DNA of 64,000 nucleotides, taken from contig JBLDXI010000026.1 in the NCBI GenBank assembly GCA_047495785.1, positions 434,001 to 498,000 on the forward strand, written 5' to 3'. The stretch comes from Lepidodermella squamata. Taxonomy: Eukaryota; Animalia; Gastrotricha. The notes under the pieces were generated by a model. That model was not told the origin of the DNA, did no database searches, and saw only the letters and a program-made list of their open reading frames with translations. Position 1 is the stretch's first letter. Every line of letters starts with the position of its first letter. Of this stretch, positions 1-64,000 are shown one piece after another. The translations under genes and the position numbers were made by a program.

Positions 1-2268
1 TTTAAATTCACTAATTTTTCACCTTTTGCACTCTCACACTCTCACAGATAATCCCATTGCTATCCGCACTTTTTTACTCTGAATGAGATTATCCAAAATG
101 TGGTAAACCGTGTTATCATCGTATATTGAGCGCTCGTCACAAGCGCATGTGACAGCATACACCTGATATCGCTGATCGTGAAATGAAAAAAATGAAATAA
201 CTGGAATATAACTTCATACGCAAAAGATGGCGTTTTCGAAAAGTCGCGTTCCTACTCGAAACCGTGCGGGCGCAAGTTTGGCACCGGATCCTGTTGACCA
301 AAGCCAACATTTTATGCAATTTCTGAATGATTTAGACACATTAGTACATACATGCTAAGAATGAAATCGGCAGCAGACGCCAGTCACGCGCACGCTGGCT
401 GACCTTTATACATGAGATGTACTGCCTCATACATCCGCGTACATTCATGTTTGCGCGTGTGTATGTAAACTCTATCCGCGATAGCGCGGCCTGCCTCAGT
501 CTACGCATTTCTATAGGAGAGTCAGAATGAGTTTAGGTTATTTGGAAAATCTTCCGCCACATCTTTACATTGGTAAATTTGGGACAGTTATAACTCACTA
601 AAACTTTGTCGTATTTCTATCAGAGAAAATTGTTCAAACCCATCTTCAAATTTGCTGTCGAGTGGTGTTTAAAATTCGTCTATATATTCAGTATGAGACA
701 TGCAGTGATTCGGCATGTTTTTCAAGCCTACAATGAGCCATCGCTGATTATTTTTAGATTTTAACATCAGTGGCATGAGTAATTTGACCGGGCTGCATAG
801 CCTGCTGTTTAGCAACTATGTTCCGCTTCAAAGCTACACAATACGCAAGGTGACCTTGCCACATTAAAATCGAATTCCTTCAAATTAACAAGCGATATTA
901 GTATCGGCGTCCTATAGGCTGAAATCATTCTCAGGGTGGCTGCTAATGTCACTCTAAGATCTGCGAAGTGAATCATGGCTGCGCCTTAATAGTAGTTATG
1001 AGATGCGCGTGGTTCCATGGTTCCAACTTGTGATTTCGATCATCGGTTTTCGCCAGCGATCGGAAAGAATTGGCTGCAGAAGCCTGGAAATCCTAGAAAG
1101 GAGCCGATAAACATCATCAGGGCCATCTTCACCCAGAACACCTGTCGTGAAATTCTCTTCAAAGCAATGTGCGCAAGCCCAACATTTCTTGTCGGAATCA
1201 AGGTAAAGCGCCTGAATGAGCTAGATGAGGATCTGGACGCACTTCCTTCCTGACACTATATGATCAACGCTTGGCAGTAAAAACTATGGTCGAATCGAAA
1301 CTGCTGTCTGCAGATCATCGGTATCATTTCCCCGCCAAAATTATATCCAACGATTACCGAGGCAGGACTGCTGTTTGTCATCATCAAGAGAAGATGTTCT
1401 TCGGACTTCCTGCGCTTCCTGCGTGCTGACGCTTTGCTTCGAAAAGCTCTGCAGAAGTCTATTCACTTTTCAAGGTGCAATTATTAGCCGTTAAAAATGG
1501 CAAAAAATGCACTCTGCAGCAGTCCTCAATTTTAGCGCAGACCATGTGGCAGCTAAATCTTGAGCTGGGTCAATGGACGTGAAACCTTCTTTCAGAGCTT
1601 GAATATGAGCCTTGCAGGTGAGTAATACAATTTATTCTACTGCTAGCTTCTCTCGCATGACTCGCCCATTGTATATTTTAGTTTGAAAAATATTAGAAAA
1701 ATCTGCCTATAGCGCGCAATCTTGTTAATACTAGCAGGTTATAAATGTGTAGACGTTTCTGGGAGATGAATTTCAAGGACCACTTTAAAGGAGATGAGTT
1801 TTGCGAAAGTTTTGACGTATAATCATTACTGCGACACTAGTCGAAGACTTGCCTTGCGTAGCCATTATTGCGTGGCCAAGGGAAATAAAAATAATTTACC
1901 TAGGTATAGTTTTGCGGCTAGTTGCATCCATACTTGTTTTGTGGCCTTACACTGTGGAATACTTACACTCAGTTATTGTGGCCTCAGTTATTGTATTATT
2001 GTTGGGTGTAGGGTGATAATGCAATGTGGTAATGCAGGGTATTGGTAAACATTGAGTGGGAAACAGCAAAACGAGAAAACTCCCAAGAAACTTTAAATTG
2101 GTCAAACAGAGAATTCCGCCATCATTTTTCAGGTTTTTCCTACTTTGTCAGTCTTGTGAATTTTTAGCAAATATTCAGCAAACACAGAATTATAGTGGAG
2201 TTCTTGGGATATCGACGATTCCGGACAATTTTACCTTGATATATGGGGAATTTAGTCACCTAGACTCC

Positions 2269-2301
2269 GGAATTGGGTCGGAATTGGGTCGGAATTGGGT
2301 C
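2269..2301. repeat. Short tandem repeat (GGAATTGGGTC)x3
   Basis: Three consecutive 11-bp units read directly from the sequence. Confidence 0.85.
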
Positions 2302-2933
2302 CTAACTTCAGCCAACTCACCCAGTTACGCTAATACATTATGTTCGTTCCGTTGAATTTTTCTCGACGTGCTGGAGTGTAAAAATCGTCTTTTGCGCTTC
2401 CCGCCCCCTTCTCGCCCATTTAAAGTCATATTTTGGGATCACAGATTGTCTCAACAATGCACATTTGTTGAGTTGCGTACAAAAAATTGGTGCAATGCAC
2501 TTTGTGCCCAACTTTCGTCCGGTCGGGGTTCGGGGTTAGGCCGCAGCGGCCGAATGGAGGAAGTGGCCGAAATTAGGGATTTCTACTGCATATACAAATG
2601 GGGAGTTGTGCATTAGCAAACAAGTTCCAGCTATTGCTAAATTATTGCTATTGTTATTTTGAGAAAAGCAAACATAAATCCCTTTTGTTAAATCATTTTT
2701 TTCTAAATTCAAATTTATTCGTCCATTAGTCACTAAAATAAGCATCCTATCTAAACCTTTCAAACCATAACTCGTAATTACGTAGCAAGTTTGGTAATGC
2801 TCAAAACATCTTTCCTGATCTGCTGATGTTTTTAAGCTACAGGTGCATAAAGCATGAAAAATACTTGCACGCAGATGATGTGAATTGAGGGACCGTAATT
2901 TAGAGAAAAATAAGGGAATAGTCTACATGGCCA

Positions 2934-3160
2934 CACCAGAAAAAGTCACCCTGATTGGGGTGATACTATTACCTTGTGAAATCCCCTCAGTTAGGGCCCT
3001 GTGAGTACCTATAACCCTAATTCACCGATTTTTCAACATTTATCTGAATTCATGCCCGAATTCACCTTAATTGATCAACCGAATTCTGAAATCTATCGAA
3101 AGCGCGAATTTAGGTACCGAAACTGAATGCATTTCGGTAGATAAATTAGGGTGAGTTTTT
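2934..3160 (-). mobile_element. MITE copy (same family as 18974-19218), inverted and truncated at one end
   Basis: Begins CACCAGAAAAAGTCACCCT and shares internal GTGAAATCCCCTCA-TTAGGGCCCTGTGAGTA, TTTTCAACATTTATCTGAATTCATGCCC and TTTCGGTAGATAAATTAGGGTGA with the reverse complement of the 18974 element. Confidence 0.75.
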
Positions 3161-6100
3161 GATGAGGAATATGGTTAGGAATATAGTTTCCCCCCGAAAT
3201 CGAATCCCGAGTGATTTAGTCGCAGTCAAACGAATCGGGGGGTTCCACTCTGTTCTGATCAAAACAAAGCAAAGCAAAATCGCAGCTTACTCATTTTAAA
3301 ACAAACTAAACCGTGACAAGGTTAGTTCGCCTAAGAGTATTCATCGCTGATTTGACTGATTCAGCTCAGCTCGCAAATTTATCGGCAATCGCCTCATTCT
3401 TCTTCTTCATGCAATGGATGATGTCAAAATATTCCATCCCTCAGATGATTCGCGCTCAACTATACAGTAAATATTTCAACTAATTGTTTAGCTTACTATT
3501 CATTTTTCTATTTTTTCGCAAATTGATCCAGATTTTTTAATTTATAAATTCGCAGGCAATTGGTCAATGGAAAGGTTCACGGGAAACCTGAATTCCATCC
3601 TGCTTCAGTGCGCGTCGGCGATTTCGGCGAGTGGCCTCGTCATGTCCTATTAAGTGCGCCATTCCCCCAACAACCGTTTTGACGCCCCGACTTCCTCTGT
3701 ACCCAATAAAAGGAATTCCGAAAAGTCGTACGTCAACGACTACGGCAACGAAAACAAGTCGACGATAACAGCAAAGACGATGATGCAGCCTAAAGACCGG
3801 TAGGGCCGAGTACGAAAACGAAAACGTCACGGCAGAGTTGTCCTCGGGTCCATAATTGACCCGAGTCGGACTAAACCTAAACCCGGACCCGATCTACCCG
3901 ACCAGTGGAAAACTCACGGCGACGGGGCATCACCGTTCAGCTACTAAGCCCCTTGACACAATAATGGCCGTCTGCCGTCTTTTCACATTCAATAATCTGG
4001 TCTGATCGAAAACATGGCAAAGTTTGCAACATGCGATGCATTGATGGCTGCCTTGAACTCAAACTCAAAGCTAAGACAAAACGATTTCTCGTTGGCGCAA
4101 TTGCTCTTTTGTCAGACTGCGTCGTCTGTCAGAGAAATAAACGGCGGATAAGCCGCAAAAAGCCGTCGAAAAAACGAAGAAAGACGGATCAACAGAAGAC
4201 AATGAAAATAATGTCGTCAATAAGGCCATTATCACCGTGAGATTATTTCTGAAACTGGTTTACCTCGTACTCATTTCGTCAACCGATCACGCAACCCCAG
4301 TTAAGTTTCTTTAACCAACATGGTTGTATCAATAAACTACAATAAAAACCTGCGTGGTTGCTTCGAGCCCAATTGCTTGGTCGAAACATCTATCCGCCGG
4401 TTCGCTGCCAGTTTCGGAGGAATTTTGGTCTTCTCTAGTTGTTGGCAGCTACGACTTATTATATTGCTCATCAACCTGGTTTTGGTGACAGTAGATATTC
4501 GCGAATTCTTACACCATTCGATAATTTAAAGTCTTCGCTGAACTACAGCCAACTACCATCAGCCCTGATAAAAGATAAAAGCATGTCTGCCGTTATCTTG
4601 GCAAGCCTCTTCCACGATTGAAGCCAACGCATGCGTCTCCCAATCAGCAACTCGGACCACTTGTGTTGCGACATGCTGCTAGAAGGTAATATATCTTTAA
4701 TGTTAATTATTTTTAAGCTTCGTCACTTCCTAGGTAACAGGATGCTCATGGGGTTGTTACTATTTTTTGACTTGGGCACCTCTACTACAACTTTGGCCGA
4801 CGATTTTGATTTGCCGGATTTACACTGATTATAAGCCGGCCTCAACCGAAATGAACACCATCTGGCCGACCTGTGCGCTCATCTACCAGGCTCAACACTG
4901 TTCATATTCACTATTCACCACATCGGCAACCACTGGATATTGTCCTTTTCACTGCAGAGCGACGAGCCTCTCATTTGCTTCTCTTCTGTGACAATCATAT
5001 CCAAAGCAAGGAGCGAGGTGAAGAGACATCTAAAAGTAAAACTCTTCGCCTGCAAGATGTACTAAACGTCTGATATTTTCTCGAAAATAAAACGCAGAAC
5101 GAAGGTTGGCAAAAAAATCATGTTTACTGTTAAAGAGAGAGAGATTTCTCCTATGATTGAGGCTAAAAAACGATGCAGATAGTGTTTCTGTATTCCTGTA
5201 CAATACAGAAACACTTTTATTAAGATGGACTTTTTATTATCGCATTTTCCTATATAAATGGCGTACAAGATCACTTTACTCAGAATTCTGAGCCAAGATT
5301 GCTTAAATATATAAAGTAATAAGTACGCGGAGAGTAATAAGTAGATCGTTTATCGCCTCTCGTACCCTGGGGATATATAAGATCAGATGCAAGAATATCA
5401 TCCATATCGTTCACGTCGTGGGAGAACTCGCATTTCGGAAAAAGTCCGACTGTACACTGAGTACAGTAGGTGTAAATATAATGGAAAAAGAAAAAACATA
5501 GCCAGCCTACCGTGCTTGACAGTACAGTAATCAGAAAAAAACACCGAAGTTCGAGTTCTTCCGCGACGTGTACGATATAGTGACGCCAAAATTGCGTCTA
5601 AAAATGCCTTACAATAGAAACCTGCAGCTCTTACAGTGAAACGGGCTCATCTACCGTATCATCGTCGCAGACAAAAATTAAGCCTGAAATATCGATTACC
5701 CTGGACGCTCTTTTTTCAGGATTTATCTTGAGACGTAATTTTGACTTCACTACCGATGCCACATATTGACCTGGAATAACCTAATGACGTCTAACCTAAT
5801 GTTTGAGCCACCACATCGATAGCGTTTATAGAAAATTCAGATATTTCAAACTTGTTACTGTAACAGACGAGTGGTGAGCGTCTCAAAAAACAGCGCGCCC
5901 GTGTTTTTTAGATGAACTGAAAGTGACGGTCGCTAATGCAAGTTTTTCATTGAAAACGCCTCTTATGAGGAATTTTTTAATCGAAGGCTTACGCCGCAAA
6001 CGAAATCATTAGACTGATTAATGCCGGCGTGTGCTTTTTGCTACAGTACTTCCATGCGAACGCGTAATCGCGCATGTGCCAACAATGCGCGCTCGCGCAC

Positions 6101-6327
6101 CAGTTGCATAACCGGCACACGCAAACATAAATGTACTACGCACTACAGTTTTTTTCTTATTGCGCAACATCGGTGAGGCATGTAGCAAATATTCGCACAC
6201 ATTTTTGCTCAGCGCGGCAGCGCGGTCATTTTGGCACCAATTTCGTCTTTATTCGACCATGTAACACATGAAAAATGGCTAAAATTAGGTATAAAATCCA
6301 TTAACCACCAGCCAGTTTGCATGGCAC

Positions 6328-6598
6328 GAAATATGCCAAGAGTCATTTTTTGAATATTTCTAAGAATTTAAGGCTAAGCATGAATTCTGAATTGAACACT
6401 GCGTCTTATAGAGAATGTTGCGCTGAATTCACTTGTGAATTTTCTAGAATTATTGCGGGCAATTTTGACATGAAATAAATATCCGAAAAGCGATTTCAGG
6501 CCACTAGAAAATTCTAAAATTTGGTTCCGCTAACAGCATATTTGGTTCCGATACAGCAAATTTGGTTCCGCTCACTGTAAATTTGGTTCCGGTAACAG
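6328..6598. repeat. Dispersed repeat ending in about 20-bp ATTTGGTTCCG-core tandem subrepeats; second copy at 35034-35238
   Basis: Shared AAATATGCC-AGAGTCATTTTTTGAATA...GGCTAAGCATGAATTCTGAATT and AAATATCCGAAAAGCGATTTCAGGCCACTAGAAAATTC; four ATTTGGTTCCG units in this copy. Confidence 0.8.
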
Positions 6599-6939
6599 GA
6601 AGACCCAATGATTAATCCGAGAGTATGGCGTCTTTGTTTCTGACCAATGATTCCGAAATCTTCTCAGGAAAGTGGCTGGATGTTAGCTTTTCTTCCACTG
6701 ACAGCAATCTCGTTCTAAATGTCACATTGACCCGAGTTGATAGTTATTATCATAAAAAGTTCCTCGAGTTCAAGGTGAGGCAGAGAATTCTCAGAATAGG
6801 ATATTGACAGAAACCATCTTCATGCGTACGCATAAATTGTGATGGAATTCTACCAAGTGATGCAGTGTACGATCGAAAGAACGTTGTCAGTTGAATTCAG
6901 CGAACATGGCAATGTGAGCTGTTAATTCATTTTATCTCT

Positions 6940-7317
6940 AAGAACTCCTGATCTTAACCAGCTGGAACTTGGGACTGGCGGAAAAGCCGCGCATTTCGGA
7001 AATTTATCTTTGTTACTCGATATCAAGCTGGCCCGCTCATTAATTTTCTAATTTATCTCCTATCGCGACTTCGAAACATGTTGACATCACTGAGCTAGTA
7101 CATCTAATAACAGCGAATTAATGACTTCAAAGAGTATGTTCACTCTCGCAGCGAACGCGATCGGCATTTGGAATTATCGACTTTCTTTAGCATACGAAAA
7201 TCAGCTCGGAATAGCAACTGCTGTTATGAAGCAAGACGCAATACAAAGACCGACCTTTATGAAAATGCCGATGCTGATCCAACTTCCCAAGTACAAAACG
7301 TCAAGCCATCATTATAG
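6940..7317 (+). pseudogene. Decayed relic of a nuclear-receptor-like gene (most similar to copy E at 24643-26292)
   Basis: Fragments match E exons: CCTGATCTTAACCA..CTGGCGGAAAA, CGAAAC..GACATCACT-AGCTAGTA and GCAACTGCTGTTATGAAGCAA...CCAACTTCC...CGTCAAGCCATCATTATAG, with deletions and frameshifts. Confidence 0.7.
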
Positions 7318-7915
7318 TCTCTCATGGGTGTTTAGTAAACTGTCCAAAATTGCAAAAAATTTCGTTCGAGTTTTTCTGATATGATGGTGTTTTTGTACCA
7401 AATTTCGAGGACATTTGCGCTGTGACCCGCCGCTAGATAGCCTTTCAGGACAAATGAGCCAGTTGGACACTGTGCGCTCTCTAGCATCTAGCAGCTTCCC
7501 GCGCTGAAATGACTTCGCTAACTATACTTAATTGATTTATATCGAGCAAGAACTAGCTAGACTTGCGACTCCTCACACATTTTTTACTAGGTACTTATTT
7601 CCACCTAAACTCCGCAGTTCGAGTTTTGCAAAATATGGGAAAATCATTATATTAGGAAAACTAGTCCCTCCCTGTCAGTGCTATAAACATCTACATCTTC
7701 CTAGCTCTATAGGTATGCGTGCAGCTCTCAAGTCGATTCAGCTTTGTTGCCACGTAATACCTCTGTTGATGTATATATCACCTCCATTTATCAGCAAAAT
7801 GAGGCATTTTTCGCTGTTAGCTGATGACCTAGTCCGATCTACTAAGGATCTTGTATCGTGTGGCAGTACGAGCTATTTGAACTTTCCACTTAAGTTTAAG
7901 CAATGGTCTTGTTCA

Positions 7916-8088
7916 CTATTCCTACATGCGCATGGTAAAATTTAGCCATTGGGAAATTTAATTTCTCTATGGCTGAATTAAATTTTTTAAGGCGGACTTT
8001 TTATTTCAATTTTTTACGCTATTTTCATAGGGGTATGACCCTTTAACACCCCAAAAAGTGGCTCCAGATAGTGCGCATGTAGGAATAG
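7916..8088. mobile_element. Small inverted-repeat element (MITE-like), 17-bp perfect TIR
   Basis: CTATTCCTACATGCGCA at 7916 and its reverse complement TGCGCATGTAGGAATAG ending at 8088. Confidence 0.6.
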
Positions 8089-8742
8089 CATTACTCTATG
8101 GCTTTCCATGGAGAAATAAAATTTCCCCCCTCTCTGGAACCCCTCGCTAGCCATAGAGTATTCCCTTATTTCGTGATGATGTCAATACTTTAGCTTTTTG
8201 CCCGAAAATGATGCCGGCATCAAATAAATGTCAGGGTAGGGATACTCACTGTAAGGACCCTCTTTCTCTGAACGGTTCTCAGTGGTCAAGGTTAGTTTTG
8301 GTTGCTGGTCGAACATTCGTAAATGATGGACTATGATTCAGCTGTACCATAGAGAACTTCGTTCTCTATGAGCTGTACGGTATAGTTGGACATTTGAAAG
8401 CTCATAGTTTTGAGTTCTACAAGTTCAAATTGGACATTTCGAACACGGACGGCGATATCGTCAAGCGTAACTAGGTCGTATAAATGTAGACACCGGACAC
8501 CTTCCCTGCTCCTTCCTGCTGACGCTGTACGGATGAATGAATAATATCTTTGTTGTCATGCTCAGTAGCACTCCGAATAAAGCACTACTTACAACTTACA
8601 TAATCTGACGGGATTGTTGTCACTCAATGAAACACGGATGAGTACTTAAAAAACCGATAAATCAATTCAGTTTATGTAGGTTGTCCTTCTACGTTTGATA
8701 GCTTCGCTTATCACTTCAGCTGAAACAATTCAAAACATCATC

Positions 8743-10638
8743 ATGGACTACAACAGCAACCGTCTCGTGCAGAAACAGAGAGTCACAGTCTACTGCAATG
8801 TTGCAACTTTACATGGCTTTTTGACTTTTTTAATCCATTTCTTTCATAGGTCTGTGGCAAAGTTGTTCCGCCGAGGACGCGATACAACCCGCGGCAGTGT
8901 AGCGCTTGCCAGGTTAACTACGGCACAAATTTGTCACACTATTTTCTCCACTATATGTAAATATTTAGAAATTTTTCACTCGACAATCCGATCGAAGAAA
9001 CGAATTTCAATGCGTCACTGGGAGATTTGACTGCGAAATAAAACCGGAACAATATCGTAACTGTTGCAGTCGTTGCCGGCTGGAAAAATGCTTTGCAGTG
9101 CGTGAACGAAGACGTATGAAATATTTTAATTTGATTACTCTATGGAATGAGCAAATTACATTGCCCAGATATTACGAGGCAGCTTGCTGGGCCTTCTACT
9201 ACTGATACTAGGTTGGATGGTTCGAGCCGCTATACTGCTAGTGAAGAGTCGGCAACATCAAACATTATTCCCGATTATAGCTGGAATTCAACGATACCAA
9301 GCAATCCCGATCTATTTCAATTCAGTGCGGCGGAGAGAGCCACCAACAGGTCAATTATTGGGCTCACGGTCCTGCATGACTTCCATTCGGTAATTTATCG
9401 CTCAATTCTGGGCTCATATTAGTTTCGTCCAGCCTCCAGGCGTCGGTTGCGCAGTTGGAGGGTAAAAGAGGACTAATGCGCGAACCTTAGTCGAAAATTT
9501 TATAAATTTCAAGGCCTCGTGCGGTAATGCCAGCTTTGATTATTTAGATTATTTAGGCGGCTTTTATTCCAAAAGTAATTCAGCGATTCTCTATCGCATC
9601 AGAGATCGCATAGATATAGGGTTCTCGCGATAAATATTAATAGGAACATGTTTTACGCGCATCTTAACTTTCGAGAAGCGAGTACGCGGAAAACTTAAGA
9701 TGCGGGTGAAACTTATTTTTTTCGCGCTCAAAACTAATATGGGCCCGGAATTTATCTGTACTTCCCTTGTTCTTGTCTAACCACTCGTCAAAATTGTTAC
9801 GGACCAAATTCAGTTCCCGCTGCTAAGAAAGAGCGTTCCTTACGATGACGTTACCAAGTTAGCATCAGAATTTTCCAACCTTCACGTCGAGATGTTCAAC
9901 AAAGCCAGCTCAAGATTCGCACAATACATGAAAGGTATATAAGGATAATCTTTTGAGCTGATCAGGCGAATGCCTACTTTTTTCTTGCAGAAGCTTTCGC
10001 CCTTTCTAACAGCGAGTTGGCAGAAATAGCTGCGGTAGGATGGACTTTAGTCGCACATGCTTTCCCATGTCAACCTGGCGATGAAAATCCAATCTCCATC
10101 AGCAAAGCTATCATGCCACAATTTTTGTCTATTTTCCCCGAGTTTGAGGTAAATCATCTGCTCTTCTTATTTCCATTCTGCCTAGTGATCATTGCTTATC
10201 GGATTTTGAATGTGGCATTTCGGCATGATTTTAACATGATTTTAACCTTTTGCAGCCGCTCATTCTTTGGGCAAAGGAGCTTTCACACGTCTTTAGCGAA
10301 TGGCAACCAACAATGCCGGAATTTGCTCTATTCATTTGTTTCCTGTTTTTCAGTGGTAAGTGCTGAGCCGTATTATAGTAATTTATTGTATATCATCCTG
10401 ATGTCTTTCCTACTTAGGATCAAAGACTCCAGCAATGCTTCGACGAGCGGATGTTTTGCAGAAATCCCTCTTAATGCATTACGTTTCTCTAAGAGGAGAC
10501 TGTCAGTGGCAGGACGGGATGAATCACGTCGAAAAGGCAATGACTATCATGAAGCGAGTTGCAGCGTATAGGCCGATATTTGTGAAAAAAGCGGAGGATC
10601 GCTCGAGGCTCTGGTTGCGCAACATCGATTTCTCATGA
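8743..10638 (+). CDS. Divergent nuclear-receptor-like gene, copy A (8 exons)
   Basis: Spliced model MDYNSN...VYCN|VCGKVVPPRTRYNPRQCSACQ|KFFTRQSDRRNEFQCVTGRFDCEIKPEQYRNCCSRCRLEKC..., then LBD-like FAQYMK|EAFALSNSELAEIAAVGW and PTMPEFALFICFLFFS; GT-AG introns at positions shared with paralogs. Confidence 0.85.
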
Positions 10639-10925
10639 ATCTCAGCCGCGTTTCAAACTGCAGCCTAGTTCGATGATAGAAAAGCATACAACATATATTT
10701 AAAAATAAAATTTTCCTATTTTCGATAGGTAATAAGGAGGCCGTGCACAACGGTTTTTCGACTGTGAACCACTGTCCTAGGTTTCATTGCTTTTCACGAA
10801 AACTGATACATTATTCTAGGGTGGCATGGTAGCCATACTGAGACGCCGGCGCTGGTTAAGAACTGGTTAGCTGGTTAGTTAGTTCCAAAGGTCATCGTGG
10901 CAATAAATAGTCTCATTATCAGCAT

Positions 10926-11190
10926 TGGGGATAATTTTCGGTCACATGACTATCGGCTTCGAAAATGTCGATGATCAGTTTGTTCTTCGATAGTTTGAGC
11001 AAAAACATCAGCGCGTAAAGAACGTAAAAATAAACGAGTTCGTCTTTACGCGCTAATCTTTTTGTTCGAAAATGTTGCACCTTAAAGCTGACTTTTACAA
11101 TAATGTCGGCTGTATCGCCTGCAGATAAAGCTGACTTTATGGGATAGAGTTAACTTTATCGATAAAGACGGCTTCGAAAATAACCCCAAA
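10926..11190. mobile_element. MITE-like element with imperfect TIRs and an internal hairpin
   Basis: TTGGGGATAATTTTCG ... CGAAAATAACCCCAA ends; internal inverted repeat CAAAAACATCAGCGCGTAAAGA / TCTTTACGCGCTAATCTTTTTG at about 10995-11070. Confidence 0.5.
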
Positions 11191-11842
11191 TGATAAATCA
11201 ACCGAGATAAGGAGCTTGGCCCTTATAATTTTGCATATTTAGAGCAGTGATGCTGGTGATGCTGCTCTAGTTATTTTTGTTAAGCCACGTGATGCAGTGT
11301 CATCACAGCGTCCCATGCCACTGTTGCCGCTGTTATCGCTCGTTGTATGAGCCAGGCATTGGAGGCTCAACATCTACTACCGGACAACCAGTACTGCGTT
11401 TCGAGAGCCTAGATCGGCGACCGACGTTCCAGTTCGTATCGTTCACCGCGTGCTTCAGGCTCGCTTTAACAAGCGGAAGATGATCGCTATTGGCCTTGAT
11501 GCAAAAGCCTCCTATGATTCGGTTTGGCCAGTTACCCCTGCCGCGTAACCTAAATGGATTACTTCGCGATGGGAAGCTTAAGGCTCGTGGCTCGTGTTGC
11601 CGGTTTTCTCAGCCGGCTGTTCTATGCTTGACAAGATATACCTTTTTGAAATTTTACATTTTTATTAGGTTAATTAATTAATTAATATATTTAATGACCA
11701 TTGATCCCTTTGTTGAGAGCTCGACTTGGAAAATTAAGTGCAAGTATCAAAAAAGTGCGCAGAGAGCCGTTAATATTTCAGTCCGTTTCGTTATAATTTA
11801 TAAGTCAAAACAAAGTAAGGTGAATTATAATAAAATAAATAA

Positions 11843-13050
11843 TCAACAACATATTAAATGTCTATAAACAAGCAGTCTGCAGTCATTGGCGGTGGCGCAG
11901 GCCTTGATTCCACATTCGCAGGTTGGAAAGGTGCCGTTGTAGGTGCTGATATCAACTGGCCGATGTTGGGTGCAATGGAAGTGGATTGGCAGGGTGTTGA
12001 AAAACACTTGCCCGCTGTGGCTGAGACTGGCTGAGACTGGCTTTGCCGTAGTCGATGCGGAATTAGGGAACTTTGAAGGTCGACCTGGCACTTCGAAGAC
12101 GGCTGGGCTCGTTTTTTGGTGAATAATGGCGTCGGGTGCTTCATCAATGACGCACCTGAACATTGGCTTTGCCAGGTGAAGATTTCGTTTATTGCTCAAG
12201 TCTAGCCATTCTAGTTGCTTTCGAAGAGGATCTGCGGCTGCGGAAAAAGGCGCATTCATAATTATGCGGACCGCTCGGTCTTGAAGCCTTTGAAGGCGTT
12301 CGAGGGACGTTTTACAGTGTCACAGTATTGAAGATGAGCGAATACAAGACCGTTGGCATCGCTTTGAGGCACGTGCGATTCAGTCCGTTTTTCGCAGCGA
12401 GTTGCAAAGCAAAAAGGCCCTTGCGCGCCTTACGGCAGGCGGAGTCGATCTGCTCGTGGTGACGTAGCTTGTTGTTCGCCATAGTTGATGTCAGCTGGTG
12501 AAGATGATTGACTATTGATTTTAGTTATTTGTTTTCGCCCTAAGATGTAGCTGGACATAAGGTCCAGTGAGTTTTCGTCGAATCCTGCGCTTCTTAGAGA
12601 TGAAATTATCCCGGCGGGGTTGAGCGTGCCGAAGGCTTTGCTAATATCGATGCTAATCACTGCTACAGTGAAACCCTTATCGATAGCTTGATGCCAGTCG
12701 TTAGACATTTTTGCGAGGCATGTGTCAGTTGAATGTTAGCGGCGGAATTCGAATTGAGCTGAGAAGAGGACTTCGATTCTTGCTATAATAGCAAGATTAG
12801 GAAGAACTTAGATTCGTGAAGGTATTGCTTAATTTGGATGGCTAGACAGCGTTCGAAGGTTCGGAAAAGCGGAGAAAGAATGGATATAGGCCGGTAATTG
12901 CTAATCAGTTCCTTGTCCCCGTCTTTGAAGAGCGGCTTTCCAAATATCGGGAATTCAATTTTCTGCTAACACTTTGTTGCAAATTACACAGACGTGAGGG
13001 GCTAATATCCCGGCAGATGCTTTGAGCACACATTCCGGCCCACCATCGGC
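11843..13050 (-). mobile_element. Degenerate non-LTR retrotransposon (CR1/L2-like LINE) ORF2 fragment
   Basis: Minus-strand RT motifs IPDIWKA, PLFKDGDKELISNYRPISILSPLFRTFERCLA, QFEFRR*HSTDTCL and AVISIDISKAF, followed by a typical LINE C-terminal LQRLQDRAVRII...LEWL; contains stops and frameshifts, and no YADD motif was found. Confidence 0.88.
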
Positions 13051-13947
13051 GGTGTGTATAGAGATCTTCCAGATTCGAGAGCCAACTTCAAAGCTGGATA
13101 TTCGAAAATATTTGGAGTGAACTCACAACACTGAATATCGTTTCGTAATTGTTTCCAAAACAACAGAACTTCGGACAAAGACCCCTAATGTTCAAATCAT
13201 CCCCTCGCACATGAGGCTTAATGAATTCCTTTTTAGACGATTCCTGTTTAGACAACTCACACTGTCTATTTGTTATTTAATATGGTGCGAGAAAGGCTCC
13301 GAGCTCTTAGCGCGTATTAACGATCAATATTTTCATGTTCCATTCTCCACTCTTTTTCCGCCGTTTTTTCAATGTTAGTTGCGCAGCACACGCTTGAACG
13401 ACAAGCAGCCTTCCTTTATAAATTCTATTATCTCACCGTTTGAATCGGTGCGGGCACTTGGATGCGAAAATTGAAAGATGTTTCATCAGCATTTCGGTCG
13501 AAGCAAGGCACGTGCCACTATCAATTACTTTTTCATTTCCTCAATGAACAAGAGAGGCATATAGTGCTCATGTTCACTAGACTCTACGCCCTAACTTGAT
13601 TAAAACTGCCTCGTGCTTATAAATGTGTTTCTACTCGTCTCAAAGATAAGTTGGATCTGGCAAGCTAGTAATTTTGTATCATTATTTCTCTTTATGAATT
13701 ATTGATCACACGATCACACATGATTGACGAGATGCTAGCTATAATAACACCATAATATTGTTCGACGGTTACAGGGTTCAGGGTGTTAAGGTTCAGGGCG
13801 TTGCTAGCTTGTAGCTTTTGGTAAAAAATGTAAAGCATGGAAATTCATCATGAATTCGTGGTCGGGAATCGCAATGTCGGAATGTTGGAAATAAGAGCTA
13901 GAAGCTCCTTAATATTTAATATCAATTTTACTGACACCATTTTAGCC

Positions 13948-16078
13948 ATGGAAGCTATCGTGAGGCATGCTGCTTGTAAGGTATGATACATCAACTACTT
14001 AAAAATCCTTTTCCATACCTTTCTTTCCAGATTTGCGGGAAGCATGTCATGAAGCGAAAAAATTATTATCCAGGACAATGCTCGGCGTGTCAGGTAAAGG
14101 AAGATGACTCTTCAGAATGGAGCTTTCAACATGTAATGTCCAGAAATTCTTCACACGGCAAGCTTCGAGGCGCTATGAATTTCATTGTCTCACTCGCAGG
14201 AATAATTGCGAAATTCTTCCTGGAAAAACTCGTGGTTGTTGTACTCGCTGCCGTCTTGAAAAGTGCTTCACTTTGCGCTCAAGCCCAGGTAGAATAGCCC
14301 CAGGCGATTACCGTTAAGCAAATTCTGATTTTTTCTTCAGCTTTCAAAACGAGGAGTGAAAAGATTTTAAGAAATGAATCAGAGACTAAAGATCTTGAGA
14401 GAACTGCCAATGTTTGGTCATCAACAATACCAAGCAATCCAGAGATAATCGACCTCGGAATAGCGGAGAAGGCCACTAAAAACTCAGTTATTGGGATAAC
14501 GTTCCTCCACGGCTTTTATGCGGTATGCTCGCAGTCTTTTCCTGTTCTATAATTCAATCTTTTATTGTAACTAATATAGCTTCCGCTGCGAAGAAGGAAT
14601 ATTCCTTACGATGACGTCACAATTTTGGCATCGGAGTTTTCTAACGATCAGATCAGAATCTGCAATGATTCGGCCACAACGTTTGCCCAGTATTTGAAAG
14701 GTACTCGCCAAATTTTGCTAGCTTTGCACCAAAGGATAAGGGAAGGAGAAAAACAGAGATAAGCGCAATACAAATATAAGCTCTCCTGGATGTTTGTTGC
14801 CTGATTGCGTGTTTAACGGCTACGGGCGAGCCTCGACGCTGAGACAAACGAGGGGAAACTAATTTGCATTTTCTTATCAGATAGATTGCGATGTTCTGGA
14901 TTTACCGAATAATTTCTAAATTTTCACCTGGCTGGCTAAGTAGGCAAATCTAAAAAGCCGCCGAATCTTGGGCAATTTGCTATTCCCAAATTTGTGGGTA
15001 TCATATACACATGCATGTACCTAATATTATACAACGATGCTGCGTCGAATTACCGAGGCGCGTCATATGAGTGAGCCTCATTCCAGATTCGGCTATTTTC
15101 GGAAAATTCAGTATGATGACCCGCTACGATTGAAAAAATGTTTTACTCTTGCAGACGCCTTCGGAATTCCTGACCACGAGTGGCCTCAAAACGCCGCGGC
15201 TGGCTGGACTGAAACCGCAATCGCTTTCACGTGCCAACAAGGCGATAACAATCTGCTTTCTATAAACAAAGCCGTCTTTCCTCAATTTCTAGCCATTTTC
15301 CCCGAGTTTGAGGTAAATCTCTTCACCTCCTGATCATAACAATTTCTTTCGCATCCCTGTCCTTATGTAGTGATACAAATTCGATAATGTCATCAATTAA
15401 TGCAAGATTTAGGAAGAGCCATATCGGTAGCGTCGTTGAATAACTCGGATTTAGGCTTGTTTACATCCGTTTGAAAGTGAGAGGTGACAAGTAAAAAGTA
15501 TTTTTCACTTTTGCATCCTAATTCCCGTTGAAAACCCGCTTTTTTACTTGACACCTGTCGCCTTGAAATGGATGTAAACAAGCCTAAATCCGAGTTATTC
15601 AACGACGCTAACGATATATTCAAAAACAATCAACACTCTTCAAAAACTCGTATTTATTGAAGTGGGAATATACCGGCACACTATTTATCTCTTTTGTTTT
15701 TTGTTTGCAGCCTGTCGCTATGTGGGCGCAGGAGCTGTCGCACGTGCTAAATGGCTGGCAACCGACGATGCCCGAATTTTCCCTATTTTTGTGCTACCTT
15801 TGTTTTAGTGGTACGCGCCAAATTGCGGATTACTGCTGACAGATTATTGATTTTCTCCCACAGGATCGAAGACTCGGATTTCAGTTCGATTGTCAAATGT
15901 CTTGCAGAAATCGTTGTTCATGCAATGCGCTGCTTTGCGGAGAGGAATTGGGTGGAAGGACTACGTCGAAAGAGCCATTGCTATCATGGAGCAAGCTGCA
16001 GCGTACAGGCTAACACTTTTTGCGGAAGAAGATCGAGCAAGTTCCTGGGTACGCAACGCCAAGCTATCATTTGGATAA
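13948..16078 (+). CDS. Divergent nuclear-receptor-like gene, copy B
   Basis: MEAIVRHAACK|ICGKHVMKRKNYYPGQCSACQ|KFFTRQASRRYEFHCLTRRNNCEILPGKTRGCCTRCRLEKC; conserved downstream exons (STIPSNP, FAQYLK, FPEFE, PTMPEFSLFLCYLCFSG); ends SWVRNAKLSFG*. Confidence 0.85.
15421..15617. mobile_element. Fold-back (palindromic) MITE in an intron of NR copy B
   Basis: Arms of about 75 bp, including the perfect core TAGCGTCGTTGAATAACTCGGATTTAGGCTTGTTTACATCC and its reverse complement. Confidence 0.8.
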
Positions 16079-17848
16079 TTCCAGAAACTTTCAAGTACGC
16101 AGTTTTTGTGACATTTTTGTAGTGAATAAAGTCTGTTAATTTATTAAATCACTTTATTAAATCACATTAGGCTAAGCTCATTTGAAATGATCCAGTCAGT
16201 CATTCACCGTTAGCAACATAGCGATACTTCAGCTTCCATAGAGCTAGCCTGAGACATGAGACGTACTAGGACGCCGGGGCTTGAATCCTCCTTAACAAAA
16301 ATCTCTGCGTCACGTGCCGGAATACGGTGGAAAAATCAGGTGAAGCTAAATAAATGAATTTTGTGGCAAAATAATTGATGATGCAGACACGGGTTTCAGC
16401 TAATGTCCTGACTCCGACCAGTCAAGTTTTCAAACTGATGTTGATGCGCCCGGAACATAAGTTCTAAATTTAGTCTCCGAAAAAAATAAGAGAAATGAAG
16501 ACCTCGTGGATTATCAGAGCAAGAAGTATCTGCCATCGTCACCGGTCATACGAATTCGTTCGCCTTCATAACAAGAACAGGAATTTAATACGCCTCGCTG
16601 ACTCAACCTTCTTGATGCTTGGGCGCACCTTTGTTCCAAATTTCTATTGTTTTGCTTTTACCTTTGGCTTGTTCACGTCAAGCAACGTCAACGCCAAACA
16701 TGCAGTCATTTTTACACGAAAATCGTCCGTTGATAATATAAAATCGCCGAAACCTTCCCTTGAAATTAGAAGTTCCACATTTTACGTAGGAACTAATTCA
16801 GGCGGAGGCCAAGTATATTATGGGCCTAGAACAGGTTTACAGATCAACTCCCTATTAGGATTATAATCCATCGATGCCCGAATTCGCTTTATTATTCATT
16901 TTCTGTTCCTCAGAGGTAAGAGCTTTCTTGATCAGAAAGTTCTCGAACACTCCTTTTTTCCAGGAAAAAGCGTTTGTGTGACAAAAGCCTAGCTCAACTT
17001 TCAAGACTCTCGAGACTGAAAAATCTATCGCTCTCCTAAATGTCTCAACTGCGCGGGAGGGCAATGAAAGCCATAGTGACAACTATTTCAGTCAAATTTA
17101 AAAATGTTTGAACAACCTTGCTGAAATAACACCCGGTATCTTTGAAACTACTGCAGCTGTCCGAGACTTTTCACAGAGCAGCAATTCAACATGACTATAG
17201 AGAGGCTCTCAATATTTTAAATACGGACAAATCCAGATTTTTGCTGCTGCCGAACAATCGACTCCTTTTCCTTTCTTATTATGTGGTTCAAAGCTTGAAC
17301 ATCATGCAATAATGAAAAAATTTTCAGCTAAGTTGTTCGGTTATGATATTTGGCTTTGATTCATTACTGAAGTTTAAATAAGCAATACCGAAGAGCGACG
17401 GTAATGTTAAATCATCGTCATGAGAAAATGCGAACTTACACCTTAATTGTGAGGCGACTCTAGATAAAGAAGGCAACTCCGCCGGGACACAGGTATGAAA
17501 TTTTAAGATAACGCCACGTCAGTTCGAGTTTTACCCGTTGGGCCTTTTGGAAATACGCCTATTGTTGAAGTGCATTTTTCTTACATTTTATTGTTCTTTT
17601 CGGGGATCCTTGCGCAACATTTCTCTGATGTCATTCAAGCGGGAGTACAGTATCACTTGCTGACTTCATCTAAAAGCTATGACAGTTACTCTTGCAAAGC
17701 ACTAATATCATATGCTGGCGCTTTTTGCATTTAATCATGCGTGCTATATATACGAGTGCAGAAAAATCAATACAGCGATGTCTTGCGAAAGCATAGCTCA
17801 GTTTTTCTCATCAAACAGTAGCTGGAATTATCATTTGAAAGCATTAAC

Positions 17849-19687
17849 ATGAATACCAGCGATGAGCAATTTGCCAAGGAAGATAATTTAGTCATCAACT
17901 GCAATGTAATGATTTTTCATGACCTTTTTGACTTCATGACCTGATTTATTACGTAGATATGCGGCAAAGTTGTCCCGCCGAGAGAGCTATATCATCCTAG
18001 GCAATGTAATGCCTGCCAGGTAAACTTATTCTTTCAACGTTTCCGTTAATAATTGCAAGCATTCACTTAGAAATTTTTCGCTCGACAACGCAAACGAAGG
18101 TTCGAATTTCAATGTATCACTGGGAAATTCAAGTGCGAGATAAATCCTGGAGCAACTCGTAGTTGCTGTACCCGTTGCCGGCTTGAAAAATGTTTCGCGT
18201 TGAGACTAAGAAGATGTAAGGCTTTTTTGATGAATTTAACAGAAAATAATCAGTAGAATTCTTTAGTTTCAAGAAGGAAAAGCGATGATCCTTCGGAAGT
18301 TACCATAAAGGAACCAAATGACGATTTTAGGTCTGAACAAGACATCTCGGTCTCGGCTCTAAATGCTTATTCATATGGCACCTGGCTTTATGCTACTAGT
18401 GTAGGATCTGGGGCTCCCGGTTTTGAAGCTAACATCAGAAATGCAACGATACCTAGCAATCCTGATTTAATCCACTTCAGTAAAGTCGAGAAAGCCACCA
18501 AAAGCTCCATTACTGCGCTCACTTTTCTGCATGATCTGCATTCGGTAATACATCTTCCTATTTCAATTCTCTCAGTCAATTGCCCTTCCTATTAAGCTCC
18601 CGCTGCGGAGACGAAACTTTCCTTATGACGATATCACCCAGCTAGCAACAGACTTTTACACCAGCCAGATTAGGATCTGGAACGAAGCAAGCACCAAATT
18701 TGCAAAATACATGAAAGGTATGAATTTTTCAAAAAATCTGATTTTCCTTTATCAAGTTAAATTTTATTCTCTTGCGCAGATGCTTTCGGAATTTCGAATC
18801 ATGAGGTGATTCAAGCTGTCGCGACGGGCTGGTCTTCAACTGTGCTAGGTTTCACGGCACAAACTGGCAGCGAAAATCCAACACCAATCAATGAAGCTCT
18901 CTTGCCGACATTTCTTGGCGTTTTTCCCGAGTTTGAGGTAAACGCAGTCAATTTGTTTCCTAGTTAGATGCTACACCAGAAAAATATCACCCTAATTTAT
19001 CTACCGAAAGCATGAATTTAGTTTCGGTATCTGAATTCATGCTTTCAGTAGATAAATAACTGTCTTTTTGTGTATGAATTAGGGTGATTTTGGGCATGAA
19101 TTCAGATAAATGTTGAAAATCCATGAATTAGGATACTCACAGGGCCCTAATTGAGGGGATTTCACGAGCTAAAATTCCGATTGTTAATCACCCATATTAG
19201 GGTGAATTTTTTCTGGTGTATGGCATAAATGTCTCATTATTATTTCCGTTTCACGGGTCGAGAAGCTAAGTCTAGTATTATAAATCCACTTCCCTATTTG
19301 CAGCCTTTCGTTAAAATGGCAAAGGAGCTATCACACGTGCTGAGTGCCTGGCAGCCAACGATGCCCGAATGCGCTTTATTCCTCTGTTACCTATTTTTCA
19401 GCGGTATGGATCAAATCCCCGGCTTTCTTTTTTGACCCATCCACTATCAATTCATTTGATACGCAGAATCCTCAATTCCGAGATTGGTTCGACTATCAAA
19501 TTTCTTGCTTAAATCGCTGTTCATGCATTACTTTGCTGTGAGAAGATGGCATCAGCAGCAGGACACAATTCACGTCGAAAGAGCCTTGGCTATCATGCAA
19601 CAAGCCACGGCTTATGGACCGACATTTCTGAAAAAGGCAGAGGCTCACCAATTTCCCTGGGTGCGGATCGTCAAGCCATCCTTATAG
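17849..19687 (+). CDS. Divergent nuclear-receptor-like gene, copy C
   Basis: MNTSDE...INCN|ICGKVVPPRELYHPRQCNACQ|KFFARQRKRRFEFQCITGKFKCEINPGATRSCCTRCRLEKC; LBD-like exons conserved; ends PWVRIVKPSL*. Confidence 0.85.
18974..19218 (+). mobile_element. Complete TA-flanked MITE (Tc1/mariner-type) in an intron of NR copy C
   Basis: TA|CACCAGAAAAATATCACCCTAAT ... ATTAGGGTGAATTTTTTCTGGTG|TA; near-perfect TIRs, TA target duplication and a second copy at 2934. Confidence 0.85.
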
Positions 19688-21247
19688 TCTCAAGTATTGT
19701 TGAATAGTTCGCTTTTCGGTCACATCTTGACAAATAACAATCGATTCATTTAATCGCCAAATAACATTAGGATGGTTAGCATGTTTTTTTAACGCGTTTT
19801 ACTTGAAATATTAACGCGAAGAGACAATACTTTTCTTCGTTGATGAAGTCGTCACTATAAACGAATTTGTTGCTACGCGTTATTCTTTTAAACAACATTA
19901 GAGGCAAAGAAACGACCGTAATTGAATTGTCTTTCCTAAAATGCGTTTTTTACTGAACTTTTAGGTTCAAGGTTAGAAGAGAAGAGATGAACACTTTTCC
20001 AGGCCTGATTTAGGTTCGCACTCAGAGGACTTCAAGTTATTCCAGATATCAGATATTGCCACCGACCACACCATAACTAGCTCAGCAGGAGGGTAATTCG
20101 AAATGACTCTAACAAACAAGCTCTAAATTCATGGATAAAATTAAAAAAAACAATGAAAATTGAAGTAGCTGATTATCGCAATGAAAGAATGTAATTTCAT
20201 GACCTACTCATGCCGTTCTAGTGAGTGCGATCAATAATTCTGCTCTATTTATGCCTCGTATTAGTATTGCAGCTTCTGAAATTTAATATGCTTTGACTAC
20301 TGCTCGAATTTAAAAGCAGCATCAGTCGGTAGAGGCAGAGTTGAAAAGTTATATACGACAGTTTGAGGCGGATTTGTTACTAATAACGAGCCCAGTAAAT
20401 CTCACGAAAATATGATCGATAATTTTAGAAACGCAACTTGTCTTAGTAGATGAACGCTTGCACGTGCCAAGGTTTTGCATAATTTTTTCAACGAGTTTTG
20501 CAAAACCAGCTCACACTTCAATAATCACTAATGCACTAACATTTCACTTACAATTATCAGCATTTCGAGCATAGTTCTATCAGGAGGTTGTTGTATCAAG
20601 TACAGCTTTTTCTGTACTGTCAATTCTTCGACCGTATACCTCACCTAATTTGCTATTTTGAATGCGTCTTCCAATCTGAGCCACTTTTCTCCCAATATTT
20701 ACGAAGTCGCGAGAGACTTTAAAGCTGAATACTGACGTTCTGACTGACCAAATTACCATGACTGCCGTTTTTCACCAGTATTAATGAAGTCCCTACTCCT
20801 GAGAGACTTTACTGTTTTTAGTTGTTAGGTCCTCTGCTATTTATTGAGCCTATTGATAAGTTTAGTGAATGAATTTGAAAATGTATCGTAAATAACACGC
20901 TGGCAAGTGCGAAATTTTTGACGGTGCGTGCTTCTCTACTCCAGTAGAGAAGACATTAATTTATTTCCGCGGTTCAAACCTGAGAACATTTTACAGTGGT
21001 GTCGAGTTGATTATTTTCGAGATGATAGTCGCGCAACAGAGGAAATTACTTAATTGAGTAATTAGAAAGGAAGAGTTTCCTTCAAATCTTCAGCAGCGCC
21101 CAATGGCAGCTTTTTGGAATTAGTCGAAGTCAGATGTGAAATATTTGCTTCTATATTCTGCTAGCAATTTGCTCCAAAAACCACCCTCAATAATCGCTGA
21201 TTTTTCATGAATATTATGAATAATTTTATGAAAAAGTTGAATCGATT

Positions 21248-22532
21248 ATGGAAACTGACTTGAAACCAGTTTTGTGTCAGGTAAATTTTTCGAAATTTGA
21301 AATTCGAAAATTTGTATAGCTTTAAATTAAACAGATATGCAGCAAACCTGTCACCAGGCGACAGTACTATTGCCCAAAGCAATGCTCGGCGTGTCAGGTT
21401 ATAACGATTTTACGCATTTAACAATTTCGTGCTTCAAACTTGTAATTTGTAGAAATTCTTCACTCGCCAATCTCCGAGGCGTTTTGAATTCCAGTGTGTC
21501 ACTGGTAAGAATGACTGCAAAATTCCTCCAAAAACTCGCAACGCTTGCACCCGATGCCGTCTTGAAAAGTGCTTTGCTCTCAAGTCAGCAACAAAATATA
21601 GAAATGCTGACGATAACAGGAAATCATCGATACCAAGAGAGCCTGAACTGGCCGATCTCACGATGGCGGAGAGTGCGACCTTTAAATCTATTGTTGGCCT
21701 CACGTTTTTGCACGACTTACATTCGGTAATTCTTTCAACTCCCCAGCCAATTCGCAGTTGCATCTGTCCTCTCAAATTAAGTTGCCGCTGCGAACAAGGG
21801 CTGAACCTTATCAAGACGCAAACAAGTTGGCGTTAGACTTTGCCACCGATCAGTTAAGGGTCTATGGCATAGCAACTGAAAGATTCGCTCAGTACATGAA
21901 AGGTAAACATGCTCAAATTTCCGTAGTGTGATTTTTCGAACACGTTCATCTTACAGAAGCTTTTGCCATTTCAAATCGCGAGCTGGCGCAAGCGGTCGCA
22001 ACAGGGTGCTGGTCAACTGTGCTAGCTTTCACATCCCAACCCGGCGACGAAAGCCCACTGTCAATCAACAAAGCTATTATTCCTCAATGGCTGGCTATTT
22101 TTCCTGAATTCGGGGTAAAGCTGTTGTAATATTGAACGTGTTTAATGCCGCTTACGCAGCCTATCGTTTCGTGGGCGAATGAGCTATCGCACGTGTTGAG
22201 CGACTGGAAAGCGACAATGCCGGAATTAGCTTTATTCCTCTGTTACCTGTTTTTTAGTGGTAAGTTCCTTATTGATGGCCACTCATTCTGTGTCTTTATC
22301 CTGTCATTCTTACGCAGAATGTACGACCCCGGCTATGGTTCGAATATCAGATGTCTTGAAGAAATCGCTGATAATGCATCATGCCGGTTTTAGAAAAGGA
22401 TCTTCAAGTCAGGACGAGAACCATGTCGAAAGAGCCATAGCTGTCATGCAGCAAGCAGCAGCGTACAGGCCGGTATTGTTCAAAAAAGCAGAGGAGCACC
22501 CAATTTCCTGGGTTCACAACTTCGATTCGTAA
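21248..22532 (+). CDS. Divergent nuclear-receptor-like gene, copy D (most compact, no hinge intron)
   Basis: METDLKPVLCQ|ICSKPVTRRQYYCPKQCSACQ|KFFTRQSPRRFEFQCVTGKNDCKIPPKTRNACTRCRLEKCFALKSAT...LTFLHDLHS in one exon; ends SWVHNFDS*. Confidence 0.85.
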
Positions 22533-24642
22533 TCGCTGTAATTTGCTGTTTTGCTACTTGTTACTGAAATAATACATATCTCTGTTTGCTTATCCCGATA
22601 GTGAATGGGATCGCTTATTATTTTCTGACCAATTAGTTTTGAATCTCTCAGAGCAGTGGCTGAATGTTAGCCTTTCGTCCAGTGAACGCATTCTCATTCT
22701 GATTTTTCAATAAACTCTCATTGAGTCGATATGATTGTTATGATGAAAGGTTCTTCCCAGTCAAGGTGATACAAAGAATTCTTTAGATAGGATCCTGATC
22801 GGAATCACCTTCATCAAAGATCAAAGCAGATTAAGACGAACTTATTGCTTCGAGTGGGCATATTATCAATTGGATTCATTAAACAATTGGCAACTTCTAT
22901 ACACTGCTACTAATTCATTCTGGCAGTGCTCTCGCTCGAGAACGTACGAGCGCCTGCTCTTGTTAAGAGCATAAAATCGATGTTGGATACTGTAATTACG
23001 GCATGAAAATACGTCGCAAGGAATTTGTTTCACTTTCTCTTTTGCAAGGTTATGACCCCGTATGCGTATGACTTGGACTTCTATCCAAATGGGGATAGAA
23101 GCTTGGGAGAAGATTGGATTTTGGATGATAATATGGATGTTCAGAAGTCGTGTTGTTGCCAACACGATGTTGTAAATTCTAAGTCACGATATCATTCACT
23201 GATTTTCACTCGCCACATGCATGCAAGCTCGTTGAATCTTTTGCATATTCATATTACTACTCTGGATTTTGGATGTTTTTTTCTTGAGGTTGAGGTGAAA
23301 GCATTAACAGCGAAACGGCACACTCCGGTATAACTCTATGCTTGAGTCCACGTGCTTGCTGGGCTTTTGTATTGTCGGCACTAGATGTGCATTCTAGTCG
23401 ACATTACGCGTTTTAGAAGCCTCATAACGGTGCCCTAATTCGCACCTCATTCAACGAGAAATCTCGGAAATGTTTATTTTTCGCTTACTATTTTCCTTAA
23501 AACAAATCATACGACTGGTCTGAAGCATTCCTTGGTGAAAAGGTTGCCCAATTTCAATTCACCTCCAATTTAACCTCTGTTACGTTCGGGGTACTGTAAA
23601 TCATGAGACGTAGCGGTTCGACGGGCTCGAAGCCTAACCACAGGGGAGGCCCTTATTTTTTTCCCTGGCCCCAGCGGAAACTTGAGCGATATAAGGGAGA
23701 CCCTTACCTATATCCCCTTTCGGCAAAATGTCCATCTTCTACACTGAATTTGAAGAAAATATCACGGTGTTAATTTTGAAGAGATCTGACTACACACATG
23801 TGGTTCTTTGCATTCTGGCTATTTATCGCCAAGAAATCGACGGTTGAAATTTTAAATCTTTTCGATTTTTGTCCTCCAAGAAATTGATGAATCAGCAGAC
23901 TATCTGGCGCCCATGGCTTTACACCCCTTTTCTCGTGAGTAGACATTCTATACTGATATTATGTCCATGGCAAATTCACATTTTGCACATGAGGTTACCC
24001 GTTACCCATGTGCTTACTCGCATGGCGCTCTTTTCTATTTCATAATTCGGCGATCGTAATTGATTATGAATAGATTGTTTAACCATTTGAAGCTTATATG
24101 ACTTGATTATCAAACTGGGGCGTATCTAAAAGGCAAAATATTAAGAAATGGTGATACATGGCGTCGGAGATTGAGAAATGGGGTAATTTTTGATGAAGGA
24201 CACCCGGAGTGGGTTGATATGGTGTGCATCATTGCGCAATTTTTAGTAATTCAATAATGCATTTCAGAATTAGCTCTGAGCCTGCGAGCTCGATCGATAA
24301 TTACCCTACTTTGGTTTCGGCAAGTATTACATCGCGACAGCGCAATTCTAACTCTGAGTATTCTCTAAGAATTCCGTGGTCCGAGAAAGTTTTCTTGCGG
24401 AAAATGGGTAACGTTGAGTAAGAAGCTGTAGTGATAACAAATGCGCTATTATTTAGAAACGATTTTAATGTTTTCAGTCGTTGTTTGATGGTGACCTTTT
24501 CATCCGACACATTAATACTTTTGCCCACAAGCCACCTTTAAACGTTTTCCGGGCGTACTTTCCTCATATTTAATTTGACCATTAAATACTTGTTTAATGA
24601 TCATTATTTTAGCAATTTTACTAGGAACTGACGGAGATAAGC

Positions 24643-26292
24643 ATGGAAGTCAACCTGGGTCGTGTTTTATGTAAGGTAAATTTCCTTGATTTCAAACAAA
24701 ATGTCTTTTATTATCTGTCAATTCCATCCAGATTTGCGACAAAGCTGTAACAAAAAGGAGGGATTATTTCCCAAATCAATGCGCGGCGTGTGAGGTAAAG
24801 CTGGCGAAAACTGATTAAAAAAGGGAGCATTACAGTGACATCTCTAGAAATTCTTTGGTCGGCAAGCTCTGAGACGTTCTGAAATCCATTGTGTCACTGG
24901 CAGGAATGATTGCAAAATCGTCCCGGGAAAAACTCGCAGATGCTGCACGCGTTGCCGCCTCGAAAAGTGTTTCGCTTATCGTCAAGGTAAAATATTACTG
25001 ATATGGAATGACCTATGGGCTTCTGAATTTGCGTTCCTATTCTGTATATTCGTTATGCGAAGAGAGTATTTTTCCGCCCGAATTTTCGCGTCATCCATGT
25101 GTTTTTTCCTGAGTTTCATCCTTTTTCCTAGGCCTCTTGAACTGTGGAATACAATAGCGCCTATTCTTTTTCGTACACTCTTAACGCTGTTCGTTTAATT
25201 GAAAATTCCTCAGATAAGAGACGTCGGTCGACTGATGCCTCCGGCCAGAGAGTAAGCAGCGATAGCGATGCTTCTAACGATGCTTCTAACGATGCTTCTA
25301 ACGATATTACGACATCTCTCAAAATTGCTGCCTTTAGCAGGAATTCAACGATTCCAAAAACCCCCGATCTTAACCACCTGGCACTGGCGGAAAAAGCTGC
25401 TAAATACTCAACGATTGGGCTCACCTTTCTGCATGACTTGAATTCGGTAATTTAAATCTTTGTTATTCGATTTTAGAGCTCATTCATTGCCCAATTTAGC
25501 TGCCACTGCGACGTCGAAACGTCCCTTATGATGACATCACTCAGCTAGTATCAGAATTCACCACCGGTCAAATCAGGATCTACAACGAAGCGAGCACCAG
25601 CTTTGCTAATTACATGAAAGGTATTAAGATACTGTTGCCGATTCTTGTTCATTCTGATGCCCTTGCAGAAGCTTTTGGAATTTCTCGTCGCGATTTAGCG
25701 GAAGCTGTCGCGACAGGGTGGTCTTCAACTGTGCTAGGTTTCACATCGCAACCCGGCAACGCAAATCCAATGCCAGTTAACGAAGCTCTCTTGCCCCAAT
25801 TTCTCGCCGTTTTCCCTGAGTTCGAGGTAAAAGCCTTCCCACGCCCCAGTAACACAAGAACTCGTGAAAAGCGGTACGAATCGAAATTGTTCTATTCCAT
25901 ATCTTTTCAGCTTGTCGTGATGTGGGGTAAGGAGCTATCACATGTGTTGAACGGTTGGCGGCCGACAATGCCCGAGCACGCTTTATTTCTCTGCTACCTA
26001 TTTTTCAGTGGTAGGCATCTACATCTTTGGGAATTTGTGGTAATTTGTGACGATAATTTTCTTATGCGCAGGATCTTCGACTCCAGCATTGATTCGACTT
26101 TCAAACATCTTGCGAACATGTTTGGCAATGCATTACGCTGCTGCAAGACGTGGATGTCCAGCGCAGGACAAAAACCACGTCGATAGAGCAACTGCTGTTA
26201 TGAAGCAAACCGCAGCGTATAGGCCGATCTTTTTGAAAAAAGCCGACGCCCACCCAACTTCCTGGGTACGGACCGTCAAGCCATCATTATAG
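24643..26292 (+). CDS. Divergent nuclear-receptor-like gene, copy E
   Basis: MEVNLGRVLCK|ICDKAVTKRRDYFPNQCAACE|KFFGRQALRRSEIHCVTGRNDCKIVPGKTRRCCTRCRLEKC; hinge exon boundaries uncertain; LBD-like exons conserved; ends SWVRTVKPSL*. Confidence 0.82.
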
Positions 26293-26421
26293 CCACTGCG
26301 ATCGAATGAGCATTACCTTTGTATGGTGTGGCAGTGCGAGCGAATTTTGCGTTTCTAATAGTCCATTTGTGGCAATGTTTTCGCTCAATAATTCATGACG
26401 AAAGGCAGGGAAATCAATAAA

Positions 26422-26859
26422 CAGTAGTTTTGCGTTAAGCCAGACACGACCCGTGCCAGACGATTATTGTAAGCCGGACATGCCGGTATGAGAAAAGCTT
26501 CAACTATTTGAAATTCGAGTCGAGGCATTGTCGGGTAAGGACTCCTCATAGTCAGGGTCGCTACTCTCTTCAGATGTCGATAAGGTGGGCGACAACTCGC
26601 ACTTGGGCATGGCTAATTTCTTAGAATTTCTCAACAGCTCAAAAAGATCTTCTAGTGAAACACTATCAGTAAATAGCACAAATAAGTAAACCCGTGGTAA
26701 CATTTCTAGCTGATTCGGCTCACAGCTGTTCCTTTTTATTGTTAGGCGGGTTTTTTCTAGAAAATTGTATAAGCCGGACATTTTGATATTTAATTCACTT
26801 AAAATCTGTCCGTTATAACGCATGCCAAGCTAAATGGCGTCTGGCTTAACGCACCACCG
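26422..26859. mobile_element. Non-autonomous DNA transposon (TIR element)
   Basis: TGCGTTAAGCCAGAC near the left end and GTCTGGCTTAACGCA near the right end; internal repeated TAAGCCGGACA. Confidence 0.6.
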
Positions 26860-27284
26860 TACTACATACCAGAAAATGATGGCTTCCTCAAATAAATAAA
26901 TCATTTGGAGCAGTAAGGGATTGTTGGTCTTAAACGCTTGACAGTTCTGAGAGTTGAAGCAGGCATGGGCGGCAATATCGTCAAGCCTAATAAACTCCTA
27001 TAAACTATACAAGTAGACATCGGACACCTTTCCTTTTTCTCCTTCTACGTGATGACGCTGTGCGAGTGAAGGAACATCATTTTTGTTTTCATGTCAAGTA
27101 GAACTGCAATCAACACTACGTACATCCTCTCACGGCGTCGTTGTTCTCACTTCTCTCTCAATGAAACACGGGCGCGTGCTTTAACAAAAAACCGATAAAT
27201 CAATTCAGCTCATTTATCATCTTCCACGCTTGACAGCTTCACGTTCCAAATCAAAATTCAGCTAAAACAATTTAGAGCGCTATT

Positions 27285-29061
27285 ATGGACCACAGCAGCA
27301 ACTGGCTTGAGCGGAAGCAGAGAGATACAATCTACTGCAATGTTACAACTTTACATGATTTTACATGACATTTCTATTCCATTTCTTTCACAGATCTGTG
27401 GCAAAGTTGTCCCACCGAGAACGAAATACCACCCGCGGCAGTGTAGCGCTTGCCAGGTTAATTACGACGCAACTTTGTCATATTATCTTTCCACTATTTA
27501 TTTAGAAATTTTTCGCTCGCCAATCCGATCGAAGATACGAATTTCAGTGTGTTACTGGAAGATTTGACTGCGTAATATCAACGAAAAAAACTCGTGGCTG
27601 TTGTACGCGTTGCCGGCTGGAAAAGTGCTTTGCAGTGCGCGAACGAAAACGTATGCTATTTTTCGTGATTACTCCTGAAAGAAACAATGAAATTGCCCAG
27701 AATTTGCCACGTCTTCTGCAACTGATTCTAGGTTGGACCAAGATGATTCGGCTCTATATGTCAACCCTGATGGAGAACATTCGGCAACTTCGAAAATTTC
27801 TTTCGATAGCTGGAATTCAATGATACCAAGCAGTCCCGATCTAATCCAATTCAGTGCGGCAGAGAGAGCCACAAAAAACTCAATTATTGGGCTCACAGTC
27901 CTACATGACATGTATTCGGTAATTTATCGTTACTTCCCTTGTTCGTATCTAACAATTTTTACCGACCAAATTTAGTTCCCGTTGCTAAGAAGGAACGATC
28001 CTTACGATGACGTTACCAAGTTGGCATCAGAATTTTCCAACCATCACATTGGGATGTTCAACAAAGCAAGCTCAAGATTTGCACAGTACATGAAAGGTAC
28101 ATTTATTACCAGGCTGCTGATCATAAATGACGTCTGCTTTATTCTTGCAGAAGCTTTCGCCCTGCCTGATGGCGTGTTGGCAGAAACAGTTGCGATAGGA
28201 TGGCCTTTAGTCGCACTTGCTTTCCCATGTCTACCTGGCGATGAAAACCTAATGTGCATCAGCAAAGCTATCATGCCACAATTTCTGTCTATTTTTCCCG
28301 AGTTCGAGGTAAACCTTCTGCCCTTCATTTCAATTATTCGTTGGATATGCACGTTTTGATAATTGATTACTTATCTTCCGAAGTATTGTAGCTTATGGGA
28401 TCCTCGGAGCGGGGGTACCTTTGTGTAGTTTTGGTCCAGTTCGGACCAAAGTATAGGTAACTTGTGGGATTTTCGGGTATTTAATCTCGACCCCTCGAGG
28501 TAACTCTCGAGATATGGTACCCTCTATAAAATCGATCACCAAAATCGGATCATGAATCGGATCGGATGCCTGAATCCTGAATAAAGGCCCAGTTTTTTCT
28601 TGGTTTTCGGATTTTGAAAATATGTCAGCCTGGACTAGTATCTCTGCATGATTTTGACGTTTTGCCCGTTTTGCCCGTTTTGCAGCCTGTCGTTATTTGG
28701 GCGAAGCAGCTTTCAGATGTCTTCAGCGAATGGAAACCGACAATGCCGGAATTTGCTCTGTTCCTTTGCTACCTGTTTTTTAGTGGTAAGCGCTAAGCCG
28801 TAGTGATTCATTGTATGTAACCGCGATTTTTTTCCCAACTCAGCATCTAAGAATCCGGCATTGCTTCGACGATCAGATTTATTGCAGAAATCGCTCATCA
28901 TAAATTACGCTTCTCTAAGAAGAGGCTGTCACTAGCCGGACGAGAATCACGTCGAAAGGGCAATTGCTATAATGGAGCAAGCTGCAGCGTATTGGCCGAC
29001 ATTTTTGAAAAAAGCGGAGGCTCGCTCAAGTCCATGGTTGCGAACCATGGATTTAACATGA
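27285..29061 (+). pseudogene. Nuclear-receptor-like gene, copy F, with an in-frame TAG in the last exon (truncated gene or young pseudogene)
   Basis: Close paralog of copy A (CSACQ P-box). The last exon reads ...RRGCH*PDENHVERAI...PWLRTMDLT*; the TAG at 28933-28935 aligns with TGG in copy A. Confidence 0.75.
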
Positions 29062-29535
29062 ATCTTAACCATGTTTTAAACTGCGGGCTAGTTCGATGAT
29101 TGATGATGCCGGCTAGTTCATTACTACATGCTTAAAACAAAATAAAATGTTTTCGATGGTAATAAGGAATAAGGTGCACAATATTTTTCGATTATGAACC
29201 ACTGAACCATTCTTCGAGGTTTTATTGATTTTTTTGCGGCACAAAAACAAAACTGATACATCATTTTAATAGTGATCGTAAAAAAATTATTTTAAAGTGG
29301 CGACGGGGCCCATGATTCGTTGATTTGGTATAGCAACGAAGGCGATTTTCACACTTAAGCTTGCTGAAACGAATTTCACACTATCGAACCCTTGTAGATT
29401 GTAGATTGTACGGTAAAACTTTATAATCATTTTTTCTTTTTATTTGTGGAAGATTCTACGCTAGAATTTGAATTGGGTTATCAATTATTTACATTACATT
29501 CAGGGCGAAAATTTAATAGCTCAAATCTCAAATTC

Positions 29536-30804
29536 TTACAAGGAATACAAGACAACTGGGGTGAGAACAGTCACAAGAATGCCAACCACAAACAGAGACA
29601 TGTCTATATAAAATATCAGTCGATGATTCTTCTTGCTAGCAATCTCCTCTTCAACATCTCGAGCCATGCTATCCAAGGTTGTATCGGCTGTTGGCGGATA
29701 TGACGACTTGTAAATAATAAATCGTCCGAAAAATATTTCCGGTCCTTCAAGGTAGAACAGAACCGCTATTGATTCGACTATGAATGCCGCATTGATGCAA
29801 GATAGAACAGCAATACAGATGAGTAGGGCAGAATTTGCAACTTTGGGAACGCTTGACGTAACCACTGATTGAATGATCCAAAATGCCAGAAGTATGGTTA
29901 TCAAAAAAGTCGAACGATCAGGCGAATGTGGGAACCACAAGGCGACTATTTGAAGAATAGCAACGAGCCCACTTGGGATGATGATGGTCTGAATGTGATA
30001 ACCTGGTCGTCGTCGAGCCGTAAATCGGTAGGTGAGCACAGTTCGGTCATTAATGCCGGTTCGTTGGATAACTTCAATCCCAGTCAATGACCATACTGAG
30101 CCGTTGATAGATGCATTTTCCTTGCCAATTATCCAACTGACAGAGTTCATACCAGTCCCACGCGACAAATCCGGATAAAGTTTGACCTGATGGTCATGAG
30201 CAATGGGTGCCCAGATGTAGTCGCATGAGTGCGAGTCGAAAGGGAAGTACTTGATACCCTCTTCCATTCGACAGTTGGCATAAAAATAAGAAAAAACGAA
30301 CCAAGAGCAGGTGCTGTTTGGTGCCTTTACGTCCTTCACCGTATTCCATTGTATCGAAGTTTGTGATACCTGCCTTATTGAGGTGAACAGGTCAGGGTTT
30401 CTTGGATCGTTGAATTGCCAAATGACTGGTTGCCAAACTTGCGTGGCCGGAATCAGGTAGTTAATAATGAACGGAGATGTGGTTTTCCCCAATTTCGAGA
30501 CGTTGTCATCTTGCCAAGTGAGTTTAACTCGACCGAGAAATGTCATTGTCTCAGTTAAGTCATCGATCCCATCAAATGTTACGACGGAAACCTCAAGCGT
30601 CGTCTTAACAGGATACAAGCCATCCGAAGTTGGATTCGGCTGTTCTAAAGTTGGGTATGTGCTCCAGAAGGCTTTCGCAAGTCTCTGCGTTTCGTTACCA
30701 AATCGATAATTGTCTTCATCGGAAGCGAAAATCAGTGACTCCATTAGGATGCAATAATCCGTTAGGATGGCTGAAAGAATACAGATGACTCGAAGAGTTT
30801 TCAT
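29536..30804 (-). CDS. Cys-loop (pentameric) ligand-gated ion channel subunit, divergent, intronless
   Basis: 422-aa ORF: hydrophobic N-terminus, LTWQD and WQPVI motifs, Cys-loop C...YFPFDSHSC, pre-M1 RRRPGYH...IIIP and four hydrophobic helices. Confidence 0.9.
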   Translation of the reverse strand: MKTLRVICILSAILTDYCILMESLIFASDEDNYRFGNETQRLAKAFWSTYPTLEQPNPTSDGLYPVKTTLEVSVVTFDGIDDLTETMTFLGRVKLTWQDDNVSKLGKTTSPFIINYLIPATQVWQPVIWQFNDPRNPDLFTSIRQVSQTSIQWNTVKDVKAPNSTCSWFVFSYFYANCRMEEGIKYFPFDSHSCDYIWAPIAHDHQVKLYPDLSRGTGMNSVSWIIGKENASINGSVWSLTGIEVIQRTGINDRTVLTYRFTARRRPGYHIQTIIIPSGLVAILQIVALWFPHSPDRSTFLITILLAFWIIQSVVTSSVPKVANSALLICIAVLSCINAAFIVESIAVLFYLEGPEIFFGRFIIYKSSYPPTADTTLDSMARDVEEEIASKKNHRLIFYIDMSLFVVGILVTVLTPVVLYSL

Positions 30805-30943
30805 GGCTGTTTAAAACAAGTTCAACGAAAAAAAGAGGGCAATGAATTGCAGATTGCAGAGATTAGTCGCTCTCTCGGTAAAAGACGGCCTCATTAATCA
30901 TGAATAAGCTTCGCGGTCCCATATTTACTTCTGCGCAGAAACA

Positions 30944-31091
30944 CCCAATCCAAAACTTAGATCTACAAGCATTGATGATTGATTTTTTAGCCCTAGGGCT
31001 TTGAATCGCACAACGAACAATTTAATCTCAGGAATGCGTATCTACCTGAACGTAACGCGGTTTTGCTCGATAAAGAATTCAATCAGAAATG
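30944..31091. repeat. Dispersed repeat; second copy at about 34887-35012
   Basis: Shared CCCAATCCAA..CTT-GATCTACA-GCATTGATGATTGATTTTTT-AGCCCTAGGGCTTTGAAT...ACGAACAATTTAA and TAAAGAATTCAATCAGAAAT. Confidence 0.8.
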
Positions 31092-33141
31092 CGATTGGGG
31101 ATAATAAAGAGAAATTATAGGAAAATCGGCATGCAAAAGCTTGTCCCAAAGTTTTGTACCCGTTTAAACATTGGCTTTAACCCGGATTTTGTAGGCCCGC
31201 GCTCAACACACACTAAAAGCGAGTAATAAATCATGACTTGAAATCACGAAACTAAGGGTCCACATGTTTGCACCACTCAAAATGAGGATCCAGTTCCAGC
31301 ACTAAAGTGTTTGCGGGGTGTTCGTTGCTGCAATTGTGGTGGCGAGCACACCGCGAACTCGAGGGATTGCCCTCTGCGCCGGCCTTCGGCTGGCTGAAAC
31401 GAAAGTTTCATGGGAAATTGCGATGCAATTTCAAGACGGGTCGGGGGTAACTGGGATTTCTAACGAAATCCTAGTTGCTCATCCACTCTAAATTTGGGAA
31501 AATTTTTAAGGACGGGATAGTTTTGGTCCCAAGGGGCGGGTTCTGGGTCTAAGTGGTGACGGCGGGTGGTTAAGTTGGTCCCACTTTGGCTACATGATGA
31601 ATCCGCTGCCAGGTCCGTCTGTGATCTTCCATCACAAGTGACGCTGTAGGAGCAACTTTGATAGCTCGATCGGCGCGGCTCTGAGCCAAATTCCCCAGTA
31701 AGTTAGGGAGGGGGGGGGGGTCCTCCAGCACTAGAGCGTCTGGGCACTATCATAAATTGTTCAGATTCTTTGCTATTTCGGCGTTTTCGTTTTTGATCGA
31801 GACTGCTGCCCTCCTTGAACCTATATAGGATTTTTTATTTTAGCTACATGGTGTCTAAGCTATTTAGAAAAATTATCGATGTTGGACATGTTAGACGGAT
31901 ATCGGGAAAATCACTGATTTGTAATATCGATAATTGGAATCGAATCGTATAATTCATACATTGACCGCTCATAGCGCAAAATACGCGTAAAAATACGAAG
32001 AACTATTGGTTACATTGTGTTTCAAGTAGTAAGTAGCACTTTGAACCGCGCGCTGATTGGTCAATTCATTGTTGCTATGACTCCGGGATGAAACAATTTA
32101 GTCGTGCAATCCGCTAATAAATTATTTTCTATTTATGCAAAAAATGACCTTGCCACGCCCTCTGCACGGTTTCCATTGACCACGAGCGTAAACCCCATAA
32201 TAATCGTAGCAATTTACTGCGGCAAAAAACACTTGTTGCAAAAAATTTCATGGATCGCACAACCAACATGTTTCATCCGGGATTAGCAAGCCAAAAATTT
32301 CGGAAAAATACCTTTATTTTTATCGGGATTTTTATCGAGGGTGATAGGTGGAGCTTTTAATTTAAAATTAAGAATTGTTTGATGAGCAATTCTCAAAAAT
32401 TCATTCACATCGAGGAGTGATCGATTGCGAATTTTCACTGCTTGTATAATTCATGCCGATAGAATCGACACTGGGCGGTCTAGATTCTATCATCGTAAAC
32501 CGAAAAAACGGGTTTCAAATCACTCAATGCTACTTCTCCCTCGATAGGTCGCTTGGAGGGAAATAATGAGAAAAAATGTGCCCCAACAAAAATTTAATTT
32601 TTTTTTTAATTTCCCAAAAAATCTAAATTGATGAGAGAGCGTTGGGCTTACAATTTTTCCAGAATTTATTGCAATATTGAACAAATTTCCTGAGGTGATT
32701 GAGCTTTCCGCGTTAGACTGCGATAACAACGAATAAAAGTTGAAGTTTCGTTGAAACACTATTGCGCAATGAGAGAACAATGCTGGTAATTAAGAATGCG
32801 CATTCAGTGGCGCTGAGACTTCGTTGCATGGGGAGATGCTTTGAGTACTTCACGGTTAAATCACATTCAAAACCAAAAACAGGCACATTTTATAGCTCTT
32901 CCTTGATGACCGAGAGCAAGAGTACATCGTCTTTTTAATTCATACGATCAACTTTTAAGCTTTAGTAAACAAATCTATGATGGTGTTATGATTCGATTAC
33001 AACGGCACGTGTGCTTTGGAAAAAAAAACAATCAATAAGTCATTTACGTTTGTAAAATCAAAGCCGCGCCTTCCAGCTCAATCTATGCAGTTGTACTTTT
33101 CCATATTATAGAATTCAGTCAAATAATTTGATCTTGTACAT

Positions 33142-34871
33142 ATGGACAACAGCGACGGACGAAGAAAAGCCCGAAAACAGAAATCTACAGTCCATTGCAA
33201 CGTATTTTACCTATGGGTGAATTTTTTCAATTAGATCAAATCATTTTTTTTCATGCATAGGTATGTGGCAAAGTTGTCCCGCCTAGAAAAACATACAATC
33301 CTAGGCAATGTGACGCCTGCCAGGTAAGTTATGTCTCATCTCTGTTATAATTATGTCAAGAATTTGTCCAGAAATTTTTCACTCGGCAATCCCACCGAAG
33401 GCTGGAATTTCAATGCATCACTGGAAAGTTCAACTGCGAAATAGAGCCTGGCAAAACTCGAGGCTGTTGTACCCGTTGCCGGCTTGAAAAGTGCATTGCT
33501 TCCCGGCTAAATATTCGTATGTTTGCAGAAAAAAATCAATTAAATTGTTCAGATTATAAAAGACAACTTGGTGAGGCTTCAGGTTCGGAAAATGAGTCAA
33601 ATGACTCTTCTGGGACAGACCAAAGTAATTCGTCGCTAATCGTCAATCCGGATGACCCGTTCCGTCTTAACGCGGTCGAAAAAGTGGCCAGAAACTCTAT
33701 TGTCGGATTAACAATTCTACACGATTTATATTCGGTATGAACTGGTTAGAAAAATTGATGAAATTGTCACAAAAATTATTGCCTTCCAGTTTCCTCTACG
33801 AACACGAAATAAGCCTTACGATGATATCAACATGTTGGCCGTAGACTTTTGCATCCACCATATCAGCATTTTTTACGATTTGAGTTTCAAATTCGCCAAT
33901 TACATGAAAGGTTTGATTTTTTAATTTTTTAAGGATTTCCGTCGAATTATCTGCATTTTTTAGAGGCGTTCTCGTTGTCGGACTCGGATTTTAACGCGGT
34001 TTTGACCACCGGCTGGGCACCGACGGTTTTCATTTTTTCAGCTCTGCCGAGCAACCATTCTGCCATGTCCATCACCGACGCTGTTCTTCCGCAATTTCTA
34101 TCCATTTTCCCAGAATATCAGGTAAATTGTACCAGGTTAAAAAATTGGGCAAAATCTTTGCCCTAATTCTTGGGAGATAAATTGATGATCCAATATTAAT
34201 ATTTAATATTCATATAATTTGGGTTGAAATTGAAATCGTAATTTTTGGTAATAAGAACTGATATATTGCTACCAATTTTCAAATTTATTCCGAATCTCGC
34301 AGTAGGAAATTCGGAATACATTTGGAATAAATTCCTATTTGGAATAAATTCGGAATAAATTTGGAATAAATCGGGGCCGTTTCGGAAATTTTAGGGAATA
34401 ATTCTTAGATTTGCGAAAATATTCAATAAATTGAAATACATAGAATTTAACATAATTTTTAATTTGAATGTTTTGCAGGCGACTATCGATTTCTCAAAGG
34501 ATATTTCGCACATTATCACCTGCTGGGAACCGTCTATGCCTGAATTCGCATTATTACTTAGTTATTTTTCCCTTAGTGGTAAGTAAAACTTCGTTTTTTC
34601 AATGCTATCGAAATTTCCGACTCTGCTTTCAGGAAAAAGTTTTCAGTCTACAAATCCTCGCCTAGCGCAACTTTCAAGGCTGGTTAAGCATTGTCTCGTT
34701 TCCATGCAATATTCAAACTCGCGTAAAAGCTATATCAATCAAATTATAGAAACTATGGGCAATGTGCTAACACTATTTCCGGCAGCTGCTAAGATCACGG
34801 CGGCTCGCCAAGATTTTGCTTTCCCCGAGCAGCAATACAGCATGGTTTTGGAGAAGTTCTCCTCGTATTGA
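33142..34871 (+). CDS. Divergent nuclear-receptor-like gene, copy G
   Basis: MDNSDG...VHCN|VCGKVVPPRKTYNPRQCDACQ|KFFTRQSHRRLEFQCITGKFNCEIEPGKTRGCCTRCRLEKC; FANYMK|EAFSLSDSDFNAVLTTGW; ends YSMVLEKFSSY*. Confidence 0.85.
34308..34372. repeat. Intronic minisatellite of TT(T/C)GGAATAAA units
   Basis: About five 10-11 bp units inside the enlarged intron of NR copy G. Confidence 0.65.
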
Positions 34872-35739
34872 ATATGGATAAAAAAACCCAATCCAACTTG
34901 GATCTACAGGCATTGATGATTGATTTTTTCAGCCCTAGGGCTTTGAATAGCAAAACGAACAATTTAAGCTCAGAAATTCGTTTTTACCTGCATAAAGAAT
35001 TCAATCAGAAATATTTATGGCGACAATAAAGTCGAAATATGCCCAGAGTCATTTTTTGAATAATTCTACGAATTCGAGGCTAAGCATGAATTCTGAATTA
35101 AACACTCAGTAATTTGACTGGTAATTTTTCTATAATTATTGTGGCTAATCTTGACCCGCCAGAAATATCCGAAAAGCGATTTCAGGCCACTAGAAAATTC
35201 AAAGATTTGGTCCCGGTACAGCACATTAGGTTCCGCTAGAAAGAGGAGCTAATTATATGTTTTAGCCACAAGTTTCGAAATCCTGTCTAATAATGGTGTC
35301 AGAATTAGCGAATTTCACGAAATTTCGTGTGAAACGTCAACTAAAATGTATTATATTTGTTCACAATTCAACCGCGAAATATTGGAAATTTTGAAAATTA
35401 ATTTTTGGTGAACCGTTAACAATTCATTAATTATGTTTTCGAACCCTTGACCCCTGGGTTACTAAATTAATGATGGGCGATTATATGCGACTGGGCTACT
35501 ATTAGGACAAATACGATAGCTAGCCGATATATTTCATTGTTTTGACGGCTGGCTAAGAAAAAACTGACCGTAAACATCAGTGTTAAACATCAGAGTGAAC
35601 CGTTCTAACTTCGGACGCAATGCTGAAACGTCGTTTTTCCACCAGTGGAGGTGGCTGGCGGCCCTCGTTAACGCAGTCTCTAATTTACGCATTGTTAATT
35701 GTTCATTGTTATTTTCCGGATCTGCCCGATAACATTCAA

Positions 35740-36146
35740 TAATTTTTTCGCGTTACCCCGCTTTCCCGCGGGAGAGTTGGGCTGTATTGCTGAATGCATT
35801 CGGGCGCCCGCGTTTCCCGGATTTTTTTATTGCCTTTTCCCCGCGATTCCCAGAAAATCCTAGCTCATCCGCAAAAAAACACGGGCGAATAAAAAAATGT
35901 GCTCATTGCCCGCCCAACCCGGATTTTTTTATTGTTTTCCCGTGAAATCCGGCGGGCTGCCCCGGGCAAGGCGGAGAATAAAAAAATACACCCTTACGGG
36001 CTGGGCAGGAAGTGCGGGAAAATTGCTGAATGCTCTGCGTACGACACGGGCGAGTCGGGCTGTGCGGGCAGAATAAAAAAATGTTCATGGGCAGTGCCCG
36101 GCTTTTTGCTTTCGGGCAGGCCGGGCTGAATATAAAAATACACCCA
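35740..36146. repeat. GC-rich internally repetitive element
   Basis: Recurrent CGGGC..AATAAAAAAAT / AAAAATACACCC and ATTGCTGAATGC motifs in both orientations. Confidence 0.45.
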
Positions 36147-36148
36147 TA

Positions 36149-36937
36149 CTGTAGCGCGGTCCTTTTTCGGACGGGGTAATTTCGGACACTTTTGACTTTG
36201 AGCGCATGTTTCTCCTCAACCCTCGTGGATAAAAATACCGTTCAAAATGTAGAAAATAGTCCAGAGTCCCGCCTTTCAAATGACATCTGAAATATGAGAA
36301 ACGGATTTTTTCACGAATAATGGTTGCACTTCTTCGCAGGTGTGCGCCGAGGTAAAAAATTGCCAACTTTTTTATTCGGCAGTATTTTTCGCCGGAAAGA
36401 AGCGCAAAAGAAAGAGCGCATCGACTTTAGTTAGATGGGCATGTTTAGAACAAATTTAAATTGCTCATTTGTCCTGAAATTCAGCCAGAAAAAACGAAAT
36501 CCCTCGGCTTATTTCGGACAGCCACAAACTGCAGATCGACCTTGACGTTTTTTAAAATTTAATATTTTAGTGAGAATAGCACTGAGCTGCGTTGAGAGCT
36601 CAATTCACTATCGGGGGTTCAAATCCCTCAACATGCAATTTATTTTTTTCTATTAAAATCTGCTCACAAATATTATCTCGCTTTAATGAGAACTTTGACC
36701 CTAATCTAAATATTCACACTGAGCTGTCCGAAATTACCCCAGTTGTGTCCGAAATTAGCCGAGTCAGTTATCCGTGAATACCTGTGCAGTTGAAGGTACA
36801 TTTTTACCGTGATTAACACTAGGATATGCAGTTTTTCAAGGCGCATCTTTTGGCGCAAAGTACGTCAAAAAATTCGTTCACCTCACAAAATTAAGCCTGA
36901 AAAACAGGTTTTTGTCCGAAATAAGACCACGCTACAG
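36149..36937. mobile_element. TA-flanked non-autonomous Tc1/mariner/pogo-type element
   Basis: TA|CTGTAGCGCGGTCCTTTTTCGGAC ... GTCCGAAATAAGACCACGCTACAG|TA; subterminal ATTTCGGAC/GTCCGAAAT repeats; no transposase ORF. Confidence 0.8.
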
Positions 36938-37164
36938 TATGCGACGCCATTCGGTCGACGAGTTTTTTTAATTCATATGATTAACTTTTACGCTTTATAA
37001 TATCGAATACAAATCTATGATGTTACCAGGCACGTGCTCCAAAAAGACCAATCAGTAAAAAAAATCAATTGCGTTTGTGAAGCAAAGCAACGTCTTACGC
37101 CACCTCCATCAATGCAGTTGTACTTTCGATTTTACAAATCAGCACAAATAATTTGATATTATAC

Positions 37165-38934
37165 ATGGACAACAGCGGCGACGGTGGGCGGAAACAGAAA
37201 GCTACAGTCTATTGCAATGTAATAAATTTGCGTGATTTTTTTCGACTTGAAGTAACCATTTTTCATGCTTAGGTATGCGGCAAAGTTGTCCCGCCTAGGA
37301 AGACATACAATCCGAGGCAATGTGACGCATGCCAGGTAGATTTTCCTCTCATATTCGTCCTTATATTATGTCAAGGATTTTTTCCAGAAATTTTTCGCCC
37401 GGCAATCCCACCGGAGACTCGAATTTCAATGCATCACTGGAAAATTTAACTGCGAGATAGAACCTGGCAAAACTCGCGGCTGTTGTACCCGTTGCCGGCT
37501 TGAAAAATGTATTGCATCTCGGCAAAATATTCGTATGCAAAATATTTTAGCGGAAAACAAATCAATATAGAATTTTTCAGATTTTAAAAAGCAACTTGCC
37601 GATGCTTCAGTTTCGGAAAATGAGCCAACTGAATCTTATGGGGCGGATCAAGATAATTCGAGGGTACTAATCGCCGATCCCGATGACCCGTTCCGCCTTA
37701 ACGCGGTCGAAAAAGTGGCTAGAAACTCTATTGTCGGATTAACAATTCTACACGATTTACATTCGGTATGTACTCGCGTAAAAATTCGATGAAATACAGC
37801 AAAACTTCTTACCTTTTAGTTTCCTTTACGAACACGAAATAAGCCTTACGAAGATGTCAATATGTTGGCCGTAGACTTTTGCATCCACCACGTCAGCATT
37901 TTTTACAATTTGAGTTTCAAATTTGCAAAGTACATGAAAGGTTGGATTTTTTTGCGTGTAAATTTCGTCGAATTATCGGAATTTTTTTAGAGGCATTCTC
38001 GTTGTCGGACTCTGATTTAAACGCGGTTTTGACCACCGGCTGGACACGAACGGCTTTCGTTTTCGCAGCTCTGCCGAGTAACCAATGCGCCATGTCCATC
38101 AGCGACGCTGTTCTACCGCAATTTCTAACCATTTTCCCGGAATATCAGGTAAATGAGACCAATTACCAATTATCAATTGCCAATAATCATCAATAATTTA
38201 GGTTAGATGTTAGAATCTTTGAATATGGGCTTGGGCGAGGATCTTCAAAACCGGAAACGGTATATACAGCGTTCAGTCCCGAGAGGAAAATTAAAAACAT
38301 TATTCATTCATTCATTCGTTGAAATTGGAAATTTTAGGTCGTACATATTAAGAAATGATCTCTTTTTATCTAGATTAAAATTAACTTCCTCTGACCATTG
38401 CAGATGACCAGCTATTTCCGAATAAAATGGGACTGCTTCGGATATTTTTGGAAATAAATTGGCTCAAATATAAAAAGAATTAATTATATAAATAATTACA
38501 CAAATTTAATTCATTTTCAAACTTTAATTTATCTTGCAGGCGATTATGGATCTGTCGAAGGACCTTTCGCACGTGATAAGCTGCTGGAGTCCATCGATGC
38601 CCGAATTCGCCTTATTACTCAGTTATTTGTTCCTCAGCGGTAAGTAGAATTTCGTGATCCCGATGTTTTCTCAAAATTTCCGGCGCTATTTTTAGGGAAA
38701 GGTTTTCGGAGAACAAATCCCAGATTGGCGCAACTTTCTAGACTGGTTAAGCATTCTCTCGTTTCCATGCAATTTTCAAACTCGCGTAAAAGCTGTATCA
38801 ATCAAATTATAGAAATTATGGACGATGTGTTATCGCGTTTTCCGACTGCCGCCAAGATCACGGCTGCTCGCCGAGATTTTGCTTTCCCTGAGAAACAATA
38901 CAGCATGGTTTTGGAGAGGGTTTCCTCGTCTTGA
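37165..38934 (+). CDS. Divergent nuclear-receptor-like gene, copy H (recent tandem duplicate of G)
   Basis: Near-identical exons to G (CDACQ P-box), with similarity extending into the upstream flank; ends YSMVLERVSSS*. Confidence 0.85.
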
Positions 38935-39266
38935 ATATGGATAATTAATAAAACTAAAATCTTATGGGCTCGTATTTTTATTTTGGCTTGCTTAGCCGTG
39001 GTAAATAAACTTGAAATTGTTGTTATGCTGAGGAGCACGAGTTAGTTGTCGTGACCGGCACGCGATCAAGTTTGAAGCATCGCTAAACTGGCATAAAAAA
39101 ATTAAGACGGCTTCAATCTTAAATTCTTAAATAAATTTGCATTATCGATAAATCAAATTTTATTAATATAATTATCAATTTTTTCAACAATTAACGCAAA
39201 ATTCTTGAATTTTCCTGTTATTCGATCATTCCTAGAATTTTTGTTTTCCCATTAGATCAATATAGG

Positions 39267-41768
39267 ATGATTTGGCTTAAATTGATACCAATTTTCCTAA
39301 TATTTTTGGAATCATCAGTTATTATAACGGCCGAGGTGTCTGAAAATGCTAACATTGACGAAGTCTGCCAGACAACAGAGTGCGTCATAGCCGCCGGTAC
39401 GATACTTTCATCAATGAATTTCGAAGCCGACCCGTGCGAAGATTTCTACGAGTACGCATGTGGAAATTTCGAGCAAATCCACGCAATACCAGCCGGTGAG
39501 AGCAAATTTCGCCAGCTCAACGTCATCGATCGAGTCCTTCAGCGTCACTTGCGAGATTTACTAGAAAATCGAGGGAAAACCGAAAAAAACCGATCGAAAG
39601 CGCGCCGTTACTACCAGGCCTGCATGGACGAGGAAAAAGTCGCGAAAAATTCCGTAAAATGGTTCAGAAAAATCATCGATGAACTAGGCGGATTATTTTT
39701 AAACAAAAGCGCCGAAAAATTACCTGAGAACTGGTGTTTCACCGAGCTGTTGGAATTACGCAATCATTACTCGTCGAGTGGGCCGTTTTCGACGTCGATC
39801 GGGCCGGATGATAAAAAGGTCACGGCTAACATTTTGAAGCTGGAACAAGACGGCCTCGGCCTTGGCCTAGATTCGCGCGATTATTACGTCAATAAAAGCG
39901 CTTCAACTGACCCAGTTTTATCGGCCTATGTTGACCTATTAAAAAGTTACGCTGACCTAATTGTGGGCGAAAACCAGGTTGAACGTCGATTTTTCGTTGA
40001 AATCGTGGAATTTGAGCAGAAATTAGCAGCGATTCATCGACCGCGTACCGACCAAGCTAATGTAGCTGATAATTATTTTCGAACAAATATCGCCTGGCTT
40101 GAGGAAGAATTGGACTTCATAAATTGGCAGAGTTATTTCAACGAATATTTAAAACCGATTGCGCTGAAAATCAATGAATCAGAGCCGATTTTGCTGTACA
40201 ATGTTGAATATTTCCGCGATTTAAATCGGCTGATGAGGAAGCAACTGTCGACAAATCACGGCCGTCGTGCTCTTCAAAATTACGTTGTGCTTCACGTTGT
40301 TAATTTTTACGCGCCGTACCTGGGCGGTGAATTTCTGGCGACTCGTGATAAATTTATGGCGATTTTTACAGGGCAGAAAGGATCTTCGGAACGGTGGCAA
40401 ACTTGCTTAGCGGATACTGATGCGAATGTTGGCTTTGCTCTCGGGGCCATGTACGTTGAAAAGTACTTTCCAGAAAGAAATAAATTACTAGTAAGTTTTT
40501 TATAAAAATTCAAAAAATTCAAAAATCTTTGAAAAATTGAAATTCAGAGAAATTTTGGTAAAAGATATTCCACTAATATAATTCAGATTTATTTTTAAAT
40601 TCAGAGTGAAAGAATAGTGGTTGACCTGATCCGGACTTTCCGTTCTCGAATTAAACGGGCTAAATGGATGGATGAAAAAACGCGCAAGAATGCCCTGGAA
40701 AAAATCGACTCCTTAAAATACCACGTCGCGTACCCGGACTGGCTTCTGAACACCACCTACCTCGAAGAATATTACAAGGGTCTAAATGTGACTGAGGACT
40801 ATGTCGAAAACCAGTTTTTATCCTTCAACCACGCGAAAATCAGGATGTTGAAGACGCTGAGAAGTGGTCCTGATCCATTACGTTGGGACATGACGCCGCA
40901 AACGATTAATGGCTACTACGAAACGACGCAGAATAAAATTGTCATACCAGCTGGAATTCTCAATCAGCCGTATTTTTTCCAGACAAAAGGAATTCCGACA
41001 GCTTTAAATTACGGCGCAATAGGATGCGTTGTGGGACATGAGGTGACTAATTTTAGTAAAAAAAATCTGAAAAATAAATTTCCTTCAAAATTCCCTTCCA
41101 AACTATGCTCGAAATTTTTTAAAATAATTGCTAATTATCACTCAATTAATCTAATTTAATTTCCAATTTTTCTCGAGTTTTTCCGATTTTTTTCCAATTT
41201 TCAAAAAATTTCAAAATTTCAAGCCTTTCAATAATTTGAATTTCTTCCTTGATAGCAATTTTTCTCTTTTTAGATTTCACATGGTTTCGATAATGTTGGT
41301 CGCGAGTATGACAAGTTGGGCAATCTTCACAACTGGTGGACCGATGAAACGCGGAGCCATTTCGAAGCTCAATCCGCCTGCCTCGTCGCTAAATTCAACC
41401 AGTACCAAATCGACGGGCTTCATTTACGCGGAGATCAAACTCTAGGCGAAAACATAGCTGACGATGCTGGCATTAAAGCTAGCTACCAAGCTTTTGCCGA
41501 GGCGAGAAAATCAGGCCGGACGAGTCGCTATCGCCAGCTAATCGGAACTACTCTGAACGAAGACCAGCTATTTTTTGTCGGCTGGGCGCAGCAGTGGTGT
41601 TCAATTTATTCGCCGCAAATGATAAAATTCGCGATTTTACGCGATGAACACGCGCTGTTCAAATTTCGTGTCATCGGCCCGATATCGAATTCGAAAGATT
41701 TCGCACGAGCTTTCGAGTGCCCACTTGGATCTCCGATGAATCCTGAGGAGAAGTGTTCGGTGTGGTGA
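39267..41768 (+). CDS. M13 family (neprilysin/ECE-like) zinc metallopeptidase 1, predicted secreted
   Basis: Signal peptide; C..EC, DPCEDFYEYACG, RWQTC, INGYY, GHE|ISHGFD across an intron, GENIADDAG, terminal MNPEEKCSVW*. Confidence 0.93.
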
Positions 41769-41973
41769 AACAAAAATTATCTGCTCAATTAATAAATTAT
41801 GCACCAATTTTATTATACATTTGACAATAAAATAAAAATTTCGAAAAATCCTCCTTAAAAAAGTGGTAATTTTTATTAATAATCAAAAAAATGCGAGAAA
41901 GCAATTAAAGCAGCTGAGCGGATTTTTTATGCTGAATTCCAGTTGAGCTTTGGGCAAGAATAAAATTCCAATT

Positions 41974-42180
41974 TTATTTGGTGTGCGCATGGTCGTAGGT
42001 AGGGTCTTTTTTGCCGCAATGAACGCACTCGAAATGGCGGCATTTTCGCTTCTTCGATCGGCAAATTGAACAGATTTCACCGTCAGAAAAATTAGCCATC
42101 CTAAGGTGTCGCCAGTAGTGATGACCATCGCCCGGGCTCTCAGCACCACACACTAGGCATTGTCGGATTTTTGAAGGCAT
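41974..42180 (-). CDS. Small (68 aa) Cys/His-rich putative zinc-binding protein
   Basis: MPSKIRQCLVCG...HHYWRH...CSIC...C..CVHCG...HAH*; TATAAAA about 60 bp upstream on the minus strand. Confidence 0.55.
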   Translation of the reverse strand: MPSKIRQCLVCGAESPGDGHHYWRHLRMANFSDGEICSICRSKKRKCRHFECVHCGKKDPTYDHAHTK

Positions 42181-42703
42181 TTTTATGAGGTAAAAAAAGT
42201 TGATAAACAGGCACATTTGTGCATAAATCAACCTGCGCTTTTATAGCTTGGCACAGCGTGATTCATGAATATTATTGTGATCGATAAGGAATGCGTAGGT
42301 GACCAGTATGCCTTATCACGTTTTTGTAGTAAAAGCCACCCATAGATGAATCTGAGCGCACTTGGAATTTCTGGAAAAATCTCGTGATCTGAGAAATTTA
42401 AAGACAAAAGTGATGAGTCATCATTATTACCGCCGCAAGCTCAACTGAATAAAATATGACGAGTGTCCACTTTTGTCGTAAATTTCAGGCAAAGTGCGAT
42501 GCGGCTTATAGAATACAATATTATATTGAATAACATCATTTTTTTGTTTCTTCTTTGCACTTCCTGTTTGTATCGATAAACATGATGAGCGGAGGCTCAC
42601 GAGCGGACGCATAATATTCTGTGCCAAGGGATGCGTATTTTATGCGATATTGAATACACAAGTTAGACAGTGATTTTATTCAAATTTGCACTCGCGCAAA
42701 TAA

Positions 42704-43039
42704 ATGGCCGCTTTCCTGTATCAATTTGTCCTCATATTAGGAGCGTCGCTGTTGCTGCTGCTAATACCTCGAAGTGAAGCTTCGCCTGTTGTCGAGTCTT
42801 TGAAGACGTTCAGCGCTAATGGTCCGGTGAAGATAGACAGCAAGCACTCGGAGCAACAGCATGGCAATCCGCAGGCGGTGAAAGCGCGCGAGGCGTTCAT
42901 TGAGCGCATCAAATCGCTGCCTGTCTATCGAAATCTCATGCAGAAATGCCTGCAAGTTCAAGCGAAAACCTTCGACTACTGCAACGACGCGATTACGCTG
43001 TACATTTGGGCGACTTTGAAGCACAACACGGACACATGA
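42704..43039 (+). CDS. Small secreted protein SP1 (Y-x6-C-x10-C-x8-W family), intronless
   Basis: 111-aa ORF with a clear signal peptide; C-terminal YRNLMQKCLQVQAKTFDYCNDAITLYIWA matches four other genes in the window. Confidence 0.85.
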   Translation: MAAFLYQFVLILGASLLLLLIPRSEASPVVESLKTFSANGPVKIDSKHSEQQHGNPQAVKAREAFIERIKSLPVYRNLMQKCLQVQAKTFDYCNDAITLYIWATLKHNTDT

Positions 43040-43949
43040 TGGCGTTGCGCTGATCATAATCTCTGATCTGAGAGAATGAGCAATTTAGTCATACATATTT
43101 GCGCTGCAAATTATCAGCTTTCTTATTTATTTAGAGATCAGGAAGGCATAACTTTCAAATAAACGTATTGCGTTTTAAAAAAATGTATTGTTGATTTGCC
43201 TATATCTAACTTGAATTTGGCAGCGAAAGCTAGAAAAACAATTTAGAAAGATTAGAGAATTTTTTTCTTATACTAACGCTTTTTACGACCTTTAATAAAA
43301 ACGCAGCCCGGTCGCATATACTCGAAATTAATTAATTGGGTCATGAGGCATTTGAATATTCATGAGGCGAGGGCGATCTGACTTCTGCCACCCACCTGAT
43401 ACTCATATTTCAAAGCTCACGTGAAGGGATTGCCACTATAGCCCTTTCATAACACTCTCTATATCTAATATTTCAGGAGGGTGTCCAAAAAGCAAATCTC
43501 CGTGCTAAAAAATTGTATAAATCCGGTGGAAACAGATAAAATGTCTTGCTATATTGCTAAATTGCCGAAGAGCTGCGACTTATCCTCCGGCCACTAGAAA
43601 GCTGTGAAAAGATAGCTTAAGTTTGTTTCAAGCTGTTGATGTTTTCAGCAATTCAGAGGTCTAGAGTGAGGTGCTAAATTCATCGAAATTTGACCTATAT
43701 CACACAACCGAAAAGAGTGATTGCGAAAATGCGTTTTGAGAATTGTGGGGAAATTTTATTTTATGAAGAAATTCAAATTTCGGCAGCAAGCGAGCTAGAT
43801 TCTAAGCGTAACAAGGCGGGATCATGGTATTGACCTGCATATCTCGAAGAGACTGCGTCGCAAGCGGTGGAAAAACACAAAAAAAGCGTGCGAACCCCGA
43901 ATAAATGAAACACCGTACTTTTTATTATTCATGCATCAGCGACTCCAAT

Positions 43950-44191
43950 CAGTGTGAGACTTTCAGGGTGGATGGGGGGATCATACCCCCAGCTCGGCCG
44001 GGCCAGACGACAAAAAGAGAATTTATCCCACTGTTTTGTTAATTTTGGAAGGTTCTGGAGCGTGTTTTAGTGGAAAATCTCCGAAATTTTCACGCTTCGC
44101 TCGGTTATTCGCCGAAATGACTAGTCATTTTGGCAAATACACCAAAAATTGTTTACAACCCTGGCAGCTCGGGATCTAAGATCGCACCCTG
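43950..44191. mobile_element. hAT-like MITE with 8-bp target site duplication, just downstream of NR copy I
   Basis: ACTCCAAT duplicated at 43942-43949 and 44192-44199; imperfect TIRs CAGTGTGAGACTTT / AAGATCGCACCCTG. Confidence 0.7.
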
Positions 44192-44234
44192 ACTCCAATA
44201 GTAATTAATTGACTGAATAGAGTAAGTAGTCACT

Positions 44235-45769
44235 TCATTCACTCTCTGAGGGGACTCCGTCGGGAAACCAAGAGCTAGCGCGAGCCTGTGCTTTTCTCAT
44301 AAATATCGGCCTATACGCTGCAGCTTGTTGCATGATGGCAATGGCTCGGTCGACGTGGTTCTCATTTTTCTGCGATGGATTTTGTCTTCCTAAACCAGCG
44401 TGCAACATGATGAGTGAGTTTTGCAAGACATGTGATTGTCGAACAGATGCCGGAATCGAAGATCCTGTGTATAAGACAATCAATCATTATAATGACATGT
44501 GGGCAGATGGGGGTCGATTTGGTATGCGTACCACTGAAAAACAGGTAGCACAGGAATACCGCCAACTCGGGCATTGTTGGTTGCCAGCCAGCCAACACGT
44601 GCGATAGCTGCATCGCCCACATGACGACAGGCTGAGAAAATTACAGACAAATACTTATTAGGATTCATGAATTTTCCCGACATACAGATCACTATGCAGT
44701 AAACAAAACACAAATAAAAATGTTCACCTCAAACTCCGGTAAAACGGTCAGAAATTGTGGCACGATAGCTTTGTTGATCGACATTGGATTTAACTCGCCG
44801 GGTTGGGACGGGAACGCAATCGCGATTAAAGGCCATCCTGTCGCAACAGTTTCTTCCAACGCGCTTTCTGAAATGGCGAAAGCTTCTGCAAGAGTAAAAT
44901 ATTAGGTATTTCGCCTTTATAAATAGTCGAAGCGTAAGTACCTTTCATGTAATGCGAAAATCTTACGCGGGCTTTGTTGTACATTCTGAAGTGATTAGTG
45001 GCGAATTCCTTTTCCAAATTGGTAGGGTCGTCGTAAGGAATATTCCGTGTTCGTAGGGGCAACTAAATTTTCAAAAAGGTGAATCGAAAGCTAAGAATTA
45101 AAACGCGATAAAAAACCGAATATAAGTCGTGCAGAAACGTGAGTCCAATCACTGAATTTTTAGTGGCTGTTTCAGCCAATGTCATGAGTTTGAGATCAGG
45201 ATTGCTTGGTATCGTTGAATTCAGTCTGTGATCAAGGAAGTTTGTCATAAAGGTTATGCGGCAATGTCAGTAAAATGGCTAACTCAGAATGGTTGATCCA
45301 CCCATTTCCACTAGCATCTTCTGAACCTTCTGAAGGCAAGGCGAGTTGCTTTCTGAAGCCTGACAAAGTCTATAGATTTCATTTTGATAAAATAACGAGA
45401 ACATCTACCATACTTGTTCCATGCTTGGCAGCGAAGCATTTTTCAAGCCGACAACGGGTACAACAACCACGCGTTTCTCCCGGTTTTATCTCACAGTTGA
45501 ATTTCCCAGTGACACATTGAAAGTCGTACCTTCGGCATGCTTGTCGAGCGAAAAATTTCTTAATAAATACGGGTAAATTATGGATAAAAGAAATTGTTAA
45601 GACGAAGTTTACCTGACAAGCATTACATTGCCTTGGATGGTATCGCTTTCTAGGCGGAACAACCTTCCCGCATATCTGCGAATGGGAATTATTTAATTAA
45701 TGAAGTCGAAAAAGGCAACGATTTTACATTGCAGTAGATGGCGCGTTTATGTTCTTGTCCATTTTCCAT
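44235..45769 (-). CDS. Divergent nuclear-receptor-like gene, copy I (inverted and separated from the array)
   Basis: MENGQEHKRAIYCN|ICGKVVPPRKRYHPRQCNACQ|KFFARQACRRYDFQCVTGKFNCEIKPGETRGCCTRCRLEKC; same exon pattern; ends SWFPDGVPSESE*. Confidence 0.85.
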
Positions 45770-47075
45770 GCTTAGGCCTGAAATCATTCGAGTTTAATAT
45801 CGATGTTAGAAAGCAAAATGATTGAGCTATAGAAGGCATCATTTTTTTCATGACAAATGCATGGACGCTTTATTGATTTTTTCTGCATTAAGCAAAGCCT
45901 GTACATAATCGAGCGAGTAAAACGTTCGTACAGTAGATACGTTATTATTAAGTTATCGACATAAAAGTGACTTCTAAAGATAGTGATACTTTCGATCGTT
46001 AAATGTCGTCAAGTTTAAGCGACGCGATGGTGTTTTACGCTAGATCATTTGTGAGTGCTAGGCAAGGCTTATTCGATCAAATTACAGGATCACAACTGTA
46101 TAAGGCTCGCTGCATATCGTCAGCTGAGGCTTCAGACGGCGAAATAAATTACCCCCTCATTTCTTTGCAGTTTACAATTTCAAGAGGTCCTAATTCCGAT
46201 GCCACCAGGATTCTGAATAGCACCAGGAATGAGGCGATTCGGACAGGTGTGGGTCTATTAATATTAATGATACTTAAATATTAATTTCAAATATTGCAAA
46301 TGTGTTATGCTCAGTGGTCGAGTGGCCTCAGGTCATGCAATTTTTACGATAGGTGGGTCGTCTTTCCACCTAACTCCTTGCAAAATGTCATTGCCAATGG
46401 CCAGGTAGTTTTTGAGTAATTCTCATTCTTCTGCTTGCATGAACATTTGTCGAAAAGCCCCAATGACTCAAATGACCCCAAATGACGGTATTAAGTGACG
46501 TGGAGAGTTATGGACATGACTTTAAATACAATGTATGATACATGTTACGAGATTCAGCTCAAAGCATAACCCTATCACGTTCGGTAACTTCGATTTTTTT
46601 ATTGATAACTGAGAAAGGGTCCCAAATCAGCATTACTGTTGCAATGCTTATAATATAAATTTACTAATTGTTTCCATGCCAAGACCAAGACCACACTTTC
46701 TGACTGAATCTATGACCAAGTACAAGACCAAAATCCCACAAGCAGGTGTTTCGTTAAAGGCCGAAGACCAAGACTGATGATTTCAAATGCGCACGCAATT
46801 TCTACTATTTTCTATTTTGAGCATTTCCCCTGTGAAAGCCAGCAGCCAGCAGCCACCAATGATCAATTCTTTTAAAAGCTAAAAAGGCTAAATTTTTTAT
46901 ATATTTTAATTTTAGTCAGGATAGCATACACATTCACTTGTCAACATTCAGACTCAACAAGAACGTGTATAATTTATTAACTCCCTCATGAAAATAAGTG
47001 ATTACAATGATACATTTTGCCGATGGCGAGGCTTCTGCTTGTTGTTAGCCAACATCCTATTAGGCGCAATGCATT

Positions 47076-47494
47076 TTACTGGCCTTTCATGATGTCTTTA
47101 GCGACCTGTTGCGCCCACAGGTAGAAGCCGACTTGGTTCTTGCAAATCGCCTCCGACTGCAGCTTAGCAATACACGTCTTTAGCCGCTTTTGGTAAGTGG
47201 ATTGGCGAACCTTCTCCAGCAATGTAGCCAAGTCTGAAACATCTGCATTTTCGATCATTCTAGCAACATTTTTCTCTAAGAAAAAAAAGCGAACCATTAA
47301 ATGAGTTTCCTACAACTTTGCTAAGACTTACCAAGATGATCGGACCGCTCTGCAGTTACCTTATGAGTGTCTATGCCTGTTCCTTTCAGGAGCGCTGCCA
47401 AATTAGCATGGGAGAAATGCTTACCGTCGGCCTTCGAGTCACATGTTGCTACCTTCAAAAACGCAAGAGCTAAAATCGCACAAGCAAGTTTCAT
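47076..47494 (-). CDS. Small secreted protein SP2
   Basis: MKLACAILALAFLKVATC signal; phase-1 GT-AG intron; final exon YQKRLKTCIAKLQSEAICKNQVGFYLWA. Confidence 0.82.
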
Positions 47495-47752
47495 TTTAGG
47501 CGATTTCGACAAGAATGAGCTGGCAACGTGCTGCAATATTGCATCGCGCGAGACGCCGAGTGGGTGAGCACTTCATAGGTGCCTCTTAGTGCATGGGTGT
47601 CTCTGGTTGTCTTTAAGACATACTTCAACAGCCGAACGAATCGATCAATAACATTTATTACTATGTGGGTGGAAAAATTTTCAAATTTTTATTCACATTG
47701 ATACGAGTCCTGGATTTCTTTGTTTATCGCTTTTGAATTGGCTATTTATGGA

Positions 47753-48131
47753 TTACTGCTGGTCATTTTTCATAATTTCTTTGGCCAAGTGGCTCATCCA
47801 CAGCTGAAAGCTGCCGCGGTTGTTTCGGCATATTGCTTCAGATTTAAGCGTTTCAATGCATTTCTTCAATCGGCGGTTGTAGGCAGCCACTTGAGCGCGG
47901 TTGAGGATGGATGCCAAATCAGACGTACTAGTTTTTTCTATCAGCTTTGCTACATTATGCTCTAGAATGTACAAATAATTTATTTGATGTTAGATTTGAA
48001 ATTAGAATCTTACCAAACTTCTGATGAGCTGGATTAGTTGATTTTACAATTTGATCCTTCGTTGGTGCACCCAATACAGATGCTATGAAGAGAAAGGCCG
48101 AAATAAGAATGATAACGCTGAGAGTAGCCAT
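47753..48131 (-). CDS. Small secreted protein SP3 (tandem paralog of SP2)
   Basis: MATLSVIILISAFLFIASVLGAP signal; phase-1 intron; YNRRLKKCIETLKSEAICRNNRGSFQLWM. Confidence 0.82.
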
Positions 48132-49142
48132 TTATCAAAATTTAATTTACAATCCACGAGGTGTGGGTAAATGTGTAAGATTACTACCTACTTAAATGCA
48201 TTCAGCAGCGTGCGAGACTTCCGCAAGTACCGACGAACGTTTTCCTCTACTTCTCGGTTTTCATTTGAAGTGTTCCCCGCCCATTTTGGCAAATTCCTAT
48301 CGTGAAAAAGAACTCAACGTACCAAGTTATCGCTTTCAACAAAGACATGGCACATGGCTGCATACTGCGCTGTGTGCGGAGTAGGTTCCGGCATAATATT
48401 ATGTGCAGTAGCGAACTATGCTGTGATACTGATTGAAAGTTTTCACAATTTTCGTACGAGCAAGTTTCTGAGTTAATTGAGAGTTCACGACATCCGACGG
48501 CATGAATGAGGAGGAAATGAACAGTACGATAGCTGTGAGGGTTTTCGAAGTGCTAAGCGTTTGATCTGGTTTTATGAAACCTCTGAGCCTTAACTCTGTG
48601 ACTGAATTGATTGTCGAAATGCTTCAATATTTCGCCTTTACGGAGAAAATAAATCCGAAATTGACCAAAAAGCGTGGGATAAAACTTCAATCCGAGATCT
48701 GAGTCGTAGCGAAGTCCGAATTTTCCAACTACAGTTAGCAATAGTTAAGGAAACTCCACACATCACTGTGTCGACCGCGGTCGCGATGCTATTCAACAAA
48801 TTCGAAGAAAAAATTATGACGTATATCTAATTTATTAGCGCGCAGTCACTCCTTTTGTAGAAATTAACAGATAAAAAATGAAAAATAAGGCCTCTTTTCA
48901 CATGTCGTGTCTCACTTTGAGTATCATCTCAATGCGGCACTTTCTGCAGCAGGAACTGAAGTCAGCAGTTTTTTCAAAGAACGACCGCAGTGCAGCATAT
49001 TGACAAGTACTGGTCCGGTAGCATTTTTGACGCGCAGTGACCTGTGCAGCTTCAATTGAGGGCAAGTGTTACTTTTAGCAAGTTTCATAACACATTTTGC
49101 CTTCATGATAACACTTTTGGCTAAAAAAGCTTGAGATTTTAT

Positions 49143-49732
49143 TCAAGCCCAATAGTTGTCATTCGTGCTAGTCGGTGCTAGGATAATCTTGTGTTCCGTA
49201 ACTTCATTCACGCGACCGAATGTTTCTTTCACCATGGTATGAGATGCATTGCTGAGAATGTGATTGAGCCTAGAGAGGCAATTAGCTGTCGTAGTCCAAA
49301 TGCCATCCAAACCTCCGTGGAATCCATCAACTGCAGCTGCGGATTCGCATATTATCCTCCTCCTTGAAGATCTTTAAATATTAAGATGGATAATGCTCAG
49401 GTTCTCACTCACCAGTGAAGATGGTTTTGCATGAGGTGGCATAAATTTGCACAAAGCATCATCTCGCGTAGAAAATGCGCCATCCTCTCGCTTTCATACG
49501 CAATCTTCCGCAGAGTCACGTCCATTCTGTCGAGAAACGGCGTTTTTCGCCGCGCCAGGTAGTTGGTGAATTGTGCGGCTGTTGAATCGGCGAGGTCTGC
49601 AATGGCTTGCCACGTTCTCCGGTCGCTCAGGTCAATGCCCTGGCCAGCCAATGAGTGGAGCAATTGTTTCGACGGCTTTATCAGCTGCCGTACGTCGTTA
49701 GGCTTCAAAACTTGTTGCGGCTTTCTGGACAT
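49143..49732 (-). CDS. Orphan protein of about 180 aa (two-exon model)
   Basis: 107-codon ORF ends at a TG|GTGAGT donor; splicing to TTCAAG| gives WRRIICESAAAVDGF...NDNYWA* followed immediately by AATAAA. No family recognised. Confidence 0.45.
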
Positions 49733-50483
49733 GGTAAACGTTTAATCTATTCACACTCAAAAGGTACCAGAGCTTATATTTGGCACGGTAGTCAAAGAAA
49801 ATTAGGGGTATAGTGAAATGTAGTAGGTGAAGCTTAGGTTTTCAATCCGAGGCGAGATTACCATTTTGAAAAAAACTCGTTAAAAGAGCTGAATTTGAGC
49901 TGCAAGTAATAAAGCCCCACGACAGCTTTTAGATTATGGGCTCAGAGGTATCTGCCCTTTTCCACTCGTAAAGTGTTAAATAGCTTTGATATTGGTATCG
50001 AAAATTGTTGTAGGACAGTAAAAGGCTTTTTAATCTTTTGCCTCTAATCTTTCTTCCCAATGAATTCCCAGATCTTTCTAAAAAAAAGAATCTGCGCCGG
50101 CAATAACTGCTAAGAAAACTAGCCTATGCACTGTGCGGAGATTGCATGTACTATAAATGAGAGTATATCCGAAGCTTTTTATCGGCTAAATCAAAAACAC
50201 TGTTGTTATAATGCTATTTGCAGTGTTTTATGCGCAGTGGTTATATGTATGTATGAGCGCGACTCTTCATATATACTGTGTGCGCTATCTTCTCCCGCGC
50301 TCCTCGGCCACATTCTATTTCTGTGCGATGTGCGCTAAGTAATTTGGACAGTGTGCGCCGGGCAATCCTTTTCATGCTCGCTTTCATCACGTACCACTGC
50401 AGTGTCTTCCCCACGCAGGATGGATAAAGAGCAAGTGGCTTGCGTGACATCAATGATGTCCCCCTTAAAAGACTTAGGTATTA

Positions 50484-52751
50484 ATGTTACTGACACGAAT
50501 CTTGCCAGTATTGACATGGCTGAAGCTGGCCGCAAGTAGTGACGAGACATGCTGGTCGCAAGAATGCCTTCAGGCCGCGTTGGAAATCAAGCGGAATATG
50601 AATGAAACTGCTAGGCCTTGCGATGATTTCTATGAATATGCTTGTGGCGGGTTCGAAAAGTACCAGGAAATATCACCAGGCCGCGATAGCGTGACTCAAT
50701 TCGGACTGATAAAACAGCATTTATCAGCAAAATTACGTCGAATTCTCGAGATGACAGAAAGGATTCAAACTCGGAACTCCGTCAGCGATAAGCTGAAGCG
50801 GTTTTATACATCTTGCTTGAATGAAACTGGGAATGCAGGGTATTTCCTGAGAGAAATGACTTCGCTGATGGGCGGCTTGTATTTTGAGCGGATTTCTGAG
50901 TTGCCTCGAGATTGGTCATTTCGAAAAGTCTTGGTTAATTACGATAAATTTAGCGCCAGCCATTTGTTCACGCTAACAATAGGTCCGCATTTCGAGGACT
51001 CAAATTCTAACTCAATTCAGCTTCAGCAAGGCAGGTTACTACTTGGCATTTTCACAAAGGCTTATTACCGGAATAAAGACATCGATTCCGATCCTATTCT
51101 TCTCGCATTAAGGAGAAAGCTTTCGAAGTTTGCGACCCTTATAACCGGTGATCCATATGTTGATGAAAATGTTGTGAAAGAAGTTATTCAACTGGACCAG
51201 AAGCTAGCTTTGATTCACGAAGACAAGGCGAATTCGGTACGATATCGACTTTACTCTATTGATCAGCTCCGGTCGAATTTCAGCTTTATCAATTGGCCGT
51301 CTTACTTCAATGACCTACTCTCATTGCCTACTATGGAGAGAGAAGTGGATGGCAAAATAATTGTTCAGTCGGAACCATTCTTTCGCAAACTCACAAACTT
51401 ATTGAGGGTTTACTTGATGTCCCCGGATGGCAGAAGGACTGTTCAAAATTATCTGGTTTTTGGTATGATTTCCGAATATGCTGCTATTGCTGGTGGGGAG
51501 TTCCAAAAAGCTGAGGAAGAGTTTGATGCAATTTTTTCCGGGAAACAGGGCTCGGAAGAAAGATGGGAGATGTGTGTCTCTGAAATAGCTTCATCTCTCG
51601 GCTTTCCCCTCTCCTCACTGTATGCAGCAAACTACTTCTCAGAAATGGACAGCTTTAAAGCAAGTGAAATAATTACTGGGACGTTTCTTGCACTTCGAAG
51701 GCGATTGGAAGCTAATGGTTGGATGGATGACAGGACAAGGCGTTATGCAATTAAGAAGCTCAATATGATGTTTTATAAAGTTGGGTATCCCGATTGGGTG
51801 TTCAATGGAACTCAAGTCGAATCCCTCTATCAATCGCTGTCATTAGGCGATTCATTCTTAGCCAACAAAGTTGCTGCTTATCAGTTTCATCGTAAGAACA
51901 TGATTGCCGTAAGTTCAAGTCTCGTCCTTATTCGGTACTTAAAATTTTCCATCAGAAATTACGGGACATACATGACAAGTCCGAATGGATCAACTCCCCA
52001 CTCACTGTGATTTCCTATTACGATTTATCGTCAAATGGAGTCATTTTCCCTGCAGGCATGCTAGCGAAACCTATTTTCTACCCAGATGGCAAGATTCCTT
52101 CTGCTTTGAACTTCGGATCCCTAGGAAGTATCGCTGGACACGAGGTTAATATTTGCTTTTTCTAGGCTTTTCGCGATTCCTATCTTTAACTACATAGATC
52201 ACACATGGATTCGACAATATCGGTCGGTTGGTAAGCTTTCTCCGAATTTCTCTTGAAACTGATTAGATCTAGCTTGTTTATAGTTCGACAAGTTTGGTAA
52301 CGTGAAGTATTGGTGGTTTGAAGATCGGTCGGAAGAAGAATTCCTCACTAGGTCAAACTGTTTCGTGTCTAAATTTAATTCTTATGAAATCGACGGAGTA
52401 CGAGTGAAAGGGGAACAAACTCTGGCTGAAAACATTGCTGATGACGGCGGCGTGAAAATTGCGTATGACGCATTCAAAAATTACATGCAGGGTTCCGAGG
52501 CTCGAAACAAGTTCACCCGGCTACCGAGGTTGAATTTAACAAGCAATCAGCTATTTTTCATCGCTTGGGCTCAAACGTGGTGCTCAATCCGCCCACCTGC
52601 GTCGTCCAGACTAAGAATGGAAACCAGCTCCCATTCGCCGAATCGTTTTCGCGTCAACGGGCCCCTGGGCAACTCGGACGAATTCGCGTCAGCATTCAAC
52701 TGCCTACCTGACACTACCATGGGTTCCCAGGCTAAATGCATCATTTGGTAG
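50484..52751 (+). CDS. M13 family metallopeptidase 2, predicted secreted
   Basis: Signal peptide; RPCDDFYEYACG, RWEMC, GHE|ITHGFD, AENIADDGG, HSPNRFRVNG, terminal CIIW*. Confidence 0.92.
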
Positions 52752-52947
52752 ACATAATTTTTTACTTGGAAAAATACAATCTCTGACGTAAGCATAGATA
52801 AATAACTATTGTATTTATTTATCTATGGACGTAAGTCTTTGTTTCGTAATAAAAAGTCGTGACCTAAGCTGTTGAGCGAGGTCTGTTTTAACAAAAGAGG
52901 TGCAATGTACTCAAAACCAGCCTCAAAAAACGACTCAAATTTAGAAT

Positions 52948-55258
52948 ATGCGTCTTTTCTTAGCTTTCTCACTATTTTATAGTGCTGCTTCTGCTCCATT
53001 ATCGCTTGATGACCCAATCAGTCCGGCTAACCCATGCACGAAAAAAGAATGCATTCGAGCCGCCGGGTTGATAATCAATCAAATGGATTTCACTGCCGAC
53101 CCTTGCGAAGACTTTTTCCAGTACGCTTGCGGAGGTTTCATGCTGAGAGAAGCCATTCCAGCCGGCAGTTCCGTGGTGTACCCAGAGGCAAAAGTGACAA
53201 AGGTCATCCAGAAACAGCTGCGAGCAATGCTTGAGGCCCCGATTCAGCCTGCCAATGAATCTCTCAGTCGATCTAAAATTCGCCAGTACTACACATCCTG
53301 CATCGATTCAGATAGCATACTGGAAACCCAGCAAAGCCTGATGAAACAAGCCATCGAAACAATGGGCGGCTTGTATTTAACGGCCGACGCTCAAGTTCCC
53401 GCAAATTGGTCACTGGAATCAGCTCTACTCGATGATTTCGGCTTACTTTACTCATCGATATTCTCAGTTGATGTAACAATAAACGATCGAAATGCTTCTG
53501 AGAACATCTTGACGCTCTCAATGGGCTCTTTGGGCCTAGGATCTGGAACTCGCGATTACTACATCAACGCATCGATCTATGAAGATCGAATCTTGCGAGC
53601 TCTGTCGAAAAAGTACGAAAAAATCGCTGGTATCGTGCTTGAGGAAGCTCAAATCGACAGCACAATGCTGGAAGATGTGTTGGTTTTCGACAAAAAGCAT
53701 GCTGAGATCTCGCAACCCTTGACGGATTTCGCCGATCGGCTGAGATCCTTCAAATGGACCAATGTTAGCTCTTTCCAATCGAATTATGACTTCTTGAACT
53801 GGCATCGATTCTTGAATAGGCTGTTCACGACTGCCAACGTATTTGTCACTCCGACTGAAAAGATTTTGCTGATTGGAGAAAGGTACTTCGAAGGCTTGAC
53901 AAAATTGTTGAAAGAATACACCTCGACTAGTGAAGGCCGCCGAACAATTCAGAATTACATTGTTCTGAAAACAGTGGCAGATTTAGCTGATAATCTCGAA
54001 GGAGACTTCAAACTGATGAAAAATGAGTTCAACGAAGCATTCCTCGGCACCACCGAGTCAAAAGAGCGCTGGGAGGCATGTCTCAATGATCTTCGTGGGG
54101 ATTTAGGATTCCCCGTCGCTGCAATGTATGCCGAAAAATATTTTGCTGGTGCTAACGTTACGGCGAAACAGGTTTTTCTCACTAACATCATCAAAGAATT
54201 CAAGAGCAGAATCCAAGCTGCCACGTGGATGGACCGGCGGACGAAACAGAGGGCACTGGAGAAGTTCGACAACATGGTTTACAAAATTGGTTACCCTGAA
54301 TGGCTGTTCAATGAAACTTATCTATGGAACAAATACTCCAGTCTGAAAGTTGGGGAGAATTATTTGCAAAATCTATTCAGCTACGTTGATTATTCCAACA
54401 AGCGGCTGTTTAGGGTGAGTATTTGACATTGTGCCAGACAAAACCTAGCGCTTTAATGCAGAGCCTGAGGCGACAACCCGATCGGGCTGATTGGGCGATG
54501 CTTCCAATTGAAACCAATGCCTATTACGATATGATTTACAACTCAATTTACATTCCACTCGGGTATATTCAGCCTCCATTCTACTATCCAGAAAGGGGCC
54601 TGCCTATTGCCCTTAATTTTGGAGGCATTGGGGCAACTGCTGCTCACGAGGTTAGCCGGAATAAACTCATATCCCCTAAAGCGTAATGTCTCCACAAACA
54701 GGTCACGCATGGATTCGATGACGGTGGGCGCCAGGTAAAAAAAATAGGAAAAATGGAAACAATTGAATTGGATGATCAATGTTCTGAATACAGTATGACA
54801 GTTTCGGTAACCTTGTTGACTGGTGGGGCGACAACTCAGAAGAGCAGTTCGGCAACAGAACTCAGTGCTTCATCGAAAAATTTAGCGCTTACGAAGTCGA
54901 CGGGATGAAGATTGACGGAGCCCTAACTCTCAACGAAAACTTGGCTGATGATGGTAGTGTTAAACTGGCATATCAAGCTATGCAGAAGTATTTATCTACG
55001 GAAGAGGGGAAACGAGATCCCGGCCGACTCATCGGTCTCGATTTGAATTCAGAACAGTTGTTCTTTCTCAGTTACGCTCAGTCGTTTTGCGACTTGATGT
55101 TGCCCGGAGCGAAGAAGCTGCATATAGAGACGGATGTGCACGCTTTGAATCGTTTCCGAGTAATCGGCCCACTATCTAACTTTGAAGAGTTTGCCAAGGC
55201 CTTCCGGTGCTCGTCTGACGCTAAAATGAGTGCTAAAACAAAGTGTGACCTGTGGTGA
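52948..55258 (+). CDS. M13 family metallopeptidase 3, predicted secreted
   Basis: Signal peptide MRLFLAFSLFYSAASA; DPCEDFFQYACG, TNAYY, AHE|VTHGFD, NENLADDGS, terminal CDLW*. Confidence 0.93.
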
Positions 55259-55459
55259 GAATGCGATGTTAGATTAGTGTTTAATAAACTTCTAGGAAAA
55301 TTTGATTCTTTAAGTGGTGCTAATTTCCGCCTTGAAGAGCCCACGTCACACGTCTCTCTATGAATTAAGGATTTCGTGCCCCGGTCGAGCAACGTGGGCT
55401 TTTCAAGGCTCGAATGCATTTAAGCAGTTTCTGAGTAAGCTTCATCAGAATTTGCAGCC

Positions 55460-55772
55460 ATGAAAGTGTACATCGCATGTCTGATTTTTTCGGCCTTCAT
55501 CATTCATCTTTCGAATTGTGCGCCATGGAGACATTCGATGAGTTTTAAAGGTGGTTCATCTCGATTCCAAATTGTCTGCGATTTTACTGTAAATTATCAT
55601 TTTAGCTCGTCCTGATCGGGATATGCTTCTCGCTCGTTTCAAGGCCTCTGAAGCCTACAGGCAAATGCTTTCTCGCTGCTTCGGTGAATTGAATTCTATG
55701 ACGCAGTGCAACGAAAGAATCAATCTCCAACTCTGGGCGCAAATGACTGCCAAAAAACTCGGAAACGCTTAG
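55460..55772 (+). CDS. Small secreted protein SP4 (two exons; missed by the ORF track)
   Basis: MKVYIACLIFSAFIIHLSNCAPWRHSMSFK|ARPDRDMLLARFKASEAYRQMLSRCFGELNSMTQCNERINLQLWAQMTAKKLGNA*; phase-1 intron. Confidence 0.8.
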
Positions 55773-55841
55773 GAATTTTAGCTGAAAAAGTCTCGAGAAG
55801 ATTCATCTTACAAAAATATGTGGTAACATTTATTTCCGACT

Positions 55842-57187
55842 CTATTCTTCGGGGTCATGACAAGTTGTTTTATCAAATCTGAACCAATAAATAATAGGCT
55901 TAGCTACAGCATTCAGGTGGAAACAGATCAAAGCAGCTGCCAACCATCGCTGAGAAATTATCATGTTCTTAGCATGATAATCGTCTTCAATCAAAAAGTA
56001 GATGACCAGCGGTAACCAGCAGGCTAAAATCGCGAGTAAAAGCAGGGAAACTGTCAATAACATGGCAGCTTTCGCTCGAGTGAACGTTGCTCGATACTCC
56101 TTGAGTGGAATGACCTGGCAATTTATGCGACCAATAGCGCCGACTAGCGGTTGCTCGTCATTGTTAACTGAAGACATCACCTGATTCTTCCGCCCTGATC
56201 CATTTTTCGAACCATTTCCTTCACAGCACAATGTAATTGAGTAGACAATAATGAAGGCTGCGATTATAAGGAATACGGCCAAAGTCAAGGCGCAAATGAT
56301 GTATTGAATGATTTGCGAGTAAGCAAGTCCCAAAAGGCCGAGAATGCCGGTAAAAACTGCCGCGCAAAGCCATAAGGCTGGGACAAAAATCTGCATGAAT
56401 AACAGCGGACCAGGTCGACCATAATATTTGAAGCTATGGCCTCTATTGCTGAGGAAGAGGTCCAGAACCAAAAATCCCATCGTTATCGCAGAAACGATCC
56501 AACACGTCTATAAGGAAAACAAGGTCATTTCTAGAAAGATTCAAGGTAACTAATACTTACCTGCCAAATCATGTTTCCGAGATATAGGACATACACTTTC
56601 GGCTGCCCTTCCAGCAAAAAGTCGGCTCCTCTCTTCACGAGGGTGAAGATACTCAATAAAACGTCGCTAATGGCCAGACTAGCTATTAAAACATGTCTCG
56701 GCGACCTTCCTGCCCTAATCTGGCATAATTTTGCCAAGACGACGATGTTAAGTATAGTTGCAATAACGATCAGAGTTGCCGCGATTGGTAAGTAGTACAT
56801 TATGAAGACGTGCCATAGTTCCAGCTCGCTGTTAAGGCAGGTTATCGCCTCATTGAGTTCGCATTTACCATACTCGCGTAAGCAGTCCTCGTGGAGGCGG
56901 GATAAAAGGGACTTGGAACTAAAATTTGCTGAAGAACTGTTGATTATATCGGCTTCTAACGAATCGACTTGTTTCGATAGCGGGAATGGAAAGAGTGGCC
57001 AGGTCAGTCTGTCGTAGACTTTCTCCAAAGAACTGTTATACTGAGTTTGCAGGTCTTGAAATACGCCGATCTCTTCTTGGTCGTAAAAGTCTAATCTTGG
57101 AACTGACTGGCCAAGATCAGGAGCTGAGACCAAGCGGCAAGTATAATCATCGGAAGAAGTAACTGCGTACGCCACTGGATTGCTCAT
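55842..57187 (-). CDS. Atypical class A (rhodopsin-like) GPCR, two exons (intron 56508-56560)
   Basis: Seven hydrophobic segments; TM1 N (ILNIVV), TM2 SLAISD, TM6 CWLP, TM7 NAVAKPIIY; long Cys-containing N-terminus. Confidence 0.85.
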
Positions 57188-57544
57188 TTTTCTTGAAAAT
57201 TCTACGTTTGCACTGAAAATGAACGTTTTATTAGGGTGGATTACCTATCGATAGGATGATGTAAAAATAATTGAAAAATAAGCGCCGCGCTGATGCGACA
57301 TTAATATGATAAGCTGCTGGTTTCATCGCGTGTGAAATACATGTCGCATCGGCCACTTATAACTTGGCACGCGCTCGTCAAATTTCATTATCAGCGACAC
57401 GCACACAAGCAACGATTTGTCAAGTCTCGTTTTCAATACCTGTGCATATGTGTAATAATCCGACTCGGCCGTAGCTTTTTTGTCGTAGCCTTTGAAGACA
57501 GCGTAAAAACATCGCGTGCGACTTGACATAATCGCACGGCCTAC

Positions 57545-57592
57545 TGCGTAGTAGTAGTTGTAGTAGTAGTAGGTGAGATGATGATGATGATG
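57545..57592. repeat. Compound microsatellite (GTA)n/(GAT)n
   Basis: GTAGTAGTAGTTGTAGTAGTAGTAG followed by GATGATGATGATGATG. Confidence 0.7.
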
Positions 57593-59186
57593 CCAAGATA
57601 CGCTTTGCTATACACACCGGTCGGATGTTATTTACTTGTCAAATCATGTGTGTGTTTGTGTATGCGGTGAATAATATGTAATATACTATGTCATTAACAC
57701 CACTTGGCATGTCACGATTGCAACCGACCGGTCGTACAAGTGCGAGGTATCCATGACAAAAAATCACGTCGAGTAAACAAAACATTGGCACGCTGCACTT
57801 GCCACTCTCGGCGGCGCGCGCGCTTTGTTCAAGAAGTGAAGTGCGCCCAGTTGTTTGCGAGCTTTTATATTGCGTTTCGTTTCTTTTCTGCGCGAACGAG
57901 CAAACAACGCGCTGTAAGCTCTGCGGTTTCAATAGGAATATAATCTACACTGTTCAATATTTCAAGAGCGGTACTTACGTCTTGAAGACAAAGCTATCGC
58001 AGTCTTGTTGAGGTCTTTATACAGATAGAGATTGAATGGCCTCGATTCTTTCGATTCTCGAAATTGCGAAAAGGACATTGACAGAGTATCTGAATGATAG
58101 CGTTGATAATTTATTTCGACCTCTCATTTATTCCGAAATTTCAAATTTTAAAGAATGAATTAGCTGGTGAAGTTTATTCATCATAAACCTTTGTTCATGT
58201 TGGGAAATAAACTTTCCGCTTTTCGTCTAATTGAAGTTGGCTGTATTCCTAGGAGGGTGAAAAATGGTAATTATTTGGGTGCAGCCCCTAATTCCCCAGC
58301 TTTGTCATTTCCCTCAATAATGTAATAAAAAATGAGCAATCCAATTGTCATAACAATCCACTTCTTACTTAATGGTTCTAAATTCTAAGGATGTAGAGTT
58401 TCTTGACAAAGTACCTCTTGCTGTTGTAAGCGATCAAGGCGGAGTTTGCAAGCTGCGATTTAGTAATATGGTAAAAAATTCGAATTTGATGAAATTCGGC
58501 AAAATACCATGAACTTCAGATGGAATCGGAAAAACAGATCGGAAAATAGTTCAGGAGCCATATAATGAGTTTCTGAAGTCAGCTTTCATTCTTCAGTCTC
58601 GTTCCGGCGCAACCTTTTCCGGCTTCCGTCCTGCAAATGTTGCGTACATCGCAAGGACTTTCTGAATATATCAGAAAATGGTTTACAAAGAAGTCTACAT
58701 GATGATTTATGACCGTGAGCCAGAAAACCCGCTATGAGTCAGGTTTCGGAAAAACTTGAATTCCTTTCTACTTTTGCCGTTTACTTGCAATACACAAATG
58801 CTGTCTCTTAAAGAGTAACGCCAACTTTGACCTACTTATCTGCGGATAATACCAGGTTCGTTTTTCAACTAGTCTCAGATCCTTTCACTCATAATATTTT
58901 GATCAGCCCATTGGATTTTTTCAGTTCAGCTATAGCGGTAGTGGGCGTTATCTGCGTAATAGGCTAATAAGCCCTTCATTACGCGATAATCGATTGTGAT
59001 TACACTGCTCTGGTGCGGTATAGATGAGAACGTCGATATCATTTTCCCCGTGTATAAGCGGCGAGCGTAGGAGCTATCAATTTTCGAGTGCATAAACTCC
59101 CTCGAAATAGCACGTAGATGGCTATAGGATGCAAATCATTTCACCGCCTCTCGGCAAGAGACATTACTCGTTTTGATGATATGTGA

Positions 59187-59525
59187 ATGGAGCTCGCAGT
59201 GATCCTTATCTTCTGCTTAATCGCTTTGTCCCAAGGATTTGCTGCTACAGCTGAGTCCCAATTCCTTAATTCAGGTTTGTTTCCTGCTTCTTAGATCAAA
59301 TGTCTCTATTTTTTCATTCACTTTCCAGATTCCAATCCACTTGCCCGAAAGTATGGCTTCATCAGTGATCCTAAAACCGATACGAAAGTTCTCGACTGGC
59401 TCAAGTACCAAAAAAGCTTTCTGGAGTGTCTGAATCAAGCCAAAAATACGGAAGCCTGCAGGGACAAAATAACCTTCCAAATGTGGGCGAGAATCATGAC
59501 TCGTAGAGTTAAAGCCAGTGGTTGA
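59187..59525 (+). CDS. Small secreted protein SP5 (two exons; missed by the ORF track)
   Basis: MELAVILIFCLIALSQGFAATAESQFLNS|DSNPLARKYG...KYQKSFLECLNQAKNTEACRDKITFQMWARIMTRRVKASG*; phase-1 intron. Confidence 0.8.
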
Positions 59526-59631
59526 GAACTTTTTTCCATTATTTAAAGGATTAAAAAAGCTTTTTTGTCACATCTGTGGTCATTGTTTATTTTAGTATCT
59601 TTTAGTGTATAAAAAAGTTAAAGAAAGAAGA

Positions 59632-62600
59632 TTAGCTGCCGGCATGTATAGGCCGTAATACTGACCGGCCTATTACAGATAGCTGCGTGAAATTAGCCGC
59701 GTAGTAATTCTCCACCGAACTAACAGAGACAGGCCGGCTTCGCCAGTACTCCCATTTCGTGGCACGGTCGACATCTAAACTTGATAATGCAGCGTATATT
59801 GATATGGCTAGAACTGCAGATATAGATGCGAATATGAGGTATATCCCCGCGAAAAACCAAAAGGCATTCTGGATGAAAGAGATAAAGTCAGCATTCATTC
59901 GAAAAATATGCAAAATCTCTTACCATTGAACCTATGAGTTCAACGCAGGCATATTCACGAACAACACTGTCATACAACTCGTAGGCAGATCTCAGCTTTC
60001 CAACGTCTAACGTTATCCCATCCGCTATCTGATCGATCAGCATTGAGACAAAGTGGGAAATTTGGCGCTTGAGAAGATTCAAAACCGCTTGAACGTAATT
60101 CTCGAAATGTCGAATTTGCCTAATCAAGAGGTTTCGCTGCGTTACGGCCTCTGATGCCGCATATTCAGCTTCCTTCCAAAATTTCATCGCGGTTTTCAGC
60201 CCGTCAAAGTATCCCATCAAATAGCCTCGGAACCACTCTGCCATAGCCCGTTTCGGGGCTAATGAGTCAGTTACGCCAGGTTTAGCTCTCAACATGCAGG
60301 TTGAACAATTTTTGAGGGCAGAACCGTAGTCGAGAGTTTTGTTGAGATCTACTTCCATGACCATCTGCCCGAAAATCTTGTTGCCATTATTGACAGCTTG
60401 CGTCATATTAGCCATGTAATTCGAGATTTTGTTATCGTAAATCACGACACTTGCAGTCAAATTGAAGTAGGTCACATTTTTCATCTCCGTGACAAATTTC
60501 GTGTCATTAAGTAACAGGAATTGGTTGATTGTCTGCCCATTCTTGGCGGCCGTGAGGAATTTCCCCAAAGTTAGGCGGCTATCCAACAACTCCGTGTCAA
60601 TTGAGTCGACAAGTTTGACCACGCATTCTGGTAGTAGGTGACGTATTACATTGTCGTAACTGCCATTTTCTCGCCTGTTTATCATGTCATCAAGCACGGC
60701 ATTGTCAGTGGATCTTACAGCTGAGCACACTGTCTTTTCAATGAAGCCTCCAGCGTAGAAGTGGGCGGCGGCATTCACGCAAATTAATGGCCCTCCTACG
60801 GCGACGAAAATTACTCCACCCCTGGAAAAATAATTAAGACGGTTTTTTTATATACTAAATTAAAAGGGCAGAGTTCAACTCACGCCAACACGAAAGCCCG
60901 GCCAAGTTTTGCGAAACGTGGCTTGACACGTGGACGCAGCTTGACTAACACGTCATCTCTCCGAAAGTACTCAAAAATAATGAAACTCGAGCCAATTAGG
61001 ACCAAAATCAATTGAATCGAAGCGATTATCAGCATGACCCAGGTCAAAGCGTTCCTTGCGGTGAAGTAAGGTTTAAGGGACTCGATAAAATCAGCAATAC
61101 TATCCGATGATTTGGTGGCAACCACTTGATCAACCGTCGAAGTTTCCCCAGTCCAAATATTGGCGATTTCGTCATTGGAAACAACCAAAGCAGCAGAATT
61201 TGGCTTGAAGTCACTGCTTCTTTTTGACCTGAATCGTCTGTTCGATGGGTTCAATGTTGTTGTAGCTTCGCTATTGGGACATTGACCATTGGTAACCAAT
61301 GAATGGAGGTTTTTGTTGTACCAATTGGTGTAGTAGCTGAACCATGATTCAAAATCTTTCCTTAGTTGAGCCTCCAGACCGCCGAATTGATTCACGACAT
61401 TGTCTTTAGTCAGTAAGGTCTTCATCCTAGATCGAAGGCCATTCGTCTGATTCAGTAATAGAGACATCGAGACATTCAACTCCTTCTGCTGGACATAATG
61501 GGACATTGAAGCTGGGTTCAGCCCTTCAGGTAGATCTGGCCACAGGCAGTCCATGCAGGTTTCAGATTCCGAACAGGTTGAGTCATTCAGGGCCAAGCAT
61601 AGCTGGGCTACAACATCTCTAGCATCTTTGTTGCTTTGAAAGTCCAAAAACTGCCTCTCAGCTTTGTTTAGGCGTTGAGTAGCAGTAGAAGCTTCCCGGT
61701 AACTCGCAAGTAACGGGTTGATTGTTGATTCCTCCCACAGTATTCCAGTTAGGAACATGTAAGTAGCGCCAGACTTATCAAGCAATGTGAGCGCTTGGTC
61801 AGGGTCGGCAACAGCTTTGCCCAATGATTCTACCATTCTCGTGGCGAAGGTCATTTTCTTCTCAACGTCATTTATCAGCATTTTCCCGACCGAGTCGAAT
61901 GAGTCCAAAAAGTAGTCGACTATTGAGTTCAAGTCAGAAGTCGTGTCTTTCGCGATTGACGGCGCCCTCATTAATGAGTTAGAAAATGAGTTGTTGAAGT
62001 AGAATGACGCAACGAGGCCAAAAAGTGCCAGCAAAGTCTGTAAGAAAATTAAATTATTCTGGTCATATTTCCGAGAAAAAACTCACAGTTGAGATCGTTA
62101 TGATGGTCATAATAATTATGGCGACAGGATAGCGAGACCTTGTTCGATGACTTTTCCTATCGATTTTTGTTATTCCAGGCCAGTCGACTTCTTCCTTGAC
62201 GTAGAATTGCTTTTGAAATGCGGGATTCTTTCGGTACCGCCGTTTCGTTGTTTTGAAAACAAGATACGAAATTGCGGGGACAAAAATGAATGAAAGCAGG
62301 AGTCCAACAATCGCAGCAGCAAGGAGAAACTTGTATTCTAGAATGCTTCTTCCGATGTTACTAGAAGCGTCATCTTTCTGTCCAATGGCTTCCAAGATCA
62401 TCTCCCGAAGAAAACCTCGATTGATATAAAGGCCGAGATGAATAGATGGAACTTATTAAAATGCTTACTTTTAGCCTTTGAAGTTGTTTCCAGTTTGTCG
62501 ATGATTTTTCCGGTAAATGAGTACAGATTCGGCCAAGATTCCTGAGATTCATACGAGGCAAGTCGCCCGGCATGAACTGCGCTGACTTGGAATCTATAAG

Positions 62601-62718
62601 CCGGAAGTGAAATGCTCCAATTTTTGTAGAGCCGGTCGCCGTAATCATCCGTAAACTCTGGAGCCGGGAAGACATCACCAAGAGATTTTGGGAGCGATGT
62701 CAAATCTTGGGAAGCCAT
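59632..62718 (-). CDS. Prominin-like pentaspan membrane protein (multi-exon)
   Basis: Five ORFs joined by short introns give five TM segments with two large N-glycosylation-rich loops; prominin-like C-terminal YDSVVREYACVELIGSM|NAFWF signature. Confidence 0.72.
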
Positions 62719-63341
62719 TTTCTGTCACCTGAGGTGTCTGCCCGAGTTTTCAGCAACAATACAAGCTGCCCTGCTCTGAACGGTTGCGGATTACGATAAT
62801 CACCGGCCGCCGCGCTGTTGTAGCAAAGTTTTAAGCGGGTGTTAACGTTCACGTGAAATCGGTGTTAAGGAAATTAAATCCCTGATATGATTATATGCAT
62901 TATAGCCGGGGGAGAAAAACGCGCGCGGCATGCCAGCCCGCAGCTTAATTGTCATGTTTTTTCACTCACTCCTATTCAAATTTATATTATAACACAGCCC
63001 CCGCTACACAAGGCTACGCGCGCGTGTAATCATCGACCCTTGGTATATATCAAGTAGTGAGATAACCGTCGCCTCTTAACAATTTTGCTACGTTGACGGC
63101 ATTTTGTATAAAAAATTTACTCATTTATATTAATTACGTGGTAGGTATGCTTCTATGTGGATAGCCTGATGCAATAACCACCAGGGTGGCCACTGCAGAC
63201 CGCCTCATTAGATGGAATTATGTCGGACAATCCGCCAGGCTTAACACGCAAAAACGCGGAAAAATCTCGAAAGTCAAGATTTATTAGATTTATTGACATA
63301 ATCGCAGTCTAAAAATAAGAATAAATGCCATTAAGCATTGA

Positions 63342-64000
63342 CTACCAGATGAAGCATTTTTTTGCTGAATTCATCCTGGATTTAGCGCTGCAGTTATACG
63401 CCGTGGAAAATTCCTCGAAATTAGACAGCGGGCCATTGACTCGAAAGTTAACAGGCGAGTGAGGCCGGGCTAAAATTTGAAATTTCAAAGATTCGGGTGT
63501 ATACAGGGTGCACCAAGATTGCGCCCAGCCGATGAAGAATAATTGATCGGACGACAAATTGACAGCTGGTAGCCGGACTTCATATGAATCGTTAGCTCTT
63601 CTATAAGCTTCAAATGCGGCTTTTATCGCACCATTGTCGGCGATGTTCTCGGGAAGGGTCTGATCTGACTTGAGTTTAAGGCCGTTGATTTCATAGACTG
63701 CATATTTGTCAACAAGGCATTTCGTCCGATTTGTGAATTCTTCGTTCGACGAGTTGCTCCACCAATCCGCTAAATTTCCGTACTTGTCAAACTGAAATGC
63801 TTCAAATTATCTTTTGAAAGCCTGGGTGAAAATGAGGCCTACCTGCCGGCCCATGTTATCAAAACCATGGGTGATCTGAAATTCAAATTGAAGTAATGAG
63901 ACCATAGCCTTGATAGAGGACTCACCTCGTGCCCTGCTATCCCTCCGACCGCTCCGTAGTTCAAGGCAATTGGGATCCCATGAGCGTTTCTGAAGAATGG
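63342..64000 (-). CDS. M13 family metallopeptidase 4 (3' part; runs off the window)
   Basis: ALNYGAVGGIAGHE|ITHGFDNMGRQ|FDKYGNLADWW...PENIADNGA...HSPVNFRVNG...KCFIW*. Confidence 0.92.

Follow-up and report, generated by a model that had tools for sequence, protein, structure and literature searches.

Nine tandem genes with a nuclear-receptor DNA-binding domain and a probable, very divergent ligand-binding domain

The 64,000-nucleotide stretch of DNA analysed here (the window) carries a tandem array of zinc-finger genes, which raises the question of whether these genes encode nuclear receptors (NRs) and whether their conserved C-terminal domain is an NR ligand-binding domain (LBD). Most animals have 20–50 nuclear receptors. 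To our knowledge, the nematode NR explosion is the sole textbook exception to these small sets. The supplementary nuclear receptors (supnrs) of nematodes are derived from HNF4, and C. elegans has approximately 280 NR genes.

The tblastn search of the whole window with the exon peptides of copy A showed nine loci, each with the same exons in the same order. The array consists of nine intron-bearing paralogs, A–I (320–361 aa), and one decayed 3′ fragment, and occupies 8743-45769, with A–H on the plus strand and I inverted on the minus strand (Table 1). Nine paralogs and a relic had been reported in the preliminary description; all were recovered, and the ATG positions of the A and I models (8743 and 45769) are exactly the two ends of the array. 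The pairwise protein identity of the nine paralogs was 39–84%, so that the earlier term "highly divergent" is apt. The spliced joins of the gene models were used in aligning the proteins, for dN/dS and the tree, and in hhalign and hmmsearch comparisons with alignments and ORFs, and the queries of the Pfam, PDB, homology, and folding runs were exon pieces, family profiles, or read-through frames. The cluster census showed that the nine window genes are the downstream end of a larger cluster of approximately 22 genes on the same contig. The cluster size was approximately 22–24 genes per haplotype, the other haplotype having two extra copies. In the tree, the paralog branches were long and the allelic branches were short.

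Table 1. Gene models and relic of the array, in window positions; exons are listed from first to last.
Feature	Position	Strand	Number of exons	Product	Exon positions	Remarks
Gene A	8743..10638	+	8	361 aa	8743-8799, 8850-8912, 8969-9113, 9169-9389, 9814-9934, 9991-10148, 10256-10355, 10418-10638	intact; model guided by homology to F; all introns GT..AG
Gene B	13948..16078	+	8	338 aa	13948-13980, 14031-14093, 14144-14288, 14341-14522, 14580-14700, 15155-15312, 15711-15810, 15864-16078	intact
Relic of tenth copy	16859..17173	+			16859-16903 (exon-7-like), 17024-17173 (exon-8-like, with in-frame stop)	decayed 3′ end of G/H type, comprising exons 7 and 8
Gene C	17849..19687	+	8	355 aa	17849-17905, 17957-18019, 18071-18215, 18342-18544, 18597-18717, 18780-18937, 19304-19403, 19467-19687	intact; least certain boundary is the hinge-exon start
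Gene D	21248..22532	+	7	320 aa	21248-21280, 21335-21397, 21453-21725, 21782-21902, 21957-22114, 22160-22259, 22318-22532	intact; without DBD/hinge intron, exons 3 and 4 being fused in a single open frame
Gene E	24643..26292	+	8	355 aa	24643-24675, 24732-24794, 24848-24986, 25214-25446, 25500-25620, 25669-25826, 25911-26010, 26072-26292	intact; P-box CAACEK
Gene F	27285..29061	+	8	359 codons	27285-27341, 27394-27456, 27506-27650, 27701-27918, 27976-28096, 28151-28308, 28686-28785, 28844-29061	transcribed, spliced; nonsense allele in assembly
Gene G	33142..34871	+	8	345 aa	33142-33201, 33261-33323, 33372-33516, 33583-33734, 33790-33910, 33964-34121, 34479-34578, 34633-34871	intact; P-box CDACQK; last exon of different type
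Gene H	37165..38934	+	8	352 aa	37165-37218, 37273-37335, 37388-37532, 37581-37765, 37820-37940, 37991-38148, 38540-38639, 38702-38934	intact on assembled haplotype
Gene I	44235..45769	-	9	341 aa	45728-45769, 45613-45675, 45414-45558, 45302-45359, 45117-45225, 44942-45062, 44728-44885, 44532-44631, 44235-44464	inverted; probably intact with predicted extra 76-nt hinge-exon intron

The DNA-binding domain (DBD) of the family is a nuclear-receptor DBD. The Pfam family zf-C4 matched exon 3 of copy A alone at 22.2 bits (cut-off 21.1), and exon 3 of three other copies scored 15–21 bits (gene B, 20.7 bits); the exon-3 match spans profile positions 26–66 of 70. When the family DBD profile was run against PDB sequences, 52 of the 53 matches were NR DBDs, the best being AncSR1 (1.3e-4), VDR, RAR-beta, and ER. 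The genes were thus rightly described as nuclear-receptor genes with regard to their DBD. The top PDB scores were only approximately 25 bits and were scattered over NR1 and NR3 receptors, with no preference for any NR subfamily, NR2 included, among these matches. This supports the view that the copies are not one-to-one orthologs of any known subfamily.

All of the double-finger motifs quoted earlier (CxxC, KFFxR, and CxRCRLEKC) were found. C-x-x-C is split over exons 1/2, and CSACQ and KFFxR fall on the two sides of the exon 2/3 boundary. The eight zinc-binding cysteines were invariant in the family alignments. The canonical spacing of the NR DBD is C-x2-C-x13-C-x2-C and C-x5-C-x9-C-x2-C (PMC10497141), whereas that of the family is C-x2-C-x14-C-x2-C and C-x6-C-x10-C-x2-C, all three loops being typically one residue longer. 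Over the cluster on both haplotypes, the finger-1 loop had 14 residues in 48/48 copies, the D-box had 6 residues in 50/50 copies, and the loop after the D-box had 10 residues in 41 copies, 9 in 8, and 8 in 1. The lengthening is a variant of the loops of the fold, with the zinc ligands all retained. The recognition-helix motif C-(S/N/H/D/A)-A-C-(Q/E)-K-F-F-x-R was present in every copy and its P-box residues are non-canonical. The first position of the P-box xAC(Q/E)K is S, N, D, or A in the window and H elsewhere in the cluster.

The proteins have an N-terminus of 10–19 residues, the zf-C4 DBD, a variable hinge, which is often acidic, serine-rich, and variable in length, and a conserved C-terminal domain of approximately 230 residues. 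The mean pairwise identity was 65% in the DBD, 19% in the hinge, and 50% in the C-terminal domain. The domain order is that of an NR (A/B, DBD, variable hinge, LBD position), with the NR-type conservation pattern. The C-terminal motifs of the preliminary description were also present. FAxYMK and EAF..GW are split over exons 5/6, which shows that its splicing of FAxYMKEAF was correct, and PTMPEFALFLCYLFFS lies within exon 7.

Hormone_recep (PF00104) was the sole recurring Pfam family for exon 7, with weak matches in 6 of 23 members; exon 7 of copy A matched profile positions 118–143 with an E-value of 0.056. The best PF00104 score of the exon pieces was 13.3 bits versus a cut-off of 23.5, and none of the exons tested matched at the curated cut-off. 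The whole-genome PF00104 scan showed no LBD in the cluster, the per-exon profiles found no NR LBD in the PDB sequences, and hhalign with the read-through alignment recognised nothing (probability <1%).

The spliced family domain was aligned by hhalign with another NR family of this genome, which is single-exon and PF00104-positive (E 0.0046), and with three canonical NRs (E 0.015). Both alignments were collinear over 184–203 columns, with low probabilities of 3–8%. They placed FAxYMKEAF..GW onto the FAKxLPGF..DQ..LL signature and PTMPEFALFL onto the helix-8 motif. The real scores were above 40/40 column shuffles and 40/40 block shuffles; one reversed template scored 25.3 versus the real 28.5. 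With the family HMM, the ORFs of the PF00104-positive single-exon NR family ranked first among non-family ORFs. An AF-2 motif was not evident in the A-type C-terminus. The AlphaFold2 models were made of read-through fragments with intron-coded inserts, and the pLDDT was 55.5 for window positions 25500-26015 (exons 5–7 of gene E and two translated introns) and 40.7 for L004:8108-8716 (exons 6–8 of a paralog on contig C34). The elements in these partial, low-confidence models were mainly helices, and Foldseek and VIA-align found no meaningful fold match for them. For the LBD resemblance claimed earlier, the sequence signals are weak but agree with one another. The C-terminal domain can barely be recognised as an NR LBD from its sequence, which makes this identity probable rather than proven, and the sequence comparisons suggest that the approximately 230 residues are a very divergent NR LBD.

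Relatives of the C-terminal domain were searched outside the genome. Neither the exon-6 frame of copy A nor the read-through frame spanning exons 5 to 7 of copy E matched anything in the word-index homology search. The HMMER search with the exon 5–7 profile against 1.84 billion protein representatives gave four matches, all spurious, and no true LBD relative; three were repeat proteins carrying "AILPQFLTLEPRFV" and the fourth was a CAP-domain repeat protein. The protein-language-model look-alikes of the copy-E fragment were transposase clusters at 0.81, which we regard as noise. The domain is in this sense lineage-specific, as had been proposed; this absence is weak evidence, because the neighbouring conserved gene, an M13 peptidase, also had no relative of >40% identity in the word-index database.

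Even when up to 2 mismatches were allowed, the 121-Mb genome contained no match to the nematode SL1 spliced-leader sequence, although some nematode clades use other leaders. The absence of SL1 speaks against the known nematode case, and the hypothesis of a nematode host was rejected. The family resembles the nematode supnrs in being a large lineage-specific NR burst with tandem clusters, short introns, divergent P-boxes, hard-to-recognise LBDs, and possible metabolite or xenobiotic sensing. It differs from them in its host without SL1, in its P-box xAC(Q/E)K, which is not of the HNF4 type, and in its three longer finger loops. Platyhelminth NRs with a second finger C-x6-C-x9-H-x2-C (cited in PMC10497141) share the six-residue D-box in an otherwise NR-type second finger. 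The family, in contrast, keeps all four cysteines and has the following loop lengthened to ten, and the hosts differ.

Transcription was read from the RNA runs. Six of the seven junctions of gene F were read directly from run X1 contigs, an 852-nt spliced contig of this run covering gene F across four introns, and the junction of gene E between 25826 and 25911 was present in a spliced run X1 contig. Among the nine genes, RNA support was found for gene F and this one junction of E only. Gene F, at least, is transcribed and spliced. The dN/dS of the paralogs was 0.21–0.48 and the pN/pS between haplotypes was 0.21, with all coding indels being multiples of three. The genes are under purifying selection.

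We consider it likely (probability about 0.8) that the nine genes, eight intact and one a nonsense allele, and the relic form a lineage-restricted branch of the NR superfamily whose C-terminal domain is most likely a very divergent LBD. These genes might instead encode NR-type zinc-finger DNA-binding proteins in which the C-terminal domain has no homology with the NR LBD and is a new helical domain that was acquired or has evolved past structural resemblance. It would fit this alternative that none of the searches identified an LBD with significance or above a curated cut-off and that the structure models were uninformative. We regard it as distinctly improbable, since the weak signals all indicate the NR LBD family at the expected collinear positions, and the domain resembles an E domain in its size, in following a variable hinge, and in how its conservation is distributed. 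Another reading concerns only the origin and is compatible with a very divergent LBD: the family may have split off from the two-DBD receptors (2DBD-NR/NR7) with a single DBD that derives from their first one. The first DBD of 2DBD-NRA has the P-box EACKK, and 2DBD receptors have multiplied in rotifers (PMC10497141). In the family P-box, positions 2 and 5 are likewise Ala and Lys, and a 2DBD receptor is encoded in the same genome, where two zf-C4 matches lie in one 640-aa frame (C17:2780674-2781135). The family differs from these receptors in the single DBD of each of the nine gene models and in the 14 residues of the finger-1 loop. Against this origin, the six-residue D-box contrasts with the canonical C-x5-C of most 2DBD-NRs (PMC10497141), and the PDB matches of the DBD favour no subfamily; we think this origin rather unlikely.

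It could also be argued that the array is mostly dead and consists of decaying pseudogenes of an old burst without present function. Codon 28933-28935 of gene F is the stop TAG in the assembly, there is one relic, copy I requires a predicted extra intron, and insertions break single copies on one or the other haplotype. Against this, eight of the nine reading frames are open across 7–9 exons with GT..AG introns, the haplotype differences bear the marks of selection given above, and gene F is spliced and reads TGG at this codon in both runs, X1 and X2, as well as on the other haplotype. An array of pseudogenes is thus extremely unlikely, and this hypothesis was rejected on the purifying selection and the RNA evidence.

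As receptors with a very divergent LBD, the proteins would act as sequence-specific transcription factors. The P-box variation may give the paralogs distinct response elements, and the longer D-box may alter the dimer geometry. The C-terminal domain would retain the LBD fold and serve in ligand or cofactor binding or in dimerisation. By analogy with the nematode receptors, a chemical-sensing role of the family is plausible.

The genome-wide count gave 438 candidate zf-C4 sites in the 121-Mb genome; 150 of these were scored and gave 153 matches, and all matches listed exceed the cut-off. Both in the cluster and across the genome, the expansion exceeds what was described earlier. The 438 zf-C4 candidates compare with only 41 Hormone_recep candidates, and domain scans alone would miss the C-terminal domain in most receptors of this genome, which matters for annotation. 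We tentatively suggest, at somewhat less than even odds, that a non-nematode micro-invertebrate has undergone a second, independent NR expansion near the nematode scale, with roughly one to two hundred genes in the haploid genome, and that the cluster forms one arm of it. The re-engineered DBD, with every zinc-finger loop lengthened and a new P-box series, would then read response elements read by no known receptor, and the fast-evolving LBDs would form a chemosensory repertoire. If true, a second large expansion would allow a test of whether such bursts share rules (such as birth and death in tandem arrays, LBD sequences becoming unrecognisable, and diversifying P-boxes) and of the ecological pressure behind them. 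With its naturally altered zinc-finger geometry (x14, x6, x10), the family is a probe of the loop-length tolerance of the NR DNA-binding fold. The graded P-box series (S/N/H/D/A-A-C-Q/E-K) is suited to DNA-specificity mapping and to studying the evolution of specificity.

Tandem duplications and occasional losses probably shaped the growth of the family. The birth and death postulated earlier is borne out by the relic common to both haplotypes, the nonsense allele of F, the haplotype-specific insertions, and the two additional copies in the other haplotype. The latter carries the broken piece of the relic at L017:4331-4426. The sequence upstream of the relic showed no DBD exons. Genes G and H share 84% identity with a dN/dS of 0.21, and exons 5 and 6 of gene H are approximately 3.6 kb apart on the other haplotype. 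The hinge exon of gene I is frameshifted unless the predicted extra GT..AG intron is removed. Within this stretch, a 3-base and a 2-base indel (net 1) separate the haplotypes, and the GT and AG ends are kept.

The array in the window is real: it is a tandem family of nuclear receptor (NR) genes that is expressed and maintained by selection. The window is animal DNA with a GC content of about 41% and short introns. A tblastn search with the exon peptides of copy A found nine sites with identical exon order, so the nine paralogs (A–I) proposed in the preliminary description were borne out. The decayed tenth copy (the relic) was also recovered, as an exon-7-like and an exon-8-like piece, and the same broken piece is present on the other haplotype. 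The positions 8743 and 45769, described as the ends of the array, are the start codons of the A and I models.

Features of the receptor array and its neighbouring genes in the window
Feature	Position	Strand	Remarks
Copies A–H	8.7–38.9 kb	+	tblastn with copy-A exon peptides
Copy I	45.8–44.2 kb	−	inverted; tblastn with copy-A exon peptides
Relic, exon-7-like piece	16859–16903		isolated; tblastn
Relic, exon-8-like continuation	17024–17173		in-frame stop
Divergent Cys-loop ligand-gated ion-channel subunit	29536–30804	−	single-exon 422-aa ORF, between F and G
M13 (neprilysin/ECE-like) peptidase gene	39267–41768	+	between H and I

The copies were modelled with F as guide; intron phases are shared and borders are GT..AG. 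The usual gene has eight exons and 320–361 codons. Exon 1 is tiny (11–20 codons) and ends in Cys-x; therefore an intron splits the first C-x2-C of the DNA-binding domain (DBD). In copy D, no intron separates the DBD exon from the hinge exon. The copy I model required an additional 76-base GT..AG intron within the hinge exon. Inside this stretch the haplotypes differ by 3- and 2-base indels while its ends are kept, which fits a probable intron. The hinge exon of copy E (25214–25446) carries a short Ser-Asp-Ala-Ser-Asn repeat with a 21-base in-frame indel between haplotypes.

Sequencing run X1 has the character of RNA data. An 852-nt contig from it aligned to copy F in five blocks with GT..AG gaps of 54–377 bases, and two more F junctions and one E junction were seen in this run. 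None of these junctions was present in the DNA-like run X2. Among the nine models, RNA support covers F and one junction of E only. Codon 28933–28935 of copy F is TAG in the assembly, whereas contig C25 and both runs have TGG, which encodes the tryptophan that copies A and B share at that position. This allele-specific stop may mark a null allele that segregates, or else an error in the assembly.

The entire cluster recurs in collinear order on contig C25, with 92–99% nucleotide identity, and we read this second copy as the other haplotype. Eight allelic gene pairs showed 97 synonymous and 71 non-synonymous differences (pN/pS 0.21), all allelic coding indels were multiples of three, and no C25 allele contained a stop codon; therefore the genes are maintained by selection. 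The dN/dS between paralogs was 0.21 for G–H, 0.48 for A–F and 0.22–0.36 for older pairs.

Exon 3 alone matched positions 26–66 of the 70 in the Pfam zf-C4 profile, with 22.2 bits for copy A (cut-off 21.1) and 15–21 bits for three other copies. When the family DBD profile was searched against the PDB (E up to 1), 52 of 53 matches were NR DBDs. They were spread over AncSR1, VDR, RAR, ER, GR, ROR and COUP-TF with almost equal scores, so no NR subfamily is prominent. The canonical NR DBD has the spacing C-x2-C-x13-C-x2-C and C-x5-C-x9-C-x2-C (PMC10497141), whereas the first zinc-finger loop of this family has 14 residues (48/48 copies read), the D-box has 6 (50/50) and the loop after it mostly has 10 (41 copies; 9 residues in 8 copies and 8 in 1). 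An extra cysteine before Cys7 is unconserved in the family and is therefore no ligand. The family has the P-boxes CSACQK, CNACQK, CHACQK, CDACQK and CAACEK.

The C-terminal domain had been described as resembling an NR ligand-binding domain (LBD), and the weak point of this claim is that direct sequence recognition fails. A whole-genome search with the Hormone_recep profile (PF00104) gave 41 candidates, with 0 in the cluster. Per-exon profiles retrieved no NR from the PDB, and an exhaustive HMMER search of 1.84 billion representatives with the exon 5–7 profile returned four spurious repeat proteins only. Two open frames reading through short introns gave poor, mostly helical structure models (pLDDT 55.5 and 40.7) with no structural match. 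Several weak signals nevertheless agree. Hormone_recep was the sole recurring Pfam family in per-exon scans of the domain, with weak exon-7 matches in 6 of 23 members (best E 0.035; profile positions 118–143 in copy A). The results that follow used 29 family members as spliced models. In hhalign, the spliced domain aligned collinearly over 203 columns (E 0.0046) with a family of single-exon NRs from contig C54, several members of which pass PF00104, and over 184 columns (E 0.015) with three canonical NRs that this genome also encodes. FAxYMKEAF..GW fell on the NR signature FAKxLPGF..DQ..LL and PTMPEFALFLCYLF on the helix-8 motif. Both real scores exceeded 40/40 column shuffles and 40/40 block shuffles, but one reversed template came near the real score (25.3 vs 28.5). 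The family HMM ranked the C54 NR ORFs highest among non-family ORFs. Among the nine copies, mean identity falls from 65% in the DBD to 19% in the hinge and rises again to 50% in the C-terminal domain, the classical NR profile. We consider homology of this domain to the NR LBD likely (probability about 0.8); the family combines a remodelled DBD with a probable, highly divergent LBD.

The tandem expansion, first described from nine copies, proved larger. The nine receptor genes form the downstream part of a longer cluster (C26:352–480 kb, on the contig of the window), which counts about 22 genes here and about 24 on the other haplotype. Two cluster copies were found on one haplotype only. Contig C34 holds three further paralogs, and C105 a distant one. 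In the tree, the two alleles of each gene sit together on very short branches and paralogs are 0.15–0.9 changes/site apart, which makes most duplications old. Ongoing birth and death is indicated by the relic common to both haplotypes, the nonsense allele of F, haplotype-specific insertions and the copy-number difference.

Upstream of the window, about 9.3 kb at C26:402050–411407 (loci L023 and L007) splits a family gene between exons 5 and 6 and is missing from C25. About 3.6 kb lies between exons 5 and 6 of the copy H allele at C25:2185340–2188957. At about 3.3 kb, the A–B spacer is longer than those from copy B to copy F (about 1.1–1.8 kb) and may therefore contain a decayed insertion; Pfam (E up to 0.01) matched none of its ORFs at 11843–12708 (−).

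The family is part of a very large NR expansion in a non-nematode. The zf-C4 model gave 438 candidates in the whole genome; 150 of them were scored, yielding 153 matches, and all those listed pass the cut-off. This suggests, as an order of magnitude, one to two hundred NR genes, with the two haplotypes partly represented. About 50 zf-C4 matches form an array of their own at C54:2.52–2.67 Mb (L025–L029), where one large exon per gene holds most of the DBD and the whole LBD. A literature search found no account of a comparable NR expansion outside nematodes. The genome lacks the nematode SL1 leader. We hypothesize that the family members are putative sensors.

The expansion had also been called lineage-specific, and the exon 5–7 search agrees in giving no outside relative. 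The reach of this term is limited by the sampling of relatives, and the databases searched leave out the proteins of this genome. The neighbouring M13 peptidase (Peptidase_M13_N 265 bits, Peptidase_M13 126 bits) is conserved, and a word-index search gave no relative above 40% identity: the best were unnamed metagenome proteins (37–40%), then bird and spider ECE homologs (31–33%). No close relative of L. squamata seems represented in databases, so the NR family may be common to an unsampled clade.

The exact sequence of the channel-subunit ORF was absent from the contig collection; it scored 38 bits with Neur_chan_LBD and 24 bits, below the cut-off, with Neur_chan_memb. Another ORF lies beside copy I at 42704–43039.

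What the first reader, a model, noticed from the sequence alone, without database searches (positions are those of the whole stretch)
42704..59525. Unrecognised family of five small secreted two-cysteine proteins (Y-x6-C-x9/10-C-x8/9-W)
Seen: SP1 (42704), SP2 (47076), SP3 (47753), SP4 (55460) and SP5 (59187) are each about 85-120 aa with a signal peptide and a variable N-terminal part. They share a C-terminal core: YRNLMQKC-x10-CNDAITLYIWA, YQKRLKTC-x9-CKNQVGFYLWA, YNRRLKKC-x9-CRNNRGSFQLWM, YRQMLSRC-x9-CNERINLQLWA and YQKSFLEC-x9-CRDKITFQMWA. Four share a phase-1 intron before the core, and two are absent from the ORF track. Inference: a disulfide-stapled, often basic helical hairpin under rapid diversification, as expected for hormones, pheromones, toxins or antimicrobial peptides. 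I do not recognise it as a known family.
Basis: partly seen in the sequence, partly recalled or inferred. Interest (0 to 1): 0.88.

Follow-up and report, generated by a model that had tools for sequence, protein, structure and literature searches.

The report
Large undescribed family of secreted mini-proteins
The five small genes are real and three are shown to be expressed. They belong to a family of roughly 250 secreted, positively charged helix-loop-helix mini-proteins with one conserved cysteine pair, found only in this small invertebrate and in unnamed animal contigs from metagenomes, and their function is unknown.

Summary
Observation confirmed. The motif Y-x6-C-x9/10-C-x8/9-W occurs exactly five times in the six-frame translation (0.01 expected). 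cDNA contigs cover SP1 and show the SP2 and SP3 introns at the predicted phase-1 positions.

The five genes are the most divergent edge of a much larger family. A profile finds at least 150 domain copies in this 121-Mb assembly, and a codon pattern suggests about 250, mostly in tandem arrays. Another 58 or so representatives come from unnamed animal contigs in metagenomes.

The family core is R-[LM]-x-K-C-x9-C-x5-F-Y-x-W-A-x3-A-x2-I-M-x-G. It is about 51 residues long, always cationic (mean +5), and predicted as a helix-loop-helix (pLDDT 80). Pfam, PDB sequences, Foldseek, VIA-align, the ESM Atlas and a literature motif search gave no significant relative.

"Rapid diversification" is not supported. 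Between the two genomic copies (C25 and C26) the core has dN/dS 0.04 and the N-terminal part 0.26. Paralogues are saturated at synonymous sites.

Function is unknown. My best guess is an extracellular ligand-like binding domain; a host-defence peptide is the main rival. SP4 and SP5 splicing and all signal-peptide and disulfide claims are inferred, not shown.

The parts
42628..43039 (+). SP1: single-exon gene, CDS 42704-43039 (111 aa). cDNA 5' end at 42628. Core motif 42926-43009, with C-x10-C spacing.
   Evidence: ORF; motif. A cDNA contig covers 42628-43034 with 0 mismatches, preceded by a template-switch adaptor. Family profile hit E 4.5e-18.
47332..47494 (-). SP2 exon 1: signal peptide plus variable N-terminal part, ending CTT G|GTAAGT (phase 1).
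   Evidence: Sequence. cDNA joint 47275|47332 skipping 56 nt with GT..AG on the minus strand.
47076..47275 (-). SP2 exon 2: the conserved domain, with core motif 47115-47195 and the stop at 47076-47078.
   Evidence: Profile hit E 7.8e-28. AF2 model with pLDDT 80 and helices 12-38, 41-45 and 47-62.
48014..48131 (-). SP3 exon 1: signal peptide plus short variable part, ending TTT G|GTAAGA (phase 1).
   Evidence: Sequence. cDNA joint 47961|48014 skipping 52 nt, seen in 2 contigs.
47753..47961 (-). SP3 exon 2: the conserved domain, with core motif 47798-47881.
   Evidence: Profile hit E 1e-22.
55460..55550 (+). SP4 exon 1 (inferred): signal peptide, with donor AAA G|GTGGTT (phase 1).
   Evidence: The C25 copy has 0 nonsynonymous and 5 synonymous differences over the gene.
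55606..55772 (+). SP4 exon 2: the conserved domain, with core motif 55656-55736.
   Evidence: Profile hit E 2.6e-20.
59187..59274 (+). SP5 exon 1 (inferred): signal peptide, with donor TCA G|GTTTGT (phase 1).
   Evidence: Sequence only. The protein is identical in the C25 copy.
59329..59525 (+). SP5 exon 2: the conserved domain, with core motif 59406-59486.
   Evidence: Profile hit E 8.4e-18.

Best explanation
SP1-SP5 are real genes of an undescribed, taxon-restricted multigene family. The assembly holds about 250 domain copies, mostly in tandem arrays.

Each gene encodes a signal peptide, a poorly conserved N-terminal stretch and a conserved C-terminal domain of 51-65 residues. The domain is cationic and folds as a helix-loop-helix. 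Its loop is probably closed by the one invariant cysteine pair, and its last helix carries a near-invariant aromatic and hydrophobic face (F-Y-x-W-A-x3-A-x2-I-M).

Shown here: the motif, the family size, expression and splicing of SP1-3, strong purifying selection on the domain, and the absence of any detectable known relative.

Inferred: secretion, the disulfide, and function. I think the domain most likely acts outside the cell as a binding module, that is a ligand-like protein that docks on a conserved partner through the invariant face of helix 3, with paralogue identity carried by the variable surface and the N-terminal part. I put about 0.4 on this ligand reading. The claim that this is a real, new secreted-protein family stands at about 0.9.
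For: - Motif: five hits against 0.01 expected.
- Expression: cDNA contigs with exact splice joints for SP2 and SP3, and full SP1 coverage starting at a template-switch adaptor.
- Family size: the profile of the five cores finds at least 150 matches at E <= 2e-6 among 284 candidates in the genome. The codon pattern for C-x5-F-[YF]-x-W-A gives 206 hits against 14 in the control, and 77% of sampled members fit it, so about 250 copies.
- Architecture: 79 domain hits in fetched loci, nearly all with an upstream ATG and hydrophobic N-terminus, many with a 43-60-nt phase-1 intron.
- Conservation across 143 non-identical domains: C 100%, C 99%, W 96%, F 90%, A 90%, S 84%, R 83%. Net charge is 0 to +13, mean +5.1.
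- Selection: C25 versus C26 copies give core dN/dS 0.04 (4 nonsynonymous, 25 synonymous, p = 1e-13) and N-terminal part 0.26 (Fisher p = 0.008).
- Fold: the AF2 model is helical, pLDDT 80.
- Range: a profile search of 1.84 billion representatives gives 62 hits, about 58 genuine, all 44-251 aa with the domain at the C-terminus. The 30 looked up are ENA or Logan only and unnamed, on animal contigs.
- No known relative: nothing significant in Pfam, PDB, Foldseek, VIA-align, the ESM Atlas or papers.
- Control: the protein database does hold named animal proteins.
Against: - No functional data of any kind.
- About 250 paralogues is more than is usual for a ligand family.
- Cationic amphipathic disulfide peptides in tandem arrays are also typical of host-defence peptides.
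- The signal peptides were not scored with a dedicated predictor.
- The disulfide could not be checked in the model because no coordinates are returned.
- SP4 and SP5 have no RNA evidence here.
- No receptor or partner is identified. The neighbouring GPCR and M13 peptidase genes do not recur at other family arrays.
Confidence: 0.45

Rival explanations
1. Host-defence (antimicrobial or membrane-active) peptides. The secreted cationic helix-loop-helix domain, stapled by one disulfide, binds and disrupts microbial membranes. The large tandem arrays would reflect an expanded immune effector repertoire.
For: - Every one of 143 domains has net charge >= 0, mean +5.1.
- Helix 3 is amphipathic and hydrophobic, and a Cys pair is conserved.
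- About 250 copies sit in tandem arrays.
- The genes have a signal-peptide exon joined to the mature exon by a phase-1 intron.
Against: - The cationic domain is the most conserved part (dN/dS 0.04), while the region upstream varies. This is the reverse of many antimicrobial peptide families, where the mature peptide diversifies.
- Near-invariant aromatic residues (F, Y, W) and an invariant R and S suggest a specific fold or partner rather than a generic amphipathic helix.
- No similarity to any known antimicrobial peptide family.
Confidence: 0.3
2. Structural or carrier role. The conserved C-terminal domain would be a packing or oligomerisation module of a secreted material (gland secretion, egg envelope, extracellular matrix), or a carrier or sorting domain for the variable N-terminal part.
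For: - Helix 3 is hydrophobic at nearly every position 37-41, 44-45 and 48-49. That is more than a two-helix hairpin can bury, which suggests self-association or a partner (inference).
- High copy number is common for structural secretory proteins.
- A long subfamily carries an extra N-terminal helix with two more Cys and a disordered linker.
Against: - The homodimer prediction gave no verdict, so it counts neither way.
- N-terminal parts are short and lack repeats or processing sites.
- Paralogues are old and individually conserved, which fits distinct functions better than bulk material.
Confidence: 0.15
3. Processed, amidated peptide hormones of calcitonin-like layout. Cleavage at the basic residues before the first Cys would release a peptide of about 40 aa with an N-terminal disulfide ring, an amphipathic helix and a C-terminal Gly as amide donor.
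For: - Layout of basic site, Cys ring, helix and Gly near the C-terminus. R at -4 of Cys1 is in 83% of domains, and a G at W+11 in 98 of 143.
- Three M13 (neprilysin-type) peptidase genes and a rhodopsin-type GPCR are interleaved with the five genes.
Against: - A dibasic pair is present in under half of the members and is absent in SP1, SP4 and SP5.
- The Gly is usually followed by non-basic residues (N, Q, SE) or one Lys, which is not a G-K/R-R amidation signal.
- The ring is 9 residues, not 4-6.
- The basic stretch lies inside predicted helix 1.
- M13 genes do not accompany other arrays.
- About 250 genes is far beyond any hormone family of this type. No Pfam calcitonin hit.
Confidence: 0.05
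4. Not real genes: chance ORFs or a decaying repeat family.
For: Two of the five were said to be missing from an ORF track. The exons are short.
Against: Spliced cDNA, dN/dS 0.04-0.26, no stops in 149 of 150 genome matches, and homologues in other animals.
Confidence: 0.01

Closest known systems
Helical-hairpin disulfide peptides (plant alpha-hairpinins; Cs alpha/alpha scorpion and cone-snail toxins). Compared from my own knowledge.
   Same: Small secreted helix-loop-helix peptides, often basic, whose hairpin is fixed by disulfide bonding.
   Different: Those families are defined by two CX3C motifs, giving four Cys and two inter-helix disulfides. Here there is a single pair, C-x9-C (x8-x10), closing the loop, plus a conserved F-Y-x-W-A helix. 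No sequence or fold match was found.
Calcitonin/CGRP/DH31-type peptide hormones (Pfam PF00214). Compared from my own knowledge.
   Same: Precursor of about 100-130 aa with a signal peptide, basic residues before a disulfide ring, then an amphipathic helix, with a Gly near the C-terminus.
   Different: The ring is 9 residues, not 4-6. There is no conserved dibasic cleavage or amidation signal, and no Pfam hit. The family has hundreds of paralogues.
Twin-Cx9C (CHCH) proteins and the cytochrome bc1 hinge protein (UQCRH).
   Same: Helix-loop-helix of similar size with a Cx9C spacing. UQCRH was the best PDB sequence row.
   Different: E = 0.92, not significant. Those proteins have two Cx9C-type motifs pairing across the helices and live in the mitochondrial intermembrane space without a signal peptide. 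This family has one Cx9C and a signal peptide.
bHLH domains (best structural rows, Z 4.2-5.0).
   Same: A basic stretch followed by a helix-loop-helix of about 55 residues.
   Different: The Z values are in the noise range for helical models. bHLH proteins are nuclear DNA-binding dimers without Cys or a signal peptide. No Pfam HLH hit.
Expanded families of small secreted communication or defence proteins in other animals, such as nematode insulin-like and NLP genes or mouse secretoglobin/ABP arrays. Compared from my own knowledge.
   Same: Taxon-restricted tandem arrays of short signal-peptide genes with a conserved scaffold.
   Different: No homology. The scaffold here is new and its partner is unknown.

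Membership tests
Calcitonin/CGRP/IAPP (PF00214) | Significant match to the family profile | tested here: not met
   No Pfam hit at E <= 10 for the five proteins and none at E <= 1 for 24 family members.
Calcitonin/CGRP/IAPP (PF00214) | N-terminal disulfide ring of 4-6 residues directly after a dibasic cleavage site | tested here: not met
   Ring spacing is 9 in 122 domains, 8 in 13 and 10 in 2. A dibasic pair before Cys1 is present in under half of members and is absent in SP1, SP4 and SP5.
Calcitonin/CGRP/IAPP (PF00214) | C-terminal amidation signal (Gly followed by basic residues, or a terminal Gly) | tested here: not met
   The Gly is followed mostly by N, Q, SE or a single K. Only 3 of 98 end at the Gly.
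Alpha-hairpinin / Cs alpha/alpha fold peptides | Two CX3C motifs (four Cys, two inter-helix disulfides) | tested here: not met
   133 of 143 domains have exactly two Cys, spaced x9. There is no CX3C motif.
Twin-Cx9C CHCH proteins / UQCRH hinge | Two Cx9C-type motifs on antiparallel helices and no secretory signal | tested here: not met
   One Cx9C only. A hydrophobic N-terminal signal is present. UQCRH E = 0.92.
bHLH (PF00010) | Profile match and nuclear DNA-binding basic region | tested here: not met
   No Pfam hit. Structural Z <= 5.0 is in the noise for helical models.
Saposin-like (SAPLIP) proteins | Six Cys forming three disulfides in a helical bundle of about 80 aa | tested here: not met
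   Only two Cys are present. There was no Pfam or PDB match.
The family defined here (secreted Cx9C-FYxWA domain) | Signal peptide, then a C-terminal domain R-[LM]-x-K-C-x9-C-x5-F-[YF]-x-W-A-x3-A-x2-I-M-x-G | tested here: met
   All five window genes hit the family HMM at E 8e-28 to 8e-18. SP1, SP4 and SP5 keep C, C, W and A but are <= 35% identical to any other sampled member.

The most novel reading that the evidence does not exclude
The domain is a new class of animal extracellular signalling ligand: a disulfide-stapled helix-loop-helix 'mini-cytokine'. It would have radiated into about 250 paralogues in one small-invertebrate lineage, implying an equally unknown receptor system and a very large peptide-signalling or chemical-communication repertoire.
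Probability: 0.3. Interest if true: 0.75.

Novelty: categorically new. Interest (0 to 1): 0.62.

Why it matters
If this holds, one of the largest gene families in this 121-Mb genome is a secreted protein domain with no name, no Pfam model, no solved or predicted structural relative and no paper.

It is expressed and under very strong constraint (core dN/dS 0.04), so it does something specific.

It gives a clean target for defining a new domain family: a Pfam-type model can be built from alignments A3 and A4. It also offers a tractable object for synthesis, structure and binding or antimicrobial assays, because the domain is only about 55 residues with one disulfide.

It also shows that metagenome assemblies hold animal gene families that are absent from annotated proteomes.

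Tried and rejected
- **Word-seeded protein searches.** SP1 alone gave nothing. A full-length alignment gave only 4 unnamed ENA proteins, so this search is insensitive here.
- **ESM Atlas.** By features the best score was 0.82 (DUF4543/C17orf67, UTS2B), below the lead threshold. By shape only generic helical bacterial rows came up.
- **Structure libraries.** Foldseek against PDB gave 0 hits. VIA-align wide gave a best Z of 5.0 (augmin, bHLH), which is noise for helical models.
- **PDB sequence profile.** The best row was UQCRH at E 0.92.
- **Spurious profile hits.** P0001, P0035, P0044 and P0051 are long repeat translations, not family members.
- **Homodimer prediction of the SP2 domain.** No verdict (score 0.01), so it is not evidence either way.
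- **Long-subfamily model.** pLDDT was only 63, with a disordered linker, so it was not used for fold searches.
- **Organism identity.** There is no COX1 in the assembly. The Atlas and protein search with a neprilysin gave no close named relative, with the best at 27% identity to wasps. The 'rotifer' suggestion comes only from other agents' notes and is untested here.
- **Literature.** Literal core motifs and the sample accessions found nothing relevant.
- **M13 peptidase or GPCR linkage.** Rejected as a general feature.
- **Spliced proteins.** Joined translations of SP2-SP5 were computed only inside local scripts to check reading frames. All searches and folds used single exons by reference.


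Full report
**1. The observation**

The window is eukaryotic: 41% GC, introns of about 50 nt, located at G000:C26:434001-498000 in a 121-Mb assembly of 151 contigs.

100 shuffles gave a mean of 0.01 hits.

- SP1 is an uninterrupted 111-aa ORF.
- For SP2-SP5 an upstream ATG exon with a hydrophobic N-terminus can be joined to the core exon only through a GT..AG intron of 52-56 nt in phase 1.

**2. Expression**

One public run (X1) behaves as cDNA. A contig covers 42628-43034 with no mismatch, and its overhang is the template-switch adaptor sequence. I recognise that adaptor from my own knowledge of SMART cDNA synthesis.

Other contigs join 47275|47332 (56 nt skipped) and 47961|48014 (52 nt skipped, two contigs), both GT..AG on the minus strand.

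This confirms SP1 as intronless. It also fixes the SP2 donor at the distal of two possible phase-1 sites and confirms SP3. SP4 and SP5 lay outside the one stretch I was allowed to lay, so their splicing is inferred.

**3. The family is far larger than five**

- A profile of the five cores (A2) finds at least 150 matches at E <= 2e-6 among 284 candidates. 149 of the 150 have no internal stop, and many lie in tandem arrays on C3, C19, C29, C42, C54 and just beyond the window's right end on C26.
- A codon pattern for C-x5-F-[YF]-x-W-A gives 206 hits against 14 for the reversed control. 77% of sampled members fit it, so the assembly holds about 250 copies.
- In 32 fetched loci I found 79 domain hits. 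Nearly all have an upstream ATG with a hydrophobic start, and many have a short phase-1 intron at the same position. Others, like SP1, are intronless.
- Over 143 non-identical domains the conserved positions are C 100%, C 99%, W 96%, F 90%, A 90%, S 84%, R 83%, A 82%, I 76%, I 73% and Y 71%.
- Cys spacing is 9 in 122, 8 in 13 and 10 in 2.
- SP2 and SP3 are ordinary members. SP1, SP4 and SP5 are the most divergent ones sampled, at <= 35% identity to anything else.
- A long subfamily of 160-230 aa adds an N-terminal helix ending in a Cys, a disordered linker and a fourth Cys.

**4. Properties**

The domain is always neutral to strongly basic: net charge 0 to +13, mean +5.1.

AlphaFold2 with 20 paralogues gives pLDDT 80 and pTM 0.53. 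It predicts a long helix (residues 12-38) ending at Cys1, a short helix (41-45) holding Cys2, and a final helix (47-62) carrying the F-Y-x-W-A...I-M face.

The disulfide is inferred from the invariance of both Cys in a secreted protein. I could not measure it in the model.

**5. Selection**

Contig C25 carries a second copy of the whole region, about 5% diverged in non-coding DNA. It could be a haplotype or an ohnologue; I cannot tell which.

| Part of the five genes | Nonsynonymous | Synonymous | dN/dS | Binomial p vs neutrality |
|---|---|---|---|---|
| Core | 4 | 25 | 0.04 | 1e-13 |
| N-terminal part | 13 | 14 | 0.26 | 0.001 |

The two parts differ (Fisher p = 0.008).

Window paralogues are saturated at synonymous sites. 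For SP2 versus SP3, pS is 0.81 and dN is 0.43. The family is therefore old and constrained, not rapidly diversifying. Only the region between signal peptide and domain is relaxed.

**6. Relatives elsewhere**

An exhaustive HMMER profile search of 1.84 billion cluster representatives returns 62 proteins at E <= 1e-3. Four are repeat artefacts. The rest are 44-251 aa, mostly 90-155 aa, with a signal peptide and the domain at the C-terminus.

All 30 that I looked up come only from ENA metagenome assemblies or Logan, with no name or accession.

Their contigs are animal: they carry Cys-loop channel, Sushi, EB, PHD and VWA genes, at 37% GC. Two family genes sit in tandem on one of them. A tRNA-synthetase fragment on one such contig is 74% identical to this genome's orthologue, so these are related but different animals.

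The same database does contain named animal proteins, so the lack of named homologues is meaningful.

**7. Known families**

There was no Pfam hit for the five genes or for 24 family members. PDB sequences gave nothing beyond UQCRH at E 0.92. Foldseek gave no hit. VIA-align gave Z <= 5.0 to generic helix-loop-helix chains. The ESM Atlas gave nothing. No paper contains the core strings.

Calcitonin-type hormones, alpha-hairpinins, twin-Cx9C proteins, bHLH and saposins each fail at least one defining feature (see the membership table).

**8. Context**

Three M13 (neprilysin-type) genes lie in the window, at 39267-41768, 50484-52751 and 52948-55258, and a fourth lies just beyond it. A two-exon rhodopsin-type GPCR (55842-57187, minus strand) is interleaved with the five genes.

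No M13 gene accompanies the other arrays sampled. I therefore treat the neighbourhood as coincidence.

**9. Interpretation**

It is firmly supported that this is a real, expressed, strongly constrained and undescribed family of small secreted proteins.

What the proteins do is open. I favour an extracellular ligand-like binding domain (about 0.4), for three reasons:
- The conserved face is specific (aromatic residues plus an invariant R and S).
- The core is under very strong purifying selection.
- The paralogues are old and individually maintained.

A host-defence role (about 0.3) fits the charge, the disulfide and the tandem arrays, but fits the conservation pattern less well. Structural or carrier roles (about 0.15) and processed amidated hormones (about 0.05) are less likely.

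The organism was not identified. Other agents' notes suggest a rotifer, which I did not test.

Noticed in passing
window 39267-41768, 50484-52751, 52948-55258 (+); also G000:C26:498136-499683 (L031:136-1683, -): Four paralogous M13 (neprilysin/ECE-type) metallopeptidase genes, intron-poor, interleaved with the small secreted genes. They are 34-39% identical to each other over the N-terminal domain. M13 genes do not accompany the other family arrays sampled.
   Followed up: partly
window 55842-57187 (-): Two-exon rhodopsin-type GPCR (weak 7tm_1 hits, E 2e-5 and 9e-5) lying between SP4 and SP5. A Cys-loop ligand-gated channel gene lies at 29536-30804 (-).
   Followed up: partly
G000:C25:2192828-2230090 versus window region (C26): A second copy of the whole region, about 5% diverged in non-coding DNA with many indels. 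Divergence is very uneven: 25 mismatches per 150 columns over SP2 exon 1 and its intron (47319-47468) against 0-8 in many flanking bins. Synonymous divergence of SP2 and SP3 (0.21-0.27) exceeds the non-coding average (0.055). Whether this reflects haplotypes, ohnologues or gene conversion is not resolved.
   Followed up: partly
window 43909-44282 and 46153-46526: In DNA-like run X2 the summed contig depth jumps to about 16,000 and about 900-1,300, against about 80 elsewhere, so these stretches are high-copy repeats. In the cDNA run X1, low-depth contigs with 'opposite strands' joints span 44110-45434. No direct or inverted repeat of at least 40 nt was found inside 43400-46700.
   Followed up: partly
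window 59888-60778 and 60880-62034 (-): Two long ORFs (295 and 383 aa) right after SP5 with no Pfam hit at E <= 0.001.
   Followed up: no
L046 (G000:C33:794001-804000), L049 (C30:765001-772000), L050 (C60:353001-357000): A long-form subfamily of the same domain (160-230 aa). It has an extra N-terminal helix ending in a conserved Cys, a low-complexity basic/Ser/Thr/Pro linker predicted as disordered, and a fourth Cys (C-[SD]-N-V) at the start of the helix before the core. It may be the ancestral four-Cys form.
   Followed up: partly
L051:7028-7345 and 8001-8324 (ENA metagenome contig): Two family members (P0011 and P0005) lie in tandem as uninterrupted ORFs on a 17-kb animal contig from a metagenome. 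The tandem habit is therefore shared with the other, unidentified animal.
   Followed up: no
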